From a virus, in IMG/VR virus record IMGVR_UViG_3300028559_000026, positions 1-64,000 of that record: a stretch of DNA of 64,000 nucleotides. One strand, given 5' to 3'. This document shows positions 1 through 64,000 of the stretch, in pieces. The notes beneath the pieces are model-generated. The model had not been told where the DNA came from. It saw only the letters and a program-made list of their open reading frames with translations, and searched no databases. A program made the translations under genes and the position numbers. How positions within the stretch are numbered: position 1 is the stretch's first letter; each line of letters starts with the position of its first letter.

Positions 1-1607
1 ATTCCAAGGGTGGTGAATCCTGTCTTGTTTACAAAGAAATCGCTATCGGTAAAGGTGTAAGTAAAAGTTGGTGTGTTATCAATTGAGATTTCGAGAGTTT
101 GTGGCGATGACAAAGCCTTCCAAAATGCTGATGGATTTCCCTTGACAATCGCCTGTCTTCCATCCTTCGATAGAAGACGATCGTTTTTATAGAGTTTTAG
201 TGAGTAAGTTTTACCTCTTGGTACTCCTAGCCATTGGTTGGCATCAATACCATTTGGTGTTGCAAGTTCAATATCTTCATTTGTGTCAGTCTTAGCGAAG
301 AAAGCAACATAAGTACCATGATTAACAGTACGAGCTGACCAATTCAAATCCTTATTCGAGTTAACGCTAGCAACTACCTCATACGCAGAAGCATTGCCGA
401 TTTCAGTAAACCCAGCATCAAACGTATGCTCAGTAACGATACCTGCTACAGAGAAAGCCTGCTTGCTACCAGCCACCAAGGTAAATGGTGCAGCAATAGA
501 AGTGACCAGGAATGCCTTAGCCACGGGGCGATTGACAAGCTCAAAGTCAGTCTCGCCACCAATTGCATCATCTACGATCACTTCGATCGGGACGCCCTGA
601 GAACTTTCCTCATAACCACTACCATCATCAACGTACAGTACGCTTGGGCTCTCATCAATACCGCGTACAAAGCTGGCTGATACTACCTTGCTGTTTTCGT
701 CTGGCGCTACTGCCCCGATGGGTGCTGTGACAAGAGCTAGTACGGTGCCCTTGGACTTGCTATTACGGACCGCTGCAATACGCTCGGAGTACTCTTCATC
801 ATCCTCGGTCTTGTTACCATTGGTAAAGGGAAGTGGATTAACCACCGTGGCACCAGTAAATGGTACGCTGGCAAATTGACGAATGGATGTAGCGGGTACA
901 TTGCCCACCAAACCCGATACCTGTGCCACTACTGGTACATTATATACAAATACCTCACCATCTGGAATAGTGGCCGTGTATATAGTGGTGAAACGTACTG
1001 CATCACGAGCATTGCCCGGTGGGGTCTGTACGATGGTCCCTGATCCTATAATTCGATTTCCACCTTGTGCAAGTACCACAGTCTCGTTTTGATTATGGAA
1101 TCGAAGAGATGGGTTAACCAGCGTCAAGGTCCAGTTGGTACCATTATCAGTAACGGCACTATAGGCAAGGGGACCTTCATAATTGGTGGTGCTCCGACCA
1201 ATATAGATATTGCCAGAAGCTGGAAACTGTGATCCATCCACAATGTCGATCGCTACGCTGCCAGCGATAGGTGCTGGTGAAGCCTGCGAGATGCTTGTGG
1301 AAATCTTGGTGAAGTTCTGATCACCAATGTCTACCAGACCACTGGATGGCGATTCTAGTTGACGTGGTACATTCTCGTCTGCTCCAATACGATCCAAAGC
1401 AACACCCTTGGCACGCTTCAGGGAATTGGAATTGAGAAGGGAGAAAGTGTCTTGACTATTTCTCATGTCCGACTGTGCGGCAGCTTCCAGGATGGAAAGT
1501 ACTGCAGAGCCCTTCTTCATGCTGCGAATACCATAACGCGACAGAAAGCTGTCCGCTAGTTGGCCCAGGACTTCTGGAAATGCGCGTGGTGTAGGTGTCG
1601 TCGCCAT
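1..1607 (-). CDS. Baseplate wedge J-like protein (partial, runs off window start)
   Basis: Not in the ORF track because it is truncated. Hand translation from ATG 1607: MATTPTPRAFPEVLGQLADSFLSRYG...GSAVLSILEAAA...AKGVALDRIG...GNVPATSI...VVNPLPFTNGNKTEDDEEYSERI...KGT, a baseplate-J pattern. AAGGAG SD upstream. Confidence 0.8.
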   Translation of the reverse strand, partial: MATTPTPRAFPEVLGQLADSFLSRYGIRSMKKGSAVLSILEAAAQSDMRNSQDTFSLLNSNSLKRAKGVALDRIGADENVPRQLESPSSGLVDIGDQNFTKISTSISQASPAPIAGSVAIDIVDGSQFPASGNIYIGRSTTNYEGPLAYSAVTDNGTNWTLTLVNPSLRFHNQNETVVLAQGGNRIIGSGTIVQTPPGNARDAVRFTTIYTATIPDGEVFVYNVPVVAQVSGLVGNVPATSIRQFASVPFTGATVVNPLPFTNGNKTEDDEEYSERIAAVRNSKSKGTVLALVTAPIGAVAPDENSKVVSASFVRGIDESPSVLYVDDGSGYEESSQGVPIEVIVDDAIGGETDFELVNRPVAKAFLVTSIAAPFTLVAGSKQAFSVAGIVTEHTFDAGFTEIGNASAYEVVASVNSNKDLNWSARTVNHGTYVAFFAKTDTNEDIELATPNGIDANQWLGVPRGKTYSLKLYKNDRLLSKDGRQAIVKGNPSAFWKALSSPQTLEISIDNTPTFTYTFTDSDFFVNKTGFTTLG

Positions 1608-1614
1608 TTAATAC

Positions 1615-1642
1615 TTGCTCCTTAGATTGGGTGTGATATAGT
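1615..1642 (+). promoter_or_regulatory. sigma70-like promoter
   Basis: TTGCTC-16-TATAGT with extended TG, ahead of a plus-strand gene cluster. Confidence 0.5.
1624..1628 (-). promoter_or_regulatory. AATCT late-promoter motif (leadered variant)
   Basis: AATCT-AAGGAG...-ATG(1607), spacer 16 nt containing an SD. Confidence 0.5.
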
Positions 1643-1661
1643 AGAGATTGGGGTGAATACC

Positions 1662-1979
1662 ATGGATTACCAAGTCTCAAGTCTCTTCAATACCAGAATA
1701 CTCTTCTGTGATAGCAACGGAAAATATGTGGAGTTATGCCCCACTGGACAGTATCGGTGGGAACCTGGACAGGTGTTGTGTAAATCATTACAAAAGATAA
1801 CTGTATACAATCATAAGACACGTAACGACGATGTGGTAGGGTATGTGGCTCATATGAATGGTTGGTGGACATCTATTGCGTGGTCCCTGTCTGGTCATAA
1901 CGCCCAAATAGGCAAGAAAGAACGTAGTCGTGATGTCGCCATTGCGGTTATCCTTGACTATGTAAAATCAAATGGATAA
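1662..1979 (+). CDS. hypothetical protein
   Basis: ORF track 1653..1979; ATG 1662 follows a GGGGTGA SD. Confidence 0.6.
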   Translation: MDYQVSSLFNTRILFCDSNGKYVELCPTGQYRWEPGQVLCKSLQKITVYNHKTRNDDVVGYVAHMNGWWTSIAWSLSGHNAQIGKKERSRDVAIAVILDYVKSNG

Positions 1980-2021
1980 ATCGGGCATTTTTAATGATAT
2001 TAGACGTATCCTTGGGCTTCC

Positions 2022-2249
2022 GTGTATTTCACGAAAGAAATGATGCAACTGATTGACGAGCTATACGAAGTCAAGAAGAAAGCACGGACATCCTATTGTT
2101 TTTACTGTGTAGGTAGAAAGACCACTATCCCTCCATATGTAGATGGTAATGGTGTCGGGCACGCTGCTAATTGTGGCAATACGAATTGCATGGACAAAGA
2201 TGCACGAATGGTGGTAAACCAAATGCAATCAAAGGAACAACATCAATGA
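2022..2249 (+). CDS. hypothetical protein, CxxC/CxxxxC zinc-binding-like
   Basis: CFYC and CGNTNC motifs; ATGA overlap with the next gene. Confidence 0.55.
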   Translation: MYFTKEMMQLIDELYEVKKKARTSYCFYCVGRKTTIPPYVDGNGVGHAANCGNTNCMDKDARMVVNQMQSKEQHQ

Positions 2250-2605
2250 CAGCTTATTTTGACAAGAAACACGAGCAGCTACGAAAGCTAGCGGCTCAAT
2301 TCCGGGAACATGATGATTTTGGTGCGATTGGTGAAGCCATTGAGATGGAAGAAGAGATGCTGTTTGAGGTCAATCTGGTGTGTACTTTTCCAGATTTTCC
2401 GCAAGACATTGCTGATGGTATTCAACTTACTATTGCTGCCTACGCTACAGAACCTCTGGGCTTTAACTTTCATAATGAAGATGATCATGCTATTTTCGCT
2501 CGGCTGGACCGTTTGGTCTTTGACCTACACGCCTTAACATCTCCAGTCACATACTTGGAAATGTCAAGTGGAATCATCAGATCAGCAGCCTTGCGTTCAC
2601 GTTAA
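2246..2605 (+). CDS. hypothetical protein
   Basis: ATG 2246 (MTAYFDK) coupled to the upstream stop. Confidence 0.6.
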   Translation: MTAYFDKKHEQLRKLAAQFREHDDFGAIGEAIEMEEEMLFEVNLVCTFPDFPQDIADGIQLTIAAYATEPLGFNFHNEDDHAIFARLDRLVFDLHALTSPVTYLEMSSGIIRSAALRSR

Positions 2606-2783
2606 TCTAGTCCATAAGAATCTCGAATACTCAGACAGTCCGAAATCTTGTTTGTGGGCAAGGTCTAATACAACAGAAGAACGACGGATATTTCTAATGA
2701 GACAGAATCCTAAGCATGCCAAATATATGGCTGAATACGATGCGTGCCTCGCTAAAATAGAAGCACAACTTAAGGAGCCATAG
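2568..2783 (+). CDS. hypothetical protein
   Basis: ORF in a packed plus-strand cluster. Confidence 0.45.
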   Translation: MESSDQQPCVHVNLVHKNLEYSDSPKSCLWARSNTTEERRIFLMRQNPKHAKYMAEYDACLAKIEAQLKEP

Positions 2784-3067
2784 ATGGAACTATCGCACGA
2801 AGCGTGGACAGTTATATTGATACTGTGGACGGTGGCATGGCTAATGATGCTGCTTGTTAGTGATTGTTGCGCTGTTAACCATAGATATAGTGATCTTGAT
2901 GATTATTTTCCAAATTGATGGACTAAACGACATCATGCAATTATCACGCTATTCTTTCCGGGGACGTACCTACTATCAGTGCCATACTGGCTATTTATAG
3001 GACTACGCATCATATGTCAGCGTGTCCGCAAACTATGGATTTTGGCAACCACAATTAAGGAGTGAGG

Positions 3068-3532
3068 ATGACTATTAATGAGCAAGTACAAGAAACCATT
3101 GCCAACACCGTCGAGGCTTTGGTTAAAGAGGCGGTAATTGCTGTAGTGAGTAAACCGCTGCTAGAGAAATTGATCAAAGAGAAGATCACGAAGGTTATTA
3201 CAGACTTGGTGATTGCTTGCTGCCCAAATCATGACGATATCAGGACTGCGTTCACTAACGAGCTGAAGCCTATTGTCCGTGAACAAGCGCAGTTGGCTGC
3301 TGCTAAGCTCAAAGCAATTGTACCAGAACGCATCCAGTCTGCTATTGACAAGACGGCATCCTGGGAAATCGAGAATATGGCCAAGGAAGCCGTGGTACAT
3401 ATCATGCGCCAACAGATTGGTGTCATGATTGGTAAGAAAGTGGCCCTGTTGTCGGAGCTATTCGAGAAGGCCATCAATACCACACCTATGGCAGAGAATT
3501 CGGACCCATTCAAACTTCACGACAAGGGCTAG
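3068..3532 (+). CDS. hypothetical helical protein
   Basis: AAGGAG SD; ORF track 3062..3532. Confidence 0.65.
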   Translation: MTINEQVQETIANTVEALVKEAVIAVVSKPLLEKLIKEKITKVITDLVIACCPNHDDIRTAFTNELKPIVREQAQLAAAKLKAIVPERIQSAIDKTASWEIENMAKEAVVHIMRQQIGVMIGKKVALLSELFEKAINTTPMAENSDPFKLHDKG

Positions 3533-3534
3533 CT

Positions 3535-3765
3535 ATGCGGCCACCACGTCAGGACGAGATAGACCTATGGAATTCTTTTGGACCAAGAAAGAAGCATAGA
3601 TGCCCACGAGAAGCCATCGAAGAGATGGGTATGAATTGGAAACGTGCCAGTTATCTACTACTTAAGTGGGCTAACCAAGGTCGGTATGACTATGGCGTCA
3701 GTCTGTCTTTGGGATGGAAGGTTGAATCTGGTACGGTCGCCATTGCCATGCGTAAAGTCTCGTAA
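3535..3765 (+). CDS. hypothetical protein
   Basis: Packed 2 nt after the previous stop; KW...G.YDYGVSL.LGW. Confidence 0.6.
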   Translation: MRPPRQDEIDLWNSFGPRKKHRCPREAIEEMGMNWKRASYLLLKWANQGRYDYGVSLSLGWKVESGTVAIAMRKVS

Positions 3766-3783
3766 CTACTCAGAACAAAACTC

Positions 3784-3812
3784 TTGCATTGTCTGTCCAG
3801 GTCAAGTATTCT
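3784..3812 (+). promoter_or_regulatory. sigma70-like promoter, probably leaderless for the 3820 gene
   Basis: TTGCAT-17-TATTCT, then 7 nt to ATG 3820. Confidence 0.55.
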
Positions 3813-3819
3813 CTGATTC

Positions 3820-4353
3820 ATGGGCATAAAACTTATACGCCGTAAATATTACGTCGAATTCCCCGACGCTGCTATTATAGGTTCTGATACATTTGGAATA
3901 CTTGTGGGTTGGGAGCAAGATGCCAACGATCCCGGATATTTTCATATCCAACGTTCCGTGTCATACAAATACATTCACTCGCGACCAACAGATGGGCACT
4001 GTATAGATTGCCTATCCAATACAGGTAAATGTCTTGGTTGGACTCGCGGTCCATGTGATTGTGTATTTATTATGATGATAACAGAGACAAGAAAACATCT
4101 GTGTATCAGTTATGAGGGTGTACAAGAGCTAGATTTGATAGCATCAAACGGTCGTGTTGTGAAAAACGCTAAGATTGATTTGTTGGACTCTCGAAAGAGA
4201 GAGCTTGACAGTGCGCACGATACTATTGTTAAGATGCGGGAAGAGGATGCGAAACTGAGGGCCGAAATCACACGCCTAACGCAAATTATCGAAAATATTG
4301 GCAAGTCACCAAAGACTGACACAGCATGTTTTGGTCTACTGGAGATTGATTAA
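3820..4353 (+). CDS. hypothetical protein with C-terminal coiled coil
   Basis: 177 aa ORF, TAATG coupling to the AAA gene. Confidence 0.65.
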   Translation: MGIKLIRRKYYVEFPDAAIIGSDTFGILVGWEQDANDPGYFHIQRSVSYKYIHSRPTDGHCIDCLSNTGKCLGWTRGPCDCVFIMMITETRKHLCISYEGVQELDLIASNGRVVKNAKIDLLDSRKRELDSAHDTIVKMREEDAKLRAEITRLTQIIENIGKSPKTDTACFGLLEID

Positions 4354-5591
4354 TGTTGTATCTGAAAATTCACCCGGACTCGCAATTTGCAGAACTTCTA
4401 AAGCGGCTGATAGTTAACCCAACTATTAGAACACAAGAGGTTATATCTAGCTGGCAGCACAAAGCTAGAGGTGGTGGTACCACGGACATCTCTGGTACTA
4501 GGGCAGCTTTCCTGTTAGACCTGATTGGTGAGGCGGTTACAGGTAGTTGGATTGATAAAGCCACCAAAGGTGTCATTACCATCGATGTTAAAGATGCACT
4601 TCTAGCTGATGCCCCGGTTAATGCAACCACAGTCACAGTATCACCAGCACCAGCCGATGACAGTATGGTTAAAGCACTTGAGAAGCGCATCCAGGAGCTT
4701 GAGAAGGAGCTTAAAGCGGCCAGTGGTGTCACCACCAAGGTGACACCACAAACTGCCCCAGCAGTCAAAGCAGAACCATTGGTGACACCCACCATATTCC
4801 CTTCGGTGCCTGTTAATCGTGCTAGCTTGGGTGCCAAGTTCATTGCGCCTAGTTGGTACAGTATTATGTGTGATGCACTTACATCTGGGCGTCATGTATC
4901 CATTGCTGGGCCTCCTGGTCCTGGCAAGAGTACAGCACCCGAAGAGTACTTCATAGATAAGGGCCAGCCATACATCATAGTCAATGGTGATGGTGGGCTA
5001 CGGCGTAGGGATTTGGAGGGCACCAAGGAAATTGGTGGTGGTTCGTCATTCTTTCAGGTTGCAGAATTTGCAGCAGCAGCTATTATGGGATGGGGGGCGA
5101 TACTAAATGAAGTCAATGCTGCTGAGCCTGATGCTCTTTTACTTATTAATGGAATTATCGAAACTCCAAGATGCGTTACCGTAAATGGTAAGACCTATCC
5201 GGTGCATAAAGACTTCCGATTGGTGGTCACGTACAATCCTGGTCTTGCTGGTACCAAGCCATTGCCACCAGCTTTCAAGGATAGGTTCTTCCCTATCAAG
5301 CTCGGGTTTGTAAGCAAGTCTTTTTTGAAGAAAATGTTGGTGGTGCATGGCATGCCAGATAATGCGCCATACAGTGATTTACTGATTGACTTTGCACAAG
5401 AGCTATGGAAGACTCAGGAGTCTGGTAGTATGAGGTATCAGATATCGCCCCGACGTTTGTTTGATGCTGTATTTTTGATTGAGAAAGTCAAGAGGTCGCC
5501 CAAGCAAGCTGTCCAGCAGGCCGTGGTGGACGCTATTGACAGCCATAGCGATTGTGCTGTAATTAATGCCATTATCGACAAGATGTTTTAG
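4353..5591 (+). CDS. MoxR-type (CbbQ/NirQ/CobS-like) AAA+ ATPase
   Basis: Walker A GPPGPGKS, Walker B-like ILNEVN, VHKDFRLVVTYNPG, AFKDRF, ISPRRL. Confidence 0.9.
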   Translation: MLYLKIHPDSQFAELLKRLIVNPTIRTQEVISSWQHKARGGGTTDISGTRAAFLLDLIGEAVTGSWIDKATKGVITIDVKDALLADAPVNATTVTVSPAPADDSMVKALEKRIQELEKELKAASGVTTKVTPQTAPAVKAEPLVTPTIFPSVPVNRASLGAKFIAPSWYSIMCDALTSGRHVSIAGPPGPGKSTAPEEYFIDKGQPYIIVNGDGGLRRRDLEGTKEIGGGSSFFQVAEFAAAAIMGWGAILNEVNAAEPDALLLINGIIETPRCVTVNGKTYPVHKDFRLVVTYNPGLAGTKPLPPAFKDRFFPIKLGFVSKSFLKKMLVVHGMPDNAPYSDLLIDFAQELWKTQESGSMRYQISPRRLFDAVFLIEKVKRSPKQAVQQAVVDAIDSHSDCAVINAIIDKMF

Positions 5592-5602
5592 GAGTTTTTA
5601 TT

Positions 5603-6151
5603 ATGAAAATGACAGTATGGAAAATTACTGATTCATCTAATTACACAACAGCATATCACCATATGGAACTTATACACGAATTGCAATGGGGACCGATGGT
5701 GACTCACACAGCCGCTGGTCCAGACTTGGAATTATGTACAAATGGCGCTATTCACGCCTATTTGCACCCTATGTTAGCGGCACTTCTTAACCCATTGCAT
5801 AGGCTATGGATAGCAGAAGCTGATATTGATGGTGGTATTGTACCGCCAAACTGGCAGACTGATTGTTCTAAAATTGGTGTTCGTACTTTAACCACCATCA
5901 AAACAGTCGATTTTCCCCAAATTATGGTTGGGGATATTATGAAACTGATTGACGCTGCTGGCATATCTCCCGAAGACCTCAATCATCAAAATTATGGGTT
6001 TTTTAGATACTGGAACAAGCATTTTCGACACAAACAGATCGCCTGTAATTATCGAGCGGCATCTTTCATGGCGGAGCTGATTCAGCTATGTCCGAATATC
6101 TTGCATATTCTCAATGAGAATTGGCCCGTCAACCAGGATGGTGTTGTATGA
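5603..6151 (+). CDS. hypothetical phage protein, paralog of 6148..6759
   Basis: Shares WK.T, ELCT.G.IHAY.HP.LA.LLNP.H and K.GV.TLTTIK with its neighbour; AGGAG SD. Confidence 0.75.
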   Translation: MKMTVWKITDSSNYTTAYHHMELIHELQWGPMVTHTAAGPDLELCTNGAIHAYLHPMLAALLNPLHRLWIAEADIDGGIVPPNWQTDCSKIGVRTLTTIKTVDFPQIMVGDIMKLIDAAGISPEDLNHQNYGFFRYWNKHFRHKQIACNYRAASFMAELIQLCPNILHILNENWPVNQDGVV

Positions 6152-6759
6152 GACTATGGAAGCTGACTACTCAGGATAATCGTACGTGGGCACCAAGAGG
6201 TAGCCACTGTCTACTTTGGGGTGAGAATATCACTCATATCGCTGAGGGGCCAGCACTAGAGCTGTGTACTAGCGGTGTCATTCATGCTTATGTACATCCC
6301 GTACTAGCCATACTCTTGAATCCAATTCATGGAAACTATGAAGATCCTAAGCTATGGTTAGCTGAGGGTAATATGGCTGGTACTGATAAACAAGGACCAG
6401 TGGATTACAACAACACTAAGGTCGGCGTCAAAACACTGACCACTATCAAGCAGATACCATATCCCAAAATTACCAAGCGTCAATTGGTCGAAGCTGCATT
6501 GATGTTTGATGAAATTGAAGACCTACAAAAGTCTGGGAGCAACATACCTAAACTCCTCGTTCATGACTGTTGGAAATTTAATTGTGCTCCCGAGGAGCAC
6601 TATGCTAGAGCTGTAAGTTGGGTCAATTTGATGAGTAGTGATTCTATTCACCAGTACCATCGTTTAGGACCAGGGCGACCTTATACACATGCCATGGATG
6701 TATTTAACAAAATCTGGCCTGTAGATCCACTATCTACTGGACCACGGTTTGAGCTATGA
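6148..6759 (+). CDS. hypothetical phage protein, paralog of 5603..6151
   Basis: ATG 6148 (MRLWKLT), ATGA coupling; shared motifs. Confidence 0.75.
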   Translation: MRLWKLTTQDNRTWAPRGSHCLLWGENITHIAEGPALELCTSGVIHAYVHPVLAILLNPIHGNYEDPKLWLAEGNMAGTDKQGPVDYNNTKVGVKTLTTIKQIPYPKITKRQLVEAALMFDEIEDLQKSGSNIPKLLVHDCWKFNCAPEEHYARAVSWVNLMSSDSIHQYHRLGPGRPYTHAMDVFNKIWPVDPLSTGPRFEL

Positions 6760-7673
6760 GCGACCAAACAGAACAGACTAGAAAAGTTAATGCTCAATGG
6801 ATTAAAAAGCGTGACAATTATCAGAAACGATTGATCGATGAAGCATCACGCTCTGCCAATAAAGAAGCTGATTTTCTATCTGAATTCGCTCTCTCTTTGA
6901 GGCGAAAGGAAAGGATTGGTCTGGCTGATGGTGCCTGGATTGAAGAACCTGACCGGCTGTATAGCGATGGGTGTGTATTTGGTGAAGAAGCGAAGTCTGT
7001 ACAGCTTAAACTACAAATAGCCTTGTGTATTGACGTGTCTGCAAGCACGTACAATAACAATGTGGCGCATATGATTGGCCAAGCCGTTATCGGGCTTGAC
7101 ATGGCTATCAGAAGGGCAGCTATGGACCTGCCAGAAGGCGCTATCACCTACCAAGTCTTCGCCTTTAACAGAAACACCTATCGTGTCAGCCAAGCAGATG
7201 TCAAGAACTTTGCCGTGACCGAAGATGGGTGTTTCAAGTGGGGATATTTTACCACCACCATCCAGGGTCGAAGATACGAGCATCAAACAAGTCAAGCCCT
7301 AAATACTTTGATCCTTAAATCAAAGCTAACCAAACTGCCCCACATCGAGTACGAAGATGATTGGATGGAGACTTACCTTTTCCCTCTATTCTTAGAGATA
7401 AAGAAGTGGGAAGGTGAAAACGATGCAAATATCAAATTAGATATTATCTTAACAGATGGCCAGTTTGATGATGCTGATGATATACATAAAGCTGATATGG
7501 TGCAGGACAGGCGTGATGGTAAAATCACTACCATTGTGCTTAACTTCCTAAAGAGGGATGAGTGGAAGACATCTACTCTACCTAATAGGTGTCTCCAGTA
7601 TGAAGCTAACGGGGATAATTTAGGGAATCAAATCAAGCAGATTCTAAGTAGACAGCTTACTGCTCTTACGTAG
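6756..7673 (+). CDS. VWA (MIDAS) domain protein, probable partner of the MoxR ATPase
   Basis: LCIDVSAST (DxSxS), IILTDG; same operon as the AAA. Confidence 0.8.
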   Translation: MSDQTEQTRKVNAQWIKKRDNYQKRLIDEASRSANKEADFLSEFALSLRRKERIGLADGAWIEEPDRLYSDGCVFGEEAKSVQLKLQIALCIDVSASTYNNNVAHMIGQAVIGLDMAIRRAAMDLPEGAITYQVFAFNRNTYRVSQADVKNFAVTEDGCFKWGYFTTTIQGRRYEHQTSQALNTLILKSKLTKLPHIEYEDDWMETYLFPLFLEIKKWEGENDANIKLDIILTDGQFDDADDIHKADMVQDRRDGKITTIVLNFLKRDEWKTSTLPNRCLQYEANGDNLGNQIKQILSRQLTALT

Positions 7674-7892
7674 TCGTATCAAGTTTCGGATAGAAATTAG
7701 ACTCCACACCGTAGAACCAATCGCCCATATCTGAAGTCCATATCGAATATTGAAAACTACATAACCTAGTTGTGCTGCTAGCCAGACATATTCTTTACGG
7801 ATTGGATTGGGAATCAGCAAAGAGACGGTACTACCAGCTAGCAGCACAAACTGGCCAATATTTTTAACCAAATCAATATTGGCCATATCCAT
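7644..7892 (-). CDS. small membrane protein
   Basis: Three hydrophobic segments and a basic C-terminus. Confidence 0.55.
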   Translation of the reverse strand: MDMANIDLVKNIGQFVLLAGSTVSLLIPNPIRKEYVWLAAQLGYVVFNIRYGLQIWAIGSTVWSLISIRNLIRLRKSSKLST

Positions 7893-8804
7893 CTAGTTAG
7901 CCTTCTTCTTGTCGAATGGTGGCTGGTCGCCATTCATATTCACAACCTTGATCTTCAGAGACTTCGGGGCTGTCTTCAAGCTATTCAGTAAATCCATAAC
8001 TTTTGGGAGGCGTGATGTAGCAGTAACGCTGTCATCCTTAAGGAGACTCACAAGCTCTGTCAAAACCTTCTCGTGCTGCGCATTAGTAGTATCACTAATC
8101 TTAGATGCTTTGGGCTTGGCGGTGGCTACATCCAATAGCTTGATCAATTCATCCATAGCTGCCACTTCCTTTGGAGTGTATCGAGTCTTTGGGATGTTCA
8201 AAACATCCTTCGGGACGGTCTGTTGGGCCTCAGTGCTATTCTGGGCAACAGTAGCCTTCATGCTGTCGATATGCTTCATGCAATCATTGTATAGACTGGT
8301 AGGCTTGTCGCTGGTTGAACGTGCGGTGCAGTTAGGGCAAGCGAGGCCGTGTAGCTTGTCTGCCACCTTCTGTACTCGCTGGTCTGCATCACGCAGCTCT
8401 TGGGCCAGGACAGTGATGATGTTGTTAAAACCAGGCTGCGTGCTGTTGTGGACATCCTGGTAAGCTGCCTGGATGGCGTCAGGCAATGCCTTGATCTTAA
8501 GAGTACTGACCGCACGACCAACCACGGCACTAAGAGCGGTGGCGTAAGCTGCCTCATTATCGCTACTCATCGCAGTGTCAGCGGTAGAGAACATCACAGC
8601 CAGGGCACCAGTTAACTCAGAGCTGGTCAGCACGGGGCTGTCGTCACGGATCTGGTCAGACGCGATACAGTACACAGCCTTAATTGATGCTGGGTCGTCA
8701 AGTGGCTCTGGGACGTTGGCAGTAGTCGATGCCATAAGGTGCAGGTAGTACGAGTACAGGGAATTTGGGCGCTTCTTAGTCTCGGTCTTCTTCTTGGTAG
8801 TCAT
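7893..8804 (-). CDS. hypothetical protein
   Basis: 303 aa ORF with AAAGGA SD. Confidence 0.7.
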   Translation of the reverse strand: MTTKKKTETKKRPNSLYSYYLHLMASTTANVPEPLDDPASIKAVYCIASDQIRDDSPVLTSSELTGALAVMFSTADTAMSSDNEAAYATALSAVVGRAVSTLKIKALPDAIQAAYQDVHNSTQPGFNNIITVLAQELRDADQRVQKVADKLHGLACPNCTARSTSDKPTSLYNDCMKHIDSMKATVAQNSTEAQQTVPKDVLNIPKTRYTPKEVAAMDELIKLLDVATAKPKASKISDTTNAQHEKVLTELVSLLKDDSVTATSRLPKVMDLLNSLKTAPKSLKIKVVNMNGDQPPFDKKKAN

Positions 8805-8841
8805 AGCCGTATCCTTTGGGTAGAAGTTCGTTACCCAAATT

Positions 8842-11355
8842 CTATAGCGTACTTTTTAGAGAGCGTGGGCAGTCAACACTTACGGGGATGTATTGAGAAA
8901 TACCACGAACACCGACAGACATAGCTATGGATGCGACTGGACCAGCCTTAGAAATAGCCACCGAGGACACGCCAGTAAAGGTAGAATCACCCTCAAAGAG
9001 ATCACGGGCTGCTGCAGCCAATTCTTTCACATCGAGATCAGCAGTACTAACACCCACAGGAATATCCAAACCGAATTCTGGATGGTGCAGCAAAGAGCCC
9101 TTAGGTGTAGAGAGGGCAATGCGTGTGTACTGCACAATATTCCCCAAGCCCTGTGCAGTTGGTGTATCACCCTCTGGGGTCACTACCAGATCACCAGATG
9201 GCGAGAGTAACAGATCCATTCCAGCCACTGCCAAGAGTGAGTCAAATTCATGCAGATCGGGGATGCTCTTGGTCTTATAATCATCCTCAGATGGTTCTGT
9301 ATCGGATGGGATATAGATGACCTGACGGCAATTGACTGTATCGGGTAGATAGGCATGGATGAATGATTTGTCTGCCAGCTTAAAGCCCGAAACATTCTGG
9401 TCCATGGTGATAATGGTCATACCGGGCGATACCACATCTATCCTTACAACCACACACTTCAAGCGAGGTCTTCGGTCGGACATTAGGGTAACTGTCTGGC
9501 CTACACGAAGTTTAAGGGGCGATGAAACCGTAACCCGATTATCCACACCATTTGTAATCAGGTCGATATTGTACCCAAACTCATCTATAAACGGACTTCG
9601 TAGACCGTTGAGGGCTGCTATCTCCCCCCACCTATCAGGGTCGCCCAGATAGCGTTGCGCAAGCCTTTCCAGGGTGATCCCGTAGGGGAATGGGATGGCA
9701 AATTTGGATTTGGGAATCTGGAAAGCGATACCCGACCGTGAAGCTAGACCTGCAATGTACTCCATGGAGGATACTGTAAACCTCTCCACTGCACTGGCAG
9801 CAAGGTGGTCAAGCTCGATCAGTGATTGATTGATCGAGTAGAGAACATCAAAGTCATCATCGTTTGCTTGTCTTTGTGCGCTACCTTGTTTGCGATTGTA
9901 GATTTTGTCATAGACCGCATTGCCTACATTGAGTGCATCAGCGAATACATCGGACACCGCCTTGAGTGAATCTCTCGCCTGTTCAAAATCGGGACGTGTT
10001 AACCTCTGCACTCTTTGACGCTCACGAACAAGTGCATTGATAGTGCTTACATCGAGATTCAAATCTCCTGGCTTGATAACGGAAAACAGGTCGTAATGAT
10101 TCTCGGGCTCAGTGAAAATCTTATTGGCTGGATGTGACTCCAGTATTCTCAATATCTGAATGTCACCAGCTTTGGTATCCGACTTGGAAAGCTGAGAACC
10201 GAGGTCACGTAGTAGTTCCACGTCCTTCTGGTATTGGGCACTGGTTGCGGCCAGTGTTGCTCCTGCAGCTTGAAAGGTGTTCTTTACCGAGAACAGCTCA
10301 AGGATTGCTGTCCTAGCACCCAGGATGATTTGGCGTGGAAAGTCAGCAATCGACACAACGGCTCCTACACCATCTTTGAGGAATAAGCAAACTTCTCGTA
10401 GAGGTCGTAGAACAGCATCAGTCAAGTCACCAGTAAAGGCACGCATTGTATTGACAGAGTTATGCAGTACACGCCTAGAGTCGTTTAGAGCCTTCAGCGC
10501 CTTGGACATCTTGTCTGGGGTACTCGTAATTGGCTCTAGGTGAAGTTCAGTGTTGGCATAGGGTATCTTGTTAGACCCAGCACCTTGAGTCAAAGCAACA
10601 CGTCTCCAAGCCTTAAGGGAGAGTGAATATTGATACTCCCATACCTTGGGTACTGCTCTGCGTACGGAAAACTCTTGTGGAGTGACTAAGTAAACAGCCT
10701 CTTCTTTCCATACAGCAAAAGCTAGCCGGTAATTCTTATTAACATCATGCTTCTTGAATTCGACATATCGCTCCAGAAACTGCTGTAATAGGCGTAGCTG
10801 ATAATAGCCGCTGGTGCGTCCTACTTCAGTAGTATCATTAAAAGCACTCTTCTCGATCAGTACAGATGGTTGGTTCTGTGTTACGAAGTTATTGGCAGTA
10901 TCAGTTGCTGCTGTAGCCACGTTACTGGCCTGTTGTAGAGTACCAGCAAAGATGGTGTCTGTTACAGTGAATGGGGTAAGAGCTGGGGCCGAGCCACGCA
11001 ATGGGAGCACTCCCATACTGCCTGAGATATTAATCATGCGTATAGGAGCACCTGAGTGCTGTTCTACTACACCGCCTTGAGTCAGTGCCAAATCAATAGC
11101 AAATGGCATACTGACAGTCATTGCTTGTGGTGGTATAGGTAGTGTAAAGCTCCACTTCTGGTCTGGTACGTAAGTACCATCAGCCATTTGCTGGACTACA
11201 AGCAATTGATAAGGAAATTGCTTGTTCCAGTTGGCAGCATTTATCTGCTTTGTCTGATACCAGAATGGAGTGGATTGAGCTGGAGAGATATTACCAAAGG
11301 CAGCTAGTGATGCTGCCCCTTGGTTATTTGGAAGAGATGGTGCTTGGTATGCCAC
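8842..11355 (-). CDS. Baseplate protein: tube-initiator-like N-terminus + LysM + gp25-like sheath initiator
   Basis: FTLPIPPQ...INISGSMG N-terminus; LysM-like TLERLAQRYLGDPDRWGEIAALNGL; C-terminal LSTPKGSLLHHPEFG. Confidence 0.7.
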   Translation of the reverse strand: MAYQAPSLPNNQGAASLAAFGNISPAQSTPFWYQTKQINAANWNKQFPYQLLVVQQMADGTYVPDQKWSFTLPIPPQAMTVSMPFAIDLALTQGGVVEQHSGAPIRMINISGSMGVLPLRGSAPALTPFTVTDTIFAGTLQQASNVATAATDTANNFVTQNQPSVLIEKSAFNDTTEVGRTSGYYQLRLLQQFLERYVEFKKHDVNKNYRLAFAVWKEEAVYLVTPQEFSVRRAVPKVWEYQYSLSLKAWRRVALTQGAGSNKIPYANTELHLEPITSTPDKMSKALKALNDSRRVLHNSVNTMRAFTGDLTDAVLRPLREVCLFLKDGVGAVVSIADFPRQIILGARTAILELFSVKNTFQAAGATLAATSAQYQKDVELLRDLGSQLSKSDTKAGDIQILRILESHPANKIFTEPENHYDLFSVIKPGDLNLDVSTINALVRERQRVQRLTRPDFEQARDSLKAVSDVFADALNVGNAVYDKIYNRKQGSAQRQANDDDFDVLYSINQSLIELDHLAASAVERFTVSSMEYIAGLASRSGIAFQIPKSKFAIPFPYGITLERLAQRYLGDPDRWGEIAALNGLRSPFIDEFGYNIDLITNGVDNRVTVSSPLKLRVGQTVTLMSDRRPRLKCVVVRIDVVSPGMTIITMDQNVSGFKLADKSFIHAYLPDTVNCRQVIYIPSDTEPSEDDYKTKSIPDLHEFDSLLAVAGMDLLLSPSGDLVVTPEGDTPTAQGLGNIVQYTRIALSTPKGSLLHHPEFGLDIPVGVSTADLDVKELAAAARDLFEGDSTFTGVSSVAISKAGPVASIAMSVGVRGISQYIPVSVDCPRSLKSTL

Positions 11356-11362
11356 ACACTAG

Positions 11363-11367
11363 AGATT
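11363..11367 (-). promoter_or_regulatory. AATCT-N7-start late-promoter motif
   Basis: AATCT ctagtgt GTG(11355). Confidence 0.7.
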
Positions 11368-11371
11368 AATC

Positions 11372-12298
11372 CTAGAAGTCGTTAGCATCAAAACGGTGGC
11401 GGATATAGTTGATTGGGATAATCGGGTTGGGGTTAGCACCCGAGTTAACAACCACACCAAACGTCTTAGGACGGATGGTGGTAGCGGTCAAATCCTGTTC
11501 CTTAAGAATGACCTTTTGGCCGTTAGCGAATCGGACCGAGACGCGATACACATTGCCCTTCTTGGAGATCTGGAACTGGTTGGGATGATTACCTGTAGTG
11601 GAAACCAGCGCATTGCCACCAACACTGAATGGAACAGGCTGTACGTTACCCTCTTGGTATACAGCAGTGGAGGACATCGCAGTATAATCCACTGCAAGGA
11701 AGCATGCTAGATACGCCTCGTTATCCCATCCACCAGGAGCGGCTACATCCTCATTGGCCATGAAGATTAGACAGGTAATATCGGGGGCTACAGCATTCAG
11801 ACGGTTAACACCAAACGACATACCAACAGTCATCGTCCAGTTTTCTGGCACAGTATCCGAGATCAGCTTGCCAGCAATACCACCAAAATCAGTAATGTCA
11901 TTGCCGGGCTGAATGCAAAGGGCTGATGGATTGCCTGCGGTTCCGAGCTGGTATCGGTATACGGGGCCAGACTCATTGGCAAACTCTGAGAGCACAGCCT
12001 CAGTCCAGGTGACGGTATGGGCACTGGCTACATGGGAAAACAGTTTCCACTTAGGGTCAAGCACAGTCCCATCAAATTCGTCGTCATCTGGGCCAAGGGT
12101 CTGGGGTGGGGCTTCTGGGGAGTAGAAGCTGTTAAAGTTAGCTGCAGGGGCAAGGGAAGCTAGATAATCTCCAATCTTAGGTTTGACACAGAGGTCAGTA
12201 GGCTGGAAACCTACCGTGGTGCGCCAAATGGCAAAAAGTGGGTCGCCGAAAAAACGGTTCAAAAGATCAATATGGTTTACTGGTAGTGTATCTGACAT
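11372..12298 (-). CDS. putative virion protein, beta-sandwich/lectin-like
   Basis: DDEFDGTVLDPKW opening typical of ConA-like domains; start set to ATG 12298 by the AATCT-N7 motif. Confidence 0.55.
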   Translation of the reverse strand: MSDTLPVNHIDLLNRFFGDPLFAIWRTTVGFQPTDLCVKPKIGDYLASLAPAANFNSFYSPEAPPQTLGPDDDEFDGTVLDPKWKLFSHVASAHTVTWTEAVLSEFANESGPVYRYQLGTAGNPSALCIQPGNDITDFGGIAGKLISDTVPENWTMTVGMSFGVNRLNAVAPDITCLIFMANEDVAAPGGWDNEAYLACFLAVDYTAMSSTAVYQEGNVQPVPFSVGGNALVSTTGNHPNQFQISKKGNVYRVSVRFANGQKVILKEQDLTATTIRPKTFGVVVNSGANPNPIIPINYIRHRFDANDF

Positions 12299-12305
12299 AC
12301 CAATT

Positions 12306-12310
12306 AGATT
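12306..12310 (-). promoter_or_regulatory. AATCT-N7-start late-promoter motif
   Basis: AATCT aattggt ATG(12298). Confidence 0.7.
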
Positions 12311-12314
12311 ATTC

Positions 12315-12836
12315 TCAATAGTTCCAGGATAGATGAAAAATTTGCACAGTACCAATTACATTGGAACAGCTAATATACAAATCATATAAACCGTCACTTG
12401 GTATAGCTATGTTTGCTACAGTGCGTAACTGTGGAGAACCTTGTGCTTGGCCAAGCTGTACTATTTGCAAATTATCAGAGTGCCTTTTAATATCCAAATA
12501 GGATGTGTCTAATGGATCATCACAACCAAGCACCAGACGCATAATACTGATAGTGCCAGCAGAAAGTAGGATGCTACCTATCAATTTCTGAGCATTACCA
12601 ATTGAAGATTGCGCCATCGGTATATTGCCGCTTTTGGTGCCATCTAACATACCAGAACGTAGTGTCGAAAGGACGGTTGACAAAAATGCGCTTTTAATCA
12701 TCTCCTTGTAAGGTGAAGTAATTGGGGCATCATATCCAGTCATCTTAAGGATTGTGCCAGCACCATCAGTCAAGGCTTGCTCTAAGATGATATTAGCCTT
12801 ATTGATTGCTTCTTGCTCGATTTGGGTGATGTCCAT
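12315..12836 (-). CDS. hypothetical baseplate-region protein
   Basis: Abuts the spike gene stop. Confidence 0.65.
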   Translation of the reverse strand: MDITQIEQEAINKANIILEQALTDGAGTILKMTGYDAPITSPYKEMIKSAFLSTVLSTLRSGMLDGTKSGNIPMAQSSIGNAQKLIGSILLSAGTISIMRLVLGCDDPLDTSYLDIKRHSDNLQIVQLGQAQGSPQLRTVANIAIPSDGLYDLYISCSNVIGTVQIFHLSWNY

Positions 12837-13832
12837 TTAGTCGTTCTCGTTATTAGAGGAGAGGTAGCTTCCATTCTCAAACACCCTAATGGCTTGTATG
12901 GTAAGTTTAATGAGCTGGGTGACTCCGGTTAGCTGTACTGAGATAGCGGCGAAAGATGGTGCTGCCAATGTACCGCCTACTACTGGAACAGCTATTAGTC
13001 CTGATGCGGTCTTGAGCTGGGTGGCCATCGTTTCGTTTAATGTAGACAGAAACGTCAAAATATTGACCATGGTATTGTGCATGCTGGATTCTGACCGACG
13101 GTAATCACTAAACAGTGGGAACTTGTTTGTTGCTCTACCTACTTTAATGCCATTATCAGCCTTCAATTCCACAGTCTTATTTGGTTGATTGATGGCTATG
13201 GTTTGGTTGTCGGTATTGGCAGTGACAGAACCATTAGAGGAAAAAGAAAGTGTTGACTTTTTCTCAGTATTGGTGTGCTTGCCATCTATACCAGTAGGCC
13301 CCGTCCTAGACAAAGTGATCTCGCCCTTGGCATTTATGGATAAAATCACACCATTAAGTTCAGACTGGAAAACGATGTTATTGTCAAGGAAATTCTGGTC
13401 GCCACTGTCCTTTTCATCTCTAAGACCACCCAGGATAATAGCTTGGTTGTGCTCACTGTTCACACAAAGCAATAAAACCTTAGAGCCCATACCCAAGCCT
13501 TCACTGTCCCTTTTGTTGTCAGCTCGTAGCTGCATAAAGCTACGATCCGCTAGGCCAGCTAATGGATTGATTAAAACGCAGTTGGAGTATTCCCTAGAGG
13601 TTCCGGTACGTGTTTCGGGATCTAGATACTGAGCTTGCACTCTATACTCTACAAACAGCTTAGACAAACTACTGGCGCTAGAAGGCAATATCACTTCTAC
13701 CACTTCACCAACCTTTAGAGTGGTATCACTAAAAGCCCCATCATTCTTAGGCGTGTGTAGCTCTAAGTAATGTGGTAGTATTGATTCTGGGGATAGGCTA
13801 CCACCTGTATATGATGTAGGGCGTGATATCAT
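12837..13832 (-). CDS. Baseplate central spike (gpV/gp5-like)
   Basis: OB-fold-like GEVVEV...GSKVLLLCVN...AIILGGL, then short beta repeats; follows the hub; ATG 13832 preferred. Confidence 0.65.
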   Translation of the reverse strand: MISRPTSYTGGSLSPESILPHYLELHTPKNDGAFSDTTLKVGEVVEVILPSSASSLSKLFVEYRVQAQYLDPETRTGTSREYSNCVLINPLAGLADRSFMQLRADNKRDSEGLGMGSKVLLLCVNSEHNQAIILGGLRDEKDSGDQNFLDNNIVFQSELNGVILSINAKGEITLSRTGPTGIDGKHTNTEKKSTLSFSSNGSVTANTDNQTIAINQPNKTVELKADNGIKVGRATNKFPLFSDYRRSESSMHNTMVNILTFLSTLNETMATQLKTASGLIAVPVVGGTLAAPSFAAISVQLTGVTQLIKLTIQAIRVFENGSYLSSNNEND

Positions 13833-13834
13833 AA

Positions 13835-15844
13835 TTAAAAGGTTGTTATCGACGGGTCGTCGATATCCTGGGACCACTGCTTGACCGAATCAATATCATT
13901 GATTTTATCCCTAAACCCTTCATTGGTTAAACCAGGGTCCATATCTCTTTGATCTTTTTGATTGATTCCAGAGTATAGATAAGAATCATCATCAATGCGA
14001 CCTTCTTGATAAACTTCATCGGTATCAGTCCTCATTCCATGTGTAATAGTGATAGTGGTTGTAAAACTGCTAGTAGGGCGTTCAGTATGGTATGACCTAC
14101 TGCAGTTATGTGTTACTGATTCGATATGACCAATAATACCATCCCATTCTATGTTATCGCCGTGGATAATAGGTGACTGGACACCAAGCATAACGATACT
14201 GCCATTCATGGTCATGTTTTGGCCCATGAGCCAGTCGCTAGCTATTTCCATCCACTTACGTGGTCCTCGTGCAGAATCCTCCAGTGAACATGCCACCATG
14301 GTCATATATGGTCTTAGACCGTTTCGCTGGATATCGAGATCATCCCTAATGGGTGGATTGCGGACAAGCTGATAAGTCAGGTTATTGTTCTTCTTGGGTG
14401 GTGGGGATGACTGACCATAGATATGGATAAAGTTGAATCTAGCAGCATCCGATCTGCCTAGCTGGTCCTCATATACCAATGACGGATGTATTACCCACCT
14501 TGGTATCTCTAGGTATGGAGTCAAGACAATATTGCTCTTTTCCATATTCTTCGTGGTCACTTCAGTGGAAAATGGCATTTGACGTACCACTACTGTGGGT
14601 ACTACGTCGCCAATTTCATTTACCCTCAAAGCTGTATACATCTCATTGATGGTTGGGTTAAGCCATTGTTGAAGGACGGTCCATAAGGGTTTGTTGCTAA
14701 AATCTGGAATGGTGGGCACAAATTGGCCAAGCATTCCTTTGCCAGTCCTCTTATGAGGCTTCACATAATTACCACCTGGAACAGCCTCTATGTTCTGGGC
14801 AATGCCATCTGGAACGAATACAGACCATGGTGCCACATCCCCTGGCTGTGTACCTGCTACACCGGAAAAGCGCTGTACACCAGTCAATAGCTCCATGATG
14901 TCGGCAAAAGCCAAAATCTCAGTCTTGGATCTGGAAGTCTTACCAAGTAACTGCCCTACTTCACTTGGTACTAGATAGGCGTATGGTGCCTCTACGCTAT
15001 CGCCTTGAACACCACCAGTCACAATTCGTAGGTGTGAGTCCTGGCCTGGATTGGCATATCTTTGTGGAATACCATCGCCTAGAATCAGGTCTACAAAGAA
15101 TGGGATTACTTCATTAATATCTATAGCTGCTGTGGAAGCAAAGTCATTGGATGGTGTATTGAGTAATTGTGAAATACTCTTACCTAATTTAGCCAACCAA
15201 GATCCCATCAGCTTGTTACTCTCGGCCAAATGTGGATCATAGAAAATCATGGTATCCAATTCTTGGAAACCTACTGCGGACAAGGCGTAGTGTACTGTGG
15301 TAGTTCCACCACCTCGATCCCTCTGTCGCATTCTGCGCACATCATGGACACGACCAATAAACTTCAAACCATCATCAAACTTATTGACTTTTTCTAAATT
15401 GCGAATTCTCTTGACAATATCCTTGCACTTATCTTGTGATTGCGTCATCCATGCCATCACCCAATCTCCTGGGAGAATCGCGGACATATAATTATTTTCA
15501 GAACCTAGTAGCTGTGCTGATAAAGATGATGTATGCTGTGATTTGGATGAAGTCACCATCATTTCTACGCAGTCATCAGTAATGACCAGTACTGGACCTC
15601 TAGTGTGTACACCATCAGCAGGGTTCTTAGAGATACTTACAGTGTCGCCAGGAGATGATGCCAGGAGCTTGTTTCGGTCTAGTGATACAGGTCGTGATAG
15701 CCGAATGACCGCTATAACCCAGGACGCTGAGACACTTATCTCCTCAGCGGCAGTCTCTCTTTCCTTATTGGTCTTGGGGCGATTGAGTAGAAAGTCATCC
15801 ACCAAGTGGTATCGGGGAGCAAGCGAGCCGGTACGTTCTAACAT
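13835..15844 (-). CDS. Baseplate hub (gp27-like)
   Basis: PGDWVMAW, FIGRV..V, NEMY, NGSIV..G...I..GDN, HIESVTH; lies between tape measure and spike. Confidence 0.7.
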   Translation of the reverse strand: MLERTGSLAPRYHLVDDFLLNRPKTNKERETAAEEISVSASWVIAVIRLSRPVSLDRNKLLASSPGDTVSISKNPADGVHTRGPVLVITDDCVEMMVTSSKSQHTSSLSAQLLGSENNYMSAILPGDWVMAWMTQSQDKCKDIVKRIRNLEKVNKFDDGLKFIGRVHDVRRMRQRDRGGGTTTVHYALSAVGFQELDTMIFYDPHLAESNKLMGSWLAKLGKSISQLLNTPSNDFASTAAIDINEVIPFFVDLILGDGIPQRYANPGQDSHLRIVTGGVQGDSVEAPYAYLVPSEVGQLLGKTSRSKTEILAFADIMELLTGVQRFSGVAGTQPGDVAPWSVFVPDGIAQNIEAVPGGNYVKPHKRTGKGMLGQFVPTIPDFSNKPLWTVLQQWLNPTINEMYTALRVNEIGDVVPTVVVRQMPFSTEVTTKNMEKSNIVLTPYLEIPRWVIHPSLVYEDQLGRSDAARFNFIHIYGQSSPPPKKNNNLTYQLVRNPPIRDDLDIQRNGLRPYMTMVACSLEDSARGPRKWMEIASDWLMGQNMTMNGSIVMLGVQSPIIHGDNIEWDGIIGHIESVTHNCSRSYHTERPTSSFTTTITITHGMRTDTDEVYQEGRIDDDSYLYSGINQKDQRDMDPGLTNEGFRDKINDIDSVKQWSQDIDDPSITTF

Positions 15845-15851
15845 ATAAGCA

Positions 15852-15856
15852 AGATT
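15852..15856 (-). promoter_or_regulatory. AATCT-N7-start late-promoter motif
   Basis: AATCT tgcttat ATG(15844). Confidence 0.7.
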
Positions 15857-15859
15857 GGA

Positions 15860-16108
15860 GTGTGTTTGATGAAATTTACATACGGCGGCATTAGTATTGA
15901 TGACGATACATGGGCTAGTGCATCACCATTTCCATGCGATAACCAGGATGGGTCTTATATTAAAGTGGAGTTTAATGGATCACCTCCTGTATGTCTAACT
16001 GAGAAATTCTTGATTCACGCTCTGGGATTACTCAAATTTGATGCCAACTACAAGAAATACACAGAATGTGTAGATCGTATCAATAAGTCTATGGAGTTAT
16101 CTAAGTAA
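15860..16108 (+). CDS. hypothetical protein
   Basis: GGAG SD; TAATG coupling to the next gene. Confidence 0.55.
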   Translation: MCLMKFTYGGISIDDDTWASASPFPCDNQDGSYIKVEFNGSPPVCLTEKFLIHALGLLKFDANYKKYTECVDRINKSMELSK

Positions 16109-16302
16109 TGCTCTCTTATAGAGATACTAGACAAGCAATCCTTTGTCGTCTTAATTTCGATAGGGCACAAGGTGTCAGTGAGAAGGATTTGCAAGCACTT
16201 ACTGGTCTAAACGCACAAGAGGTAGATACAGTACTGTCGGACCTGGAAAACGAAGGTGTTATCCGATGGTCCAGACTTATCAAAGAATGGATTATCGTTT
16301 AG
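16108..16302 (+). CDS. small winged-helix DNA-binding-like protein
   Basis: SEKDLQALTGLNAQEVDTVLSDLENEGVI. Confidence 0.55.
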   Translation: MLSYRDTRQAILCRLNFDRAQGVSEKDLQALTGLNAQEVDTVLSDLENEGVIRWSRLIKEWIIV

Positions 16303-18892
16303 GTGTGGCTTGGCGACTGGAAGGCAGACCTCTGATACGACGCTCTGCAGTTTGGATAGCGTCGGTTAGACCGTTAAGTGCCGCTGCTACTTGGTCTGCT
16401 GCCATACCAACCGATTGACCTACTCGGTTCAGGCTTTCCATGCTTTGCCTACGCTCTGAGATCATACCCTGGATATGGCCAGTACTTTGCTCGATCCACT
16501 TCTCATTGTCACCTTCAAATTCCGATGTCTTAGCTAACTGCTTAAGCTGATCGGAGCCTTGTGCTGGGTCGCCTACACCACGTCCAGAAACTCTCTTGCC
16601 ATTAACATAGCTGCCATTGGTGCCTAGACCACCCTGGATACGAGCTAGTGACTGACCAGCCATATCAGAGTTTGCCCAGCCGATATCTTGGTAAAACGCC
16701 CCCTGATTAACAAAGGCACGATCCTGGAATGCTTTGGCGTCTTTACCTGATAAACCTAAGCGCTGTGGTGCATCTTGTAGGAACTTCTTGAAGTTGCCAC
16801 CATATTGCTCAGTAACTATCTTGGCTTGTTTTTGGACATCGTTTAGGCCAGCTTGTTCTGGACTGGCTCCAATATTGCGATCATACGCTCTAGCAAAAGT
16901 CTTCTTGGCGAACTGCTCTACTGATTCAGAAGTAATACCTCTAGCTTTCAATTCTGCTGGTACACGACCTGTGGCTAGTACTTCGGCAATGGTGGCCGGA
17001 TCTAGTGTAGCTAGATACTCTTGGGACATTACACTACCACCGGGTAGAGCCTGGATAGCATTGAGTAGGTTGGAACCTGACTGGTAAGCGTCGATCTTAC
17101 CACCAGTCACATTGCCCATCGCACCCAAGCCTTGCGGCATGAAGTTCTGTAGGAGCATGTCCTGGGCACCATTCGCACCACGACCATACTGATACATGGC
17201 ACCAAGCATGCCCTGACCGGACGTGATCGGATTGCCACCCATAAGGGCACCAGAAAGCGTCCCAGCCATTCTGGAAGCTGCCCCCCTATCCATGCCCCCA
17301 TTGCCACCAATCGCGCCTGTAAACTGATCCCAGAGTCCTGGGTTGCCTACTAGGGCTGCAGTGCCCGCCATCAGTCCGGCGTTAGGTAGATGGCCACCGA
17401 GGTTTCCATAAATGGCTCGATGCCGGTATTGTTGCCCAGCTTGATAGCCCGCTACACCAGCAACAGCATGTTGCCCACCAATAACCTCTTCAGGGCTGAT
17501 TGCATTGTTTTGGTAGCTACGCATAATACGACTTGCATAGTTACGCTTTTCAATTGGATCGCCACCCATAATGCTTGACAACCCCTGCATAATGGGATTG
17601 CCAGAAGTGGACCAGTTTTCTCTAAAGACCTTGGTACCTGCACCAAGACCACGCATATGACTAATAACACTGCCAGCATTCTCTTGGAAGTGACGGACAC
17701 CAGCGAATTCAAGTGGATTGGCTTGCTCCATTTGCTGTGCGTACTGCAACATAGAACCAGCTTGCTCTACAGGGATATTGTCTTTGGTTCTTACAGCTTC
17801 ATTGACTGCACCAAACGGGTCTAGGCCAAATACACCACGCTTAACTGCCCTACCCATAATGTCCCACATACGGGAGTTAGAACGGTTAAACTCAAAACCG
17901 CCATTTCGATTGGTGGTGCCACCACTTGGAGCCCAAGCACCAAAACCGTGGCCATACATCGCCCTGGAACCTTCGCCAAGTCTGCCAAAGTCCTCGGTAA
18001 AGTACTGGTTAGACCTCATCACCCCCATTGCATGCAGCAGTGTTAGATCGCCACCCCTGATGCCCATGGCTGCATTACCATAAGCACCGCCCTGCTTTAC
18101 AGATCGAGCTATGAAGTCATGCGGGGACGCTTGTGCTTCTGCCTGGGTGGATCGAAGAGTGTTGACGATGGTTTTACCTACAATGTACCCAAAGACTGCT
18201 GCACCGCCAGCCTTCATCATTCCGTCAGATACACCGAGGCGGTTGACAATATCACGTACTCCACCGCCACCAGAACCAGGGGCACCAGCCATTGCCCCGC
18301 CACCAGCACCAGCTCCTCTACCACCACCATAGCCGTTAAGCTGTGCATATCTCTGTTGCAGCATCCCCTCACGGGATTGTGCAGAACCTAGTTCCTCGAA
18401 TTTGTCAAGCATTTTCCCGCGTACTTCTTCGGGATTGCCGACATACAAACGCCCCGCACCCTTATATTTCTCCATATGTGCGTATTCGCGGTTAAGGTCT
18501 TCGATATCCTTCTTTAACCTACGTATGTCCTGCTGCTGTTTGCCTACCTCATCCTTTAGAGCACCCGACATTACACGTAGCGCATCCTTGGACGAAGAAG
18601 CTATGGTCTGAAATAACTGCTTGTTTTCCAGGATCTGTTTTGTTAGCATTCCACCAGCACCAGCCATGGAGCCGCTTTTGATGGCTTCATTAGCTGGGTT
18701 GAACTTGGTTGCTGACTGACCACTCATCTGGGCACCAGCACGACCATTGGTGCCACCCAACACACGATTCAGGTCTTGTGTGGTTTTCTGTGCTTCTCTG
18801 GCTAGTTCACGTAGCAGGTTCACACCCTTACGGACGCTAGCTTCATCCATGCCGAGTGTAAATTTTAGTTCCTTGTCTTGCGGTGTACCCAT
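16292..18892 (-). CDS. Tail tape measure protein
   Basis: 866 aa, Gly/Ala/Met-rich with N-terminal coiled coil; lies between tail chaperones and hub. Confidence 0.75.
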   Translation of the reverse strand: MGTPQDKELKFTLGMDEASVRKGVNLLRELAREAQKTTQDLNRVLGGTNGRAGAQMSGQSATKFNPANEAIKSGSMAGAGGMLTKQILENKQLFQTIASSSKDALRVMSGALKDEVGKQQQDIRRLKKDIEDLNREYAHMEKYKGAGRLYVGNPEEVRGKMLDKFEELGSAQSREGMLQQRYAQLNGYGGGRGAGAGGGAMAGAPGSGGGGVRDIVNRLGVSDGMMKAGGAAVFGYIVGKTIVNTLRSTQAEAQASPHDFIARSVKQGGAYGNAAMGIRGGDLTLLHAMGVMRSNQYFTEDFGRLGEGSRAMYGHGFGAWAPSGGTTNRNGGFEFNRSNSRMWDIMGRAVKRGVFGLDPFGAVNEAVRTKDNIPVEQAGSMLQYAQQMEQANPLEFAGVRHFQENAGSVISHMRGLGAGTKVFRENWSTSGNPIMQGLSSIMGGDPIEKRNYASRIMRSYQNNAISPEEVIGGQHAVAGVAGYQAGQQYRHRAIYGNLGGHLPNAGLMAGTAALVGNPGLWDQFTGAIGGNGGMDRGAASRMAGTLSGALMGGNPITSGQGMLGAMYQYGRGANGAQDMLLQNFMPQGLGAMGNVTGGKIDAYQSGSNLLNAIQALPGGSVMSQEYLATLDPATIAEVLATGRVPAELKARGITSESVEQFAKKTFARAYDRNIGASPEQAGLNDVQKQAKIVTEQYGGNFKKFLQDAPQRLGLSGKDAKAFQDRAFVNQGAFYQDIGWANSDMAGQSLARIQGGLGTNGSYVNGKRVSGRGVGDPAQGSDQLKQLAKTSEFEGDNEKWIEQSTGHIQGMISERRQSMESLNRVGQSVGMAADQVAAALNGLTDAIQTAERRIRGLPSSRQATPKR

Positions 18893-18899
18893 AAATGGA

Positions 18900-18904
18900 A
18901 GATT
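18900..18904 (-). promoter_or_regulatory. AATCT-N7-start late-promoter motif
   Basis: AATCT tccattt ATG(18892). Confidence 0.7.
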
Positions 18905-18906
18905 GC

Positions 18907-18934
18907 TTGACAGGCGCTATGAATTTGATACTAT
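18907..18934 (+). promoter_or_regulatory. sigma70-like promoter
   Basis: TTGACA-16-TACTAT with extended TG; GAGGAG SD then ATG 18956. Confidence 0.65.
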
Positions 18935-18955
18935 AAGTGGAGAGGAGTTGTAAAC

Positions 18956-19462
18956 ATGGAAAATGAACGATGGGAGCGGGACTTTGAAATTACTCTACGC
19001 TTTCTTCTAAACACCCAGAAGGATGGTGTTTGGATGATGGTGAATTACCAGACTGGTGAGTTTGAGAGGGCTGATGAATGGCTAGCTAAGAATGGCAAGA
19101 CTAGCATGAACATTGACCTGCCCAGTATGTTTTCAGGGGCGGTTGGTGCGCGTGGGTTTTCGCTAAGCGACGACCAGAAACAAGAATACCGAAATAAGTA
19201 TCACAATGTACGCTTGTGTGAGGTTATGGAGTTTGATGGCCTCAAGATTCTAGCGCCCAGGAATGAGCACAAGCTCATCACACTTTTTTTGACGAAGTGG
19301 AGTGGTGAGGAGTGGCTATACAAAGATGATTTTATTGAGGAAGTACAAAAATGGCCACAGCAGGCCTTTGTGCCCGTCCGTATTGACCTAGTACCAAATA
19401 CAGGTATGCCAGTTATGGATGCCATGAAGAAGTTGTTTTTTGCAACCATTATGGAGGAATAG
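18956..19462 (+). CDS. hypothetical protein
   Basis: 168 aa, strong SD. Confidence 0.7.
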   Translation: MENERWERDFEITLRFLLNTQKDGVWMMVNYQTGEFERADEWLAKNGKTSMNIDLPSMFSGAVGARGFSLSDDQKQEYRNKYHNVRLCEVMEFDGLKILAPRNEHKLITLFLTKWSGEEWLYKDDFIEEVQKWPQQAFVPVRIDLVPNTGMPVMDAMKKLFFATIMEE

Positions 19463-19490
19463 ATGAAAGTATATGTACTGATTGAGGTAG

Positions 19491-19709
19491 ATGTGGATGA
19501 AAACCACAAAGGCCGCTAACGGTAGGGATTATTTTCGGGACGGTGTTGAGGTTCTAAACGGAATCGCAGTGTCAGTTTCCAAGAAAGAGATGATTCTTAA
19601 GCATTTTCGTGAATGGAAATCCAAGTTTTTTGGTGAATGGCCGTCCCGTATTGTAGACACCACCTTTACTTCTCCGCCACGAGAAATACTCCTTCCACAT
19701 TCTTACTAG
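19491..19709 (+). CDS. hypothetical protein
   Basis: ORF with GAGGT SD. Confidence 0.45.
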   Translation: MWMKTTKAANGRDYFRDGVEVLNGIAVSVSKKEMILKHFREWKSKFFGEWPSRIVDTTFTSPPREILLPHSY

Positions 19710-19717
19710 GGAACCAA

Positions 19718-20404
19718 ATGAGCGAACCAGCTATGGAAAAAGAGATGTTAAGTAAATCTATTCAAGAGGTTATCTGCAAGGAGGATGCTTCGGCATGTGT
19801 CCTGTTGGGGCGACTGTGCCTACAATTTGGCCAAGTTAATCGTATCACCAAACATCCAGATGGTGAGCTAGAGAGCGATACCGACCACACTTTCATGCTA
19901 ACCACGCTGGCGTGTTCCTTCGCGTCTAAGTACCGTCCAGACCTGGACATTGGCCTGATTGCGCAGTATGCGACTGTACATGATTTTGTGGAAGTGTATG
20001 CAGGCGATACTGATACGCTGTCCTCATTTGATGCAAATCAGAAGCATGACAATGAGGAACAAGCACTACGCAAGCTAAAGTCGGGCTTCGATCATTCTTT
20101 GCCATGGGTTAGTAAGACTATTGAGGCATACAATCGACTAGATACACCAGAAGCGCGTTTTGTCAAGTTTATGGATAAGATTTTGCCCAAAATCACGCAT
20201 TTGCTTAACGGCGGTGGTGTTATTTGGGAACATGGCATGTCGATCGACAGCATTAATAAACGAAATCAACAACAGCTTGCCACGATCTGTGCTACGTATG
20301 GTAAGGATTTTCCAGAAGTCAAAGAATTGTTTGAGAAGACGCACGGACTACTCATGGCTTTTCTAACTACCCACCAGGGTCATCCTCAAATTCCATCTGG
20401 ATAA
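19718..20404 (+). CDS. HD-domain phosphohydrolase (YfbR-like 5'-deoxynucleotidase family)
   Basis: VNR...ESDTDHTF...VHDFVEVYAGD...EARFVKFMDK. Confidence 0.85.
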   Translation: MSEPAMEKEMLSKSIQEVICKEDASACVLLGRLCLQFGQVNRITKHPDGELESDTDHTFMLTTLACSFASKYRPDLDIGLIAQYATVHDFVEVYAGDTDTLSSFDANQKHDNEEQALRKLKSGFDHSLPWVSKTIEAYNRLDTPEARFVKFMDKILPKITHLLNGGGVIWEHGMSIDSINKRNQQQLATICATYGKDFPEVKELFEKTHGLLMAFLTTHQGHPQIPSG

Positions 20405-20927
20405 CTGGCGGTAATTGCTCCATATCTGCCAGTTTCTGTTCTCCCCCCAAAGCATTTTTCATCTTATTGATCTTACCTGCTAAATTCAGGAGTTTTTGCT
20501 CCTGCTCTGCAGCGGCCTGGATTCCTGATGCCGGGTCTGATCTAAATGCTTTACCCTTCCACAATGCTTGCTGTTCTTGCTCGACCATGCGCTGTAGCTT
20601 ATCCCCCTTGTGCTTGTCATCCTCATCCTTAGCCACTCTGACTTTGCGCTCTGCTTCAGTTTCGGACAGGATGTCCCTTTCTCTTGTCAAGAAGGGTCTT
20701 TGGTCCTGGTCCTTTTCATCGGGTTCTAGGTCTTCAAGTTCCTCATACTTGGCTTCAAAGTAGTTTTGAAGCACATCGTCTAGGGGTAGTGCGGATACTT
20801 CGTGTAGTGGTGTGCAAAAGTGTGTGCTATACCACCTAAAGATTCTTCTCAGCTCATATCCTGGATCGGAACCAGGAAACATGACACTGCTGAGCGCATT
20901 GATCCTATGAGCTGAGAAGATATCCAT
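20367..20927 (-). CDS. probable tail assembly chaperone (second)
   Basis: RWYSTHFCTPLHEV..LP.DDVLQNYFE; next minus-strand gene upstream of the tape measure. Confidence 0.55.
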   Translation of the reverse strand: MDIFSAHRINALSSVMFPGSDPGYELRRIFRWYSTHFCTPLHEVSALPLDDVLQNYFEAKYEELEDLEPDEKDQDQRPFLTRERDILSETEAERKVRVAKDEDDKHKGDKLQRMVEQEQQALWKGKAFRSDPASGIQAAAEQEQKLLNLAGKINKMKNALGGEQKLADMEQLPPVIQMEFEDDPGG

Positions 20928-20929
20928 GG

Positions 20930-21355
20930 TTATGATGCCTGATCTTGTTCCTCATCCTTATGCTTTGCGTCACGTAGCTTGGCTTGGTTGGCTAGTGCTT
21001 TCTTGGCCACTGCATCAATCAAGTCCTGTTCTGGCTTGATAGCTTCGGGGTAGACCGCCTGGATAAAGGCTACGGACGGCTTGGGACCGCTCATCAGGCT
21101 TGTCCACAGGGGCGGGGAGGACACGATACGGGTGTTGATGGCTGCCAGCATGAAAGCCACCGCATAGGTGTTCTCGCTGGCGTTCTTGGGGTCGCCAGAC
21201 AGGTACTCTCTGAGTAGCTTGTCTTGGCGGAACACATCTTCTGCACTGAGCTTGATCTTGAAAGTAAACTCTGCAGACAGCGTGTCGCCGTAAAGGTCTG
21301 TAATGCTTATCGTTACCGGTTTTGATTCATTTAGGAAGCTATTTGGAAAGCCCAT
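20930..21355 (-). CDS. probable tail assembly chaperone
   Basis: FTFKIKLS...LA.I..RIV..P.W pattern; lies between tube and tape measure. Confidence 0.6.
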   Translation of the reverse strand: MGFPNSFLNESKPVTISITDLYGDTLSAEFTFKIKLSAEDVFRQDKLLREYLSGDPKNASENTYAVAFMLAAINTRIVSSPPLWTSLMSGPKPSVAFIQAVYPEAIKPEQDLIDAVAKKALANQAKLRDAKHKDEEQDQAS

Positions 21356-21370
21356 GCGTCACCTTTCTTG

Positions 21371-21399
21371 TTGCGTCTCAAAATATTTAATGCTATATA
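21371..21399 (+). promoter_or_regulatory. sigma70-like promoter
   Basis: TTGCGT-17-TATATA with extended TG. Confidence 0.55.
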
Positions 21400-21440
21400 G
21401 TAATAGTTACTGTTCCTCAAACCACTCAAGGAGATTGTCT

Positions 21441-21965
21441 ATGAAGAAGCTGTCGATCCAAACGTATTTTAGTCGTGCATGCACCGAGTTTGCCGTGTCT
21501 CTGCTAGATAGCGCTCACAAGATTGTATCTGGACCTATTCCTGGTGTGATTGCAAGTGACATCGCTTTTGTCAATGGCAAAGCCATCAATGTTTTTGGCA
21601 AGATTACCGAGCTTGCCCAGAAGCAGGCAGAGCTGTACGCTAAAGACGACATCGAGAGCGATGCTAAGCGTGCTGCACTACAAGGTGTGGCCGCTCCGGT
21701 CGCTAAGCCCGTCCCGCGCCTTGTCCAGCCTCGCAAGATGAATGGTGTATCGTCCCGTAACGTATTAGCGCTTTGTCTTGGTGTCTCGAATGAGGAGATT
21801 CCAGAGAAGATTGTCAATCTTATCAATGATTTGAATGCAGCCAGTACTATGAATGATGATGTATATCTGAAGATTATCCAGCTCGGCAACGCCCTAGTGA
21901 ATGACGGCACCATTGGTCGTAAGCCTGGCAAGCCTCGCAAGGCTGTAGCTACTCCTGCAGTTTAA
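21441..21965 (+). CDS. hypothetical protein
   Basis: AAGGAG SD before ATG 21441 (MKKLSIQ). Confidence 0.7.
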   Translation: MKKLSIQTYFSRACTEFAVSLLDSAHKIVSGPIPGVIASDIAFVNGKAINVFGKITELAQKQAELYAKDDIESDAKRAALQGVAAPVAKPVPRLVQPRKMNGVSSRNVLALCLGVSNEEIPEKIVNLINDLNAASTMNDDVYLKIIQLGNALVNDGTIGRKPGKPRKAVATPAV

Positions 21966-21981
21966 CTGTCAAAGGACAACC

Positions 21982-22401
21982 ATGACTAAAAATCAAAAAA
22001 TCCGTAGTATTGTAGAGCGATTGCTTGTACTTGCTAGTAACCCTAAGATGCTACGTCTAACCCTTAGAAGTAGTGTTCCGCAGGACCGATTTGCGGTAAT
22101 TGTCAAGACACTTCGATGGATGCCACGTAGTGTACGCAAAACACAGCAGCTTAATAGCTGGTCGGATATTGACAGCCTTCTGAGTGCTCGTGAAGTGTTG
22201 GCAATGTTGATGGGGACGTGTGATTGTGAACTACCTATCAGTGTCCTGAAGTCTTTGGGCGACCTGTCCATGGTCAAAGCTAGTGGCGTTCCTGATGCGC
22301 TCAAGCGGCTAGCGGAAGTACTCGCCAACATGGATAAGCAGGAGCAGCACTATCGTGTAGAAGCTGGTCCAGACGGTCTTCTCTTCTTTCCTATTCGCTA
22401 A
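21982..22401 (+). CDS. hypothetical protein
   Basis: AAGGA SD; 139 aa. Confidence 0.65.
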   Translation: MTKNQKIRSIVERLLVLASNPKMLRLTLRSSVPQDRFAVIVKTLRWMPRSVRKTQQLNSWSDIDSLLSAREVLAMLMGTCDCELPISVLKSLGDLSMVKASGVPDALKRLAEVLANMDKQEQHYRVEAGPDGLLFFPIR

Positions 22402-22419
22402 ATCCTCGTATTTCCTGCC

Positions 22420-22449
22420 TTTACACTTCGCAGTGAAGTCTGGTATATT
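22420..22449 (+). promoter_or_regulatory. sigma70-like promoter
   Basis: TTTACA-18-TATATT with extended TG; AGGAG SD and ATG 22472 of a short, probably broken ORF. Confidence 0.45.
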
Positions 22450-22651
22450 CTTTTCATAGGAGATCATCCCAATGAAAACCAGACCCAATCAAGCTATCCG
22501 AAACACTGTTACTCAGATTATCCGCCGGGATGGGTGCTAGAGGCTGGACGATCTGCAGTGGTGGCAGATGATAAGAAGAAAGCGCAGCGTCGGGAAATTG
22601 TTAATAAACAACGGCGGGCACGCACCAGCGCCATGCAATCTCTTGGTATAG

Positions 22652-23338
22652 TTAAGTCATCCGAGGTTTATTGAGTCTGCCCCGGTTGGCTAATCTATCC
22701 GCTAGCTCATTCTCTGGATGACCTGAATGGCCTTTGATATGGCTAAAGGTCACATGTCCTGGAAATTGATTGCGTTTATATATCTCATGCCTAATTCTTG
22801 CCACTAACTCATGATTCGACTTGATTTTCCACGAGAAGTCAGAAGCGCACCCGATTGCATACATAGAGTCAGGTCGGATCATGATAGTTGCAGACAAACA
22901 TGGGATGGCATAAAACACTCTCATTACCGCTGATAGCTCGGCATGGTTATTGGTCCCATTACCGCACGATTCCGCAATTTCCGTTTTAGAGAATACATTG
23001 CCAGATACGTCCTGCTCTATAATCACCACACCTATACCTGATGGCTTATCAGGACTGGTACCACTACCATCTGTGTAGGCGGTGTATGACCGTGATGGCT
23101 GTTGAATGCTTATTCCATTAAAGGTGCGGATACTGGCTAGTGTGTTTTCGATTGGGTAGTGCCGATAAAACGCGAAGTGTCTGTTGGTGCCTGGGCGACC
23201 AGTATAGATACCGATATCACTTACACTAAATGAATCTAGGTTGTGCTCGATAAGAGCTGAGTGGATGTCAAGTAAAAGGCGACGGGGCCAGCCGAGTTTT
23301 AATGCCTCGCTGGCGTGTGATCTATCTAGTCCAGACAT
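22652..23338 (-). CDS. rnhA: Ribonuclease HI
   Basis: YTDGS, TNNHAEL, PDSMY, HIKGHSGHPENELADRLA. Confidence 0.92.
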   Translation of the reverse strand: MSGLDRSHASEALKLGWPRRLLLDIHSALIEHNLDSFSVSDIGIYTGRPGTNRHFAFYRHYPIENTLASIRTFNGISIQQPSRSYTAYTDGSGTSPDKPSGIGVVIIEQDVSGNVFSKTEIAESCGNGTNNHAELSAVMRVFYAIPCLSATIMIRPDSMYAIGCASDFSWKIKSNHELVARIRHEIYKRNQFPGHVTFSHIKGHSGHPENELADRLANRGRLNKPRMT

Positions 23339-23339
23339 A

Positions 23340-23570
23340 TTAGTGCTTGTGGTTACAGTGTTTGTGGTTTCGGCTATGCCAATAGCGATCAGCCACCAGG
23401 ATTACTGCAGAAGTAAGAACACCTAGCCCGAGATACAGAGGCAAGTTTTCCTTGTGGTCATGGCTAGCCACAGCACCAACACCCAGGATGGATGCAATCA
23501 GGCTCAAGTGTGCAGGGCACAGCAAGCAGAACAGAAGCGGAGTACATACAGCGGCAATTTTAGCTTTCAT
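23340..23570 (-). CDS. small Cys/His-rich membrane protein (MerC-like)
   Basis: CLLCPAH in the first TM region, two hydrophobic helices, tail HKHCNHKH. Confidence 0.5.
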   Translation of the reverse strand: MKAKIAAVCTPLLFCLLCPAHLSLIASILGVGAVASHDHKENLPLYLGLGVLTSAVILVADRYWHSRNHKHCNHKH

Positions 23571-23574
23571 TGGT

Positions 23575-24204
23575 TTACCTTATCGAATGGTTTAGATCTA
23601 GATGCTCGATCAACATACGCATGAACATCTCGCCCTGTTCAATAGCGTCATCAATGCCGACATGAGTGTGTGGACGCTCAGCAGAGAACCACCGTGGTGG
23701 CATCTCTCTTTTACCTACACGGTGATATGGTGTCTTCAGTACAGCAGCGGCGTAGGTCTTTGAGTCTAGTGCGCTGAAGCCAAGTGGGCTGTACTTAAAG
23801 AAACGAATTAGGTACCAGTAGGCCCACATGAAATCGAATCCTGCGGGATACCCAACAAAGACAGGCCGAATTTTGCGGTCAGTGGCGCTCTGTTGTGTAG
23901 AGACTACTTTCTCGATCCAGGCAGCAAAGTTACGCATACCAGCAACAGGCGCTTCTGTGTTTTGCCTAGTAGCTGTGTAGGCGTCTGGATGCTTAGCCCA
24001 AAATTCCATAGTATCGGGGCATTCAGTGGCATCGGATAATGTCTCTAAGTTGACGCTGAAAGTTGAGAGTAATACGAAGGTGTTATTACTATTCAGCCGA
24101 TACGCTGCCGATCCCAGACTAAGCATCGAGAATAGGCCTGGAATTGGACCGTTAGTCTCAACATCAGTACTGAAGTAAATCTCATTAAAATGTGGGTCGG
24201 TCAT
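23575..24204 (-). CDS. DEDDh 3'-5' exonuclease (Rv2179c-like)
   Basis: STDVETNGP, AGFDF, HTHVGIDDAIEQ. Confidence 0.85.
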   Translation of the reverse strand: MTDPHFNEIYFSTDVETNGPIPGLFSMLSLGSAAYRLNSNNTFVLLSTFSVNLETLSDATECPDTMEFWAKHPDAYTATRQNTEAPVAGMRNFAAWIEKVVSTQQSATDRKIRPVFVGYPAGFDFMWAYWYLIRFFKYSPLGFSALDSKTYAAAVLKTPYHRVGKREMPPRWFSAERPHTHVGIDDAIEQGEMFMRMLIEHLDLNHSIR

Positions 24205-24413
24205 TACTTGCGCTCCATAATCTTGCGGACTGAACCAGCAGACACCAAGGTTAACGTACTAGCGTCCACACAATTATTCACTCTGAATGGCTTATTTCTT
24301 CTAATGGTCGGAGTGACGCTCTCAATCCAAACCCTATCACTGTCCTTATAGGACGTAGTGACTAGGTATACACCATCCTTATCTTTCACTTTGTCGCCTC
24401 GATAGAACTTCAT
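24204..24413 (-). CDS. hypothetical SH3-like protein
   Basis: GGAG SD before MKFYRGDKV. Confidence 0.55.
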   Translation of the reverse strand: MKFYRGDKVKDKDGVYLVTTSYKDSDRVWIESVTPTIRRNKPFRVNNCVDASTLTLVSAGSVRKIMERK

Positions 24414-24440
24414 CTGATTTGGCTCCGCTATGACTGAATT

Positions 24441-24731
24441 ATGGAATCTATAGTAGCACCAACGATCCAGAAACGTCAACGTAAAAATTTAGGAAAAGTG
24501 AAAGCCTTGTTTGAAAAGGCTTCCGTGCCGCAGGAGGCGGCTGTATACATCGAGGGTGATGGTGAACACGCCATGCTTTGTGTCCGGGTGGTTCATTCAA
24601 GACAGGTGTATCGGCAACTTCTATCAGAAATTGCTCACTCTTTGGTTGAAAGGACGATTGTTCAGGATGTGGCGGCAAACCCTGTCAAGAAAAAAAGAAG
24701 GTTTTTTGCTAAGCGTGGACTTTTAAGGTAA
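24441..24731 (+). CDS. hypothetical protein
   Basis: 96 aa ORF with protein-like composition; competing ORFs overlap. Confidence 0.4.
   Translation: MESIVAPTIQKRQRKNLGKVKALFEKASVPQEAAVYIEGDGEHAMLCVRVVHSRQVYRQLLSEIAHSLVERTIVQDVAANPVKKKRRFFAKRGLLR
24450..24479 (-). promoter_or_regulatory. sigma70-like promoter for the exonuclease/RNase H operon
   Basis: TTGACG-18-TACTAT with extended TG on the minus strand. Confidence 0.5.
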
Positions 24732-24759
24732 GTGCCCGATATAATTGATAACAAAGTTA

Positions 24760-24788
24760 TTGACTATTATCATGGTGGCAGGTAGGAT
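24760..24788 (+). promoter_or_regulatory. sigma70-like promoter
   Basis: TTGACT-17-TAGGAT. Confidence 0.55.
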
Positions 24789-24811
24789 GAGTTATCAAAG
24801 GCGGTGATTTT

Positions 24812-25278
24812 ATGTTTAGACTTGGCGACAAAGTTCGAGTAATTGGTAATCCTGCATGGAAAGCTGATGTAATGGCTAGCATTGTAGGTATGGTGGGTGA
24901 ATACTAGATGCCAAAGGATGCGATATTTCCTCGCTTGAAAATATCGACGTTACAAGCACTTCCATCCTTATGGAAGATGCGGACGGCATGGAATGGGCGT
25001 GGAAACCGAATTGTCTGGAGCTTGCTTATGAGAGCAGCGAATCGAAAATTGACCGATTAGTCAATGATGTTCTCTCATTAATCAAGAGTCGCGAGGCTGA
25101 AGGCGAGACTGACTTGGAAATTAAGGTTTTGCCGAATGGTTGCGTACCATTGATCTCAAGACTGGTGCGGTCGAGCATCAATGGAGTGAGTCGCAAGAAA
25201 ATTGCATCAAATGTGGCGACCACTGGTTTATGTCTAGTCTTACATGTCTGGGTGATATCAGGAAAGACCAATGCCTAG
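24812..25278 (+). pseudogene. frameshifted SH3-like gene containing a protease-gene fragment
   Basis: MFRLGDKVRV...GMVGEY* from 24812; continuation IDVTSTSILMEDADGMEWAWKPNCLEL is in another frame. Confidence 0.55.
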
Positions 25279-25365
25279 TAATACTACCGATTGCATTATT
25301 TCGATACTAGATGCACTAACTGCTATTATCTTACTAGTTGCCCTCTTTAAGACCAGGAGTCGATA

Positions 25366-25782
25366 ATGCCTATCCGTTTTCAGAAGATGATCTATCGCAA
25401 GGATTTGCGATCCAATCCTAACACCCTGTATGTGTTTGGCGATAATTTGAAGCGTCAGGGAATGGGTGGGCAAGCTGCAGAAATGCGGTACGAGCCTAAT
25501 GCTTGTGGTGTGGCGACTAAGAAGTCACCTGGAACTAGCCCTGCCGATTACTTTCGCGATAATGAATATATAAAGAATTTAGAGATTTTCCATAACGATT
25601 TAGATCGTGTAGAAAATCATCTTAAGGTTGGTGGTGAAGTCGTATTTCCTACCAATGGTTTGGGTACTGGCCTGTCTAGGTTGACGCAAACAGCGCCGCA
25701 ATCGTATCAGGCATTGACAGACATTATTGCTGAATTTGTAAAAAAATATGGTATGGTTGATATGAGTGAGCCGGAATATTAA
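25366..25782 (+). CDS. conserved phage protein (YVFGDN..R.G.GGQA family)
   Basis: YVFGDNLKRQGMGGQAAEMR.EPNA.GVATK, GLGTGLS.L. Confidence 0.75.
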   Translation: MPIRFQKMIYRKDLRSNPNTLYVFGDNLKRQGMGGQAAEMRYEPNACGVATKKSPGTSPADYFRDNEYIKNLEIFHNDLDRVENHLKVGGEVVFPTNGLGTGLSRLTQTAPQSYQALTDIIAEFVKKYGMVDMSEPEY

Positions 25783-25824
25783 CCATGCGAAGATCTGCTC
25801 AATCATTTTGCAGGAGCTTTTTTA

Positions 25825-26022
25825 TTGATGACTCTTACGAGTGCTAAGCCCGAATCACACCAACCCACTCCAGTAATGGAAGGCTTCCACCAGGATTCAC
25901 GGACGTATGGCCAGTGTGGCGATTGTGAACTTACATTCTGGGAAGACGAGCTTGAGTCTGATGGACATCTTCATTTTCCCAGACGTTTATGTAAAGATTG
26001 CTTAGGGCGGGATAGGTATTAG
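25825..26022 (+). CDS. small zinc-finger-like protein
   Basis: CGDC...CKDC. Confidence 0.5.
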   Translation: MMTLTSAKPESHQPTPVMEGFHQDSRTYGQCGDCELTFWEDELESDGHLHFPRRLCKDCLGRDRY

Positions 26023-26042
26023 ACTAGATATAGTACATTTCC

Positions 26043-26513
26043 TTACGGAAGGGACGTGCTATCATTTGGTTCGTGGTTATCAGTGGACTCATCATCGACG
26101 ATAATGCCAATATAGGGCATCGACATCTGCGTTAATTGACGTGCCGCAAAAGATGAGTTATAACCCAACGGACGCACATCCCGAATGGTCGCGACCGACA
26201 CAAGCGATTGACGATCCACAATACCGATCTGGATATACTCGTGATTGAGCAGATCTTTGATATTAGGTACCCGACCTTCGATATGTGCTCCATGGTTAAC
26301 TACACGCCAACCCGATGCAGTGCAGTTGACCGGCTCAACCGAGGTATAGTCGATTGAGGCAGCAGTGAACCGACCCAGGATAAATGCTGGCGTAGCATCA
26401 TACTGGAGCCCGTAAGAAAAGTTATCGTAAATTCCGACTACTAGGACTTGCTTTGTATTGGGGTCTACCATGCCAACTTTGGCTCTGGCACCCGACATAA
26501 TTTTTGGGGGCAT
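26043..26513 (-). CDS. Tail tube protein
   Basis: 156 aa directly after the sheath; MSGARAKV...FILGR...IDY. Confidence 0.8.
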   Translation of the reverse strand: MPPKIMSGARAKVGMVDPNTKQVLVVGIYDNFSYGLQYDATPAFILGRFTAASIDYTSVEPVNCTASGWRVVNHGAHIEGRVPNIKDLLNHEYIQIGIVDRQSLVSVATIRDVRPLGYNSSFAARQLTQMSMPYIGIIVDDESTDNHEPNDSTSLP

Positions 26514-26522
26514 TGTTACTCC

Positions 26523-29030
26523 TTATCCACTAGCCGATGAACTTACTTGAGAGATTTTCAAATTGATTGGTACAAAGTAGATTAGACCAGCTAATTTACT
26601 CTCGACATTCACGATAGCCGCAGTACCCTTAATTTCGACTCTGGCATTCTTATAGCCGCCCGGTGCGTCATCTGATGGGGCGGTCAGCTTAAGGCGTAAA
26701 CACTCGCCCATGATCGACTTGAGGACGTTTAGAGCCTGTGCTGCGGTGATGTCTGCCTGCGACTCTCCTACCAAAGCGTCTTCCAGGTCGCGGGATAGCT
26801 TGAGTGCAATCTGGTCGCCAACATACACAGCCTGAACACTGTTCCAGTAGAAATTAGCGTCCTTGGTGTAGGTGGTCTGATCAGAAGCCCATACGAAATT
26901 GTCGCTATCATCCGTCTTGATCGGAAGTAGACCAGCAAGCAGCGCTCTCTCTACATCTGCCAGATCCGATGGGTCATAACTACCATCACGCATAACAACA
27001 CCATTCTGATTAGGTGTGCGATGCACAATTCCCTTATAGAAGCCTGCAGCTTGCATACCTGCAGCGATTACTGCCGACATCCAAGGCTGATACTGCACAA
27101 TGCCCTGGCCCACAGAAGGACGGATAAAGTCAAGGAAGCTGAGTGATACTCGCCCATGCGCGAGCTGATTAGCTGCATTCTGGTCATTCGTGAATGAATC
27201 CAGGAGCGACAGAAACGCTTGGCGATGCCGTTTACGTCGCATAGTGGACATATTGATAACGTGGGTACGTACCAGTGCGTTGATATTGGCAATCGTATAG
27301 GTAGAGCTGCTGTCCGTTTCACCATCAGCGATATCTGCAGAAGCGTCACGAGACATCAGAGGAACCACGAAGTTAACTCGCAGCTTCTCTAGTGCGGTAA
27401 TTGCTGCCTCAATACCAGCTTCGGTAGTTCCACCCTTAGTACCACCACTCAGATACGTAGTAGCGCTCACAACTGCTGGGAGTCCAGAAACCGCTGGGAT
27501 ATTCGTAGCAGTCGTAGTGCCTAGCTGCAGAGCAGACGACAGAGTTTGAACATTGGTGAAGAAGGTAACTGCATCAACCTTCAGACGACCAGTTTTATTT
27601 CCGAAGTCACTGCAAATACCAAGTGCAGAAACCTCATCCAGCATGGTAGGAGCCTTCTGGCCCAGCAGTGTGGTAGTTACACTGCAAGTATACCCAGGCT
27701 GTGCATTGATGAAGGTACACAGATCCGAGATGGTTGGGTACTTAGAGAAGGTAAGGTTTAGATTTGAGCCAGCGCCACCAGTGACGGTGGTTGATAGGCC
27801 CGTGGCAGTCACAGTCAGGGTAGCGGTGGTTCCTTTATAGCCGATTGACATAGCAATCTGGCCACCAGCGGTAATGGCTTCTACCACATTGTCAAGCGAA
27901 CGTGCTACATTCAGAGTGACTGAATACTCAGAAGCACTGGTCAACAGCTTAGGAGTAGTAGACTTGCTGATCCAAGTAACCTTCGTGGTGTTTAGGCTGT
28001 AGCACAGATCGGTAAATCGACCAGTGCTGGAAGTCAGCTCGTTAACCTCAAGATTCTTGCCAGCACCATCAATTGGTAGTGCAGTCTCAAGAGTCACGGT
28101 CAGAGGAGAATAAGCCTCCACATCCGTAACAGCCACCGCAGCGGTCGCTGCGACACTTTCTGGAGCGGTGAGGGCACCAGCACCACCCGAGTCATCCAAG
28201 AGCTTTGTAGCAACAACCACGGTGTTTGTGACTGAGGTTACGACATATGAGCCACGGTTCTTGTTGGTTGCGCCCTGGATAACAGACCCGGAAGGAATGT
28301 ACAGCGTGTCACCCACAACAGGGTTAACAGCCCACGCAATACTACGGGTGATGGCTACAGAGTTACCAGTTGCAGCCAAAGCTAGTGTACCAGCCACAGT
28401 CAAAATGGCTCGGTTTACACCACCAGTACAAGCAATGCCGCTCAGTGCATCTAGCTGGGCCTGGATTGTATCAGGCGTGTCCAGTGCGGTTAGCTGGGTA
28501 GAAACTGCAGTACCACCATTCGCTCTAAACGTGATATCTGTTGCGTTGTTTGGCACCAGCAGAGTAAACAGACCAGTGGTCGGAATTATCTCTGGGGTCT
28601 TCTGAGCGATGGTAAAGGAATACAGATTCCCATTCTCGCCATAGTTACGATCGGCAAGAGTGTGATACGTGCCACCAGCGAGATTCAGAATGACCTTAGA
28701 AGCCTTGTCGCTGACATTGGTTTTGACCAGATAGATGCGGGTCGGAGCACCAACCAGCTTCACATCAGCACTAGGAGTGACTGCCGCCACAAAAGCGTCA
28801 ACCAGTCGTCCCGTACCATATTTAGCTCGTACATCACCATCCTGGGTGGGGCTAAACCAATTCTGTGATAGTGCAGTCTCTTGACTATATGCAGGGCCTG
28901 CATCGGACTCGCCCATCAATACCATGACGCCGCTTACGGGTAGTCCGCTAGCGGAAGCCTCAACTTCAATATTCGGGTACGCTCCTGGTACAATGAGAGT
29001 CCCCTGCGGGGTTTGATATGCCTGTGCCAT
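26523..29030 (-). CDS. Tail sheath protein
   Basis: IVPGAY, GESDAGP, YLSGGTKG, HVINMS..RR.R, ALLAGLLPI, DQTTY; 835 aa. Confidence 0.9.
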   Translation of the reverse strand: MAQAYQTPQGTLIVPGAYPNIEVEASASGLPVSGVMVLMGESDAGPAYSQETALSQNWFSPTQDGDVRAKYGTGRLVDAFVAAVTPSADVKLVGAPTRIYLVKTNVSDKASKVILNLAGGTYHTLADRNYGENGNLYSFTIAQKTPEIIPTTGLFTLLVPNNATDITFRANGGTAVSTQLTALDTPDTIQAQLDALSGIACTGGVNRAILTVAGTLALAATGNSVAITRSIAWAVNPVVGDTLYIPSGSVIQGATNKNRGSYVVTSVTNTVVVATKLLDDSGGAGALTAPESVAATAAVAVTDVEAYSPLTVTLETALPIDGAGKNLEVNELTSSTGRFTDLCYSLNTTKVTWISKSTTPKLLTSASEYSVTLNVARSLDNVVEAITAGGQIAMSIGYKGTTATLTVTATGLSTTVTGGAGSNLNLTFSKYPTISDLCTFINAQPGYTCSVTTTLLGQKAPTMLDEVSALGICSDFGNKTGRLKVDAVTFFTNVQTLSSALQLGTTTATNIPAVSGLPAVVSATTYLSGGTKGGTTEAGIEAAITALEKLRVNFVVPLMSRDASADIADGETDSSSTYTIANINALVRTHVINMSTMRRKRHRQAFLSLLDSFTNDQNAANQLAHGRVSLSFLDFIRPSVGQGIVQYQPWMSAVIAAGMQAAGFYKGIVHRTPNQNGVVMRDGSYDPSDLADVERALLAGLLPIKTDDSDNFVWASDQTTYTKDANFYWNSVQAVYVGDQIALKLSRDLEDALVGESQADITAAQALNVLKSIMGECLRLKLTAPSDDAPGGYKNARVEIKGTAAIVNVESKLAGLIYFVPINLKISQVSSSASG

Positions 29031-29054
29031 TTGTTACCATTACCTTTCTAATGA

Positions 29055-29059
29055 AGATT
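29055..29059 (-). promoter_or_regulatory. AATCT late-promoter motif (leadered variant)
   Basis: AATCT 24 nt upstream of the sheath ATG, with a GAAAGG SD between. Confidence 0.5.
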
Positions 29060-29060
29060 A

Positions 29061-30281
29061 TTACTTTGTTTTAACGGGTGGAGCCACAGCGGAAGTCCTA
29101 GATCCAAAAATCCCACTACGGATACGTGCCAATACAGATCCGGCAGCTTGTGGTTTAGGGATAAGTGGATTAGCGCCAGTAGGACCATCAGCGGGCTTTA
29201 CTGAGCTTTGCGTAGTAGACGCAGGCACCCCATTGGGACGATTGAAGTCAAGGCTCTGTGCAGGCTTCACACTGGAGCTGATCGGAATTGAACGAAAATT
29301 GCCCGCTGGACCCTTAACGCCCGGAAGTGTTTTATTTGGTGCGTTGGCTGGCAGTTCGGTATTCTTTGGCAGTAGACCGAGTAGGGCCTTGAATAGTTCC
29401 TCTACAGGTGCATCTTTGGAATAACCCTTATAACCAGTAAACTCAAACTTAACCAGCTTCTCTGCTTTCTTCTCAGTCTCAGCGCTAGGACCGGTCCAGG
29501 ATGCGTTATTGCCCATTAGACGCTCATACATAATAAGCATGTTTGCGTGCTGACTGGCTGAAACCTCATCCTTGTAGCTAATAGACTTGTTTAGACCATT
29601 AAGGTGATGTGCAGCACCACTAAGCAATTCAGCCTTGGACATCGAAGCGGGCATATGCTTAATGCGGAGTGCTTCAAACTGTTTCTCGGTTTCATTCTTC
29701 ATTACCGAAGTTGATACACTGACACGGGAAGTAGTAGAGGTGGATGCTGCTTTAGGTGGCTTAGCGGTAAGCACCTTAGACTTGGCAGAGAGCTTGGGTG
29801 AACCACCAGCGCCCGGTGGCTTAGCTGCAGGCACTTCAGCCTTTGTGGTTTTGTCTGGTTGCTTCTGTTGCTCTAGTGGCTTTACTTCTTTATGCTCTTG
29901 TGGTAGTGCGGCAATGGGCTGCTGCATCATACCGATACCCAGACCGGTTACGAATGAGCCTACACTCTTCTTAACAGGCTTGCCCGTACCCTTACACATC
30001 TTGCAAAGAGAACTTGACTTTCCTTTGCAACCAGAGCAGGTTTCGGTAAGTGCCATCTCGTCCTTGCCGAGCTTAGGCTTTCCACCACCAGAACCATCGC
30101 CGTTATCTACAGACTTCCCAGCCTTGGGCATACTTTTCAGCCCTTGTCCACCGATATTTTTATAACGATTCTTATCGGAATCATTTGCGTTATTCAGATT
30201 AATCAGGTCTTCGGACTTGAGAATATTAGTCAAACTCTTCTCAAGTCTTGAAAGTTGCTTTTCGATGTTTGTGTAATCCAT
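29061..30281 (-). CDS. putative internal head protein, low complexity, many xxK[SAN] motifs
   Basis: LEKSL, ILKSE, VKKSV, TTKAE, VMKNE, MSKAE, LFKAL; CxxCxG zinc motif; start 30281 by AATCT-N7. Confidence 0.6.
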   Translation of the reverse strand: MDYTNIEKQLSRLEKSLTNILKSEDLINLNNANDSDKNRYKNIGGQGLKSMPKAGKSVDNGDGSGGGKPKLGKDEMALTETCSGCKGKSSSLCKMCKGTGKPVKKSVGSFVTGLGIGMMQQPIAALPQEHKEVKPLEQQKQPDKTTKAEVPAAKPPGAGGSPKLSAKSKVLTAKPPKAASTSTTSRVSVSTSVMKNETEKQFEALRIKHMPASMSKAELLSGAAHHLNGLNKSISYKDEVSASQHANMLIMYERLMGNNASWTGPSAETEKKAEKLVKFEFTGYKGYSKDAPVEELFKALLGLLPKNTELPANAPNKTLPGVKGPAGNFRSIPISSSVKPAQSLDFNRPNGVPASTTQSSVKPADGPTGANPLIPKPQAAGSVLARIRSGIFGSRTSAVAPPVKTK

Positions 30282-30288
30282 AAACACA

Positions 30289-30293
30289 AGATT
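30289..30293 (-). promoter_or_regulatory. AATCT-N7-start late-promoter motif
   Basis: AATCT tgtgttt ATG(30281). Confidence 0.7.
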
Positions 30294-30301
30294 AATTCGG
30301 T

Positions 30302-31312
30302 TTATGGTGGTTGCGGTAGTCCATATATATCTATGTCATCATCCTCATCACCAACAATAGGTGCATCATTGTCTGGCTGACTTAAGAACTTACCACCACC
30401 AATTACTTTAGGGCGAGCTAGCGTGTTATTGATTCTGTCATCCTCAGACTCCACCCACCACTGGAGTATGGCACCGCTGATAGAAATGAATCGGGTAAAA
30501 ATGGGTTGTGCTTCCACACCTTCAAAGTATCGAGCTAAGCCAAAGTCACCAGAGTCTAATGCTGTAACCTCAAAGCCTCGGCCTTCTATTAATGCTTTAC
30601 GGTTTCTGAGCAGCACGAAAGTTAGAATGGAATGTAGGTATGTGAGATGTATAGCTTCTGACTGGACATGGGTACCTATTGCGTAAGTCTCCTGGAACCG
30701 AGCATTACCAAACATCAATAGCTTTGGTGGAAATGCTCCTCTAAACACTGACCCATTAAACTCATCGTTAATGTTGGTGTCTAAAACGATGGTGTTAGGA
30801 TTGTCTTTGCTACGTGATATAACTTCTAGTATCTTGTACTGATTACCATTGCGAGTGACCAGTATTTGGCCAGCGGTTAACAGAAGCTGCTTGGATATCG
30901 CTTCTGGAATTACCATAATACCTGTTGATCGGTTGTAAGAAAGTGGATTGAATGAATCAGAGATATTGTTCCATCCAGTTAACTGTGACGCCTCTCTCTT
31001 TTCATAGTTAACATCTGCTAGCGTGTTATTGCTTTCACTGGACTTCATAATGGCAATAGTGATACAGGGGAATTGGACCTCACCGAGTCTCCGATTAATT
31101 ACCACTGCGACATCAGTTGACAGAAACCAGCGCTTGGCTTCAGCAATTTCCTTTTCACCATAACGATTTTTGGTAAGGTCGTCTTTGGCAAGACTAGCAA
31201 AGCAAAAGTCAAGCAAATAAGGCTTCAACCTCATTTCGTGTAGACCTGCCATAATAGCGGTTCTAATGATGATGTCCGACTGGAAAATACCAAGAGCTTT
31301 TGTTTCGACCAT
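30302..31312 (-). CDS. probable tail terminator/neck protein
   Basis: FPCITI, YAIG.H, IFTRFI.I; upstream of the sheath. Confidence 0.55.
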   Translation of the reverse strand: MVETKALGIFQSDIIIRTAIMAGLHEMRLKPYLLDFCFASLAKDDLTKNRYGEKEIAEAKRWFLSTDVAVVINRRLGEVQFPCITIAIMKSSESNNTLADVNYEKREASQLTGWNNISDSFNPLSYNRSTGIMVIPEAISKQLLLTAGQILVTRNGNQYKILEVISRSKDNPNTIVLDTNINDEFNGSVFRGAFPPKLLMFGNARFQETYAIGTHVQSEAIHLTYLHSILTFVLLRNRKALIEGRGFEVTALDSGDFGLARYFEGVEAQPIFTRFISISGAILQWWVESEDDRINNTLARPKVIGGGKFLSQPDNDAPIVGDEDDDIDIYGLPQPP

Positions 31313-31319
31313 ACAGAAG

Positions 31320-31324
31320 AGATT
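31320..31324 (-). promoter_or_regulatory. AATCT-N7-start late-promoter motif
   Basis: AATCT cttctgt ATG(31312). Confidence 0.7.
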
Positions 31325-32087
31325 AAAGTCTAGCCTCTATATATTTTACAAGTGACGGAGCAATGAGGTTATCCCACTGTTGTTGCGCCCAATCAGAAGC
31401 CTCATTCATAAAGTTCATAGGGGCAGTACCTGGATGGTCCCATTTATCAGCAGACTCTACATGCTTAGATGAAGCTATACGAAATGTCATAATAGATCTT
31501 TGCACATGGTCATTACCTTTTTTATCCTTGACCTTGTGCTGATATATCTTGGCACCTTTCAAGATTGGAAAGTTCTGTAATGGTGATGGAAAGTTAATGG
31601 AATGGAGCATGCCGAGTTTGGGCTGTCCAGTTTCCTTATCCTTCTCTATTTTTCCAAACGGTATACGCGACTTCTTTAGTTCCTGCTTGATAGTGGCCAC
31701 AATATTGGCTTGTGCTGGTGTAGCCACACTTGGTCCTACATTATGCTTAAACGGTATAGCAAGATACTTAGAACCATCCTTAGCTGTTTTGGCTTTAGGT
31801 GATGCTAAAAGATCTAGCAGCATATTGTGCTCTGATACACCTTCCTCAATCCATCTAGCTTCACCATCTAGTGTGATAAGAAATGTGTGTTCATTGACCT
31901 GGGAGTGATGCAACGCCTCAATATACATCTCTCTTCTGGAGTGTAGTTTTTGGGCAGCCTGTTCTACTATTCGGGCATGCGTCATGATAGTAAGCTGCTG
32001 CCCAGTCTTTTCAATTTCGCTCTTGATAGCGTCAGGCAGACTTAGCATCTTATCTAGCGGAGTTAAATCTAGGTTAACAAAGAACAT
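31323..32087 (-). CDS. probable tail completion/neck protein
   Basis: KLHSRR..Y, IEEG, KDGSKYLAIPF.H, TFRIASS, W.HPG. Confidence 0.6.
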   Translation of the reverse strand: MFFVNLDLTPLDKMLSLPDAIKSEIEKTGQQLTIMTHARIVEQAAQKLHSRREMYIEALHHSQVNEHTFLITLDGEARWIEEGVSEHNMLLDLLASPKAKTAKDGSKYLAIPFKHNVGPSVATPAQANIVATIKQELKKSRIPFGKIEKDKETGQPKLGMLHSINFPSPLQNFPILKGAKIYQHKVKDKKGNDHVQRSIMTFRIASSKHVESADKWDHPGTAPMNFMNEASDWAQQQWDNLIAPSLVKYIEARL

Positions 32088-32110
32088 GAATCACCTAATG
32101 GTCATACTTG

Positions 32111-35100
32111 CTAATCGGATGGCCGAAGCGAGCTGGTGGGATGTCCATAGTCAGCAGCCGCTGTTTCTGGTTGCTTAGACATAATTAAACCGGTCCTACC
32201 CTCTTTCCATCTCTCACCAGTAGGCGTCAACACCTTAAATCGACCAGAAGACTCAATTACAGTGCCTACTGGCAGCTTAATACGTGGTTTCTTTGGTGCA
32301 TGTGGCATGGGTAAGCCAGCCTTCTCTAAATGGCTTGCGTATGCTGCTTTTAGCTTCTTTATCAATTCTGGATCTTTGGCATTAGGGGATAACTCATCCT
32401 TTAAGGTGTAGCCATACCCACCAAACTTCTCATCATACGGTCCTTCTGGTTTATCTACTGCTTTATCGCCAGACAGTACCTTAACTCCACTATGGAAAGC
32501 ATGTGTCATTAAAGACTCATACATGGCAGAGCCCAGGCCCATCTTGCGATGCTCTGGATGAACCTCTGAATGTGCAATCTTTAGTATACCGTTATTAATA
32601 AGACCATTACAAAAACCTATATGCTTGCCATCTTTAATAACATTTGCCTCGACTTCCTTACGATTAATCCATCCTGGGACCGAGGACTCGTGTACTACTA
32701 GGTTGTATCCAGGACTCGCCATGTGTGAATAGTCGTAGCTCTTATTGTCCTTTCCAGCTAGCTGACTAACCAATGGGTCTAGTGCCCCAACAGGAGCATC
32801 CACGGTATCGTCGTTCTCCTCGTTATCCAGAGTAGATGCAAATCTATGACCATTAGCAAAGCTATCTGTATACGACGTAGAATTAGGATGTGACACTGTA
32901 ATGTGTTTATGGTTGAGATCGCCAGTGACATGAGCACTATATCCATATGGCAAGCTATACTGTTTTCCACCATTAGCTGTACCAGTCAGTGTAGGCGTGA
33001 TTAACTTTCCCACCTGATTGTTGGCTAAAGCCATTTTCGTTAATGGCTCAGACTTAGCTGTCGGCTCCAATTCATCCTTCAAGGTGTAATTATATGGTTG
33101 AAACTTGTTGTCGTACGGACCAGTTGGAACCTCATCAGCTCCTGGATATTTTTGTGGTCGGTACTTCATTCCATGCTTACGTGCCAATGCGGCATGGGTA
33201 GCACTAGCCAAAGAGGAGTGAGTGCTACCAATAACTCTTTTATAGCCATTATGATAAGCGTGAGTCATCAACGCTTCATACATAGCAGAACCTAGACCTT
33301 TTTGGCGGTGTTTGGCATCTATACGTGCATAATCAATGGTTAGTGCTCTTTTCTTGTAATGTGGATAAGGCCCCATTTCTACGTTAGCCATTCCGCCTTC
33401 ACAAAAACCCACATAATTACCGTTATGCAGGATATGTGCGGTTACTTTTTTTCCAGTATGATTGACTATCATCTTATACTCTTTGCCATTAGGTGGCAAT
33501 AGGTGTGAATAGTCATAAGCATGACTTTGTTCCAATAGAGGAATGCCGGTGTGCTTACTCACTAAATCATCAACCATAGCAGATACGACATTACCCATAT
33601 TACTCATATGAGCATCACGACCCATTTCCATAGATGACGATTCGCCGCTATACGCAATGTGTTTAAGTGGATAGATATTCTTGTCTTTGAGGGTGGTGTT
33701 GTATTCGTGGTCTGTGGGGCTTTGTCCTGGAGCATGCACTAGGGCGTTAACAAATTTACTACCACTACTTTTGGGTGCAATACTCACAGTGTGGCCGGTA
33801 GGTAACTGATAGTTTTTACCACCATCACTAGAATCTGGTAGTGGTTTGGGCTCAATCGGTTTGCCCGGTGTATTGTCTGCCAAAGCCATCTTTGCTAGTG
33901 GCTCTGATTTAAGGGCATAGCTGTATGGGCCAAACCTTTCATCGTATGGACCAGGAACGGACTCGCCATTTGGATTTACCTTGGGCTTGTAATTCATCCC
34001 ATGTTGCTCAGCTAGTCTTTTGTGTACTGACGACGCCATAGAAGAATGTACATCGCCTTCAACATTCTTGTATCCATTATGAAAAGCATGTGTCATTAAT
34101 GCTTCATACAATGCTTTACCGAGCCCTTGTCCTCGATGATTGGGATTTAACTTGGAATGTCCAATATGCAAAGAACCATTAGTGAGGAATCCGGCACAAA
34201 AGCCGACATGCTCACCATTGCGAAGAATATGCGCTTGTATCTTAATAGGTGATAATTTAGAAAATGAATTAGATTGATGATTTAGTAAAAGAGTATATGA
34301 TTTATCTGGCAGTAGATGTGAGTAGTTGTAACTGGCACGATTTAGATCTTCCGTCTTCATGCCAGTCAACGACTCCACTATGCCATGTACGGCTGTATGC
34401 AATGGACTGCTGGTGGTATTATCACTATCCATGATATTACCCTTACTGTCCTTAAAATACTTTTGGGTGAACACGTTTCCTTTCACTCTATGACGAACCA
34501 GGGCGGTAGCAACATGACTAGTACTTTCATCATGTATTTTCACTTCAGCAGTGTGATTATCTGGAAGTTGAAAGTGTTGAATATTTGCGCTTGGGGAACC
34601 ATCATTGGCTAATTCTGATAAATGCGGATATTGCTCCTCAAACTTCTTCGGGACAACCACTTGACCAGTCTTATTATCAGCCAATGCCATTTTGGACAGG
34701 TCTTCTGACTTGGCTAGATCAGGCTTATTGACTTCGGGCGATAAGCTACGAGCCATATCAATGACGTTTTGGGTCAAACCAATAAGGATTTGATATACCT
34801 CTGGTGACTTCTCTCTAAGCTGCTCTAACTCTGGAGCCTTCATTCTCATAGCCTGAAGGACTTGGGCTATCTTCTGTTTGAGCTGATTGGATTCCTGAAT
34901 AACTCTTTCAGTTTGCTCGGCATCCACCATATCTTGTTTCTGTGCATACTCGTGTAGAGCACTTTCAAAAGTGGGCGATGGGGATGGTTCTGATTTGTCA
35001 AGCTCCTTTAGCTCATTTTTCATGGATGGAGAATAGATCAGTACTCGGCCACCACCACGACCCTCTGCAGTCCTGCATGCAATTTCTGCATCAGCCAATG

Positions 35101-35383
35101 AACTACCTACACCAACAGACATAGGTGTACTAATAACTTGCTGGTATGCTTCTACACGCTCTATTAGTTCGTGTAGATGATTAGCTGGTAGTGTTGCTCT
35201 ACCACCCATACTGTCAATAATGGTAATGCGACCCCCTACAGCTTCCAGCCAAGCCTTCCAGGTATTCTTAGCAGTCTCCATGGATTGACTAGCGTTGTTC
35301 AAACCTTCGGTATCTTCACGCATAGCCATACCAGTCAGCTTCTTAGGAATTTGGTCGTTTGACCATGAAATATAAAGTTGCAT
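32111..35383 (-). CDS. Polyprotein: degenerate mCpol/GGDEF-like domain + three GNAT acetyltransferase repeats
   Basis: GNAT motif A HRGQGLGKALYE / HRQKGLGSAMYE / HRKMGLGSAMYE; each repeat opens with KSE..L.KMALA(D/N)N. Confidence 0.8.
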   Translation of the reverse strand: MQLYISWSNDQIPKKLTGMAMREDTEGLNNASQSMETAKNTWKAWLEAVGGRITIIDSMGGRATLPANHLHELIERVEAYQQVISTPMSVGVGSSLADAEIACRTAEGRGGGRVLIYSPSMKNELKELDKSEPSPSPTFESALHEYAQKQDMVDAEQTERVIQESNQLKQKIAQVLQAMRMKAPELEQLREKSPEVYQILIGLTQNVIDMARSLSPEVNKPDLAKSEDLSKMALADNKTGQVVVPKKFEEQYPHLSELANDGSPSANIQHFQLPDNHTAEVKIHDESTSHVATALVRHRVKGNVFTQKYFKDSKGNIMDSDNTTSSPLHTAVHGIVESLTGMKTEDLNRASYNYSHLLPDKSYTLLLNHQSNSFSKLSPIKIQAHILRNGEHVGFCAGFLTNGSLHIGHSKLNPNHRGQGLGKALYEALMTHAFHNGYKNVEGDVHSSMASSVHKRLAEQHGMNYKPKVNPNGESVPGPYDERFGPYSYALKSEPLAKMALADNTPGKPIEPKPLPDSSDGGKNYQLPTGHTVSIAPKSSGSKFVNALVHAPGQSPTDHEYNTTLKDKNIYPLKHIAYSGESSSMEMGRDAHMSNMGNVVSAMVDDLVSKHTGIPLLEQSHAYDYSHLLPPNGKEYKMIVNHTGKKVTAHILHNGNYVGFCEGGMANVEMGPYPHYKKRALTIDYARIDAKHRQKGLGSAMYEALMTHAYHNGYKRVIGSTHSSLASATHAALARKHGMKYRPQKYPGADEVPTGPYDNKFQPYNYTLKDELEPTAKSEPLTKMALANNQVGKLITPTLTGTANGGKQYSLPYGYSAHVTGDLNHKHITVSHPNSTSYTDSFANGHRFASTLDNEENDDTVDAPVGALDPLVSQLAGKDNKSYDYSHMASPGYNLVVHESSVPGWINRKEVEANVIKDGKHIGFCNGLINNGILKIAHSEVHPEHRKMGLGSAMYESLMTHAFHSGVKVLSGDKAVDKPEGPYDEKFGGYGYTLKDELSPNAKDPELIKKLKAAYASHLEKAGLPMPHAPKKPRIKLPVGTVIESSGRFKVLTPTGERWKEGRTGLIMSKQPETAAADYGHPTSSLRPSD
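32395..34690 (-). repeat. three tandem intragenic GNAT-containing repeats (starts 34690, 33889, 33034)
   Basis: Repeated MALA(D/N)N...Y(D/N)YSH...HVGFC.G...LMTHA(F/Y)H.G...GPYD..F..Y.Y.LK; the third copy has an internal deletion. Confidence 0.85.
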
Positions 35384-35390
35384 AAATTGA

Positions 35391-35395
35391 AGATT
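35391..35395 (-). promoter_or_regulatory. AATCT-N7-start late-promoter motif
   Basis: AATCT tcaattt ATG(35383). Confidence 0.7.
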
Positions 35396-35431
35396 GCTTT
35401 CTCGCGGTATTTAATAGCAGGAGGACCGACG

Positions 35432-35911
35432 ATGCAGACACCAAAGTTTGAGACAAAGGATTCTGGAAGTAAGGATAAGACGGCCACGGGCGCTAAACGC
35501 GATTCAGAGGCTGGCAAGGGTCGCCCTGACCTACTGCCATGGGAGTGGATCGAAAAGCTGTCTCAAGCAATGGAGAACGCAGATCCAGACGCTTTAGAAG
35601 GGCTGAAGCTGGTACCTGTAAGCTGGCTGATTCGGCTGGCTAGTTTGTACGGGCGTGGTGCTAAGAAGTACGGTGCCAATAATTGGAGGAAAGGTTTTCC
35701 ACTAAGCCGGACATTTTCATCTATGATGCGGCACGCAATGAAATGGGCTCAGGGCTGGAATGATGAGGACCACCTGATCGCTGTCATTTGGAATGCCATC
35801 ACTATTATTGAGACGGAATATATGATTGATGCCCCTGCGTCAGTTATTCCTAAAGAGTATGCAGATTTTGGTCCTAATAAACCCAGGCTGAAAGAGGATG
35901 TAGGAGAGTAA
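35432..35911 (+). CDS. dATP/dGTP diphosphohydrolase-like (DUF5664)
   Basis: GAKRD...[24 protein letters not shown]...W, EDHL....WN; GGAGG SD before ATG 35432. Confidence 0.8.
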
Positions 35912-35913
35912 GA

Positions 35914-36357
35914 ATGGATACCCCAATTAAGATCAAGAAACTGCGTGATAATGCTCAAATCCCTCAGTACCAGACCGCTGGTTCTGCTGGTGCCGATCTA
36001 GTGTTTGCACCAGAAAACCGCCATGCCGTTGCAATGCTAGATCCTATGGACCGATTTCTGCTAGAAACAGGTCTGTCAGTAGAGATTCCACCTGGATACG
36101 AAATCCAGATTCGACCGCGTAGTGGTCTAGCTAACAAGTATGGTATTACTGTCCTTAACTCTCCTGGCACTATTGATAGTGATTATCGGGGAGAAATCAA
36201 AGTATTGCTCGTTAACCTGGGCGATACACCAGCCATTATCAATCCTGGTGATAGAATTGCACAAATGGTGGTAGCTATGGTACCACGAGCTATGTTTGTT
36301 GAGACTGAACTAGAGGAGTCGGTAAGGGGCGCTGGGGGATTTGGTAGTACTGGTTAG
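35914..36357 (+). CDS. dut: dUTPase (trimeric)
   Basis: [38 protein letters not shown]. Confidence 0.97.
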
Positions 36358-37070
36358 ACTCTCTTCAAATTCTTCACATTGATATGTCGATATGGATGCT
36401 TCTTTACGTACTCCTGATATTCAGAATCACCCTGGTATCCAGCCATCTGTTGTGGGCTATCGCGGCGTTCACTTACTGCGACGTGCCCCGCCCTGCCACA
36501 CATATCACAGTCGCACTGTTGAACAGTCCAGGTTTTGCTTCCATCAGCGCCCTTAGCTTGGCCAGTAGAAGCCAGGAAATTGGGAGTTAGGCGTACTTTG
36601 GCACCCACAGCAATGGGTGCTGATTTGTCTTGACCTTTAGATAGCTTTACAACATCAACCAATAGCTTGGCTAGTGGTAGAATTTGATTAAGTTCGCTGC
36701 GGAGCAGTGGTAGTTGGTCGGCTGCATGTGCCATAAATTTCACCCTTTTCTGATTAATATCCGGTATTACTTGCTTGACTTCTGGTGGAACAGGTCCTGC
36801 CGGGTTATGTCCTAGAGCCCTCATATAAACATCATACATCATCTTGTGTTCTTTGGATGATGGGTCTGCAACTGCTGATGCTGCAGTAAAAGCCTTCCAG
36901 TGATGTGCTGCAGCTTCAATATAGTTCTTGACCCTGTACGATTTGTATGCCTTCTCTTCGGCGTCCTGGCGTGGCATGTTCTGCCCAAATTCAAGCTCAG
37001 CAGCATGGCGGTCTAGGTGTTCCGCATGTTTCGGGTCTAGTATATCCTTGCCTCTCCATTGGGTAAGCAT
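36354..37070 (-). CDS. putative head cargo protein, modular
   Basis: Shares an AAHH module with 29061..30281 and an LPLA.LL.DV.KLSK helix with 39576..39836. Confidence 0.65.
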
Positions 37071-37852
37071 TATCTTAGCTCCAAAGCAAGCATCATTAAC
37101 GCTTCCGTGTCTTTGGGTGCTGTCAAGATAAATCCGTCTGTCGTAGGGGTTGTGGTTGCATGCTTAGCTAGTTCAGAGTAGCAGAAGCACCCCACAAACT
37201 TACCAGCCTTAAATCGGGTAGTCTTACATAGCTTACATTCCTGCATAGACTGACTCTTTGTTACCTTAACAGTCTTACCTGGAATAGCACCTTTCTTTGG
37301 TGTTTGGGTAGCTACACTCTTAGGGGCTACTGGTGCCATTGCGTTCGTGGCGTTTGCGGGTGGGTTAGCGTTTGTTGGCTTGGCAGTGGTGCCCTTGGGT
37401 TCTGCCTTACCGATCTGCAGTTTGTGGAGAGGGGACTTTTGCATGACACTACGCACTGCCGCACGATTCTCATTCTTGATTACTGTACCAATCATCTGAT
37501 CAAGCGATTTGCCTAGCTTGACGATATCTTCTGATTTAGCCATCACGTCAGGAATTTCAGCTCCTAGACTGATCGAGACGTATGCACCAATCTCCATCGC
37601 CGACTTCTGGCTATACTCCAACACCTTGCCATTTAGAGTGGCTGAGCCCGTATATAGACCATTAGTCCTTTCAAACTTAATCATATTCTTGGTGCCGGGT
37701 ACCAAGCCTTCATACCTTTCACCTACTGCACCGATCCATGACAGAATAGCTCTTGGCAGTAACACAGCACCAAGCTGGGAATGTTTCCTAACCACACTCT
37801 CTAGCGCTTCTGAACAATGTTTACCCAGCAAAGCCTCTAAAAATACATTCAT
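37070..37852 (-). CDS. putative head protein with C-terminal Cys cluster
   Basis: MAKSE, LGKSL, IGKAEP; CKLC...CFC; AATCT 10 nt upstream. Confidence 0.65.
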   Translation of the reverse strand: MNVFLEALLGKHCSEALESVVRKHSQLGAVLLPRAILSWIGAVGERYEGLVPGTKNMIKFERTNGLYTGSATLNGKVLEYSQKSAMEIGAYVSISLGAEIPDVMAKSEDIVKLGKSLDQMIGTVIKNENRAAVRSVMQKSPLHKLQIGKAEPKGTTAKPTNANPPANATNAMAPVAPKSVATQTPKKGAIPGKTVKVTKSQSMQECKLCKTTRFKAGKFVGCFCYSELAKHATTTPTTDGFILTAPKDTEALMMLALELR

Positions 37853-38010
37853 GATAAACAATAGATTGACTTTCTGTGCTATACTTATTTCAATGATTGA
37901 TATTATGATAGCTATGCCATCTATTGTATGGTTGGTGATTATACCAACCGCAATGGCTATATGCTGGTGGGTGGTGGTTAAAACGTCTTCTATGCTCGAA
38001 AGGAAATTTC

Positions 38011-38433
38011 ATGCGACCAGAATGGAATAAGTATTTTATAGATATGGCAGTAGTGGTATCCAGTAGAGCAAGCTGTCCAAGACGTTCTGTTGGCTGTCTG
38101 ATTGTAAGTGTTGATCATCGAATCCTGGGAAGCGGTTATAATGGCGCCCCAGCTCACCTACCACATTGCATTGATCTTGGGTGTGATTTGGTTGAGGGTC
38201 ATTGTGTACGAGCCAATCATGCTGAAACTAATGCTATTTCACATGCAGCTAAATATGGCGTGTCCATTAATGGTGCTTCAGCCTATATTACTACATATCC
38301 GTGCTGGCCTTGTTTCAGACAATTGATCTCTGCGGGAATTAAGAAGGTGGTGTTTAAGGATATCTATAGACCAGATGAGCGTGTGGCTAATGCGGCTAGA
38401 TTAGCTGGTGTGCATATTGAAATGCTAGCGTGA
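38011..38433 (+). CDS. dCMP deaminase
   Basis: SCPRRSVG, GYNGAP, HAETNA, PCWPC. Confidence 0.93.
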   Translation: MRPEWNKYFIDMAVVVSSRASCPRRSVGCLIVSVDHRILGSGYNGAPAHLPHCIDLGCDLVEGHCVRANHAETNAISHAAKYGVSINGASAYITTYPCWPCFRQLISAGIKKVVFKDIYRPDERVANAARLAGVHIEMLA

Positions 38434-39255
38434 ACCGAAGTCTAGTGTTTCTTTGGGCGGTCTTACCTGTCTAGCTTTGTTTGAGTTTGCTACAGCCAAT
38501 TCATCGTTATCTTGATTTTCAAAGAAAAACTCTCTCTGAATCACTGCAAACTGCGGCATCTTGGTAACTTGCTTAGTGCCATTCAAATAGTCCTCTTCTG
38601 AGGAGCCTACGCGGATTTCATGTGGCAGATGGACAATATACCAATAAGGATGGTATGTGTAACGAATACTGTATACTGTGCCACGGTTTTCATCTGCAAT
38701 GAATCTAGGCTGCCTAGAGCCCCAGCGTATACGACCATCCACAACAGAAAAGTCTACACCCTCTGCATACCTTTCCATGTCTGCATCAATCAGGTCGATA
38801 ACTTTGCTAACTGGAAAATTCAGCTTATCAGTGCCGGACATACCAACTTCGGCAAGTTGCCAAAACGGGACTGTAATACCGTCCTCATCTAGATATAGGC
38901 GGTCAAATGGTGCCACCATAACCAGTTCCATGCTCTCATCATAATGTCTTGGAACAGTAATGCTGGCAGAGGCTGAGTTAATCAAGCCTGGGTCATCCGA
39001 TCGAGACGACATAGAGTTACCAGTGAAAAGACAGGTGATGCGGCCTGCCATAGTGTAGAGATAGCCGTTAGAGCATCCAGAGTGGTCTGGGTGAGGTCTA
39101 CGAATATCCTTTGGATCTACTAGGCCAACAGGGCATTTCATGGCTCTCCAATGTTTGAATTGGACACCATGATTTTTGATAGCAGCATCAAATGCCGCTA
39201 CATCAAATCGCACTTCTTTCTCAGGTAAGTCTATTTGCCAAACAGGGTCTGCCAT
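38425..39255 (-). CDS. probable head closure/neck protein
   Basis: FD..I..HG, CP.G, C.NGY.Y, DRL, YSIRY...P. Confidence 0.6.
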   Translation of the reverse strand: MADPVWQIDLPEKEVRFDVAAFDAAIKNHGVQFKHWRAMKCPVGLVDPKDIRRPHPDHSGCSNGYLYTMAGRITCLFTGNSMSSRSDDPGLINSASASITVPRHYDESMELVMVAPFDRLYLDEDGITVPFWQLAEVGMSGTDKLNFPVSKVIDLIDADMERYAEGVDFSVVDGRIRWGSRQPRFIADENRGTVYSIRYTYHPYWYIVHLPHEIRVGSSEEDYLNGTKQVTKMPQFAVIQREFFFENQDNDELAVANSNKARQVRPPKETLDFGSR

Positions 39256-39566
39256 TGTCCTGGATACTCCCCTTGCAATTTCCTGGTAAGCACTCTAGCG
39301 TCTGGTAGGTATTCGGCCATCTCATGGATTGACAGCGAGTCTGATTTAAGTAGCTTATCCACCACCATATTGGGTTCAGCCTTTTCAGCCAAGAAACGTG
39401 CAATACCAATATGAGGACCAGCTCCAAGAGTGCGATAAGTGCCCTTGTCTTTCTGGACGGCGACTACCATGTGTAGTCCACCGCTGGTAGCTATATGAAA
39501 AACGTCGGCATCATCCAGATGTCCGATTCGCTGTTTGGTGGAGATATGCTTTTTTTCTAGGTTCAT
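39231..39566 (-). CDS. hypothetical head-region protein
   Basis: AEKAEP, LLKSD motifs. Confidence 0.6.
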   Translation of the reverse strand: MNLEKKHISTKQRIGHLDDADVFHIATSGGLHMVVAVQKDKGTYRTLGAGPHIGIARFLAEKAEPNMVVDKLLKSDSLSIHEMAEYLPDARVLTRKLQGEYPGQWQTLFGK

Positions 39567-39575
39567 TTTGCAATC

Positions 39576-39836
39576 CTACGGTCTGTTATAAATGCCCTTG
39601 ACAGATTGATATGGCGTATACCACCCTTTAGGTTTTGGGGCCGCTGCATGCTTGATTTGGTCATGTTTTGGGTCGTTATGCTTCCAGGAAAAGGAATCGG
39701 AATGGAATGTAATTTTCCCCTTGCATTCATGGCATGGAGATACATCACCATTACGTGGCTCTGCTTTGGATAGCTTCATCACGTCAAGTAATAGTCGGGC
39801 TAGTGGGAGTACTTCTTGTAATTGATTAGATACCAT
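39576..39836 (-). CDS. small putative head cargo protein
   Basis: AATCT-N7-ATG; N-terminal LPLARLLLDVMKLSKAE. Confidence 0.6.
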   Translation of the reverse strand: MVSNQLQEVLPLARLLLDVMKLSKAEPRNGDVSPCHECKGKITFHSDSFSWKHNDPKHDQIKHAAAPKPKGWYTPYQSVKGIYNRP

Positions 39837-39843
39837 AAAAAAG

Positions 39844-39848
39844 AGATT
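39844..39848 (-). promoter_or_regulatory. AATCT-N7-start late-promoter motif
   Basis: AATCT ctttttt ATG(39836). Confidence 0.7.
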
Positions 39849-39920
39849 GTTATGCGTAAAGCCGCTTCTGTCTTGATGTAATCTACAAAATCTACATTAA
39901 CATAACAACTGAATCCTTCT

Positions 39921-39925
39921 AATCT
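39921..39925 (+). promoter_or_regulatory. AATCT-N7-start motif (plus strand)
   Basis: AATCT cttatag ATG(39933). Confidence 0.55.
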
Positions 39926-39932
39926 CTTATAG

Positions 39933-40142
39933 ATGAAGGGTCGCATTAACGGTCTGGTGCGTTATGTACCAGAAGCTCGGAAATGTAGCACACACGGTAT
40001 CACAGCACATCTGTGCGATGTGATATGTCAGTGCGGCCACAAGTGTCGTAGTCATCGGCGTAATCATCCACGTCAATGCCTATTTTATGCTTTACCACAT
40101 AAGTCGTGTAGATGTACGAGATTTATGGGTAAAATTATTTAA
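39933..40142 (+). CDS. small Cys/His-rich zinc-binding protein
   Basis: CQCGH...H...C...C.C..F; supported by the promoter motif. Confidence 0.55.
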   Translation: MKGRINGLVRYVPEARKCSTHGITAHLCDVICQCGHKCRSHRRNHPRQCLFYALPHKSCRCTRFMGKII

Positions 40143-41406
40143 CCCACAACATATTAATACTCAAATCCAGGTCTGCCAGTGGCAATAGCTTGACTGTTTT
40201 GATACGGTCAAGCACTTCATTAGGCTGTAGATGATACATGGTAATAGTTTTAGATACTTTGTCTGTATCTATCTGATTAATCCATTGGTATATCTCGGTG
40301 ATTGCCATCTGGTTAGTGCGTGGCATTATCTTGGCCTTATCCTCTAAGGATAGGTTATTGAACTTAGACAACGCCCATGCACGTAGATAGAACGGGACGA
40401 ATGAATACTTATCTCGTGCTGGATCAAAACCTTCTCTGAAAGTCGCCCCATGGTCGATAAGTGCCACTTTCTTTTCATGCGACACCATCATATTACGGCC
40501 ATGTCTATCAGGATTAGCTAGTATCCAATCAAGAACAGCCCAACGATGTAGTGCCCCACTATCCAGGTATGGCTTTAGGGCAAGTCTTGATAGTCCTGGG
40601 TTGCTTTCCTCTTCATCTTCCAGCAGATGGAAAGTATTGTTAAGCATTTTGATAGCTGCCATTTTATTGACACCAATCTGGAGCCAATCAGCCTTTGGTA
40701 TGTATTGACCTAGAGCTAATTCCTCTGCCACATAGTAAAAGGCGGCTTCTTTTTGTGCCTGTCCCGAGCTGTCGTCTGGCTTAAGAAAGAATGTGGTTTG
40801 TGTTTCTGGATCGGTACCAACCATAGCGCCAGTCGAGTGCTTGCCATGAAAGGACGCTGTAAAGACCTTATTGTCATTAAAGGCCCTGGTTAAGGCCTCT
40901 GCGGAATCCTTACCCTCCGGTACTACTGATAGAGCAGATATTGGCTCTACTTCTTGTTTGACTGATGCCTCTGGCACTCTATTAGAAATATTGATCCATG
41001 CAGCCACCGCCTTGACATTTTCGTCCGAAACGGGCTGTTTGTATGCTTGCAGTGCGGCCTTCTTACTATCACCATCCTCATCCCATAAGAATGCGCGCAT
41101 TTCATCATTACTGATGGGCTTGCCATTAGTCATGAATCGCACTGCTTCAAAAGCCTTGTCTTTGTCTAATATCTCATTCTTTATCAATTCAGGCTCTACA
41201 TCAGACAATAGGCCGTCATCCTCTTCAATATGAAGATCAAACATCTGCTGTGCTGAAACTATATGTAGCAAATCAATCAATGTTGTTTCGCTACCATATT
41301 GCGATAGCCATGGCATTTCAATCATTAGTTGATTGCGGATATCCTCCGATGTACCCTCTATCGGGGTGGATGTATCGAGATACACATTATGTAGGATTAT
41401 TTTCAT
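40135..41406 (-). CDS. PI3/PI4-kinase-like (HipA-like) atypical kinase
   Basis: FFLKP, EAAFY, LDWILANPDRHGRN, LIDHGATF. Confidence 0.8.
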   Translation of the reverse strand: MKIILHNVYLDTSTPIEGTSEDIRNQLMIEMPWLSQYGSETTLIDLLHIVSAQQMFDLHIEEDDGLLSDVEPELIKNEILDKDKAFEAVRFMTNGKPISNDEMRAFLWDEDGDSKKAALQAYKQPVSDENVKAVAAWINISNRVPEASVKQEVEPISALSVVPEGKDSAEALTRAFNDNKVFTASFHGKHSTGAMVGTDPETQTTFFLKPDDSSGQAQKEAAFYYVAEELALGQYIPKADWLQIGVNKMAAIKMLNNTFHLLEDEEESNPGLSRLALKPYLDSGALHRWAVLDWILANPDRHGRNMMVSHEKKVALIDHGATFREGFDPARDKYSFVPFYLRAWALSKFNNLSLEDKAKIMPRTNQMAITEIYQWINQIDTDKVSKTITMYHLQPNEVLDRIKTVKLLPLADLDLSINMLWVK

Positions 41407-44318
41407 TTCTTGTTTTCCTGTTCATAGCGATCCAGCCACTGCATAAGTTGTCTTGGAGTTTGATGGTTAGTGAGGTTACTACTTTGATTTCTATTGGTAA
41501 TCCTATACTTACCACCATATTCCTCATAATTGATATCATGCCCCTTAGCCTGCATACCCTCAATGCGTGTATGTAGAGCACGATACGTCACTCTGGGTAA
41601 AGCAGGGGCTGTCGGCGGTTTGACGATTTCTGGGTTCAGTGAATCGTGATACCATCTATCCCCAAAGTTCTCTACACCAAATTTACCAATATCATCAAGC
41701 ATATCTGCGCGTTGATGAAAATTAGTGCGGATATGCTCTCTGATACGTTCATTCTTAATATGCCTTAATTGGTTATCCATCTCTGCTCTAACCTTAGAGC
41801 CGTTTTCTCCCCACCACTCAAATGCTGGACGATAGTTGTCCATTAGCTTCATTTTTTCGTCAGGACCCGATGGGTGTGGTGAATTAGTCGCTGTACTGCG
41901 ACCGACGCTATATGGATCAACAGTGCTGATGGCTGTATCAAAATGGTAATTCGAGAAGTTGTCTTCTTTGTGTCGATCTTGTGCTACTTCAGTATCTGAC
42001 GACCTGCTGTGGCGTTTAGCTCTGTGATACTGGAAGGATCGGGGATGGTCAATGGCAAGGATTTGTCCTTGATCGTTATACATCAAGTTTCCGCCATGCC
42101 GATCATGGTTGTTGGTTAAAAAATCCATGATAGCTATCTTACGGACATCAGCTCTTGATTGATCAGTGGTTGGTCTTTGTTTTTCCTGATTTAACATCAT
42201 TACAGGCTTAAAACCATGGTCCATCTTAATAACTAGGGATGGTTCATTCTCGAATCCCGGCCCCATATTATGCTCTTGAACATGCACCTTTTGATGTAGA
42301 TGGCCTATACCACCAGCATGGTAGAGTGCTTGGTTGGCCATTTCAGCCCATCCCTGAATGGGGTGTTTCTGGTATCTAATATTCCTCTCTAGGAGTTTTT
42401 CATGGTATGGTTTAACCATATATCTGGTATTGTTAGGCTCACCAGCGATTGGCTCAGTACCATACACCAACTTCCTAGAAATACCCATATCCCTTGAGGT
42501 TTCTTTAGCTTTGTGAGGCTTCACTACTCCTGGTGCATTCACAATATTGGTGTGGTAGTTGTCTACAAAATGTTGAATAGATGATGGGTGTGCATCCATC
42601 TGTCCTTTGTGGTCTACTACATCTCGTCCAGCAGTGTCAGTAGCGCGCACAATGGACTTGAAATGTCCGGGGTCCACACTTTTGGCTAGTGTCTCAGATT
42701 TCTGCACATCCGTCTTACCAGACATTGCCATATACGCTTGGTTCTGTTCTGGTGTGGCTACTCGTGACTTGATAGCTCTAGCAATCAAATCCAGGTCTGC
42801 ACTAGCAATGGCATTGTCTACGTAAGATGAGTTAAGATCGGGTGATGGTGACTCAAAGACAGCAGCTCTGACATCTGGGTGTATGTCTCTCAAAGCATTG
42901 TCTAGATGCTTGGCAGTGACGTTATAGCCCGTAAGCGCGTTGCGGCGTACTTGTGCGTCAGAGTCAGGGTCAGCACTGGCAGTTTGGCCATGGGCTAGAA
43001 TATCGTCAATCAGATCTGGCGGCAGGTCCGGGTTGGATGATGCAGCTAGTCTCAGACCAATCTGGTTGCTCTGTAGAGCGGCGCGGAGTGATTGTGGCGA
43101 CACTGCCCCATGCTTCAAAGCGTCCACCGCCATAGAGCCTTGCAGGGGCGTTGCTGACGATAGGGCTGCGCTTACTACACCATCTAAAATATCGGGTGGG
43201 CAGACTGGATGCCGCACTACCAGATGTCTAATGTCTTCACACGAAGGATTGGACCACATATCTCTCAGCAGGGATCTGTTAAGTTGTGGGTGTGAGGCGA
43301 TTGCTTGAAATACCGCGCGGTCCTGCACATCGCCTGGATTATGGCTTACCGTATCGTATAGAGCTGATAGATGGTCTGGTCCAATATCATCTCTGCTTAG
43401 TGCGTCTAGCTGAAGTGCATGTCGATTCTTAATACGCATCAACAGCATTAACAGGTCGCCCTTCATATCATTGTGATGCAGGGCGGCTTGCTGAAGTGTG
43501 GGGTCTTCACTGTATAGACCCTTAGCAATCTGTTGTGGAGATACACCATCCAGTTTCAAAGCCATTGAGCGTTCGTGTGGATTGGGATGATTCATTAAAT
43601 CATCAATCTCGTTTTTCACCAGCAATGGTTGTGGCTTAGAATCAGTCAAAACAGGATTTTCAAACTCCTCAGTTAGAGACTTGACAATATCCAAAACCAC
43701 AGGTGTGTTAGGTGAGTGACCGATAAACCCATCTTGGTCATGCCACTCGATATACATCGTACCTGGATAGTATGGATCAATACGCACCTTTGCTTTGATG
43801 TTCGACTTCCCACACCATTCAGCCTTATCCATGTGCTGAATAAAGGACGCTAGAAAAGCAGGCTCAAACTTCTCGATGGTTTCTTTCTGAAGACCAAGTA
43901 GCCGCAAGGTGATGTTTTTAGGTGCGTGTAAGTTGCTAGCCACCTTGTCTGGAAGTCCATTAGAGATATCAATCCACTCCCATGTCTCGACCTCATTGTC
44001 TGGGTCGTTTTCACTGGTTGGGGTTTGGTCAGTGACAGTGCGATAGGAGTGGATACGGTACTTGCCCGATGTACCTTCACCAAGTCTTGTAAGGTCATGC
44101 GCGTCAATTCCAGCCTCTTCCTTGGCTTCTCTACGCGCACCACCTTCTGGCGATTCATTCTCTTCCAGATGTCCACCAGGAGTGGTGTATTTACCAGAAT
44201 CTCGCCTCTTACCCATCAGTATGGCTGTACCTTCGGTATTGAAAATAGCTATGCTGGCCACATCAATAGGGTCTTTGACTCTTTCGGACTTGCCCAATTT
44301 TCGGAATTTATTATACAT
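41403..44318 (-). CDS. Nudix hydrolase + HEAT-like repeats + PI3/PI4K-like kinase
   Basis: Nudix box GGHLEENESPEGGARREAKEEAGI; HEAT-like VRRNAL/VRAAV/LRLAA; MDFLTNNHDRHGGN...AIDHPRSF; ATG 44318 preferred. Confidence 0.85.
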   Translation of the reverse strand: MYNKFRKLGKSERVKDPIDVASIAIFNTEGTAILMGKRRDSGKYTTPGGHLEENESPEGGARREAKEEAGIDAHDLTRLGEGTSGKYRIHSYRTVTDQTPTSENDPDNEVETWEWIDISNGLPDKVASNLHAPKNITLRLLGLQKETIEKFEPAFLASFIQHMDKAEWCGKSNIKAKVRIDPYYPGTMYIEWHDQDGFIGHSPNTPVVLDIVKSLTEEFENPVLTDSKPQPLLVKNEIDDLMNHPNPHERSMALKLDGVSPQQIAKGLYSEDPTLQQAALHHNDMKGDLLMLLMRIKNRHALQLDALSRDDIGPDHLSALYDTVSHNPGDVQDRAVFQAIASHPQLNRSLLRDMWSNPSCEDIRHLVVRHPVCPPDILDGVVSAALSSATPLQGSMAVDALKHGAVSPQSLRAALQSNQIGLRLAASSNPDLPPDLIDDILAHGQTASADPDSDAQVRRNALTGYNVTAKHLDNALRDIHPDVRAAVFESPSPDLNSSYVDNAIASADLDLIARAIKSRVATPEQNQAYMAMSGKTDVQKSETLAKSVDPGHFKSIVRATDTAGRDVVDHKGQMDAHPSSIQHFVDNYHTNIVNAPGVVKPHKAKETSRDMGISRKLVYGTEPIAGEPNNTRYMVKPYHEKLLERNIRYQKHPIQGWAEMANQALYHAGGIGHLHQKVHVQEHNMGPGFENEPSLVIKMDHGFKPVMMLNQEKQRPTTDQSRADVRKIAIMDFLTNNHDRHGGNLMYNDQGQILAIDHPRSFQYHRAKRHSRSSDTEVAQDRHKEDNFSNYHFDTAISTVDPYSVGRSTATNSPHPSGPDEKMKLMDNYRPAFEWWGENGSKVRAEMDNQLRHIKNERIREHIRTNFHQRADMLDDIGKFGVENFGDRWYHDSLNPEIVKPPTAPALPRVTYRALHTRIEGMQAKGHDINYEEYGGKYRITNRNQSSNLTNHQTPRQLMQWLDRYEQENKK

Positions 44319-45174
44319 TGCTAGAAAACACCTTGAGTCCTGATAGGTTTTTGATTTTTTTGATATACGCATCTCTTTCCTGGGAGAGCTTATTTACCAA
44401 AGTATCGTATACTTGTGGTCCTGGGCCAGATGTGGATTGCGACAATCCATCAATCCCTAAACTAGCTGAAGTAGCCAAACCTGCAGAAGCTGCTAGCATT
44501 GCTAGAATATCTATAGCAGCAACAATACCAATCAGATAGTTAAGGACACGGGGCAGCATTCCATCTTTATATCCACAAGTATACGAAATCTGCCAAAAAG
44601 CCGGTATCCAGTGCTTGTAGGACATGAATGAAAGAAACGCAGCACCACCACCAGCTTGGCTGTTTACCACAAGGCCGTTCATATCTGGGGTCGAAATGGT
44701 CATAGGAATAATGTTGATTTGCCCCCGGATAAGGTACGCAGTTTCAACCCACTCCAAAGGCACGGTAAATACATCAACGCCATTACTAGGCGTGACGGTT
44801 AGACTTTCAATGGACGATACAGGTCGATTCTTAGTCATCATATAACCAAACGACTCATATTGATTGCGGTCAAATGGATACTTCTCTTTGAAAGAGACTG
44901 GAAAGATAATGGTGCCAGTTAGCATTTCGACCTTGCTAACTGCAACTAAAATTAATCCCTTTATATCCTCATCCGTGATTTCACTTCTCTTCTTAGTGAC
45001 TGGATGTGGTATCCAGCTTACAAGGGGAATGCCAAACAAATGCCGACGGCGTAAGGTAGCTGCATCAATAAGCGGTTCTAGTCGGTCCCAACCCGCAGTG
45101 TCAATTGCGTTTTGTGGATATATCTCACCAGCCTTGGAGCCAGTGGCATACTTGGATTTAGAGAAATCGGTCAT
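44311..45174 (-). CDS. probable head-tail adaptor/neck protein
   Basis: LFGIPL, RPVSSIE, P..W.I.Y.CG, SLGIDGLSQS; just downstream of the capsid block. Confidence 0.65.
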   Translation of the reverse strand: MTDFSKSKYATGSKAGEIYPQNAIDTAGWDRLEPLIDAATLRRRHLFGIPLVSWIPHPVTKKRSEITDEDIKGLILVAVSKVEMLTGTIIFPVSFKEKYPFDRNQYESFGYMMTKNRPVSSIESLTVTPSNGVDVFTVPLEWVETAYLIRGQINIIPMTISTPDMNGLVVNSQAGGGAAFLSFMSYKHWIPAFWQISYTCGYKDGMLPRVLNYLIGIVAAIDILAMLAASAGLATSASLGIDGLSQSTSGPGPQVYDTLVNKLSQERDAYIKKIKNLSGLKVFSSNV

Positions 45175-45582
45175 TTAGACACCACTATCTGCAGCAGCAA
45201 TTGCTGGTTGTAAAGTGCCGTAAAGCGTTTGTGACCCCTCTACTAGCTTCAAACGCATTTGGACTGTACCCCTAATTTTGTCGGTAGGCAGTAGGGTAAT
45301 TTTCCAAATGCTGCTGTCTTGGTTAGGATATGGCAATGTAGCCATTCTGATAATGGTTTTGGCACTATCCAATGACTCAAAGGTGATTTGAAGTGTGGCT
45401 CCTACCGCAGCAGCGTATCGGCGATACGCTGGCTTGAAGCCTTCATCAGAAGTGTCTAGTGTAGTATCAATAAGCTGTAGGTAGAGGGGTGCTGTATCAC
45501 CGACTGACATCTGCCAAACATCGGTGGTTCTATATCGGTTTACACTACATATATCTTTAAGTGGGCGGGCTGATAACGACAT
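45175..45582 (-). CDS. small virion structural protein
   Basis: GD...LY.QL, D.SIW; AATCT-N7 start. Confidence 0.55.
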   Translation of the reverse strand: MSLSARPLKDICSVNRYRTTDVWQMSVGDTAPLYLQLIDTTLDTSDEGFKPAYRRYAAAVGATLQITFESLDSAKTIIRMATLPYPNQDSSIWKITLLPTDKIRGTVQMRLKLVEGSQTLYGTLQPAIAAADSGV

Positions 45583-45589
45583 ATCAGCA

Positions 45590-45594
45590 AGATT
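45590..45594 (-). promoter_or_regulatory. AATCT-N7-start late-promoter motif
   Basis: AATCT tgctgat ATG(45582). Confidence 0.7.
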
Positions 45595-45599
45595 GGTAC

Positions 45600-45950
45600 T
45601 TAATTGAGTAGTGCAGCTTTACGACGTGCTTCAGAGTCCAGAAGTTCTCCGATAAGACGGTCAGATAGGCGGCGATAATAACTGTCTGATGCTCTACACT
45701 TGTTTGAGCAGTACAGTTTAGTGGTGGTAGGGAACTTGGCATTAACCAGAATTCGGAAAGACTTATTGCATCGACCACTCATGCACTTAAATACACCAAA
45801 CGATTTGACTGGAAGCCAGCCAACACTATTTCTGAGTATAGAAAGCTCAAAACGAAATGGCATCTTGTTAACGCGGATAACAGTTGTTGTGTCCCAATGT
45901 GGAGTAGGAAGATGTTTGAGAGCGATGCTGAAACCTTGTTTTTCGTTCAT
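45600..45950 (-). CDS. hypothetical protein with zinc finger
   Basis: CMSGRCNKSF...YCSNKCR. Confidence 0.5.
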   Translation of the reverse strand: MNEKQGFSIALKHLPTPHWDTTTVIRVNKMPFRFELSILRNSVGWLPVKSFGVFKCMSGRCNKSFRILVNAKFPTTTKLYCSNKCRASDSYYRRLSDRLIGELLDSEARRKAALLN

Positions 45951-45994
45951 ACAGCTTTATAGCGCAATGAATTTGGCTACGCTATTTGGAAGGT

Positions 45995-46272
45995 ATGAAA
46001 ACTCCTGAACAGAAGAAAAAGAAGAGAAAAATAGTAAATGTAAGATCTGTTTCTCTACAGAACCTAAAGGTTTTGGTAGATTTCATGTTGATCACGATCA
46101 TCAAACGGGCAAAGTACGAGGTCTACTATGTAGTCATTGCAATGTGGGCTTAGGACACTTCAAAGAAAATGCCGCACTCTTGCGAGATGCGGCATCTTAC
46201 GTAGAAACTGAAGGAGTGGACATGATCCACACCTATGTACCTGATTTAGCTGCCGAAAACAGCACCACGTAG
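45995..46272 (+). pseudogene. Endonuclease VII-like (HNH) homing endonuclease remnant
   Basis: Unannotated frame 46009..46272: KCKIC...FHVDHDHQTGKVRGLLCSHCNVGLGHFKEN; no in-frame start. Confidence 0.75.
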
Positions 46273-47658
46273 GTTGTCGATCAGTACATTGCGTCTCGGC
46301 TGAAAGCACTTCAACGTGCAAAACCTAAAATGACATTCTGGCTGACTCAGATCGGTCACTGCCAGCTTCAGACGGGAGTACGGGGTAAGCTCCGCAATCT
46401 CCATCGTATCACCCTGCAGCAAGAAGCCAGTCACGAAACCCGGAACCTTATTGCCAAGGTCATCAAAAATGGTGGTGCCAGCGCCACCATCCAGAACCAC
46501 TCGGCCAATGTAACGCGCCTTGCTGCCACCAGCCTCAGTACGATACACATTGAAGAACCGAGCCACACCGCTAACTGGATGCGTGATAGTGAGGCGAAGG
46601 ACATCGCCAGCAGCAGCCACAGTGACAGTCACAGCCGCAGTACGTGGGCTCTCACCAATCTCATTGCCCGAGGTCACAAAGTACGTATACTTCTCAGCAG
46701 CCGCGAAGGCAGTAACAACATTGGCAACCGTAACAGAAGCCACAGCGAGGTTGGCAGGGGCAGCAGGACCGTTGGGACGGGGACGTGCTGGTGAGGTCTT
46801 GCCACTGAGGAAACGTGAAGCCTCGATAGCGATCTGCTCGCCTGAAGTCCACTGCTTACGAAGCGATGCGCCAGTTGCCTCCTGAGGAGAGCCAGCCAGC
46901 ATAACACGCTGCATACCGTACACAATCTTGTTGTACGCACTGAGAACCTTCGGATCAACAACCAGCTTGTCAGCGCTACCCATGTTCATCGCAGAACGAA
47001 CCTGAGCATCTTCGATATTCGCCTGGGTGAGCGTCCCGCCACCGGGGATCACAACCGACTCATCCGAGCCATATTCCGAGAACATCAGATCCTGGGTATT
47101 AGCCTGGGCATCCGACTGACGAATCTGGAGATCCAGACCACGCATGTTAGGCAGAGCTGGGATAGCACCAGGATGGCCATCGAAAACACCACCATTGCTA
47201 AAGTCTGCACAACCCCGGAACAAATCAAACTCAATGTCCCCTGCGATGCGCTTTGCCGCATCAGTTGCCATACGCTCCGAACCCTTAACACCATCAACAG
47301 TATCAACCATATCGGCAACAATCGTCACTCGACGCACTTCCGAATAGAAGCACATTGGGACCGTGATGCGGACAAAGTTGCTAGTCTCTTCATTACCAAC
47401 GCCGCCTTCAAGCTGGGCGCTACCACCAAACTGGCCATAGCTTAGCTGACGAGTAAACTGCGCCAGATTCGACTTACACGACTTCACCTTCAGCATACGC
47501 TGCAGCTTAATGGCGCTATCATCGTAGGTCACGTTGTGCATGACGGGCGACAAGTCTTCAATCTGAATTGCACTGCCCTGCGTCAATGTCCCCGGCGCGG
47601 CATTGTACGAGCCCGCTTCAAGGGCTTTGATTAGATCCTGAATTTGATTCATTTCCAT
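46246..47658 (-). CDS. Major capsid protein
   Basis: 470 aa; LIKALEAG...LTQGSAIQIEDL resembles Twort/SPO1-type capsid N-termini; IEFDLFRG; follows the scaffold. Confidence 0.88.
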   Translation of the reverse strand: MEMNQIQDLIKALEAGSYNAAPGTLTQGSAIQIEDLSPVMHNVTYDDSAIKLQRMLKVKSCKSNLAQFTRQLSYGQFGGSAQLEGGVGNEETSNFVRITVPMCFYSEVRRVTIVADMVDTVDGVKGSERMATDAAKRIAGDIEFDLFRGCADFSNGGVFDGHPGAIPALPNMRGLDLQIRQSDAQANTQDLMFSEYGSDESVVIPGGGTLTQANIEDAQVRSAMNMGSADKLVVDPKVLSAYNKIVYGMQRVMLAGSPQEATGASLRKQWTSGEQIAIEASRFLSGKTSPARPRPNGPAAPANLAVASVTVANVVTAFAAAEKYTYFVTSGNEIGESPRTAAVTVTVAAAGDVLRLTITHPVSGVARFFNVYRTEAGGSKARYIGRVVLDGGAGTTIFDDLGNKVPGFVTGFLLQGDTMEIAELTPYSRLKLAVTDLSQPECHFRFCTLKCFQPRRNVLIDNLRGAVFGS

Positions 47659-47672
47659 AGTAGATTTTTCCT

Positions 47673-48446
47673 TTACTTTACGAACAAGCCCGCGAGGCCA
47701 GTAATGGTTTGAAGGAGAGCTGGGTTCTGCTGTCCTCGGTTATAATAATCATTGATAAGATCACGCTCATGCTTACTCAGCTTCGACTGGTCTGGGTCAC
47801 GACACAGAGCAACCAGCTTGGCATGCAGCTCTGCCTTGTTTAGTGGCTTGGCAGGAGCAGCCGCAGTACCTAGACGAGCAGCAGCGTTAGCACCGGTAAC
47901 AGCCTTCTGACCAACACGGGGAGTAGGCTTACGCGAATCTTCCAGGGACTTCTTCAAATCAATGCAGACAGCTTTCAGATTGGCAATCTCACTCTTCATG
48001 GCTGCCATCTCTGGACCACCCTGTGGGGGCGGGGAAGCCTGTCCTTGACCCTGTGGCGGGCCACCAGCACCTGCAGCACCAGCCGCAGCTTGATATGCCT
48101 GCGTAGCCGCTTCCAGGTGCATCTTCAGCTCCTCTGGAGGCAACTGTGAATACTGCTGTACCAATTCCTCCATCGAAGGAGGTGCATCATCACCAGGAGC
48201 GCCACCGGGGGCACCTTGTTCAGCACCGGACTCTTCACCAGGAGCGGTACCAGGAGGGGCATCCGAAGCGCCTGGAGTCTCTGCAGCACCCTCAGAAGCT
48301 GGGGGAGCACCACCACCATCGGCAGCGCCGGGACCATCAGTGTCATCCTCTTCGCCAAGACCCTTCTTGAGCGAATTCACCTCATTAAGCAAAAGGCTGG
48401 AGAGAATCCCCTTAACCTCTTGGACTGTTTGATCTAGATTTTTCAT
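47673..48446 (-). CDS. Capsid scaffold-like protein
   Basis: Pro/Gly/Ala/acidic linker, coiled coil, MKSE/LKKS/LNKAE; immediately upstream of the capsid gene. Confidence 0.65.
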   Translation of the reverse strand: MKNLDQTVQEVKGILSSLLLNEVNSLKKGLGEEDDTDGPGAADGGGAPPASEGAAETPGASDAPPGTAPGEESGAEQGAPGGAPGDDAPPSMEELVQQYSQLPPEELKMHLEAATQAYQAAAGAAGAGGPPQGQGQASPPPQGGPEMAAMKSEIANLKAVCIDLKKSLEDSRKPTPRVGQKAVTGANAAARLGTAAAPAKPLNKAELHAKLVALCRDPDQSKLSKHERDLINDYYNRGQQNPALLQTITGLAGLFVK

Positions 48447-48459
48447 ATGGTCACTCCTA

Positions 48460-48915
48460 TTACTGCTGAGCCGTCATCTTGTTGTATAGATCGGCCTCAA
48501 TCACAGCGGTGATATTGGCGTCAATGAATTGGGCCGCAGAAGGTGCAGTGCCGTTGGTGGACTGATACAGACGGACCTTGGTGCCACGAACCGACAAAAC
48601 AGAAACAATGGTCATAATGAGGTAGTCAACATTCAGAGCCACACCAGCCTCACGGACAAACTGAATCTCGTGAACCGAATACACGCGCTGGGGAAGACCA
48701 ATAACATCAACAGGCAGCGGCCAATCAAGAGGCTTGACCTTAACCAGACCACCAGCCGCACCAATAACACCAGTACCGATCTTAATCAGTGGGTTCTGGT
48801 CGGTATCAAAACTCATTTCGGCAACCACTACCGGGGTAGGGATCTTCTGCAAACGCAGATTTAGCTCGTCCCGCAGAGCACGGGCAATTTCAGTCGCTTT
48901 CGTCGTTGTAGCCAT
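48460..48915 (-). CDS. probable capsid-associated (decoration) protein
   Basis: First gene of the capsid block; strong SD. Confidence 0.5.
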   Translation of the reverse strand: MATTTKATEIARALRDELNLRLQKIPTPVVVAEMSFDTDQNPLIKIGTGVIGAAGGLVKVKPLDWPLPVDVIGLPQRVYSVHEIQFVREAGVALNVDYLIMTIVSVLSVRGTKVRLYQSTNGTAPSAAQFIDANITAVIEADLYNKMTAQQ

Positions 48916-48960
48916 ATTTGGGAATCCTTTACGTTAAATGTTAACTAACAGCTAATTAAC

Positions 48961-48965
48961 AGATT
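48961..48965 (-). promoter_or_regulatory. AATCT late-promoter motif (leadered variant) for the capsid operon
   Basis: AATCT 45 nt upstream of ATG 48915, AAAGGA SD between. Confidence 0.5.
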
Positions 48966-48995
48966 ATGGCAATATTTATACAAAAAATTTGACAC

Positions 48996-49000
48996 AATCT
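48996..49000 (+). promoter_or_regulatory. AATCT-N7-start motif (plus strand)
   Basis: AATCTAAGGATTATG(49008), identical 15-mer to the site before 50058. Confidence 0.55.
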
Positions 49001-49007
49001 AAGGATT

Positions 49008-49307
49008 ATGAAATGCAGAACTTGTTATTTAGATTTGGATGAATTGCAGTTTCATAACAATGGGGAGGGGTTCTCACCACAATGCAAGAAGTGTCGTTCT
49101 GACCTGTACTTCAGTAAGAAGTATGGTCAGTGCTCACAATGTTTAAGACATAGGAAGACGTACCAAAACAGTCTATGTAATGACTGTAATGAATCTTTGG
49201 GCGTTAGAGAGTGTAGGCAGTGTGGATTGTTGTTATGTGTAGCTTTCGCTTTTCATAACATCAGAAAGACCTGCATAGACTGTAGAAGAATTAGGAGGCG
49301 AGTGTAG
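49008..49307 (+). CDS. Cys-rich multi-CxxC protein
   Basis: Six CxxC pairs. Confidence 0.6.
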   Translation: MKCRTCYLDLDELQFHNNGEGFSPQCKKCRSDLYFSKKYGQCSQCLRHRKTYQNSLCNDCNESLGVRECRQCGLLLCVAFAFHNIRKTCIDCRRIRRRV

Positions 49308-49665
49308 CTGGTACTGATTGTTCTAGCTTATCAGTCAATTCGAGTAAAGTTGCTCGCTGCACTTCTGGAAGCTGTGGATGTGCAGCCTCTTGCCGGATTT
49401 CGTGTATGTATGTTTTAAGCTCCCATGGAGGGACATACCACATATATACTGATATTCCAGTTGAAAGTAGATGGGAGATTAAATACCGATACTCTACATT
49501 GTAATATCGTGTATTTTCTGGTCCTTTGACACCACAGAATTGGTAAGTAATATAACCATCGGTGCTTAGCGGGTCTTTTATTGCCGTTTTTAGATCGTCT
49601 AATAGAGATAGGAGTTGATCTCTATTGAGGACTGTCTGAATTACGCCTTGTCCCGATTCCGTCAT
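49291..49665 (-). CDS. hypothetical protein
   Basis: AGGAG SD; 124 aa. Confidence 0.55.
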   Translation of the reverse strand: MTESGQGVIQTVLNRDQLLSLLDDLKTAIKDPLSTDGYITYQFCGVKGPENTRYYNVEYRYLISHLLSTGISVYMWYVPPWELKTYIHEIRQEAAHPQLPEVQRATLLELTDKLEQSVPATLAS

Positions 49666-49674
49666 ATTAGGCTC

Positions 49675-50058
49675 CTACTTGATTTTAGTGATAATGAGCG
49701 TGGAATTTGCTGCCCCATCCCACTGTATAGCAATAGCCTTCTTCTCATTAGAAGGGTCTAGCTCGGGGTCCATACCCACGATAAACGATGATGCAGAATC
49801 CCTAGAATCAAACGCCTTGGGGCCAGAGTCCGCTGCTGGTAGTGCCATATCTGCATCAGTTGGCGTATCAGTTGGTTTGCAATATAGGATTTGGACACTT
49901 TTACCAAATACACCATTAGGTACACGGCAGAGATAGTAGCCGGGAGCTAGTGCGACTACTTGAGGTGCTGTGCCAGTTTTGTTAAGTGTGGCTATTCTGG
50001 TCTGGGACTGTGAAGTGACAATACCATATGAGGCTGTGCGGGAATCGAGTGGTAACAT
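49675..50058 (-). CDS. small putative virion protein
   Basis: AATCT-N7 start; beta-rich. Confidence 0.55.
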   Translation of the reverse strand: MLPLDSRTASYGIVTSQSQTRIATLNKTGTAPQVVALAPGYYLCRVPNGVFGKSVQILYCKPTDTPTDADMALPAADSGPKAFDSRDSASSFIVGMDPELDPSNEKKAIAIQWDGAANSTLIITKIK

Positions 50059-50065
50059 AATCCTT

Positions 50066-50070
50066 AGATT
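50066..50070 (-). promoter_or_regulatory. AATCT-N7-start late-promoter motif
   Basis: AATCT aaggatt ATG(50058). Confidence 0.7.
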
Positions 50071-51046
50071 ACTTGCCTACGAGACTATCACCCGCAACAT
50101 AGACAGAATCAGACGCCTGCTCATTAGAATCTTTATATTTACCATGTTTAGCTATGACCATTGCCTGTCTAGCGGATTCCAAGGAATTTCCAATACCTGC
50201 GGACATGGTAATTTTGTACGAACCACCTACTGCGGGTAATTCTTTCTCACCCTCAATTAGCTGGCGTAGAAACAGAAAAGCATCCTCTTTGGAGTCCATA
50301 AAAAGCACAAAGCAATCGCCACCATCCCGAAAACTATCACCATGAGCTAACTTAGCTACCAAGCCACCAAACGCCACAATTGCTTCATCAGCCTCTTTCC
50401 AGCCAACTTCGTTAGCCTTATGGAAATCATTAAGGTCCAGGCTGATAACCACGTTGGTTGGCTTAGAGCGCTCTAGTGCCAGAAGGTTTCCAAAGGAAGG
50501 TATCATCATATCTCTAGTCAAGTCATCATCCTTTGGTTCTGGGGCTTTCTCTTCAGCTTTATGTAGTGCATCGGGTGGGCGATGGTATCTAAGTGTAGCC
50601 ACACCTTTATGCACATTACTCAGAATAGTCGATGCTTCTGCTGGTGAAAGGGCATGACCATTTAGAATCAACACATCGCCTTGTGATTCAAGAATTTGTG
50701 GTTGTGACATGCCGACCTTCATATACTCAAATACAGAAGGTATTTCATTGGCCACATCTTTTGGCATTTCCTCTAGCTTCGCTTCTGGGATTTCTGAATC
50801 ATCCTTGTCTTGCATGTATGAATCCCACGGACGTACCAAGATATACCTGGAATTCATCTGGTGAAGCAATGCGTTGCGGGCAGTTTCATTAAATGGACCA
50901 TCTGGCATAGCCTGTCTAAGTCTATGACCATGATAGTCCTCAATCACTTTGGTCTTGCCATCACCCACCACCACCCGGCCCATACGGTTTTTAAGTAGTT
51001 GGCTGCCAGAAGTCTTTAGTCTGAAAAAGCTGTAAATTCCATTCAT
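50069..51046 (-). CDS. GGDEF-like nucleotide cyclase domain protein
   Basis: ISLDLNDFHKANE.G...AD, FRDGGDCF, ITMSAGIG, AM..AK..K. Confidence 0.8.
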   Translation of the reverse strand: MNGIYSFFRLKTSGSQLLKNRMGRVVVGDGKTKVIEDYHGHRLRQAMPDGPFNETARNALLHQMNSRYILVRPWDSYMQDKDDSEIPEAKLEEMPKDVANEIPSVFEYMKVGMSQPQILESQGDVLILNGHALSPAEASTILSNVHKGVATLRYHRPPDALHKAEEKAPEPKDDDLTRDMMIPSFGNLLALERSKPTNVVISLDLNDFHKANEVGWKEADEAIVAFGGLVAKLAHGDSFRDGGDCFVLFMDSKEDAFLFLRQLIEGEKELPAVGGSYKITMSAGIGNSLESARQAMVIAKHGKYKDSNEQASDSVYVAGDSLVGK

Positions 51047-53061
51047 TATTTGCGCTCCGGCAATGCTGCTGTAAATACCTGTTTACGTGTCGGTTGTCCA
51101 TGTCCGCGAATTGCACCTTGCACACTACGCAGTCTGTGTCCCGCTTCTGCAGCCAAATCGGCATCTACACCATTCTTGATGAGGCTGGCTTCTAGGTGTT
51201 TACTGTCTAGCTTGTTAGCCCACTCTATGGCTGCTGGGTGTATTGGGTTTGGTCCAGTATCCACGTTACCCTTGTCGCTTAATTCCCAATAATGCGGTAG
51301 CGACCTAGAGCTGTTTTCAAATAGCATCTCATTATCTATTAGATGTAGTCCATTTTTAGAAAACAGGTAATTATTGGCATGGCGGTCATGTGACCCCATC
51401 ACTGCATCCATAATCCCTAACTTATCCAAATCACCATTACCGGTAAGATTAGAAATTATATTTTTTTGATGCGAAGAGTCGCGAAGTTTTGAATAATCAG
51501 GCCAATGCACATCAGCATGCTCTGCACCATCCACAGCGTTCTGAATAGTGAATCTGTTGTTACCATATATCGACGTAGTGGGATGTGAAAAAGCTGCTGT
51601 GGTTGGTACGTATTGGCCTAGACCAAAGAAGTCTCTAGCCATGTTATGAAAAACAGCCTCGTGTCCATTGCCAGACTCATCATGCTTCATATACGCCAAA
51701 CCACCTTTAGGTGAACGGACCCATCCACTTTGTTCTTCATTGATACCAGCCAAAAAGTGTGATGGTTCAGAAGCACGCCAAGTAGCTGTATCAGCACCAT
51801 GAATCAAAGCTCTTTGCTCTGGTGATGTATTAAGATGTGCTATGCCGTGCTTATCTGCATCCATCTTAGGTTTGAAAGAATTATTCATCCAGACCTCATG
51901 GGCATATGCAACATTTTTGAAATGGGTACCCTCTTTGTTCTTAGGCAGCTTGACTACAGTATTTGGCTCCTTGCTTGGAATAGCTAGGTAATGTGTCTTA
52001 TTATCCTTGACAATGGTGTATTGCTCGTCTTTTGAGTGTGCAATGCCGGGATGGACGGGCTCACCACGAAAATATATAACCTTAGCTGCGGGCTTGGCTT
52101 GATTATCCATATCATTTTTAAGTAGCATTACCACCTGTTCCATCTTGAACAGAGCCATACTGTCAGTCGATGCAACAATGACTGGTACACAGTACAGATG
52201 GTAGGCGAGTAGTGATGCGACCAACCCACATTGCTGCCGGACCTCTTCCAGAATTTGAATGAATTTGCTAGACTGTGTACCAACATCAGCCTTTTCAAGA
52301 GTGTTGATGCCATACTTGTCAACAATATGTGCTATCTGGCCCATTACATTGCCATGCAAAGCAGAACCGGATAGCTGTGCATCGTACAATGGCCGAATTA
52401 GCCTGTCGAGAATGACTGCGGGAAATAGAGCCTGTTCTGGGTCATCCGTTAGCGCTGGATACTTGTTAACCACAAAGTGATATGCCGGGTGGTCTTCCAT
52501 CGACATATCATTAGTGCGAGTAGCTTTGTCATCCAGCTCTTGGATAGAATCATAAACAGGCATATTCCCGACACCCAGCATACATAATGCCAAGAGTGGG
52601 ATATTAGGCCATTCCAGTCCGTCTTCCCTAGCTGTCTGGGATAGTTCTGTTAGCTCATTTTGCTTTTGGTCGATTGTTTTGAGCTTGGCGACATCTGGAA
52701 TGTGTTTTTCATTTCTCGAAAAAACGGTGTTAGCCTTGTAGTAAGCTCTATTCCATTCTGGAAGTTCACCACCATTAGCACCTTTGACAAATACGTCAAT
52801 GTTGATGGGTTGTGCTAGATCAGTGCCAGTAATAGCATCCATCAAATGACCATAGTTTTTAACCTCTGGTATTGAATTGAAATTTGGCATAGCGGCAGCT
52901 ACAAAAGCAGCTTGACGGATAAGATACGGCGAAGACCTACCAAGAGACAGGGCATGGTTAAGTGGAAGCCATTGGGCCATAAATCGACCAAACTGCTTCA
53001 AATCAGCGCTGTTCAATATAGTGTTGTAGGTATCTACATCGTCGATATTGTAATCATACAT
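51046..53061 (-). CDS. degenerate HhH-GPD-like domain + PI3/PI4K-like kinase
   Basis: C-terminal MDAVMGSHDRHANN...LIDNEMLF; N-terminal half aligns with the C-terminal domain of 53061..57347. Confidence 0.75.
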   Translation of the reverse strand: MYDYNIDDVDTYNTILNSADLKQFGRFMAQWLPLNHALSLGRSSPYLIRQAAFVAAAMPNFNSIPEVKNYGHLMDAITGTDLAQPINIDVFVKGANGGELPEWNRAYYKANTVFSRNEKHIPDVAKLKTIDQKQNELTELSQTAREDGLEWPNIPLLALCMLGVGNMPVYDSIQELDDKATRTNDMSMEDHPAYHFVVNKYPALTDDPEQALFPAVILDRLIRPLYDAQLSGSALHGNVMGQIAHIVDKYGINTLEKADVGTQSSKFIQILEEVRQQCGLVASLLAYHLYCVPVIVASTDSMALFKMEQVVMLLKNDMDNQAKPAAKVIYFRGEPVHPGIAHSKDEQYTIVKDNKTHYLAIPSKEPNTVVKLPKNKEGTHFKNVAYAHEVWMNNSFKPKMDADKHGIAHLNTSPEQRALIHGADTATWRASEPSHFLAGINEEQSGWVRSPKGGLAYMKHDESGNGHEAVFHNMARDFFGLGQYVPTTAAFSHPTTSIYGNNRFTIQNAVDGAEHADVHWPDYSKLRDSSHQKNIISNLTGNGDLDKLGIMDAVMGSHDRHANNYLFSKNGLHLIDNEMLFENSSRSLPHYWELSDKGNVDTGPNPIHPAAIEWANKLDSKHLEASLIKNGVDADLAAEAGHRLRSVQGAIRGHGQPTRKQVFTAALPERK

Positions 53062-56000
53062 TACATACTCCCGCGACCTTCTCTAATCCTGGCTTGCTCT
53101 AGTAGCTTAGGAATAGCGTAGCGATAATAAAGAGTCAGGGCTGGCATCTCACCATATTGTCTAACCCAATCGGCATGCTGTTTAGCAGTCTGTGCAGGCA
53201 CTGTGGTATCAATCTCACTCTTCTTTACATTCAGAAAAGGATTGACAGCTTCCCAATACGGTGTGTGGTCTGTATCGGCATTCATACCAAAGGTTTTCAT
53301 TCCTCTGGCTTCCTCATGTGGAACAATACTCATCCAGTGTTTCCAGAATGCTGGAAATACCGCAGATTCATCGTTGTGAAATAAACCTGCGTACTTGGGA
53401 TGATTGCGCATATGCTTAACAGCGTCATGGTGTTTGGCGTAATACCTGTCAATGCCGTTCATAACTTCGGAGTTATTGGGCTCCCACAAAACACTCTTTA
53501 GATGCTCAATAGTATTAGCATCAGCACCTTTCTCTAGGCCGAATAGATGACGGACAAAATGCGTATCGGGCACAACTGAGTTAGCACCACCAAGCATGCC
53601 ATACATATATCTAGCGGTCTTAGGAGCTAATCCAGGCACATCTGGACCGTTATAGGGGCCGATATCTGGCTTGCCTGCAGAAATAGCCCTATCACGCTTA
53701 GCCTTATGCTTCTGGCTATTCTCTTTATGCAGCATCAGCTCTTGGATAGCTGAGCGGGTATCGTCCTTGTGGCGGTTTACTAGGTCTACAAGCGATTGGT
53801 GTAGGCCATGGTATTGGGCCATGTTTTTCAGCTTGTTATTAGCAAGCATAAAACTCTGTACTTGTCCAGCGGTGCGACCAACTTTACCAGTAGTGGCTGA
53901 AACATAAGGCTTGGTACTGCTCTGATATTGGCCGTTAACCAATTTACCAATACGCACGGATGGACCAAGGTTTTCAAAATAAGATCTTCCAGTCACTGGC
54001 AGGGTATCGGGCTTGTCACGGCTAAGCCAATCTGGTCCCACTTCACCTTCAAACTTAGGGCTGGTGGCGTCGATACCCTTATCCTTCATGGAATCAACTA
54101 GATGGCTATTGCTAGTGATAATGCCGTTAGGCAGTAGGAAGTTGTGCTTTACGTGGGCAACTTCAAGATCGTACATTTGTCGTTGGCCCACGGGACGCCA
54201 TCGTACAACGCCCCGACACACCAAATTCCTGGTGTTGGAGATTGGAGAATCCGAGTAAGCCAGATCATGGCACCTTCCTTCATTTTCTTGGTTCTGCTTG
54301 AGAAATTCTCCATCGAGAGACGGATTAGAGTGATATCGCCCCTCCGTAAAGCCTCTTGATTTAGAAGCATGTCCCGGTGCTGGCGATATTGCAGATTTTT
54401 CACAGCCGATTCTTTTTCCGAACCTGAAAAAAAATGCCAAAATCCGTCCACTTCTATCCATATGTTTTCGTGGACTAAATCCACCTGTTTGACAATATCT
54501 CCACATTGAATCAGTCCCGATGTCCAACCCAGTTGCCCTTTTAACTCCTCTTCGATATAGGAATGAGAAGAAGCTGAAGTTTGACCAGCGGCGATAAACT
54601 TTCTTGCAATATTCCCGAATTCCTCTGGATGGGTTTCGCGCCATTCCTGGCCCAGAATCGACAATTGGGTATAGTTGTCCCGAAACTCCTCTGGATGTTC
54701 CAGTCTCCACTTCTTGGCCGCCGCTGTTAATTTCATGGCATGCCATTGGACCATGGCTGGATGCCTCTTTTGCCATTTCAGCATTGCTTGACTGGCCTTC
54801 TTTTGGCGCTCCAGAAACTCGTCTCTCTTTTCCACTTCCCATTTGCGAATCCCCACCATCATCAATTCGGGATTCTGTTCTTTCCATATTTTCTGTGCAG
54901 CATGGGCTTGTTGAAGTAATGCCTTGGATTTCTCGGGATTCTGAACATGCCATTGCTTTGCCGATTCTACACGGGCTGTGGCGCGTATATCCTTGCATGC
55001 CTGACACTCTTTCCGATGCGCCTTGAACAGCACTTCTGTCCGAAATGTTTGACCACAACGGCTGTCCCAGCCCGTCGTCCTTGGTTTTTGTGGCACTAAA
55101 AATCTCCAATCCAGAAGCAATTATTTGGGAAATCGGCACCATTCCTTGGGTGGTCAAAAACTTGTGATTTTGAGAACAAACCACACGATAACCATCCGAA
55201 AACTCGACTTCTATAGCTTCCATAGCGCCGTGGTTGTGGAGTGCTACTACTTCCGTAGTAATAACTTCCCCATTCTGACTTACTCCAAAAACCTTGTCCC
55301 CTGGTAGAAAATTCTTGATTTTCTTGATTGTGTTGTCGCATGTGCTTAAATTTGTGTCCTGATCGAGACAAAACATGATTTCCTGCATCGGAACTGGCGT
55401 GTTTCCAGTTACGCATACATGACCACTTCTTCTCATAAAGAAAAAGGTGTTAGGCACTACTGGACACCACATACCGACCTTACCTACATATCGACGGATA
55501 TGTCTCTTGTCTAGCTTAGCGTGCTTCTGTCGTAGCTTAGTAACCCAAAACTGAGTACCATCATGTGTTATCGAGGATGCGTGACCCAATATAGTGAGAA
55601 AAGCCTGCTCGGCATCAGCGCGTTCTTTGCTCTTGGTCACCATGGTTTTGGTATTATACTTACGGGTATAGGCTGCCCACTCCCCATCTTTATCAACCAC
55701 TGCCATATGTTGATACAGACTCGATATATGCGATACGTCTGGGGTAAAGCCATTATCGTCCAGTCGGGATTTGGCAGTGCGATGAATTAGGTCTGATGGA
55801 TTAATAGTTACAGAGGTTTTCTCCTGTACATTATTCCGACCAGACTTAACCAACCAGCGATGGTCAGGCGTAGTGATGGCATGAAACGACCTTGACTTAA
55901 GCTCGACCAGAGGGCCTTCATAATCCGGGAAGAATCGCAGATCAGTGGGCTTTTGCCATTCCGCCATGCCAGTCTTGGGATTCTTGGTTAAAATCCAATC

Positions 56001-57347
56001 ATCCATAGTTAGATCGAAACCCTTGACCCACCCTCGTTTCGTCAGTGCTTCCGTCTCGGCATCCAGGCAGTTAGGGCTAAGTTGTGAAAACAAAGTACCG
56101 TGCATAACCACTTCTGGCGGCAACTGTCCAGCTTTTAGCAATCCATTGACCTTGGACCAATTGTCCATGGCCTTGTCGTGGAAAGCTGACACCTTGGGAT
56201 CATTCATAATTTTATCGAACGATTCCTTACCCCTTGCATCAGGATCACGCGAAGGGATGTACATAGGGAAAGAGCCTTGTGGCGTGTGTAGTACACCAGT
56301 GCCCTCATCAAAGAAACTCTTAGAGAGGTGCTGATTGGGCGCTACCTCCTTGCCACGAATGGTTAAATTAGTGCTTGGAGTGGCTGCAGGCGCTTCTGTG
56401 GGCCCTGTTTCCTGTGCTGGTGGTGGAGTGACCACAGCTGGCGGCTTCTTGGCCTTGGGCTTCTTTGCGGGCTCAGCTTTCGCTAGTGACTTTTTGACCT
56501 GATAGTCCTCAGCTAGATCGGCGAAGCGATCCAGAAACGAGTCGTCAGCTTCTGGGAGTCGGGACTTGAGAAGTTCACGAAATTCAGCTTTTACAAACGG
56601 TTTGGAGTAATCCCTAATGGTTGCCAGAACCACACCTTTCATACGCTTCATTACATCCTCCCTTACCAATGGGGATGACGCAGGAGCGCTCCCGTTTCCA
56701 GCAGTCAAAGTCTTAGATAGCACAATTGGATCAAAAGCAACTGTTACCGCACCAAAGGTTTTGATAATATCGCCATTTTCGTTTCTGGCTAAAATCCCCT
56801 CAATTAGAGAGGATGATGCGTCTTTCTTTTTATCTGATTGCGGATCGAAGACTACACCAGATACACATGACTTATTACATGGCTTAACAGTACAGGCTAC
56901 TTTGCGGGCGATGGATCGCTCTAGGCGGTTGCCATTCTTCTTAAGAGTAGAGCCCTCGATACTATAACGGCACAGTATTTTCTCATTGTTCTTGACGTGA
57001 TCACGGATTTGTGCTGCTAGTGCGATGGCTCCTGGATGGCCTGAGCCATCATACAGGCGTGACTTAATGTAGATGTATGGCAACTTAACCATATTCCAGT
57101 AGTTACGCTGTCTCTGGTCCGAGGCGTCTTCCTCTTTGAAAATCTTTTTGGCATAAATGATATGGCCTACATTGTCGTTTGCTGACGCACCTTTAGCATC
57201 CTCGCCTCGGTGTTCCCAATTCAGTAGACCATCGCCATTTTCTAAAGATGAAATATCGCATCCTTCAACATCTAGGATTTCACCACTAGAGTCAATCGCT
57301 TCAGACGCTGCAATACCATCAATTATCATTCCCGTTCCCGTCGTCAT
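53061..57347 (-). CDS. Prohead protease fused to an HhH-GPD DNA-glycosylase-like domain, containing two inteins
   Basis: IDGIAASEAIDSSGE...LNWEH...YSIEG...VACT..PCN (prohead protease); PGLAPKTA...VVPDTHFVR (HhH-GPD). Confidence 0.85.
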   Translation of the reverse strand: MTTGTGMIIDGIAASEAIDSSGEILDVEGCDISSLENGDGLLNWEHRGEDAKGASANDNVGHIIYAKKIFKEEDASDQRQRNYWNMVKLPYIYIKSRLYDGSGHPGAIALAAQIRDHVKNNEKILCRYSIEGSTLKKNGNRLERSIARKVACTVKPCNKSCVSGVVFDPQSDKKKDASSSLIEGILARNENGDIIKTFGAVTVAFDPIVLSKTLTAGNGSAPASSPLVREDVMKRMKGVVLATIRDYSKPFVKAEFRELLKSRLPEADDSFLDRFADLAEDYQVKKSLAKAEPAKKPKAKKPPAVVTPPPAQETGPTEAPAATPSTNLTIRGKEVAPNQHLSKSFFDEGTGVLHTPQGSFPMYIPSRDPDARGKESFDKIMNDPKVSAFHDKAMDNWSKVNGLLKAGQLPPEVVMHGTLFSQLSPNCLDAETEALTKRGWVKGFDLTMDDWILTKNPKTGMAEWQKPTDLRFFPDYEGPLVELKSRSFHAITTPDHRWLVKSGRNNVQEKTSVTINPSDLIHRTAKSRLDDNGFTPDVSHISSLYQHMAVVDKDGEWAAYTRKYNTKTMVTKSKERADAEQAFLTILGHASSITHDGTQFWVTKLRQKHAKLDKRHIRRYVGKVGMWCPVVPNTFFFMRRSGHVCVTGNTPVPMQEIMFCLDQDTNLSTCDNTIKKIKNFLPGDKVFGVSQNGEVITTEVVALHNHGAMEAIEVEFSDGYRVVCSQNHKFLTTQGMVPISQIIASGLEIFSATKTKDDGLGQPLWSNISDRSAVQGASERVSGMQGYTRHSPCRIGKAMACSESREIQGITSTSPCCTENMERTESRIDDGGDSQMGSGKERRVSGAPKEGQSSNAEMAKEASSHGPMACHEINSGGQEVETGTSRGVSGQLYPIVDSGPGMARNPSRGIREYCKKVYRRWSNFSFFSFLYRRGVKRATGLDIGTDSMWRYCQTGGFSPRKHMDRSGRILAFFFRFGKRIGCEKSAISPAPGHASKSRGFTEGRYHSNPSLDGEFLKQNQENEGRCHDLAYSDSPISNTRNLVCRGVVRWRPVGQRQMYDLEVAHVKHNFLLPNGIITSNSHLVDSMKDKGIDATSPKFEGEVGPDWLSRDKPDTLPVTGRSYFENLGPSVRIGKLVNGQYQSSTKPYVSATTGKVGRTAGQVQSFMLANNKLKNMAQYHGLHQSLVDLVNRHKDDTRSAIQELMLHKENSQKHKAKRDRAISAGKPDIGPYNGPDVPGLAPKTARYMYGMLGGANSVVPDTHFVRHLFGLEKGADANTIEHLKSVLWEPNNSEVMNGIDRYYAKHHDAVKHMRNHPKYAGLFHNDESAVFPAFWKHWMSIVPHEEARGMKTFGMNADTDHTPYWEAVNPFLNVKKSEIDTTVPAQTAKQHADWVRQYGEMPALTLYYRYAIPKLLEQARIREGRGSM
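54108..55370 (-). mobile_element. Intein 2 (421 aa) with out-of-frame endonuclease
   Basis: Starts CLDQDT, block B CSQNHKFLT, block F MYDLEV, ends HNFLLPNGIITSN, +1 Ser. Confidence 0.9.
54149..55096 (-). CDS. Vsr/DUF559-like endonuclease in the +1 frame inside intein 2
   Basis: SYIEEEL...VDLV...IWIEVDGFWHF...RD..LN......G.I.LIRL; GGAG-7nt-GTG(55096). Confidence 0.82.
   Translation of the reverse strand: MPQKPRTTGWDSRCGQTFRTEVLFKAHRKECQACKDIRATARVESAKQWHVQNPEKSKALLQQAHAAQKIWKEQNPELMMVGIRKWEVEKRDEFLERQKKASQAMLKWQKRHPAMVQWHAMKLTAAAKKWRLEHPEEFRDNYTQLSILGQEWRETHPEEFGNIARKFIAAGQTSASSHSYIEEELKGQLGWTSGLIQCGDIVKQVDLVHENIWIEVDGFWHFFSGSEKESAVKNLQYRQHRDMLLNQEALRRGDITLIRLSMENFSSRTKKMKEGAMIWLTRILQSPTPGIWCVGALYDGVPWANDKCTILKLPT
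55401..56069 (-). mobile_element. Intein 1 (223 aa), LAGLIDADG largely deleted
   Basis: Starts CLDAETEALTKRGW, block B TTPDHRW, ends MWCPVV...VTGN, +1 Thr; remnant TKSKERADAEQAFLTILG. Confidence 0.9.
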
Positions 57348-57354
57348 GTTGAGT

Positions 57355-57359
57355 AGATT
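57355..57359 (-). promoter_or_regulatory. AATCT-N7-start late-promoter motif
   Basis: AATCT actcaac ATG(57347). Confidence 0.7.
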
Positions 57360-57375
57360 AGGCGGGACAAAGGAT

Positions 57376-57540
57376 TTATCGGACGGGCGGTTTGCGTAGT
57401 TCTTCTAGAATTAGATCTGCATCGTCTTGTACGTCTTTAGCAGCTTTCTCAATAACTGGTATCTCTTCTGCTGCATTCTTAGCTCTTTTGCTTTTCAATG
57501 CTGCCCATAAGTCTTTAATAATATCTAATAGAGCACCCAT
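57376..57540 (-). CDS. small helical protein (54 aa, below the ORF-track cutoff)
   Basis: MGALLDIIKDLWAALKSKR...; abuts the lipoprotein stop. Confidence 0.55.
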   Translation of the reverse strand: MGALLDIIKDLWAALKSKRAKNAAEEIPVIEKAAKDVQDDADLILEELRKPPVR

Positions 57541-57843
57541 TTACCATCTCCCACATGCGGTATTGGCAAGTACCAATCGGCCAGCAGCTTCTGCTTCAAG
57601 GTCGATACCAACCTCACCAACTGCTTGTTGCTTTTTAGCTGCCAGAATAGCTGTGATAGCTGCTGTAGCAGTGGTAGAGCAACCACCAGCTTCTTTGCAT
57701 AGACCGTTATTCTTCTTACAGTCCAGTGCAGCTCTATGCACCTTATTCTGCAATCTGTTGACTTGCGAAATGGTACTGACACATCCAGACAGCAATACAC
57801 AAAACACAATAGCTGATAGCAACTTACTGATTAGAGTATTCAT
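57541..57843 (-). CDS. predicted lipoprotein
   Basis: Signal peptide with lipobox LSG-C; AAGGA SD. Confidence 0.7.
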   Translation of the reverse strand: MNTLISKLLSAIVFCVLLSGCVSTISQVNRLQNKVHRAALDCKKNNGLCKEAGGCSTTATAAITAILAAKKQQAVGEVGIDLEAEAAGRLVLANTACGRW

Positions 57844-58573
57844 CGTGGTCCTTTTTAATAAAGGTTACTCGCCCGTCGTCGCCAAAGCCATATCCAGGCA
57901 GGAGCATGACTAATGAACAACGGCAGTATGGATGAAGACCGCTAACGCTAGGTTTATTATCGCCTTTCTTGTGATATCCGTGTTGTAGATCGCTCATTTT
58001 CCAGACAATTGGCTTGCCATCAGGGCGAAGGTGTAATCGACGACATTCTTTGCACATAAACCCATCACGAACAGTGACAAAGTATACTGATGGGTCGTCG
58101 ATGTTCATTGATGAACTAACTTTGACAATGCCGTCCAAAGTACCAGTATTTCGAGCAGTGGTGCTTTCAGTGTCGATAATGCGCTTGACTGCATCAGAAG
58201 TTTTAGCAAAGATTTCCACCAATTGTCCACCTAGCAAGGTATTTGGATTGCCTTCAGGATTGGTCCTAACGAAATTTTCAATCGTTTTGACTACAACAGC
58301 CTTAGCTGTATCCCGTTGTGAATTGATATGATTTTCAGCTATACTCATCACTGAATTTAGCAGTTCTTTATCTGGGGACGTATTGCCCTCGTTTACTGAT
58401 GAGGAAACATACAAATTGGGCAAGGAAAACTGCATACCAACCTGTTTCCTGGTCAGTCTCAGAGAATCGGATTTATCTGCTGGCTTGCCTAAGAACTTAT
58501 CCTTAAGGCGAGAAAACACAGCATCAATACCTTTCTCTATTTTAGAGATTTGGGCTGGTGATAGAACTTTCAT
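57824..58573 (-). CDS. MuF/SPP1 gp7-like head morphogenesis protein
   Basis: RIIDTE, CKEC..L, LHPYCRC; lies between portal and protease. Confidence 0.75.
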   Translation of the reverse strand: MKVLSPAQISKIEKGIDAVFSRLKDKFLGKPADKSDSLRLTRKQVGMQFSLPNLYVSSSVNEGNTSPDKELLNSVMSIAENHINSQRDTAKAVVVKTIENFVRTNPEGNPNTLLGGQLVEIFAKTSDAVKRIIDTESTTARNTGTLDGIVKVSSSMNIDDPSVYFVTVRDGFMCKECRRLHLRPDGKPIVWKMSDLQHGYHKKGDNKPSVSGLHPYCRCSLVMLLPGYGFGDDGRVTFIKKDHDEYSNQ

Positions 58574-60723
58574 AGAGTGTCCAAGGTTTCAGTCACCAGT
58601 TTCTCAAAATCCGTATTTAGACTTTGTATCAGTGACTGAACCATATTTCTTTGTTTAGCCAGCATCTTCTTTTTGGATGGTGGTAATTGTTTTTCACTCT
58701 TAGATAGCAGACCAAGAGCCTGATCAATGGATCGAGTCAAATCGGTTGTCTGCGGCTGCTGGTCGTTTTGTACGGGGTCTTCGTCCCCCGCATTTGTAGC
58801 CTGTGCTGCGCCTTGCGGAGCTTGGTCCCCTGGCTGGCCTTGGGAAGCCTCTGCAGGCTGTGCCTGACCACCCCCTTGGGGTTGCCCTTGCTGCTGTCCT
58901 GGAGCGCCTTGCTGTGCCTGCTGCATTTGTTGCTGCTGCATTTGCTGCTGTGCTTGCATAGCTTGCTGTTGCTGGAAAAAGAATGGATCGCGTACGTAAT
59001 TCCATTTCGGGTCTTTGGAGGCATTAGCCATACCAAAGAAGGTTTCCAAAATAACACCTACAGGCACGTACTTATCCATAATGGCCTGCAACTGCTGATT
59101 TAAGGGGAAGTCGCCGCCGACCATATTAGGCAAGGGCTTCTTTTCCACACGACCCAAGATTTCGTTGTAGGTCATATGGACGGCCATATCTTGCTGGATA
59201 CGGACACTTTCTTTTTCTGCAGTTTCTGCATCCAAACCGACCAGCTTTAGCACACAAATCTTGCTTAGCTCGTAGTCGATAAGGGGCATGATGTCAGTAT
59301 TGAGAAAGTCCTCAAACTGCTTGACTAGGGGACGTATACCTAAGTCACGATGCGCCTCAAGGCGGTACTCGTTATTGCTTTCAGACAGTGCTTGGTTGTT
59401 GGTACCCTTGCTGAGATAGGCCCACCCAGGCAATTCTTCAGGACTCATCTGGAATGCGGACAGAATCGCTCTGGCGTTCATATCTGATAGATACTGAAAC
59501 TCCATATCCCGAGTACCAGAATCAATGGCCTGCCAAGCGACTTCATCTTCACTACCAACACCAAAGACAGGCATTCTCCACGAATTCTGGACAGAGTTAA
59601 TGGATGCCTGAAACTGTTGCTTAATGTGAGACACCATATGTTCGTCGGCATCATCACTCTTAATAACAATCATGCCACGGGTGGCGCGACCAGATTGAAA
59701 ATATAGTTTATTGTGCGACGTGATATTGATGTGTGTCGTCACCTGAGTCAGCATTGTATCCAGTGGGGTAACTGGATATCCATTCATCTCCCAATCCAAA
59801 ACTGGATAGAAATTCTTTACCAATAACTCATCATCAGTGAATGCCTGACGGGGAGTGCCTTCAATAACCTGAATCCACTGATACTCATCATCAACAAAAC
59901 GGTCGGGATTTAGCTTTTCATTACGAACCTGCTCAAGCAAGCTCTTGCTTGATTCACGGATACTTTGTGCTGCGTTACCATGTGGTACACTCTTATAGAT
60001 AGTTCCAGCATCAACTGGTCTAAAACCATAAAATTCCCACTCGCCAGTTTGCTCATCTAGGTTGCGCACTACTTCTACAGCAATACGACCCACAACCAGT
60101 GCGTTTCGGGTAGTCTGATACAGAAATTCATTAAAGGACAGGCGTGCTTCTTTATCCCACCCCTCCTGAATACCACAGTTATTAACCAGCTTAACTGCCT
60201 TACTGATACGCTTCTGGATACCTTCTTTCTCCTCGGTAGTCATATTTTGGAGATGTGACTTGGTGGGCTCAATCACAAAACCTGGACTAAAACGGTCATC
60301 TCGTGGTCTACCAAACACCGACATTTGGTTAGAACGTGCCTGTACAATACAAGCCACCAGCTCATCTTGAATGGAGATACGCTTCAATACGCTGTCAGGC
60401 AGTAGGCGGGTCTTTTGCTTATAAATACCGTGATACTGGTCCCCATTGGTGGGGTCTACTTCAAAAGCCAGCCGCTCGATGGAATTGGATTCACCATCGA
60501 GCTTACGATTAAGTGCTTGTGCTTTGGATAGCTTTACAGTCTTGTCAGTTTCATCCTTAAACATATCCGATTCATCAAGCCTATCAACAAAACTTACCTT
60601 AACGCTTTTAGGCTTAGGTTTTACAGCAGATAGTGTGGTAATGGCCTGCTGAGCTTTGGATAGCTCTGAACGAGTATCATCCAAACTCTTCTTTAAGGTT
60701 TCAAATTCTTTGTTCTTACGCAT
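58570..60723 (-). CDS. Portal protein
   Basis: PVDAGTI, NGYPVTPL, YFQSG...RG, NSWRMPV, DMEFQ, AFQMSPEE, G.RPL; Gln-rich tail. Confidence 0.9.
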   Translation of the reverse strand: MRKNKEFETLKKSLDDTRSELSKAQQAITTLSAVKPKPKSVKVSFVDRLDESDMFKDETDKTVKLSKAQALNRKLDGESNSIERLAFEVDPTNGDQYHGIYKQKTRLLPDSVLKRISIQDELVACIVQARSNQMSVFGRPRDDRFSPGFVIEPTKSHLQNMTTEEKEGIQKRISKAVKLVNNCGIQEGWDKEARLSFNEFLYQTTRNALVVGRIAVEVVRNLDEQTGEWEFYGFRPVDAGTIYKSVPHGNAAQSIRESSKSLLEQVRNEKLNPDRFVDDEYQWIQVIEGTPRQAFTDDELLVKNFYPVLDWEMNGYPVTPLDTMLTQVTTHINITSHNKLYFQSGRATRGMIVIKSDDADEHMVSHIKQQFQASINSVQNSWRMPVFGVGSEDEVAWQAIDSGTRDMEFQYLSDMNARAILSAFQMSPEELPGWAYLSKGTNNQALSESNNEYRLEAHRDLGIRPLVKQFEDFLNTDIMPLIDYELSKICVLKLVGLDAETAEKESVRIQQDMAVHMTYNEILGRVEKKPLPNMVGGDFPLNQQLQAIMDKYVPVGVILETFFGMANASKDPKWNYVRDPFFFQQQQAMQAQQQMQQQQMQQAQQGAPGQQQGQPQGGGQAQPAEASQGQPGDQAPQGAAQATNAGDEDPVQNDQQPQTTDLTRSIDQALGLLSKSEKQLPPSKKKMLAKQRNMVQSLIQSLNTDFEKLVTETLDTL

Positions 60724-61685
60724 TATTCCACACTAATTATTGTGACATTCATAAACTTGGACGACCGATTAGTAACCTCTAAAGACCAAATAGGTCCGCT
60801 CTTACCATACCAGCCAACACCTTCTGTCGATCCAGGATTGAGTGGTGATACACGGTCATTTGTACCACCATTTGCCTTGACAAAAGCGTCCTGATCCACT
60901 TCTACATATACCATCATTTTGGACGATACATAAAACTGGATTCCAGAAATAGTGGGTACACCGACCTGATATGATGGTAGCGGACCGGTCGCCAATACCT
61001 CAAACCATTGACTGGTGGCAGCTACCACTTCATACGCCTGATGTACTGAGGAAGTAAAACCGTTGAGAACGTCTACTGTATCGCCCACAAGCAGGCCGTT
61101 AACCGAGAATGCTTGCAATTGAGTGTTAGCTGCCAGCACTACAACTTCGTCCAGACCCTGATAGGCTTGTTCTGGTGGTCTTTGTAGATACAGAATAGTG
61201 GATGTAACATCTTTACCAATCACAACCCACTGACCAACATTGATTTCGTCAAATACGGTTGCCGTATCGCCAGTAGTCACTCCTGGTATCCACACTATAT
61301 CCGAAACCACTACTGCAGTGAAATCACCTACAGTGGAGGATGTGCAGCTTACTGTACCGTTTGGAATGGTCGCCATTGTAATGGTGTGACCAACACAAGT
61401 AAGTGCCCTATCGGTCCTAAATACTGGATTAGTGCCACCTGTCCAAGTAAACCGATACCGATTCGGGTCGATTGGGCTTAAAGTAAGTGTTAGCTGAGTG
61501 GTGTTATCTAGGGCAAGACTTCGTACACCATTAAACACTACAGTAGTTGCACTAGGCGCTACTTGATAATTAGTGATTTGTGGATTGGTACAAGGGATGT
61601 TTGATGAAGTACGACGCCAATCAAAGAATTTACGATAAGTAGCATCCTGAGACGACAATACGATAGCGACACTGTAATTCGACAT
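60723..61685 (-). CDS. beta-rich putative virion structural protein
   Basis: Thr/Val-rich 320 aa between terminase and portal; AATCT-N8-ATG. Confidence 0.55.
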   Translation of the reverse strand: MSNYSVAIVLSSQDATYRKFFDWRRTSSNIPCTNPQITNYQVAPSATTVVFNGVRSLALDNTTQLTLTLSPIDPNRYRFTWTGGTNPVFRTDRALTCVGHTITMATIPNGTVSCTSSTVGDFTAVVVSDIVWIPGVTTGDTATVFDEINVGQWVVIGKDVTSTILYLQRPPEQAYQGLDEVVVLAANTQLQAFSVNGLLVGDTVDVLNGFTSSVHQAYEVVAATSQWFEVLATGPLPSYQVGVPTISGIQFYVSSKMMVYVEVDQDAFVKANGGTNDRVSPLNPGSTEGVGWYGKSGPIWSLEVTNRSSKFMNVTIISVE

Positions 61686-61693
61686 TACCCTAA

Positions 61694-61698
61694 AGATT
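61694..61698 (-). promoter_or_regulatory. AATCT late-promoter motif (N8)
   Basis: AATCT ttagggta ATG(61685). Confidence 0.55.
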
Positions 61699-61702
61699 CG
61701 TC

Positions 61703-63610
61703 TTACATGGAAAAGAAAAACCTGCCATTGCCTCGCTTTTTCTCTGGTGCGGCGGTGGATATAGGGCCTTCTGGCATAACATATTCCATAACCTGCTGAT
61801 TCCAGATTTGCTGGTTCGTAGGTTTGGATGGTGTATCGTTTAGCTTGGGCGCTTCTTTGCCCACAACAATTTTGGTGTTTTTGGGTGAAAACACGTTCAT
61901 CATTAAATATCTAAAAGCGTCGCACGAGTCATCATCCACCTTAGCTGGTTCTTCTAGCCATCTACCTGCAGCGTCCTGCTTTTTATGGTAGGCTTTCAGC
62001 TTCTTGACTAATGACAATACCCCCTCATCTTTCAGAAAGAAGACCTCTGGCTCACTGAGGGGTGGACGCAGCTTCATACGCACTATCTGGATACCACCAA
62101 TAACGCTATCCGGTCCTTTCTTCCACTTACGCATTCTAAAGCCAGCTCTGTGGAATGATTTGATATTCGACGGATATGCTGGGTCCGGCCATATATTTGG
62201 CGACCATACAAGTTTCTGTTGACATTGCTGGATCTGTTGTGGTAGTTCCAGGCCCGCTACTTCGATCACATCAAAGATAAACGCTCTATTGCCGTCAATA
62301 GCTCCGCTAACTACGCTGAAATTATGGGTGAAACCGAAGTCCATTCCGGCCTCTTGTCGGAGCTTGCGAGTGGCAAAGAGCTTAAGCAGGTCTTCTTTGG
62401 TGAAGTTCACTGGATACTCAGTGCCAGTTATCTTCTCAGCCATCTCTGCAGCAGACAATACATGGATATCGCCATCTAAACGTGGATAGATCAAACCTTC
62501 GGAAGATGGACGCCAACACATTAGCTCAGCTTTGGCCAGATCAGGATCACCCACTAATTTCCTGAATTGTCCTTGTGTGGCAATGACCGGTTTAAGAAGT
62601 TTGCTGGTACCCTTCTGGTCGGCTAGTCGCCCCTTGCATACTGCAAACATACGGCAATTTTGTAGACAGCCCTGGTAGCCATCATTTTTGTCGTAATTCG
62701 ACTGTAGCGCAGGAGTTAGTAGGTTGTAATCGGATTCCGAAATAGCTTTCAGATCGTTATTGGTATAAATCGGCAGCTTGGGTAGTTTGGGTAGATGTCG
62801 ATCTGCAGGGCACTTCTCAGTGACATCAATTACATTCCAATGCCTTACCTGTAGTCCTGACTCTGCAGCCTCATCCAGCTCTCTCTGTACCAGACCAACA
62901 CTGGTCTTTCTGGTTGAGATGTACAAAGTGATTGGTAGCTGGTCCCCAGATGGGTCAGGAATCAACTTGCTTTGCTTATAAGCCTTTTCATTTTGTACGA
63001 CATCTACCTCATCCACCACCATAAAGGTGGAGTGTTTACTGTTCGACCCAGCCATTGTACAAATGGCTATTTCGATTTTGAGATCAATCTTCTCGTATCT
63101 TGCCTGATCCTCTGTGCTGAGCTGTGACCATTCTTTGTAAGTAAGGTTTTCTGTACCTTCACTGTTCTTAAGCTCATATCTTAAGAATTCGACAGTTCGT
63201 TCGTTATCACCTACCTTGAATTGGACAAAGTATGGCTTATCAAAGAATTGCTTGACATACTCCTGGCACTTCTGGGCCTGTTCTTTGATAGCTGCCATAT
63301 GCACAACTGCACGTTTGGCATGCACTATCATCAGAAACTCTATGATTGCTGCAGAAAGCGTCTTAAATGCTGCTCTAGCAGCGTAAAACATAAACGATGA
63401 TGCTTCTTTAAGTGAAGCGTTTAGATAAATTGCAGTATTATAGACCTCCCATATCATATCCATAGGGGAGGCGTTTGAGTCTGGATCGACTAGGGTGTCT
63501 GGGACATCAATATTTAGATATGCCAAAATATAGCTATGCAAGTCATCTTTGTTCTTGCATGGCTTAAAGCGGTGTCTCTTCTTGTACTTATCTATCTCTT
63601 CTGGGGTCAT
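61703..63610 (-). CDS. terL: Terminase large subunit
   Basis: AARAAFKT (Walker A variant), MVVDEVD, ISTR, nuclease GMDFGF...DDSCDAFRY. Confidence 0.85.
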   Translation of the reverse strand: MTPEEIDKYKKRHRFKPCKNKDDLHSYILAYLNIDVPDTLVDPDSNASPMDMIWEVYNTAIYLNASLKEASSFMFYAARAAFKTLSAAIIEFLMIVHAKRAVVHMAAIKEQAQKCQEYVKQFFDKPYFVQFKVGDNERTVEFLRYELKNSEGTENLTYKEWSQLSTEDQARYEKIDLKIEIAICTMAGSNSKHSTFMVVDEVDVVQNEKAYKQSKLIPDPSGDQLPITLYISTRKTSVGLVQRELDEAAESGLQVRHWNVIDVTEKCPADRHLPKLPKLPIYTNNDLKAISESDYNLLTPALQSNYDKNDGYQGCLQNCRMFAVCKGRLADQKGTSKLLKPVIATQGQFRKLVGDPDLAKAELMCWRPSSEGLIYPRLDGDIHVLSAAEMAEKITGTEYPVNFTKEDLLKLFATRKLRQEAGMDFGFTHNFSVVSGAIDGNRAFIFDVIEVAGLELPQQIQQCQQKLVWSPNIWPDPAYPSNIKSFHRAGFRMRKWKKGPDSVIGGIQIVRMKLRPPLSEPEVFFLKDEGVLSLVKKLKAYHKKQDAAGRWLEEPAKVDDDSCDAFRYLMMNVFSPKNTKIVVGKEAPKLNDTPSKPTNQQIWNQQVMEYVMPEGPISTAAPEKKRGNGRFFFSM

Positions 63611-64000
63611 GATTTACCAGCTAAAAGTGCTAATACCTTGCTATCATCAGTTATTTCTTCCACATAAGCCTGTACCGTGTCTGGATTGCCAAGGTTTGAA
63701 GTTTCTGGCTTATTAGGTGCCTTACCAGACATCATTTGATAAATTGCTACCAGTGCTTGATAGTCTCGGACCTTTTCCATAGGAAACGGCAAATCACTTT
63801 CCATCTTGGTTTCTAAGTATTTCCTAGCCTTTTGGCCCAAGAAGTGATTTGACGCTGATAATACGTCTATCGCTGTTCTAGCCGTCTCCATTCCTGCTAG
63901 AACCAACTGGTCAATCATTGAATCGCGAAGTCTTTGTCTATATTGCTTGACACCCACATCCCATAGATCCACCACTCTGGCATGTACAATCTGGCCTAGT
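63607..64000 (-). CDS. probable terminase small subunit (partial, start beyond window)
   Basis: Helical ORF overlapping the terL start by 4 nt; call is positional. Confidence 0.5.
   Translation of the reverse strand, partial: LGQIVHARVVDLWDVGVKQYRQRLRDSMIDQLVLAGMETARTAIDVLSASNHFLGQKARKYLETKMESDLPFPMEKVRDYQALVAIYQMMSGKAPNKPETSNLGNPDTVQAYVEEITDDSKVLALLAGKS

Follow-up and report, generated by a model that had tools for sequence, protein, structure and literature searches.

In phage T4, the assemblin-fold protease gp21 cuts the capsid, scaffold-core, and internal proteins (IPI-III and Alt) at one short motif within the prohead; Alt is an ADP-ribosyltransferase that is packaged and trimmed and that enters the host along with the injected DNA (PMC9026906; PMC5512222). 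The proteases of phiKZ (gp175) and SPN3US (gp245) likewise cut many head proteins at a defined motif, with long propeptides cut several times and the protease removing its own C-terminal part, and a large protein mass in these heads is ejected (PMC10052503; PMC5694885; PMC7411985). Precedents for protease-processed, ejected head proteins are described in PMC10052503 and PMC5512222. The latter (Iyer et al., 2017) also treats the polyvalent proteins of phages and conjugative elements, in which several unrelated enzyme domains (ART-PolyVal, GNAT, kinase, Nudix, and GGDEF) share one phage protein encoded near packaging genes; it predicts that such proteins are packaged, that a peptidase processes them, and that they are delivered when a cell is invaded. 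It further summarises the P1 Dar antirestriction system, in which the head takes up large enzymes and accessory proteins, some of them after proteolytic processing, and these protect incoming DNA. HK97 removes a 103-residue N-terminal domain (PMC10275583).

The DNA analyzed here (the window) is a 64,000-nucleotide stretch of IMG/VR virus record IMGVR_UViG_3300028559_000026 and represents the structural half of an uncultured phage related to Myxococcus phage Mx1. The best explanation of the locus as a whole, to which we give a probability of roughly 0.6, is a prohead-protease code with lysine at P1 that also directs the processing of polyvalent enzyme cargo, a reading that places it within the theme of T4 Alt and the internal proteins, phiKZ and SPN3US, and polyvalent proteins; we found no published description of this system in the literature. 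T4 cuts after Glu (L/I-x-E), whereas P1 here would be Lys; T4 cargo is single-domain with a short N-terminal targeting peptide and the T4 protease lacks an enzyme fusion, unlike the protease of the window's relatives, while here the cargo would be multi-domain chains with internal sites, among which a search for a shared N-terminal targeting peptide found none, a point against the reading. The phiKZ and SPN3US motifs also end in Glu (A-x-E or S/A/G-x-E) and their cuts mostly remove N-terminal propeptides, where here they would separate enzyme domains; those genomes are larger (240-280 kb) and unrelated. Relative to polyvalent proteins as described in PMC5512222, the protease here is N-terminal and its fusion is common in the clade, the kinases are PI3K/HipA-like rather than Ser/Thr/Tyr-type, and a sequence code at the joints does not figure in that paper's passages on such proteins; P1 Dar differs in its head type, in processing attributed to other peptidases, and in having no known shared punctuating motif. 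SPO1 gp3.2 and HK97 gp4 (Pfam Peptidase_S78) belong to the same protease family by profile comparison, and SPO1 resembles the window in its homologous capsid protein with a ...K↓ALEAG N-terminal site (the arrow marks the cut), its Lys-Ser-rich scaffold, and a copy of the capsid arm in its protease. However, SPO1 gp3.2 (256 aa) has no fused enzyme domain, and the annotation of the 8-kb SPO1 head region examined lists no enzyme polyprotein. HK97 gp4 is likewise not known to have a fused enzyme domain, and the cut that removes the 103-residue domain in HK97 follows a Lys.

A first-pass annotation of this DNA had proposed that one short motif occurs in the head proteins and at enzyme-domain boundaries, and that the enzymes are packaged as polyproteins, cut into single domains, and injected. 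All the strings it quoted are present in translated minus-strand open reading frames, and the motif is a genuine, head-module-specific signal. In the head set (27 minus-strand proteins from position 29,061 on, 10,608 aa), the strict motif [LVMI].K[SAN]E was counted 20 times, where shuffling each protein gave an expectation of 1.89 +/- 1.28; across 200 shuffles the count never exceeded 7. It is absent from the remaining 34 proteins (9,356 aa; 3..29030, encoded by the sheath, tube, baseplate, and plus-strand genes), where 1.26 would be expected, so that the head-versus-tail comparison the annotation had suggested confines the enrichment to the head set; this comparison region has PHROG matches to a baseplate wedge and a baseplate protein, and its sheath protein is 42-50% identical to the sheath of relatives. 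The looser K[SAN]E occurs 30 times in the head set (8.6 expected) and once elsewhere (5.1 expected). Control patterns in the head set were flat: E[SAN]K (4 versus 8.7 expected), K[TGQ]E (3 versus 7.2), Arg at P1 (2 versus 1.3), and K.[SAN]E (10 versus 8.3). Because 15 distinct DNA 9-mers underlie the 20 sites, the signal lies at the protein level rather than the DNA level. About two of the 20 are expected by chance, and those lacking conservation in relatives (portal K12 and K260, K13/K22 of the protein at 31323, K62 of that at 39231, terminase K360, and K183, K716, and K873 of the 989-aa protein at 41403) are, judged by sequence conservation, probably non-functional.

The motif was defined post hoc, after the data had been seen, which does not apply to its replication in other genomes. 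Head modules of Mx1 and four complete relatives (40-63% GC) hold 5-9 times the expected number of strict sites (Mx1, 15 versus 1.6; G005, 14 versus 2.8; G004, 17 versus 2.2; G001, 9 versus 1.7; G002, 5 versus 0.9), a count reached in 0 of 200 shuffles for each, and the motif is at expectation in the remainder of each genome. An unbiased scan of all tripeptides gives KSE the top rank for the Mx1 (17 versus 2.6 expected, with one in the other 19,328 aa) and G004 (18 versus 4.3) head modules and places it within the top seven in the window, G001, and G002; in G005 it falls outside the 14 most over-represented tripeptides, which counts against the cut-site reading. Among pooled K[SAN]E sites, P3 is L, V, M, or I in 80 of 122 head sites, about three times the share at non-head sites, and Ser occupies P1' in 58% of head sites versus 25% of non-head sites. 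Homologs show an excess as well: 109 polyvalent homologs hold 132 strict sites (17.8 expected) and 120 protease-fusion homologs hold 90 (16.8 expected).

The capsid, scaffold, portal, and protease proteins have the motif in common, as had been claimed; these and all genes below lie on the minus strand. The major capsid protein (46246..47658; 60% identical to that of Mx1 and 24-28% to SPO1-type capsid proteins) has a predicted propeptide cut, LIK↓AL, at 47620-47634, within a K↓A[LMW][EQ]AG sequence kept in 6/6 genomes; SPO1 (ALNK↓ALEAG) and Twortvirinae capsid N-termini carry a homologous ...K↓A... site. Upstream of the capsid gene, the scaffold-like protein (47673..48446) contains AMK↓SE, LKK↓SL, and LNK↓AE, its counterparts in Mx1 and G005 have 4-5 sites each, and the SPO1 scaffold has 12 Lys-Ser dipeptides versus 3.1 expected. 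The portal protein (58570..60723; Pfam Phage_portal, E 1.2e-10) has a C-terminal LSK↓SE site (58693-58707) kept in 5/5 genomes having the region, and the capsid and portal sites are kept across genomes of 40-63% GC. A MuF-like head protein (57824..58573; weak Phage_Mu_F match, E 0.0086), whose gene adjoins the portal gene in all relatives, lacks the motif.

The 1428-aa protease fusion protein (53061..57347) consists of a protease domain (aa 1-187, 56787-57347), a linker, and a C-terminal domain that is interrupted by intein sequence (Pfam Intein_splicing, aa 672-1080) and has no assigned function. The protease is an assemblin-fold, divergent enzyme of the HK97 gp4/SPO1 gp3.2 (S78) type: with an AF2 model of aa 1-200 (pLDDT 84.8), the top Foldseek matches are herpesvirus assemblins (probability 0.99), with T4 gp21 at rank 30, hhalign pairs it with SPO1 gp3.2 (98%, E 2.8e-13), and H46, H104, and S129 are invariant, although no match to the Pfam S78 model was reached directly. 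The predicted self-release site at the end of the domain, LAR↓NE (56778..56792), has Arg at P1, which counts against a P1-lysine code; K[SANG][ED] falls in the two alignment columns at this conserved position in 39 of the 102 homologs aligned, typically as xLK↓SE or LKR↓SE. The linker contains a capsid-arm-like segment (56652..56726; L-S-K↓T-L-T-A-G...A-P...L, family consensus LxK↓ALxAG....APS.L), of which the SPO1 protease also carries a look-alike, and beyond it, in a Pro/Lys-rich stretch, LAK↓AE (56472..56486). Capsid residues 8-36 match the protease reading frames of relatives (E 8e-7, 4e-6, and 3.5e-4); BLASTP within the window itself did not detect this likeness. Sites in the 102 homologs cluster at positions equivalent to residues 253, 261, 286, and 328 of this protein. 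Among the 120 metagenomic homologs with the best scores, at least 42 carry the protease N-terminally, fused to a GGDEF (18) or PI3_PI4_kinase (24) domain, the latter PI3K/HipA-like.

Domain matches, AF2 linkers, and homologs likewise bear out the placement of the motif at predicted domain boundaries of multi-enzyme proteins. The 1090-aa protein (32111..35383) has an mCpol-like domain (Pfam mCpol, 9.9e-6, aa 8-117) followed by three GNAT units (Acetyltransf_1, 7.9e-27 in three stretches), and its motifs fall between them: LDK↓SE (34988-35002), LAK↓SE..LSK↓MALA (34679-34717), ALK↓SE.LAK↓MALA (33878-33916), and TAK↓SE.LTK↓MALA (33023-33061); a joint of the form Y.Y.LK↓[SG]E recurs in Mx1 and G005. 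The 989-aa polyvalent protein (41403..44372) comprises an N-terminal peptide, a Nudix domain (1.8e-18), a small alpha/beta domain, HEAT-like repeats, and a PI3K-like kinase (PI3_PI4_kinase, 1.8e-6). Its three conserved sites, LGK↓SE (44283-44297), LVK↓NE (43608-43622), and VQK↓SE...LAK↓SV (42675-42707), coincide with the three low-confidence linkers (aa 1-33, 245-253, and 554-562) of its AF2 model (pLDDT 81.6), K564 is invariant in 30/30 sequences, and across 29 homologs sites occur at 16.3 per 1000 aa in linkers versus 0.33 in folded parts (50-fold). Only 4/30 homologs have the N-terminal extension with its site, which counts against the cargo reading. HEAT repeats and kinase jointly look like a single unit of PI3K/PIKK type, so separating them would bring no obvious benefit, and the earlier phrase "cut into single domains" may be too strong for this pair.

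Other candidate cargo carries the motif less uniformly. A 423-aa PI3K/HipA-like kinase protein (40135..41406; PI3_PI4_kinase, 2.1e-8) has LIK↓NE (41173-41187) ahead of the kinase part, where the Mx1 counterpart has VMK↓SE, and a 325-aa cyclase-like (GGDEF/mCpol-type) protein (50069..51046), whose Mx1 homolog is annotated "nucleotide cyclase", has LHK↓AE (50552-50566). A 671-aa protein (51046..53061) contains the third of the PI3K-like kinase cores, a divergent one (PI3_PI4_kinase, E 0.01, under the cutoff) with BLAST matches to the other two kinase proteins; its best match in Mx1 and G001 is the protease reading frame (24-26% identity), and it lacks the strict motif, which counts against cargo processing. 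Among the enzyme identities, those of the three GNATs with mCpol, the Nudix domain, and three PI3K/HipA-like kinase domains hold; the cyclase at 50069-51046 depends on one weak mCpol match (E 0.008, below cutoff), and the "glycosylase-like" label gained no support, Pfam and PDB sequence searches returning nothing and a language-model atlas pointing to DUF7178. The original interpretation thus holds for the motif, its head specificity, its boundary positions, and most enzyme identities.

Because the motif occurs both in head proteins and at enzyme-domain joints, the enzymes probably enter the capsid as joined chains and are separated inside it. We propose that the protease would cut after Lys (sometimes Arg) in hydrophobic-x-K↓[S/A/N, sometimes M]-E, removing an 11-residue N-terminal peptide from the capsid protein, fragmenting the scaffold, trimming the portal's C-terminal tail, and freeing itself from its own C-terminal extension. 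Multi-enzyme late proteins, encoded among head and neck genes and carrying the same sites in flexible joints (mCpol with three GNATs; Nudix, HEAT-like repeats, and PI3K-like kinase; further kinase-like proteins; a cyclase-like protein), would be taken into the prohead, in some cases attached to the protease, and be cut into domain-sized pieces too large to exit the shell, which would leave with the DNA at infection and act on host signalling or defence. Cleavage at the motif sites is likely and packaging of the enzymes probable; ejection into the host is a tentative step, somewhat short of even odds. Without ejection, the motif would still be a cut site but the enzymes would have their targets in the producing cell or in the head during assembly (packaged DNA or head proteins, for instance), or be core or scaffold components that are cleared or inert. 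That is unlikely on present evidence, although ejection is here an extrapolation and not an observation, the scaffold has the same sites and is presumably degraded, the protease-fused domain has no assigned function, and the small, motif-rich low-complexity proteins at 29061 and 37070 resemble core or scaffold more than enzymes. By analogy with T4, site-bounded fragments of 25-50 kDa would hardly exit a closed shell as scaffold peptides do; ART-PolyVal (present in the Mx1 polyvalent homolog), GNAT, kinase, Nudix, and GGDEF are the set predicted to be delivered at invasion (PMC5512222); and ejection is the fate of those internal head proteins of T4 and SPN3US known to be processed (PMC10052503).

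Cutting could alternatively be restricted to the capsid, scaffold, portal, and protease, the motif in multi-enzyme proteins being an uncut linker, a docking peptide (one that recruits the protein to the prohead by binding protease or scaffold, for example), or a joint conserved as a remnant of domain-cassette shuffling. The sites do bound shuffled modules (the three GNAT units and the variable domain orders of the 109 homologs), and a substrate-like peptide could tether, the protease itself carrying a capsid-arm look-alike. We nonetheless regard this as quite improbable: the diversity of the 9-mers argues against DNA recombination joints, sites that come in tandem pairs spaced by 4-10 residues, an arrangement the scaffold also shows, favour cutting over docking, and sites exposed in low-confidence linkers would be expected to be cut by a protease active in the same compartment. 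Head proteins are also somewhat richer in Lys (7.0% versus 5.2%) and Glu, and a by-product of composition or of post hoc motif choice might be suspected, but composition-keeping shuffles never reach the observed count, mirrored and substituted controls are flat, site positions are conserved, and the signal reappears in the unbiased tripeptide scan and in five further genomes; with a negligible chance of being correct, this origin was rejected.

Several smaller proteins share the module. The low-complexity, Lys/Pro-rich 408-aa protein with a CxxC pair (29061..30287) has five K[SAN]E, three of them strict, the highest density per length among window proteins, and BLAST found no homolog in five relatives. 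Within 36354..39836, the protein at 37070-37861 has three strict sites, that at 39576-39836 has LSK↓AE, and that at 36354-37070 has LSK↓GQ, while a conserved structural protein (38425-39255; phrog_1004, virion structural protein) has no site; the proteins at 36354 and 39576 share the peptide LPLA[KR]LL.DV.KLSK (E 3e-6).

All of the lysine-containing strings that the first-pass annotation had quoted from head-region proteins are found in the window, and the motif behind them is enriched over shuffled controls. The strict form, [LVMI].K[SAN]E, with a proposed cut after the lysine (P1; a slash marks the cut below), has 20 occurrences among the 27 proteins encoded on the minus strand from 29061 onward, against 1.9 +/- 1.3 expected, a count attained in 0 of 200 per-protein shuffles; the 34 remaining window proteins have 0 against 1.26 expected. 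Without the hydrophobic P3 residue, K[SAN]E is observed 30 times in the head set (8.6 expected) and once elsewhere in the window (5.1 expected), a depletion that we take as chance since it is absent in relatives. Control patterns in the window are flat, whether reversed, with arginine in place of lysine at P1, with different residues at P1', or shifted in register. The same excess could arise at the DNA level, from a repeated nucleotide element or from overlap with another motif, but the 20 strict sites are encoded by 15 different 9-mers, which places the constraint at the protein, not the DNA, and rules out such an origin. The flanks of pooled K[SAN]E sites carry a preference that lies outside the rule by which the sites were selected: in head modules L, V, M, or I stands at P3 in 80 of 122 sites and serine at P1' in 58%, while outside head modules the hydrophobic P3 share is about one third of the head share and serine falls to 25%.

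Because the motif was picked after the data had been seen, we sought replication in further genomes, namely 100 kb of Myxococcus phage Mx1 and four complete relatives (GC 40%, 49%, 58%, and 63%), with simple longest-ORF sets as gene sets. The strict motif is observed 15 (Mx1), 14 (G005), 17 (G004), 9 (G001), and 5 (G002) times in the head modules of these five genomes against 1.6, 2.8, 2.2, 1.7, and 0.9 expected; in each of them 0 of 200 shuffles attain the head count, and the remainder of each genome is at expectation. In an unbiased scan of all tripeptides, KSE leads the ranking for the Mx1 (17 against 2.6) and G004 (18 against 4.3) head modules, lies within the top seven for those of the window, G001, and G002, and falls outside the top 14 in G005. 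The tripeptide and head-versus-rest counts use greedy ORF sets, which leaves those of G001 and G002 somewhat noisy. Greedy calling dropped real genes in the GC-rich relatives, and the ortholog search was therefore made against all ORFs. Individual sites are also conserved: the capsid site K/A[LMW][EQ]AG is kept in six of six genomes, and the C-terminal portal site LSK/[SA]E in all five genomes that have the region. Several other window sites are unconserved and are probably chance matches, in line with the approximately two expected. The observation of the first-pass annotation is thus confirmed, and its interpretation as a whole, that enzymes are packaged as polyproteins, cut into single domains in the prohead, and injected to act on the host, is partly supported.

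The window covers the initial 64 kb of an IMG/VR virus fragment of 76.5 kb with an estimated completeness of about 47%. The capsid protein shares 60% identity with its Mx1 counterpart and 24-28% with SPO1-type (Herelleviridae) capsids, and the head genes of Mx1 (169.6 kb) come in the same order. The minus-strand order in the window is terminase, a 320-aa protein, portal, a MuF-like protein, and a 1428-aa protease fusion protein, followed by a 671-aa kinase-like protein, a cyclase-like protein, scaffold, and capsid, and then by neck proteins interspersed with large multi-enzyme proteins and by sheath and tube; the remainder consists of baseplate and plus-strand genes. In both the window and Mx1 the protease gene therefore sits between the portal gene and the scaffold and capsid genes. 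Two nucleotide-metabolism genes, at 35914-36357 (+) and 38011-38433 (+), lie on the plus strand amid head genes of the minus strand; one encodes a dUTPase with 52% identity to that of Mx1, and the other has by eye the look of a dCMP-deaminase-type zinc enzyme (HAE...PCxxC).

Residues 1-170 of the protease fusion protein (53061-57347 (-)) are predicted to adopt the assemblin / T4 gp21 fold (AF2, pLDDT 84.8), and the top Foldseek matches of the model are all herpesvirus proteases (probability up to 0.99, TM about 0.42), with T4 gp21 at rank 30. Residues 1-200 gave no direct match to Peptidase_S78 or any other Pfam family, even at E <= 10; the sole library match of the domain is PHROG 1028, 'head maturation protease' (E 0.0015), and the protease profile, when searched against PDB sequences, gave a chance match only. 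The link to known head proteases runs through SPO1 gp3.2, to which a profile of 24 protease sequences aligns by hhalign (98%, E 2.8e-13, 176 columns) and which itself clears the Peptidase_S78 cutoff (23.7 bits against 21). H46, H104, and S129, the candidate catalytic residues, are invariant across the 24 sequences and, in the sequence alignment, fall on NFDH and SVEG of SPO1. A predicted cut site right after the protease domain is conserved in 39 of 102 homologs, its window counterpart being LAR/NE, and additional site clusters follow in the linker.

The protease domain is common to more than 400 metagenomic proteins, and among the best 120 of these (limited to homologs of at most 784 aa) it is followed C-terminally by GGDEF in 18 and by a PI3K/HipA-like kinase in 24. 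The separate 671-aa kinase-like protein of the window has its best match in Mx1 and G001 inside the long protease ORF. The protease must be inside the prohead to work, and no other indirect argument for the entry of enzymes into the prohead is as strong as these fusions. The C-terminal domain had been labeled 'glycosylase-like', a label that found no support and that we did not adopt: Pfam searches with the C-terminal extein and with a 783-aa homolog, P0001, were empty, as was the PDB sequence search, and the language-model atlas suggested DUF7178. The fusion gene also contains intein sequence (Pfam Intein_splicing at residues 672-1080; window 54000-56100 (-)), the middle of which is low-complexity Ser/Gly/Arg in the gene's frame and is overlain in another frame by a 323-aa ORF at 54149-55120 (-). 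P0001 is 68% identical across the protease region, and its length fits that of the window protein once the intein sequence is taken out.

A look-alike of the capsid N-terminal arm, with the predicted cut site at its start, follows the protease domain at 56652-56726 (-) in the window, at about 2380-2500 in SPO1 (L104), and at G001:C1:47057-47143. BLASTP gives no alignment between the window capsid N-terminus and the window's own protease linker, where the look-alike is too diverged; it is clear only in relatives and SPO1, and is present in the relatives' protease ORFs and in the consensus of the family. This copy of the capsid arm in the head protease is conserved from SPO1 through Mx1-like phages, and may serve either for docking or for self-processing. 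SPO1 shares further features with the window system, including a capsid start, ...ALNK/ALEAG, and a scaffold with 12 Lys-Ser dipeptides against 3.1 expected. Capsids of A511 and Twort are processed at Lys-Ser; our literature search found no account of such processing for A511, Twort, or SPO1 capsids.

The large proteins between the neck genes show where the sites lie relative to folded domains. The 1090-aa protein (32111-35383 (-)) combines an mCpol-like domain with three GNAT units whose borders coincide with K/SE..L.K/MALA joints, and its joint Y.Y.LK/[SG]E is found again in Mx1 and G005. The mCpol domain (minimal CRISPR polymerase, Cas10-palm-like) opens the chain at residues 8-117 (E 9.9e-6), and mCpol is also seen in a separate Mx1 protein (L002 33963-35369) at E 4.6e-4, below the Pfam cutoff. 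The 989-aa protein encoded from 41403 is modeled (30 homologs, pLDDT 81.6) as Nudix, a small domain, HEAT-like repeats, and kinase, and its sites K28/SE, K253/NE, and K558/SE fall in the low-confidence segments 1-33, 245-253, and 554-562 (AF2). In 29 homologs, linkers hold 16.3 sites per 1000 aa and folded parts 0.33, and K564 (L.K/[AS][VI]) is present in all 30 of the 30 aligned sequences. By Foldseek, the Nudix part matches NUDT15 and RppH, and the repeat and kinase part (residues 254-989; 41403-43610 (-)) matches PI3K p110 and the PIKKs mTOR and ATR with probability 1.0 and low global TM. The latter matches raise the possibility that the repeats and kinase are one working unit and may act as such even when cut apart. 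Their arrangement is a eukaryote-like lipid/protein kinase layout within a phage head-region protein.

Iyer et al. predicted that 'polyvalent proteins' are packaged and processed, and the domain repertoire described there is much like that of the window system (PMC5512222). As in this class, at least two unrelated catalytic domains share a polypeptide here, mCpol with three GNAT units in one chain and Nudix with a PI3K-like kinase in another, and the Mx1 homolog joins GNAT, ART-PolyVal, and Nudix. The signature domain PF18760 (ART-PolyVal) is present in the Mx1 homolog (E 2.8e-16) and several metagenomic homologs, and absent from the window's own proteins. Across 109 polyvalent homologs, which combine Nudix, kinase, GNAT, ART-PolyVal, histidine phosphatase, ParB-like, and other domains, there are 132 strict sites against 17.8 expected. 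According to the same paper an assemblin-like peptidase is rare in polyvalent proteins and always C-terminal, whereas here and in the best 120 of more than 400 homologs it is N-terminal; the retrieved passages describe no sequence code at domain joints (PMC5512222). In T4 and phiKZ/SPN3US, internal head proteins that are ejected are processed at a protease motif, with cuts after glutamate (PMC10052503). Four features set the present system apart from known ones: the proposed P1-lysine code, an N-terminal protease heading fusions, the capsid-arm look-alike, and the emphasis on signaling enzymes.

A further reading, to which we give roughly a one-in-four chance, is that Mx1-like phages use the head protease as a loading vehicle. 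The arm copy after the protease domain would dock the fusion chain within the shell; the P1-lysine code would then free fused and co-packaged GGDEF and mCpol cyclases, PI3K-like kinases, Nudix, GNAT, and ART enzymes; and these would reach the host along with the DNA, blunting nucleotide-signal immunity ahead of phage gene expression. Mx1 resists an M. xanthus CBASS / type III-B island that blocks Mx4, for which the authors propose unknown countermeasures (PMC11506125), and we speculate that cargo delivery could be the reason for this escape. If the proposed system is confirmed, a lysine-based cutting rule would join the glutamate-based rules of T4- and phiKZ-type head proteases, sequence alone would suffice to predict cargo across a widespread group of environmental phages, and nucleotide cyclases, lipid-kinase-like kinases, Nudix hydrolases, and acetyltransferases would be delivered as ready-made proteins. 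Mx1-like phages form a large clade (roughly 120-180 kb; 64 IMG/VR loci and the more than 400 metagenomic protease homologs). Cuts after lysine would be invisible to ordinary trypsin-based virion proteomics, a possible reason for their having escaped notice even in SPO1-type phages; our literature search found no paper or proteomic data on the virion contents of Mx1-like phages. Each step is testable, as both the phage Mx1 and M. xanthus DK1050, on which it grows, can be cultured and manipulated genetically.

The cargo candidates are encoded with the head genes and bear the motif common to capsid and scaffold. N-terminal sites occur at K28 of the 41403 protein, K24 of the 39576 protein, and K17 and K24 of the 29061 protein, with the extension of the 41403 protein present in only 4 of 30 homologs, and no N-terminal peptide shared across the motif-bearing proteins was found. 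Two of the small proteins have in common a 33-residue peptide, LPLA[KR]LL.DV.KLSK/... (E 3e-6), at residues 122-154 of 36354-37070 (-) and residues 1-33 of 39576-39836 (-); this peptide, which has the motif at its end, is a candidate for a targeting or propeptide element shared by such proteins. The proteins at 29061-30287, 36354-37070, 37070-37861, and 39576-39836 (-) each have a CxxC...CxxC-type, zinc-ribbon-like cysteine cluster, in each case within low-complexity Lys/Pro/Ala-rich sequence. In Mx1, the protein encoded upstream of the sheath gene (L002 37603-39282) has four repeats of K/M[ED].P..KE...NGGP.P, which suggests that methionine at P1' is also accepted, as in the K/MALA joints of the window.

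Follow-up and report, generated by a model that had tools for sequence, protein, structure and literature searches.

A Vsr-like nuclease gene nested in the +1 frame of a contiguous phage intein

The window, which is the whole 64,000-nucleotide stretch of viral DNA that was analyzed, contains a gene interrupted by an intein (intein 2) within which a complete nuclease gene is encoded in the +1 frame of the same strand. Intein 2 and the nested gene very probably constitute one composite mobile element, whose translation, splicing, cleavage and homing we infer from the sequence. The anatomy of the locus, selection on both frames, the predicted folds and a presence/absence polymorphism of the insert are established. 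A search for further inteins with out-of-frame Vsr ORFs, as proposed in the original prediction, which had been made from the letters of the window alone, found the two-frame layout in 21 of 22 related viral loci from IMG/VR.

All features of the intein 2/nuclease locus are located on the minus strand (Table 1). The host gene is situated directly downstream of a portal gene and a MuF-like head-morphogenesis gene, which were recognized by their matches to portal and minor-head PHROGs. The exteins of the host protein matched no Pfam or PHROG family, and DUF7178-like clusters of the ESM Atlas, found with a low recognition score, were the sole lead for this protein. Its gene carries two inteins separated by 10 codons. 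Intein 1 is unrelated to intein 2 and has no overlapping ORF; it is precisely missing between SPN and TPVP in six homologs (L001, L002, L024, L026, L027 and L030). Alleles free of intein 2 (L024 to L027 and L030) read ...QELMY(G/A)HLVD... with no insert, and two other homologs (L028 and L029) carry intein 1 and lack only intein 2. All four presence/absence combinations of the two inteins occur among the host-protein homologs.

Table 1. Features of the host gene, its inteins and the nested nuclease gene (positions are those of the window).
Feature	Position	Strand	Basis
Host gene, 1428-aa precursor	53061..57347	minus	ORF list and translation
Intein 1, CLDAETE...VTGN/T, host aa 427-649	55401..56069	minus	computed boundaries
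Extein spacer of 10 codons, TPVPMQEIMF, intein 1 to intein 2	55371..55400	minus	translation, boundaries
Intein 2, 421 aa, contiguous class-1-type, host frame, host aa 660-1080	54108..55370	minus	Pfam and boundaries
N-terminal splicing lobe, intein aa 1-95, blocks A and B	55086..55370	minus	AF2 pLDDT 89-97, Foldseek, conserved columns
Shine-Dalgarno GGAG, inside intein codons G-L-E-I, 7 nt upstream of GTG	55104..55107	minus	sequence
Putative homing-endonuclease gene, +1 frame, 315 aa and stop, wholly within intein 2	54149..55096	minus	ORF, homologs
N-terminal Cys/His motif of nuclease, RCGQTF..H..C..C	54995..55060	minus	alignment; weak PF24071 match
Overprinted linker, intein aa 97-376 as read in the host frame; no stops, rich in Ser/Gly/Arg/Glu, without conservation	54243..55082	minus	
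Predicted Vsr-like/EDxHD nuclease domain, P0002 residues 185-318	54167..54568	minus	VIA-align, invariant residues
Doubly constrained overlap, last ~31 nuclease codons (SP.PG.WC.G.LY..PWA...CTILK.PT) over block F region	54152..54244	minus	
C-terminal splicing lobe, intein aa ~380-421, blocks F and G, ITSN then Ser+1	54108..54233	minus	pLDDT 84-97

Intein 2 is identified as a HINT-type intein by its profile matches, catalytic positions, fold and insert-free alleles, and it is predicted to splice. The intact splicing blocks attributed to it previously were recovered at identical coordinates and comprise CLDQDT (block A), SQNHKFLT (block B), MYDLEV..HNFLLPNG (block F) and ITSN/S (block G and the +1 residue). 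The Pfam model PF14890 (Intein_splicing) matched host residues 672-1080 with 36.9 bits against a cut-off of 35.8, with the middle of the intein appearing as an insert. When a profile built from 15 loci was compared with the PDB, DnaE and gp41-1 inteins were retrieved with E values of 3e-19 to 4e-8, the nearest being Npu/Ssp DnaE and gp41-1. The AF2 model supported this assignment, as its two confidently modeled lobes matched the HINT structures 4kl5, 1zd7 and 2keq with a Foldseek probability of 1.00, and the N lobe matched the Npu DnaE intein 4kl5 with an E value of 1e-7. The catalytic positions consist of C1 (Ser or Thr in relatives), the SQNH block with an invariant H69, an invariant N421 and Ser+1; in the C lobe, D401, L402, E403, V404, H409, N410, F411, T419, S420 and N421 were among the residues invariant across the 15 loci. 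The residue before the terminal Asn is Ser rather than His, and the Npu DnaE intein likewise has Ser at its penultimate position.

The C-terminal domain of the nested protein is predicted to have the EDxHD nuclease fold of Vsr and I-Bth0305I, and cleavage by it is likewise a prediction. In VIA-align comparisons, the nuclease model matched Vsr (1cw0_A) with a Z score of 10.8 (119 aligned residues, rmsd 3.0), I-Bth0305I (3r3p_B) with a Z score of 8.3 (90 of 98 residues) and 3hrl_A with a Z score of 7.4, and the next unrelated entries had Z scores of 6.9 or less. These structural matches support the Vsr-type core that had been read in the +1 ORF. Foldseek comparison of the model with the PDB placed Vsr in the top two rows, with an E value of only 0.03, and gave no match at E ≤ 0.001, so that the similarity became apparent only with VIA-align. 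No Pfam or PHROG model covers the nuclease family. The Pfam search returned nothing at E ≤ 0.1 besides a weak zinc-domain match, with no significant match to Vsr or DUF559; the nuclease profile, when searched against PDB sequences, retrieved a single irrelevant entry and neither I-Bth0305I nor Vsr; PHROGs matched neither the nuclease nor the host protein; and tblastn against 50,697 GenBank phage records found no match to the nuclease. Among 12 aligned sequences, D214, E223, D225, H229 and D250 were invariant and E190 nearly so. The motif spacings are 24/11/4 for the nuclease, against 26/12/5 for I-Bth0305I and 26/13/5 for Vsr, as calculated from published residue numbers. The nuclease thus appears to possess the E..D..x..H..D residues and an extra Glu at the position of Vsr Phe62, a correspondence drawn from spacing and fold. 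In the N-terminal part, the Cys/His motif, for which the match to the phage zinc-binding domain PF24071 (E 0.02) fell below the cut-off, is present in 1 to 4 copies in relatives and is followed in the alignment by helical W..(H/N)PE repeats; the model shows helices at residues 29-182. The motif and the repeats are presumed to form the DNA-binding part.

It is unlikely that the locus consists of relics, in which the nuclease gene is inactive and/or the insert does not splice and is tolerated as a loop on the protein surface, as with the ShiLan-type insertion of phage methylases. Nuclease insertions that are out of frame and have no splicing domain do exist (PMC11855218), a host protein of unassigned function might tolerate a large loop, and three loci (L019, L021 and L022) contain degraded nuclease remnants in mini-inteins. 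However, the splicing blocks, terminal Asn and Ser+1 of intein 2 are invariant across 15 loci, and the catalytic residues of the nuclease are invariant in a frame that is under purifying selection. Furthermore, intein 2 interrupts the host protein at its most conserved motif, and in most relatives the insertion is within the essential DnaE motif YGFNK/SH. This phage DnaE insertion point (YGFNK/S) is presumably four residues downstream of the cyanobacterial DnaE intein site. The degraded remnants, together with a split version in one locus (L003), fit a homing cycle.

The open stretch of the +1 frame spans positions 54149..55120 and leaves 8 codons open upstream of the GTG start codon (55096..55094), and a database gene call (P0003, 315 aa) has the identical start. 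The ribosome-binding site that had been proposed for this ORF, GGAG-7nt-GTG, was confirmed, and an SD and start are common to most relatives: GGAG, GGAGG or AGGAG is found 5-9 nt before the aligned start in the window and in L001, L002, L006, L007, L008, L010, L013, L014, L019 and L022. In most loci a conserved N-terminus, MPxKxxxGW, opens at the start codon. These features argue against a programmed ribosomal frameshift (+1) out of the host frame, which would produce an N-extein/N-intein/nuclease fusion with no independent start and which we consider even less probable than a relic locus. Such a frameshift would be compatible with the location of both frames on one mRNA, with the 8 open codons and with the lack of a detectable regulatory hairpin in the window, where a hairpin sequestering the RBS was sought and was not significant (z +0.68); such hairpins were seen in some relatives. 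However, the SD is conserved at proper spacing, and no slippery motif was noticed on unsystematic inspection. In addition, the nuclease ATG of L003 overlaps the upstream stop codon (ATGA), so that the nuclease must initiate independently in that locus.

The 315-aa ORF that had been proposed encodes a conserved protein, which is represented by 63 clusters and has homologs at 32-51% identity, and it shows a coding signature in its own frame. Because the loci are too diverged for a formal dN/dS analysis (29-46% amino acid identity), mismatch rates by codon position were used in its place. In the nuclease frame, these rates were 0.49, 0.42 and 0.63 for positions 1, 2 and 3, so that position 3 was the most variable and position 2 the least. 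Upstream of the doubly constrained overlap, amino acid identity was 40% in the nuclease frame versus 21% in the host frame. The nuclease frame is therefore the frame under protein-level purifying selection. Constraint on both frames is confined to the last ~31 nuclease codons, where identity was 54% in each frame, in agreement with the earlier observation that the 3' end of the +1 ORF overlaps block F. This overlap persists even in the degraded loci L019, L021 and L022.

The in-frame middle of intein 2 had been described as featureless yet free of stop codons, and both properties held. In the AF2 model the linker had a pLDDT of about 36 and no secondary structure, and it was unalignable across loci. 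When the codons of the nuclease ORF were shuffled synonymously (5000 shuffles), a mean of 13.95 host-frame stops was expected, whereas none was observed and 0/5000 shuffles were stop-free; the third frame contained 17 stops, compared to 16.9 expected. Across the loci tested in this way, 7.7-19.2 host-frame stops were expected and none was observed in 15/15 (P(0) ≤ 2e-4 each). In 21 of the 22 loci the host frame is uninterrupted over 757-1830 codons that include the nuclease ORF, whereas stops break the third frame into 3-22 pieces. No host-frame stop interrupts the intein in the window and 20 further loci; L003, a fractured DnaE, is the sole locus with a stop after the N-intein. The open host frame across the nuclease ORF is not due to chance, and the predicted dual coding of about 950 nt on the same strand is a clear natural case in which both frames are kept open by selection. 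An artefact in which two compensating sequencing or assembly indels conceal an ordinary in-frame endonuclease domain, possible as such in single metagenomic contigs and requiring no in-frame relative, has a negligible probability and is effectively refuted, because the check for such indels found none: the identical +1 offset with both frames open recurs in 21 independent viral contigs (29-46% nuclease identity), contigs of three lake-water runs that were not flagged as the possible source (X3-X5) show 0 differences and 0 gaps over the parts that they match, and one such contig spans 53953-55187 and hence the whole nuclease ORF, the probability that a junk frame stays open for about 300 codons by coincidence is P < 2e-4 per locus, and, as weak evidence, no in-frame fused relative was found among the longer proteins searched. 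The sequencing runs listed as containing the sequence included no RNA run.

As a composite element, the locus would work as follows. Ribosomes translating the host gene would read through all 421 intein codons, and the two lobes, N-terminal (about 95 aa) and C-terminal (about 42 aa), would fold into a DnaE-intein-type HINT domain, with the middle of ~280 residues serving as disordered filler, for which a stop-free frame is the only firmly supported requirement. Splicing in cis, via Cys1, SxxH, the terminal Asn and Ser+1, would then remove the whole insert. Separate initiation at the internal GGAG-7nt-GTG would yield the 315-aa endonuclease, composed of the N-terminal putative Zn motif and helical repeats and the C-terminal Vsr-like EDxHD nuclease. 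In a mixed infection, the targets of this enzyme would be intein-free alleles (...QELMY(G/A)HLVD...), into which the intein, with the nuclease gene inside it, would be copied during repair of the cut. Since the nuclease RBS is located at the end of the N lobe and the last ~27 nuclease codons are within the C lobe, the two parts would be hard to separate. At the position where Ser+1 is needed in the intein-bearing allele, intein-free alleles have Gly or Ala, and homing would therefore require co-conversion of the flanking extein. A disordered loop of 280 residues could also hamper folding or the speed of splicing.

Dual coding in this locus is divided, as one frame is selected for its protein and the other almost only for openness and, weakly, for polarity. 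Automated annotation overlooks such genes or labels the intein as decaying. The predicted splicing of a domain that contains a 280-residue unstructured insert bears on intein engineering, and the locus links contiguous inteins with fractured genes and with the DnaE-type split inteins used in protein engineering.

In fractured genes, a Vsr-like endonuclease gene stands free between the two halves of a split intein (Dassa et al. 2009, PMC2677866). Similar to the window, these have a Vsr-like core in which the position of Vsr Phe62 is occupied by an additional, invariant Glu, phage hosts with DnaE included, and a same-strand gene between the N and C lobes whose 3' end overlaps the C-intein (by 6-69 bp). 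In contrast, the window has neither a stop after the N lobe nor a non-coding spacer, and its nuclease family comprises 21 contiguous forms for one split form. The window locus was ruled out as a fractured gene, there being no N-intein stop before the endonuclease gene, and only L003 qualifies as one. Because the host frame is open through the whole nuclease gene, the intein of the window is contiguous and should splice in cis. We raise only tentatively, as a rather doubtful proposal, that the contiguous overprinted form is the main and ancestral state of phage Vsr-like intein endonucleases, that fractured genes and natural split inteins derive from it via a stop or indel in the filler, and that the filler is also kept polar and disordered for cis-splicing. 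The closest solved relatives of the splicing domain are the Npu/Ssp split DnaE inteins (profile E 3e-19; top Foldseek matches), which share with intein 2 the HNF(L/A)L.NG block, the SN terminus and the lack of a penultimate His; unlike intein 2, they are split, are encoded at separate loci and have no nuclease gene.

I-Bth0305I, the prototype EDxHD homing endonuclease (Taylor et al. 2011, PMC3239194; PDB 3R3P), resembles the window nuclease in its bipartite structure, its C-terminal Vsr-like catalytic domain and the comparable spacing of E, D, x, H and D. Its gene resides in a group I intron, and its DNA-binding motifs are of the NUMOD/HTH type, whereas the window nuclease has Cys/His motifs and W..(H/N)PE repeats.

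The original prediction also presented the locus as a different way to build a mobile intein. This claim did not hold, since out-of-frame and antisense intein endonucleases have already been published. In the non-canonical inteins of actinobacteriophages, the endonuclease and splicing domain are in different frames (Gosselin, Arsenault & Gogarten, bioRxiv 10.1101/2025.01.02.630785). Like intein 2, these are full inteins with an unstructured in-frame middle and VSR-like nucleases with a long helical extension, and the latter match 1CW0 at Z 10.6, compared to 10.8 for the window nuclease. However, the actinophage VSR-like nucleases are antisense, unlike the same-strand, +1-frame nuclease of the window; the same-strand out-of-frame case in actinophages is endonuclease VII-like and in frame 3; and the phages of the window family are uncultured, come from lake water and carry the element in other host genes. 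A cyanobacterial dnaX intein contains an out-of-frame LAGLIDADG endonuclease (Phillips, DeSimone & Gogarten, bioRxiv 10.64898/2026.09.14.751524), for which Gorbalenya 1998 appears to be credited. As in the window, the endonuclease ORF overlaps the intein on the same strand and has its own SD, the in-frame middle is disordered and selection depends on the frame. The dnaX case differs in that the enzyme is of the LAGLIDADG type and is encoded in a bacterial chromosome, in the +2 frame of its host gene, rather than being a Vsr-like EDxHD enzyme in the +1 frame of phage genes. The window has the features of the published type, namely a contiguous intein frame, an unstructured middle and an endonuclease ORF in another frame under purifying selection, and it corresponds to none of the published combinations (antisense LAGLIDADG, antisense VSR-like, frame-3 EndoVII-like and +2 LAGLIDADG). 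Relative to the published out-of-frame intein endonucleases that were compared, an unsplit intein whose Vsr-like nuclease is encoded in the +1 frame of the same strand is thus new. Since this rare layout is already on record for other nucleases, the contribution of the window is a well-documented member of the type, with a new host gene, rather than a new principle.

The original prediction placed an intein, with a free-standing Vsr-type endonuclease gene nested in its +1 frame and its own ribosome-binding site, at 54108-55370, and intein 2 was found at exactly these coordinates. It shares a long ORF (the host frame) with intein 1, from which it is separated by an extein spacer of only ten codons, TPVPMQEIMF. 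Residues 672-1080 of this ORF scored above the gathering threshold of Pfam Intein_splicing, in an alignment that takes the middle as an insert. Removal of both inteins leaves a host protein of 784 aa, for which no family was found in Pfam or PHROG, and the ESM Atlas gave a weak lead to DUF7178 phage proteins. The motif LFSQLSPN/TPVPxQELMY/(S,G,A)HLVDxMK is the most conserved of the host protein and both inteins are inserted in it, which suggests an active site there. Intein 1 is of a different type, with Thr+1, a middle of about 100 aa and no overlapping ORF; Pfam gave no match to it. The IMG/VR record that contains the window is 76.5 kb long (estimated completeness about 47%), and several lake-water metagenomes contain near-identical sequence.

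Features of the intein-bearing locus (window coordinates)
Feature	Position	Strand	Description
Host ORF	53061..57347	minus	1428 codons; downstream of portal gene and MuF-like head gene
Intein 1	56069..55401 (aa 427-649)	minus	223 aa; CLDAETE...VTGN/T
Intein 2	55370..54108 (aa 660-1080)	minus	Host-frame intein
+1-frame open stretch	55120 to 54149	minus	Same strand as host ORF
Likely nuclease start, GTG	55096	minus	GGAG, then 7-nt spacer, upstream

When IMG/VR was searched with the nuclease alignment, 22 loci were retrieved. At 21 of these, the frame that lies one base upstream relative to the nuclease frame was one open stretch of 757-1830 codons that spanned the whole nuclease ORF, and the third frame was split by stops into 3-22 pieces. 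When synonymous codons were shuffled inside each nuclease ORF (5000 shuffles, protein and codon usage kept), 7.7-19.2 host-frame stops were predicted, as compared to none observed in all 15 loci analyzed; no more than one shuffle in 5000 was stop-free at any locus, and third-frame stops agreed with the shuffle expectation. At positions 1, 2 and 3 of the nuclease codons, mismatch rates were 0.49, 0.42 and 0.63 (15 loci). This is the usual signature of coding in the nuclease frame; selection on the host-frame peptide would give the opposite pattern. In these loci, amino acid identity was 40% for the nuclease frame as compared to 21% for the host frame, and equal conservation of the two (54% each) was confined to the final ~31 nuclease codons, over intein block F. 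The stop-free host frame and the coding signature of the nuclease frame support the proposed dual coding.

Sequencing error as the cause of the two-frame layout is excluded, because the layout recurs under selection across loci, as seen in the open frames, shuffles and codon rates, and contigs from three other lake-water runs match the window without compensating indels (0 differences and 0 indels over the covered stretch, one contig spanning the entire nuclease ORF). In one of these runs, X3, a 924-nt Logan contig has its end at 55370, precisely the first base of intein 2, and the following contig begins at 55465; these breaks may reflect coexisting intein-free alleles in the sample, or chance.

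We also compared the overprinted middle of the host frame (the filler) with an exploratory null of synonymous swaps constrained to remain stop-free (15 loci). Filler hydrophobicity was below the null (mean z -2.0) and polarity above it (mean z +2.5), each in the same direction at all 15 loci. This small shift in composition, 2-4 percentage points, is a lead only, which general dinucleotide bias could instead explain.

Judged from the sequence, translation of the nuclease likely starts at the tabulated GTG, where the public gene call P0003 (315 aa) also begins. The predicted GGAG-7nt-GTG arrangement is present inside the intein, and the SD and start codon are conserved in most loci. A 90%-clustered database contained 11 relatives of the nuclease (32-51% identity), and 63 clusters were found in a set of 1.84 billion representatives; all are 97-433 aa long and therefore called as separate proteins. 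A search among longer proteins found no fused form, which is weak evidence, and none of 50,697 GenBank phage records matched by tblastn.

The predicted folds support the reading of a nuclease gene nested in an intein, as does selection on the frames. In the AF2 nuclease model (12 sequences, mean pLDDT 78), a small Cys/His element precedes a long stretch of helices (residues 29-182), and residues 185-318 form an alpha/beta domain. The best structural match of this domain was E. coli Vsr (1cw0_A; VIA-align Z 10.8, 119 residues, rmsd 3.0), followed by the I-Bth0305I catalytic domain (3r3p_B; Z 8.3, 90/98 residues), and the DUF559-type protein 3hrl_A also matched (Z 7.4). D214, E223, D225, H229 and D250 are invariant and E190 nearly so, with the spacing of the E-D-x-H-D set in I-Bth0305I and Vsr, in agreement with the predicted Vsr type. 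In the AF2 model of the host-frame intein (15 sequences), intein residues 1-95 and about 380-421 were confident (pLDDT 84-97) and matched solved inteins, best the Npu and Ssp DnaE inteins, and residues 97-376 were structureless (pLDDT about 36), consistent with intact splicing lobes around a featureless middle.

Most related intein-plus-nuclease units are inserted at YGFNK/S...SN/SH of phage genes for DNA polymerase III alpha. Three (L001, L002, L015) are in homologs of the host protein, and others (L004, L011) in a different host protein. Several DnaE-hosted relatives (L013, L014, L016) have Thr rather than Cys/Ser at intein position 1 (TLTEDT, TMDQST, TVDKDE). In the mini-inteins of L019, L021 and L022 (188-201 aa, around 4650-5220), all that is left of the nuclease ORF is its start and the tail that overlaps block F. 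These are deletions of the nuclease gene that keep the host frame, as would be expected at a late stage of a homing cycle. Host-protein homologs carry no intein (L024-L027, L030), intein 1 only (L028, L029) or intein 2 only (L001, L002), and the window carries both. The two inteins thus occur independently, in all four presence/absence states, as would be expected if each were mobile on its own. The position of the Ser+1 nucleophile in occupied alleles is Gly or Ala in empty ones. Three DnaE-hosted loci (L006:4930-4994, L007:4939-5003, L010:4939-5003) have a strong hairpin (z -3.5 to -5.0) that pairs the nuclease AGGAG with an upstream CUCU tract, with stem sequences that vary between loci; no hairpin of this type was found at the window's nuclease start.

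From sequence and models we infer that the host frame would be translated through the filler and intein 2 would splice in cis, while translation of the nuclease would begin at its own start codon, served by its own SD. The nuclease would then cut empty alleles of co-infecting phages, and repair would copy in the intein-plus-nuclease unit. The two genes are physically interlocked, since codons at the end of the N lobe contain the nuclease ribosome-binding site and those of block F overlap the sequence for the nuclease C-terminus.

The principle of an out-of-frame intein endonuclease is already published. Full actinophage inteins contain antisense LAGLIDADG, antisense VSR-like and same-strand frame-3 endonuclease VII-like nucleases (Gosselin et al. 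2025, bioRxiv 10.1101/2025.01.02.630785), and a cyanobacterial dnaX intein contains a +2-frame LAGLIDADG (Phillips et al. 2026, bioRxiv 10.64898/2026.09.14.751524, where Gorbalenya 1998 is cited for this case). Out-of-frame HNH insertions without splicing domains have also been described (Arsenault et al. 2025, PMC11855218). The publications compared here do not report a Vsr-like nuclease on the same strand and in the +1 frame of a contiguous intein; what is new in the suggested "different way to build a mobile intein" is this combination and not the principle. In phage genes, Vsr-like endonuclease genes lie between split-intein halves, with a 3' overlap, and an invariant Glu replaces Vsr Phe62 (Dassa et al. 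2009, PMC2677866); by spacing and fold, E223 of the window nuclease corresponds to this position. L003 (560-1723) is such a split ("fractured") DnaE, but the N-intein stop TGA and the nuclease ATG share bases (ATGA) and no non-coding spacer separates the two ORFs, in contrast to the 27-51 nt spacers of Dassa et al. Hairpins that sequester the RBS are known from fractured genes; those of L006, L007 and L010 resemble them but lie inside the intein coding frame.
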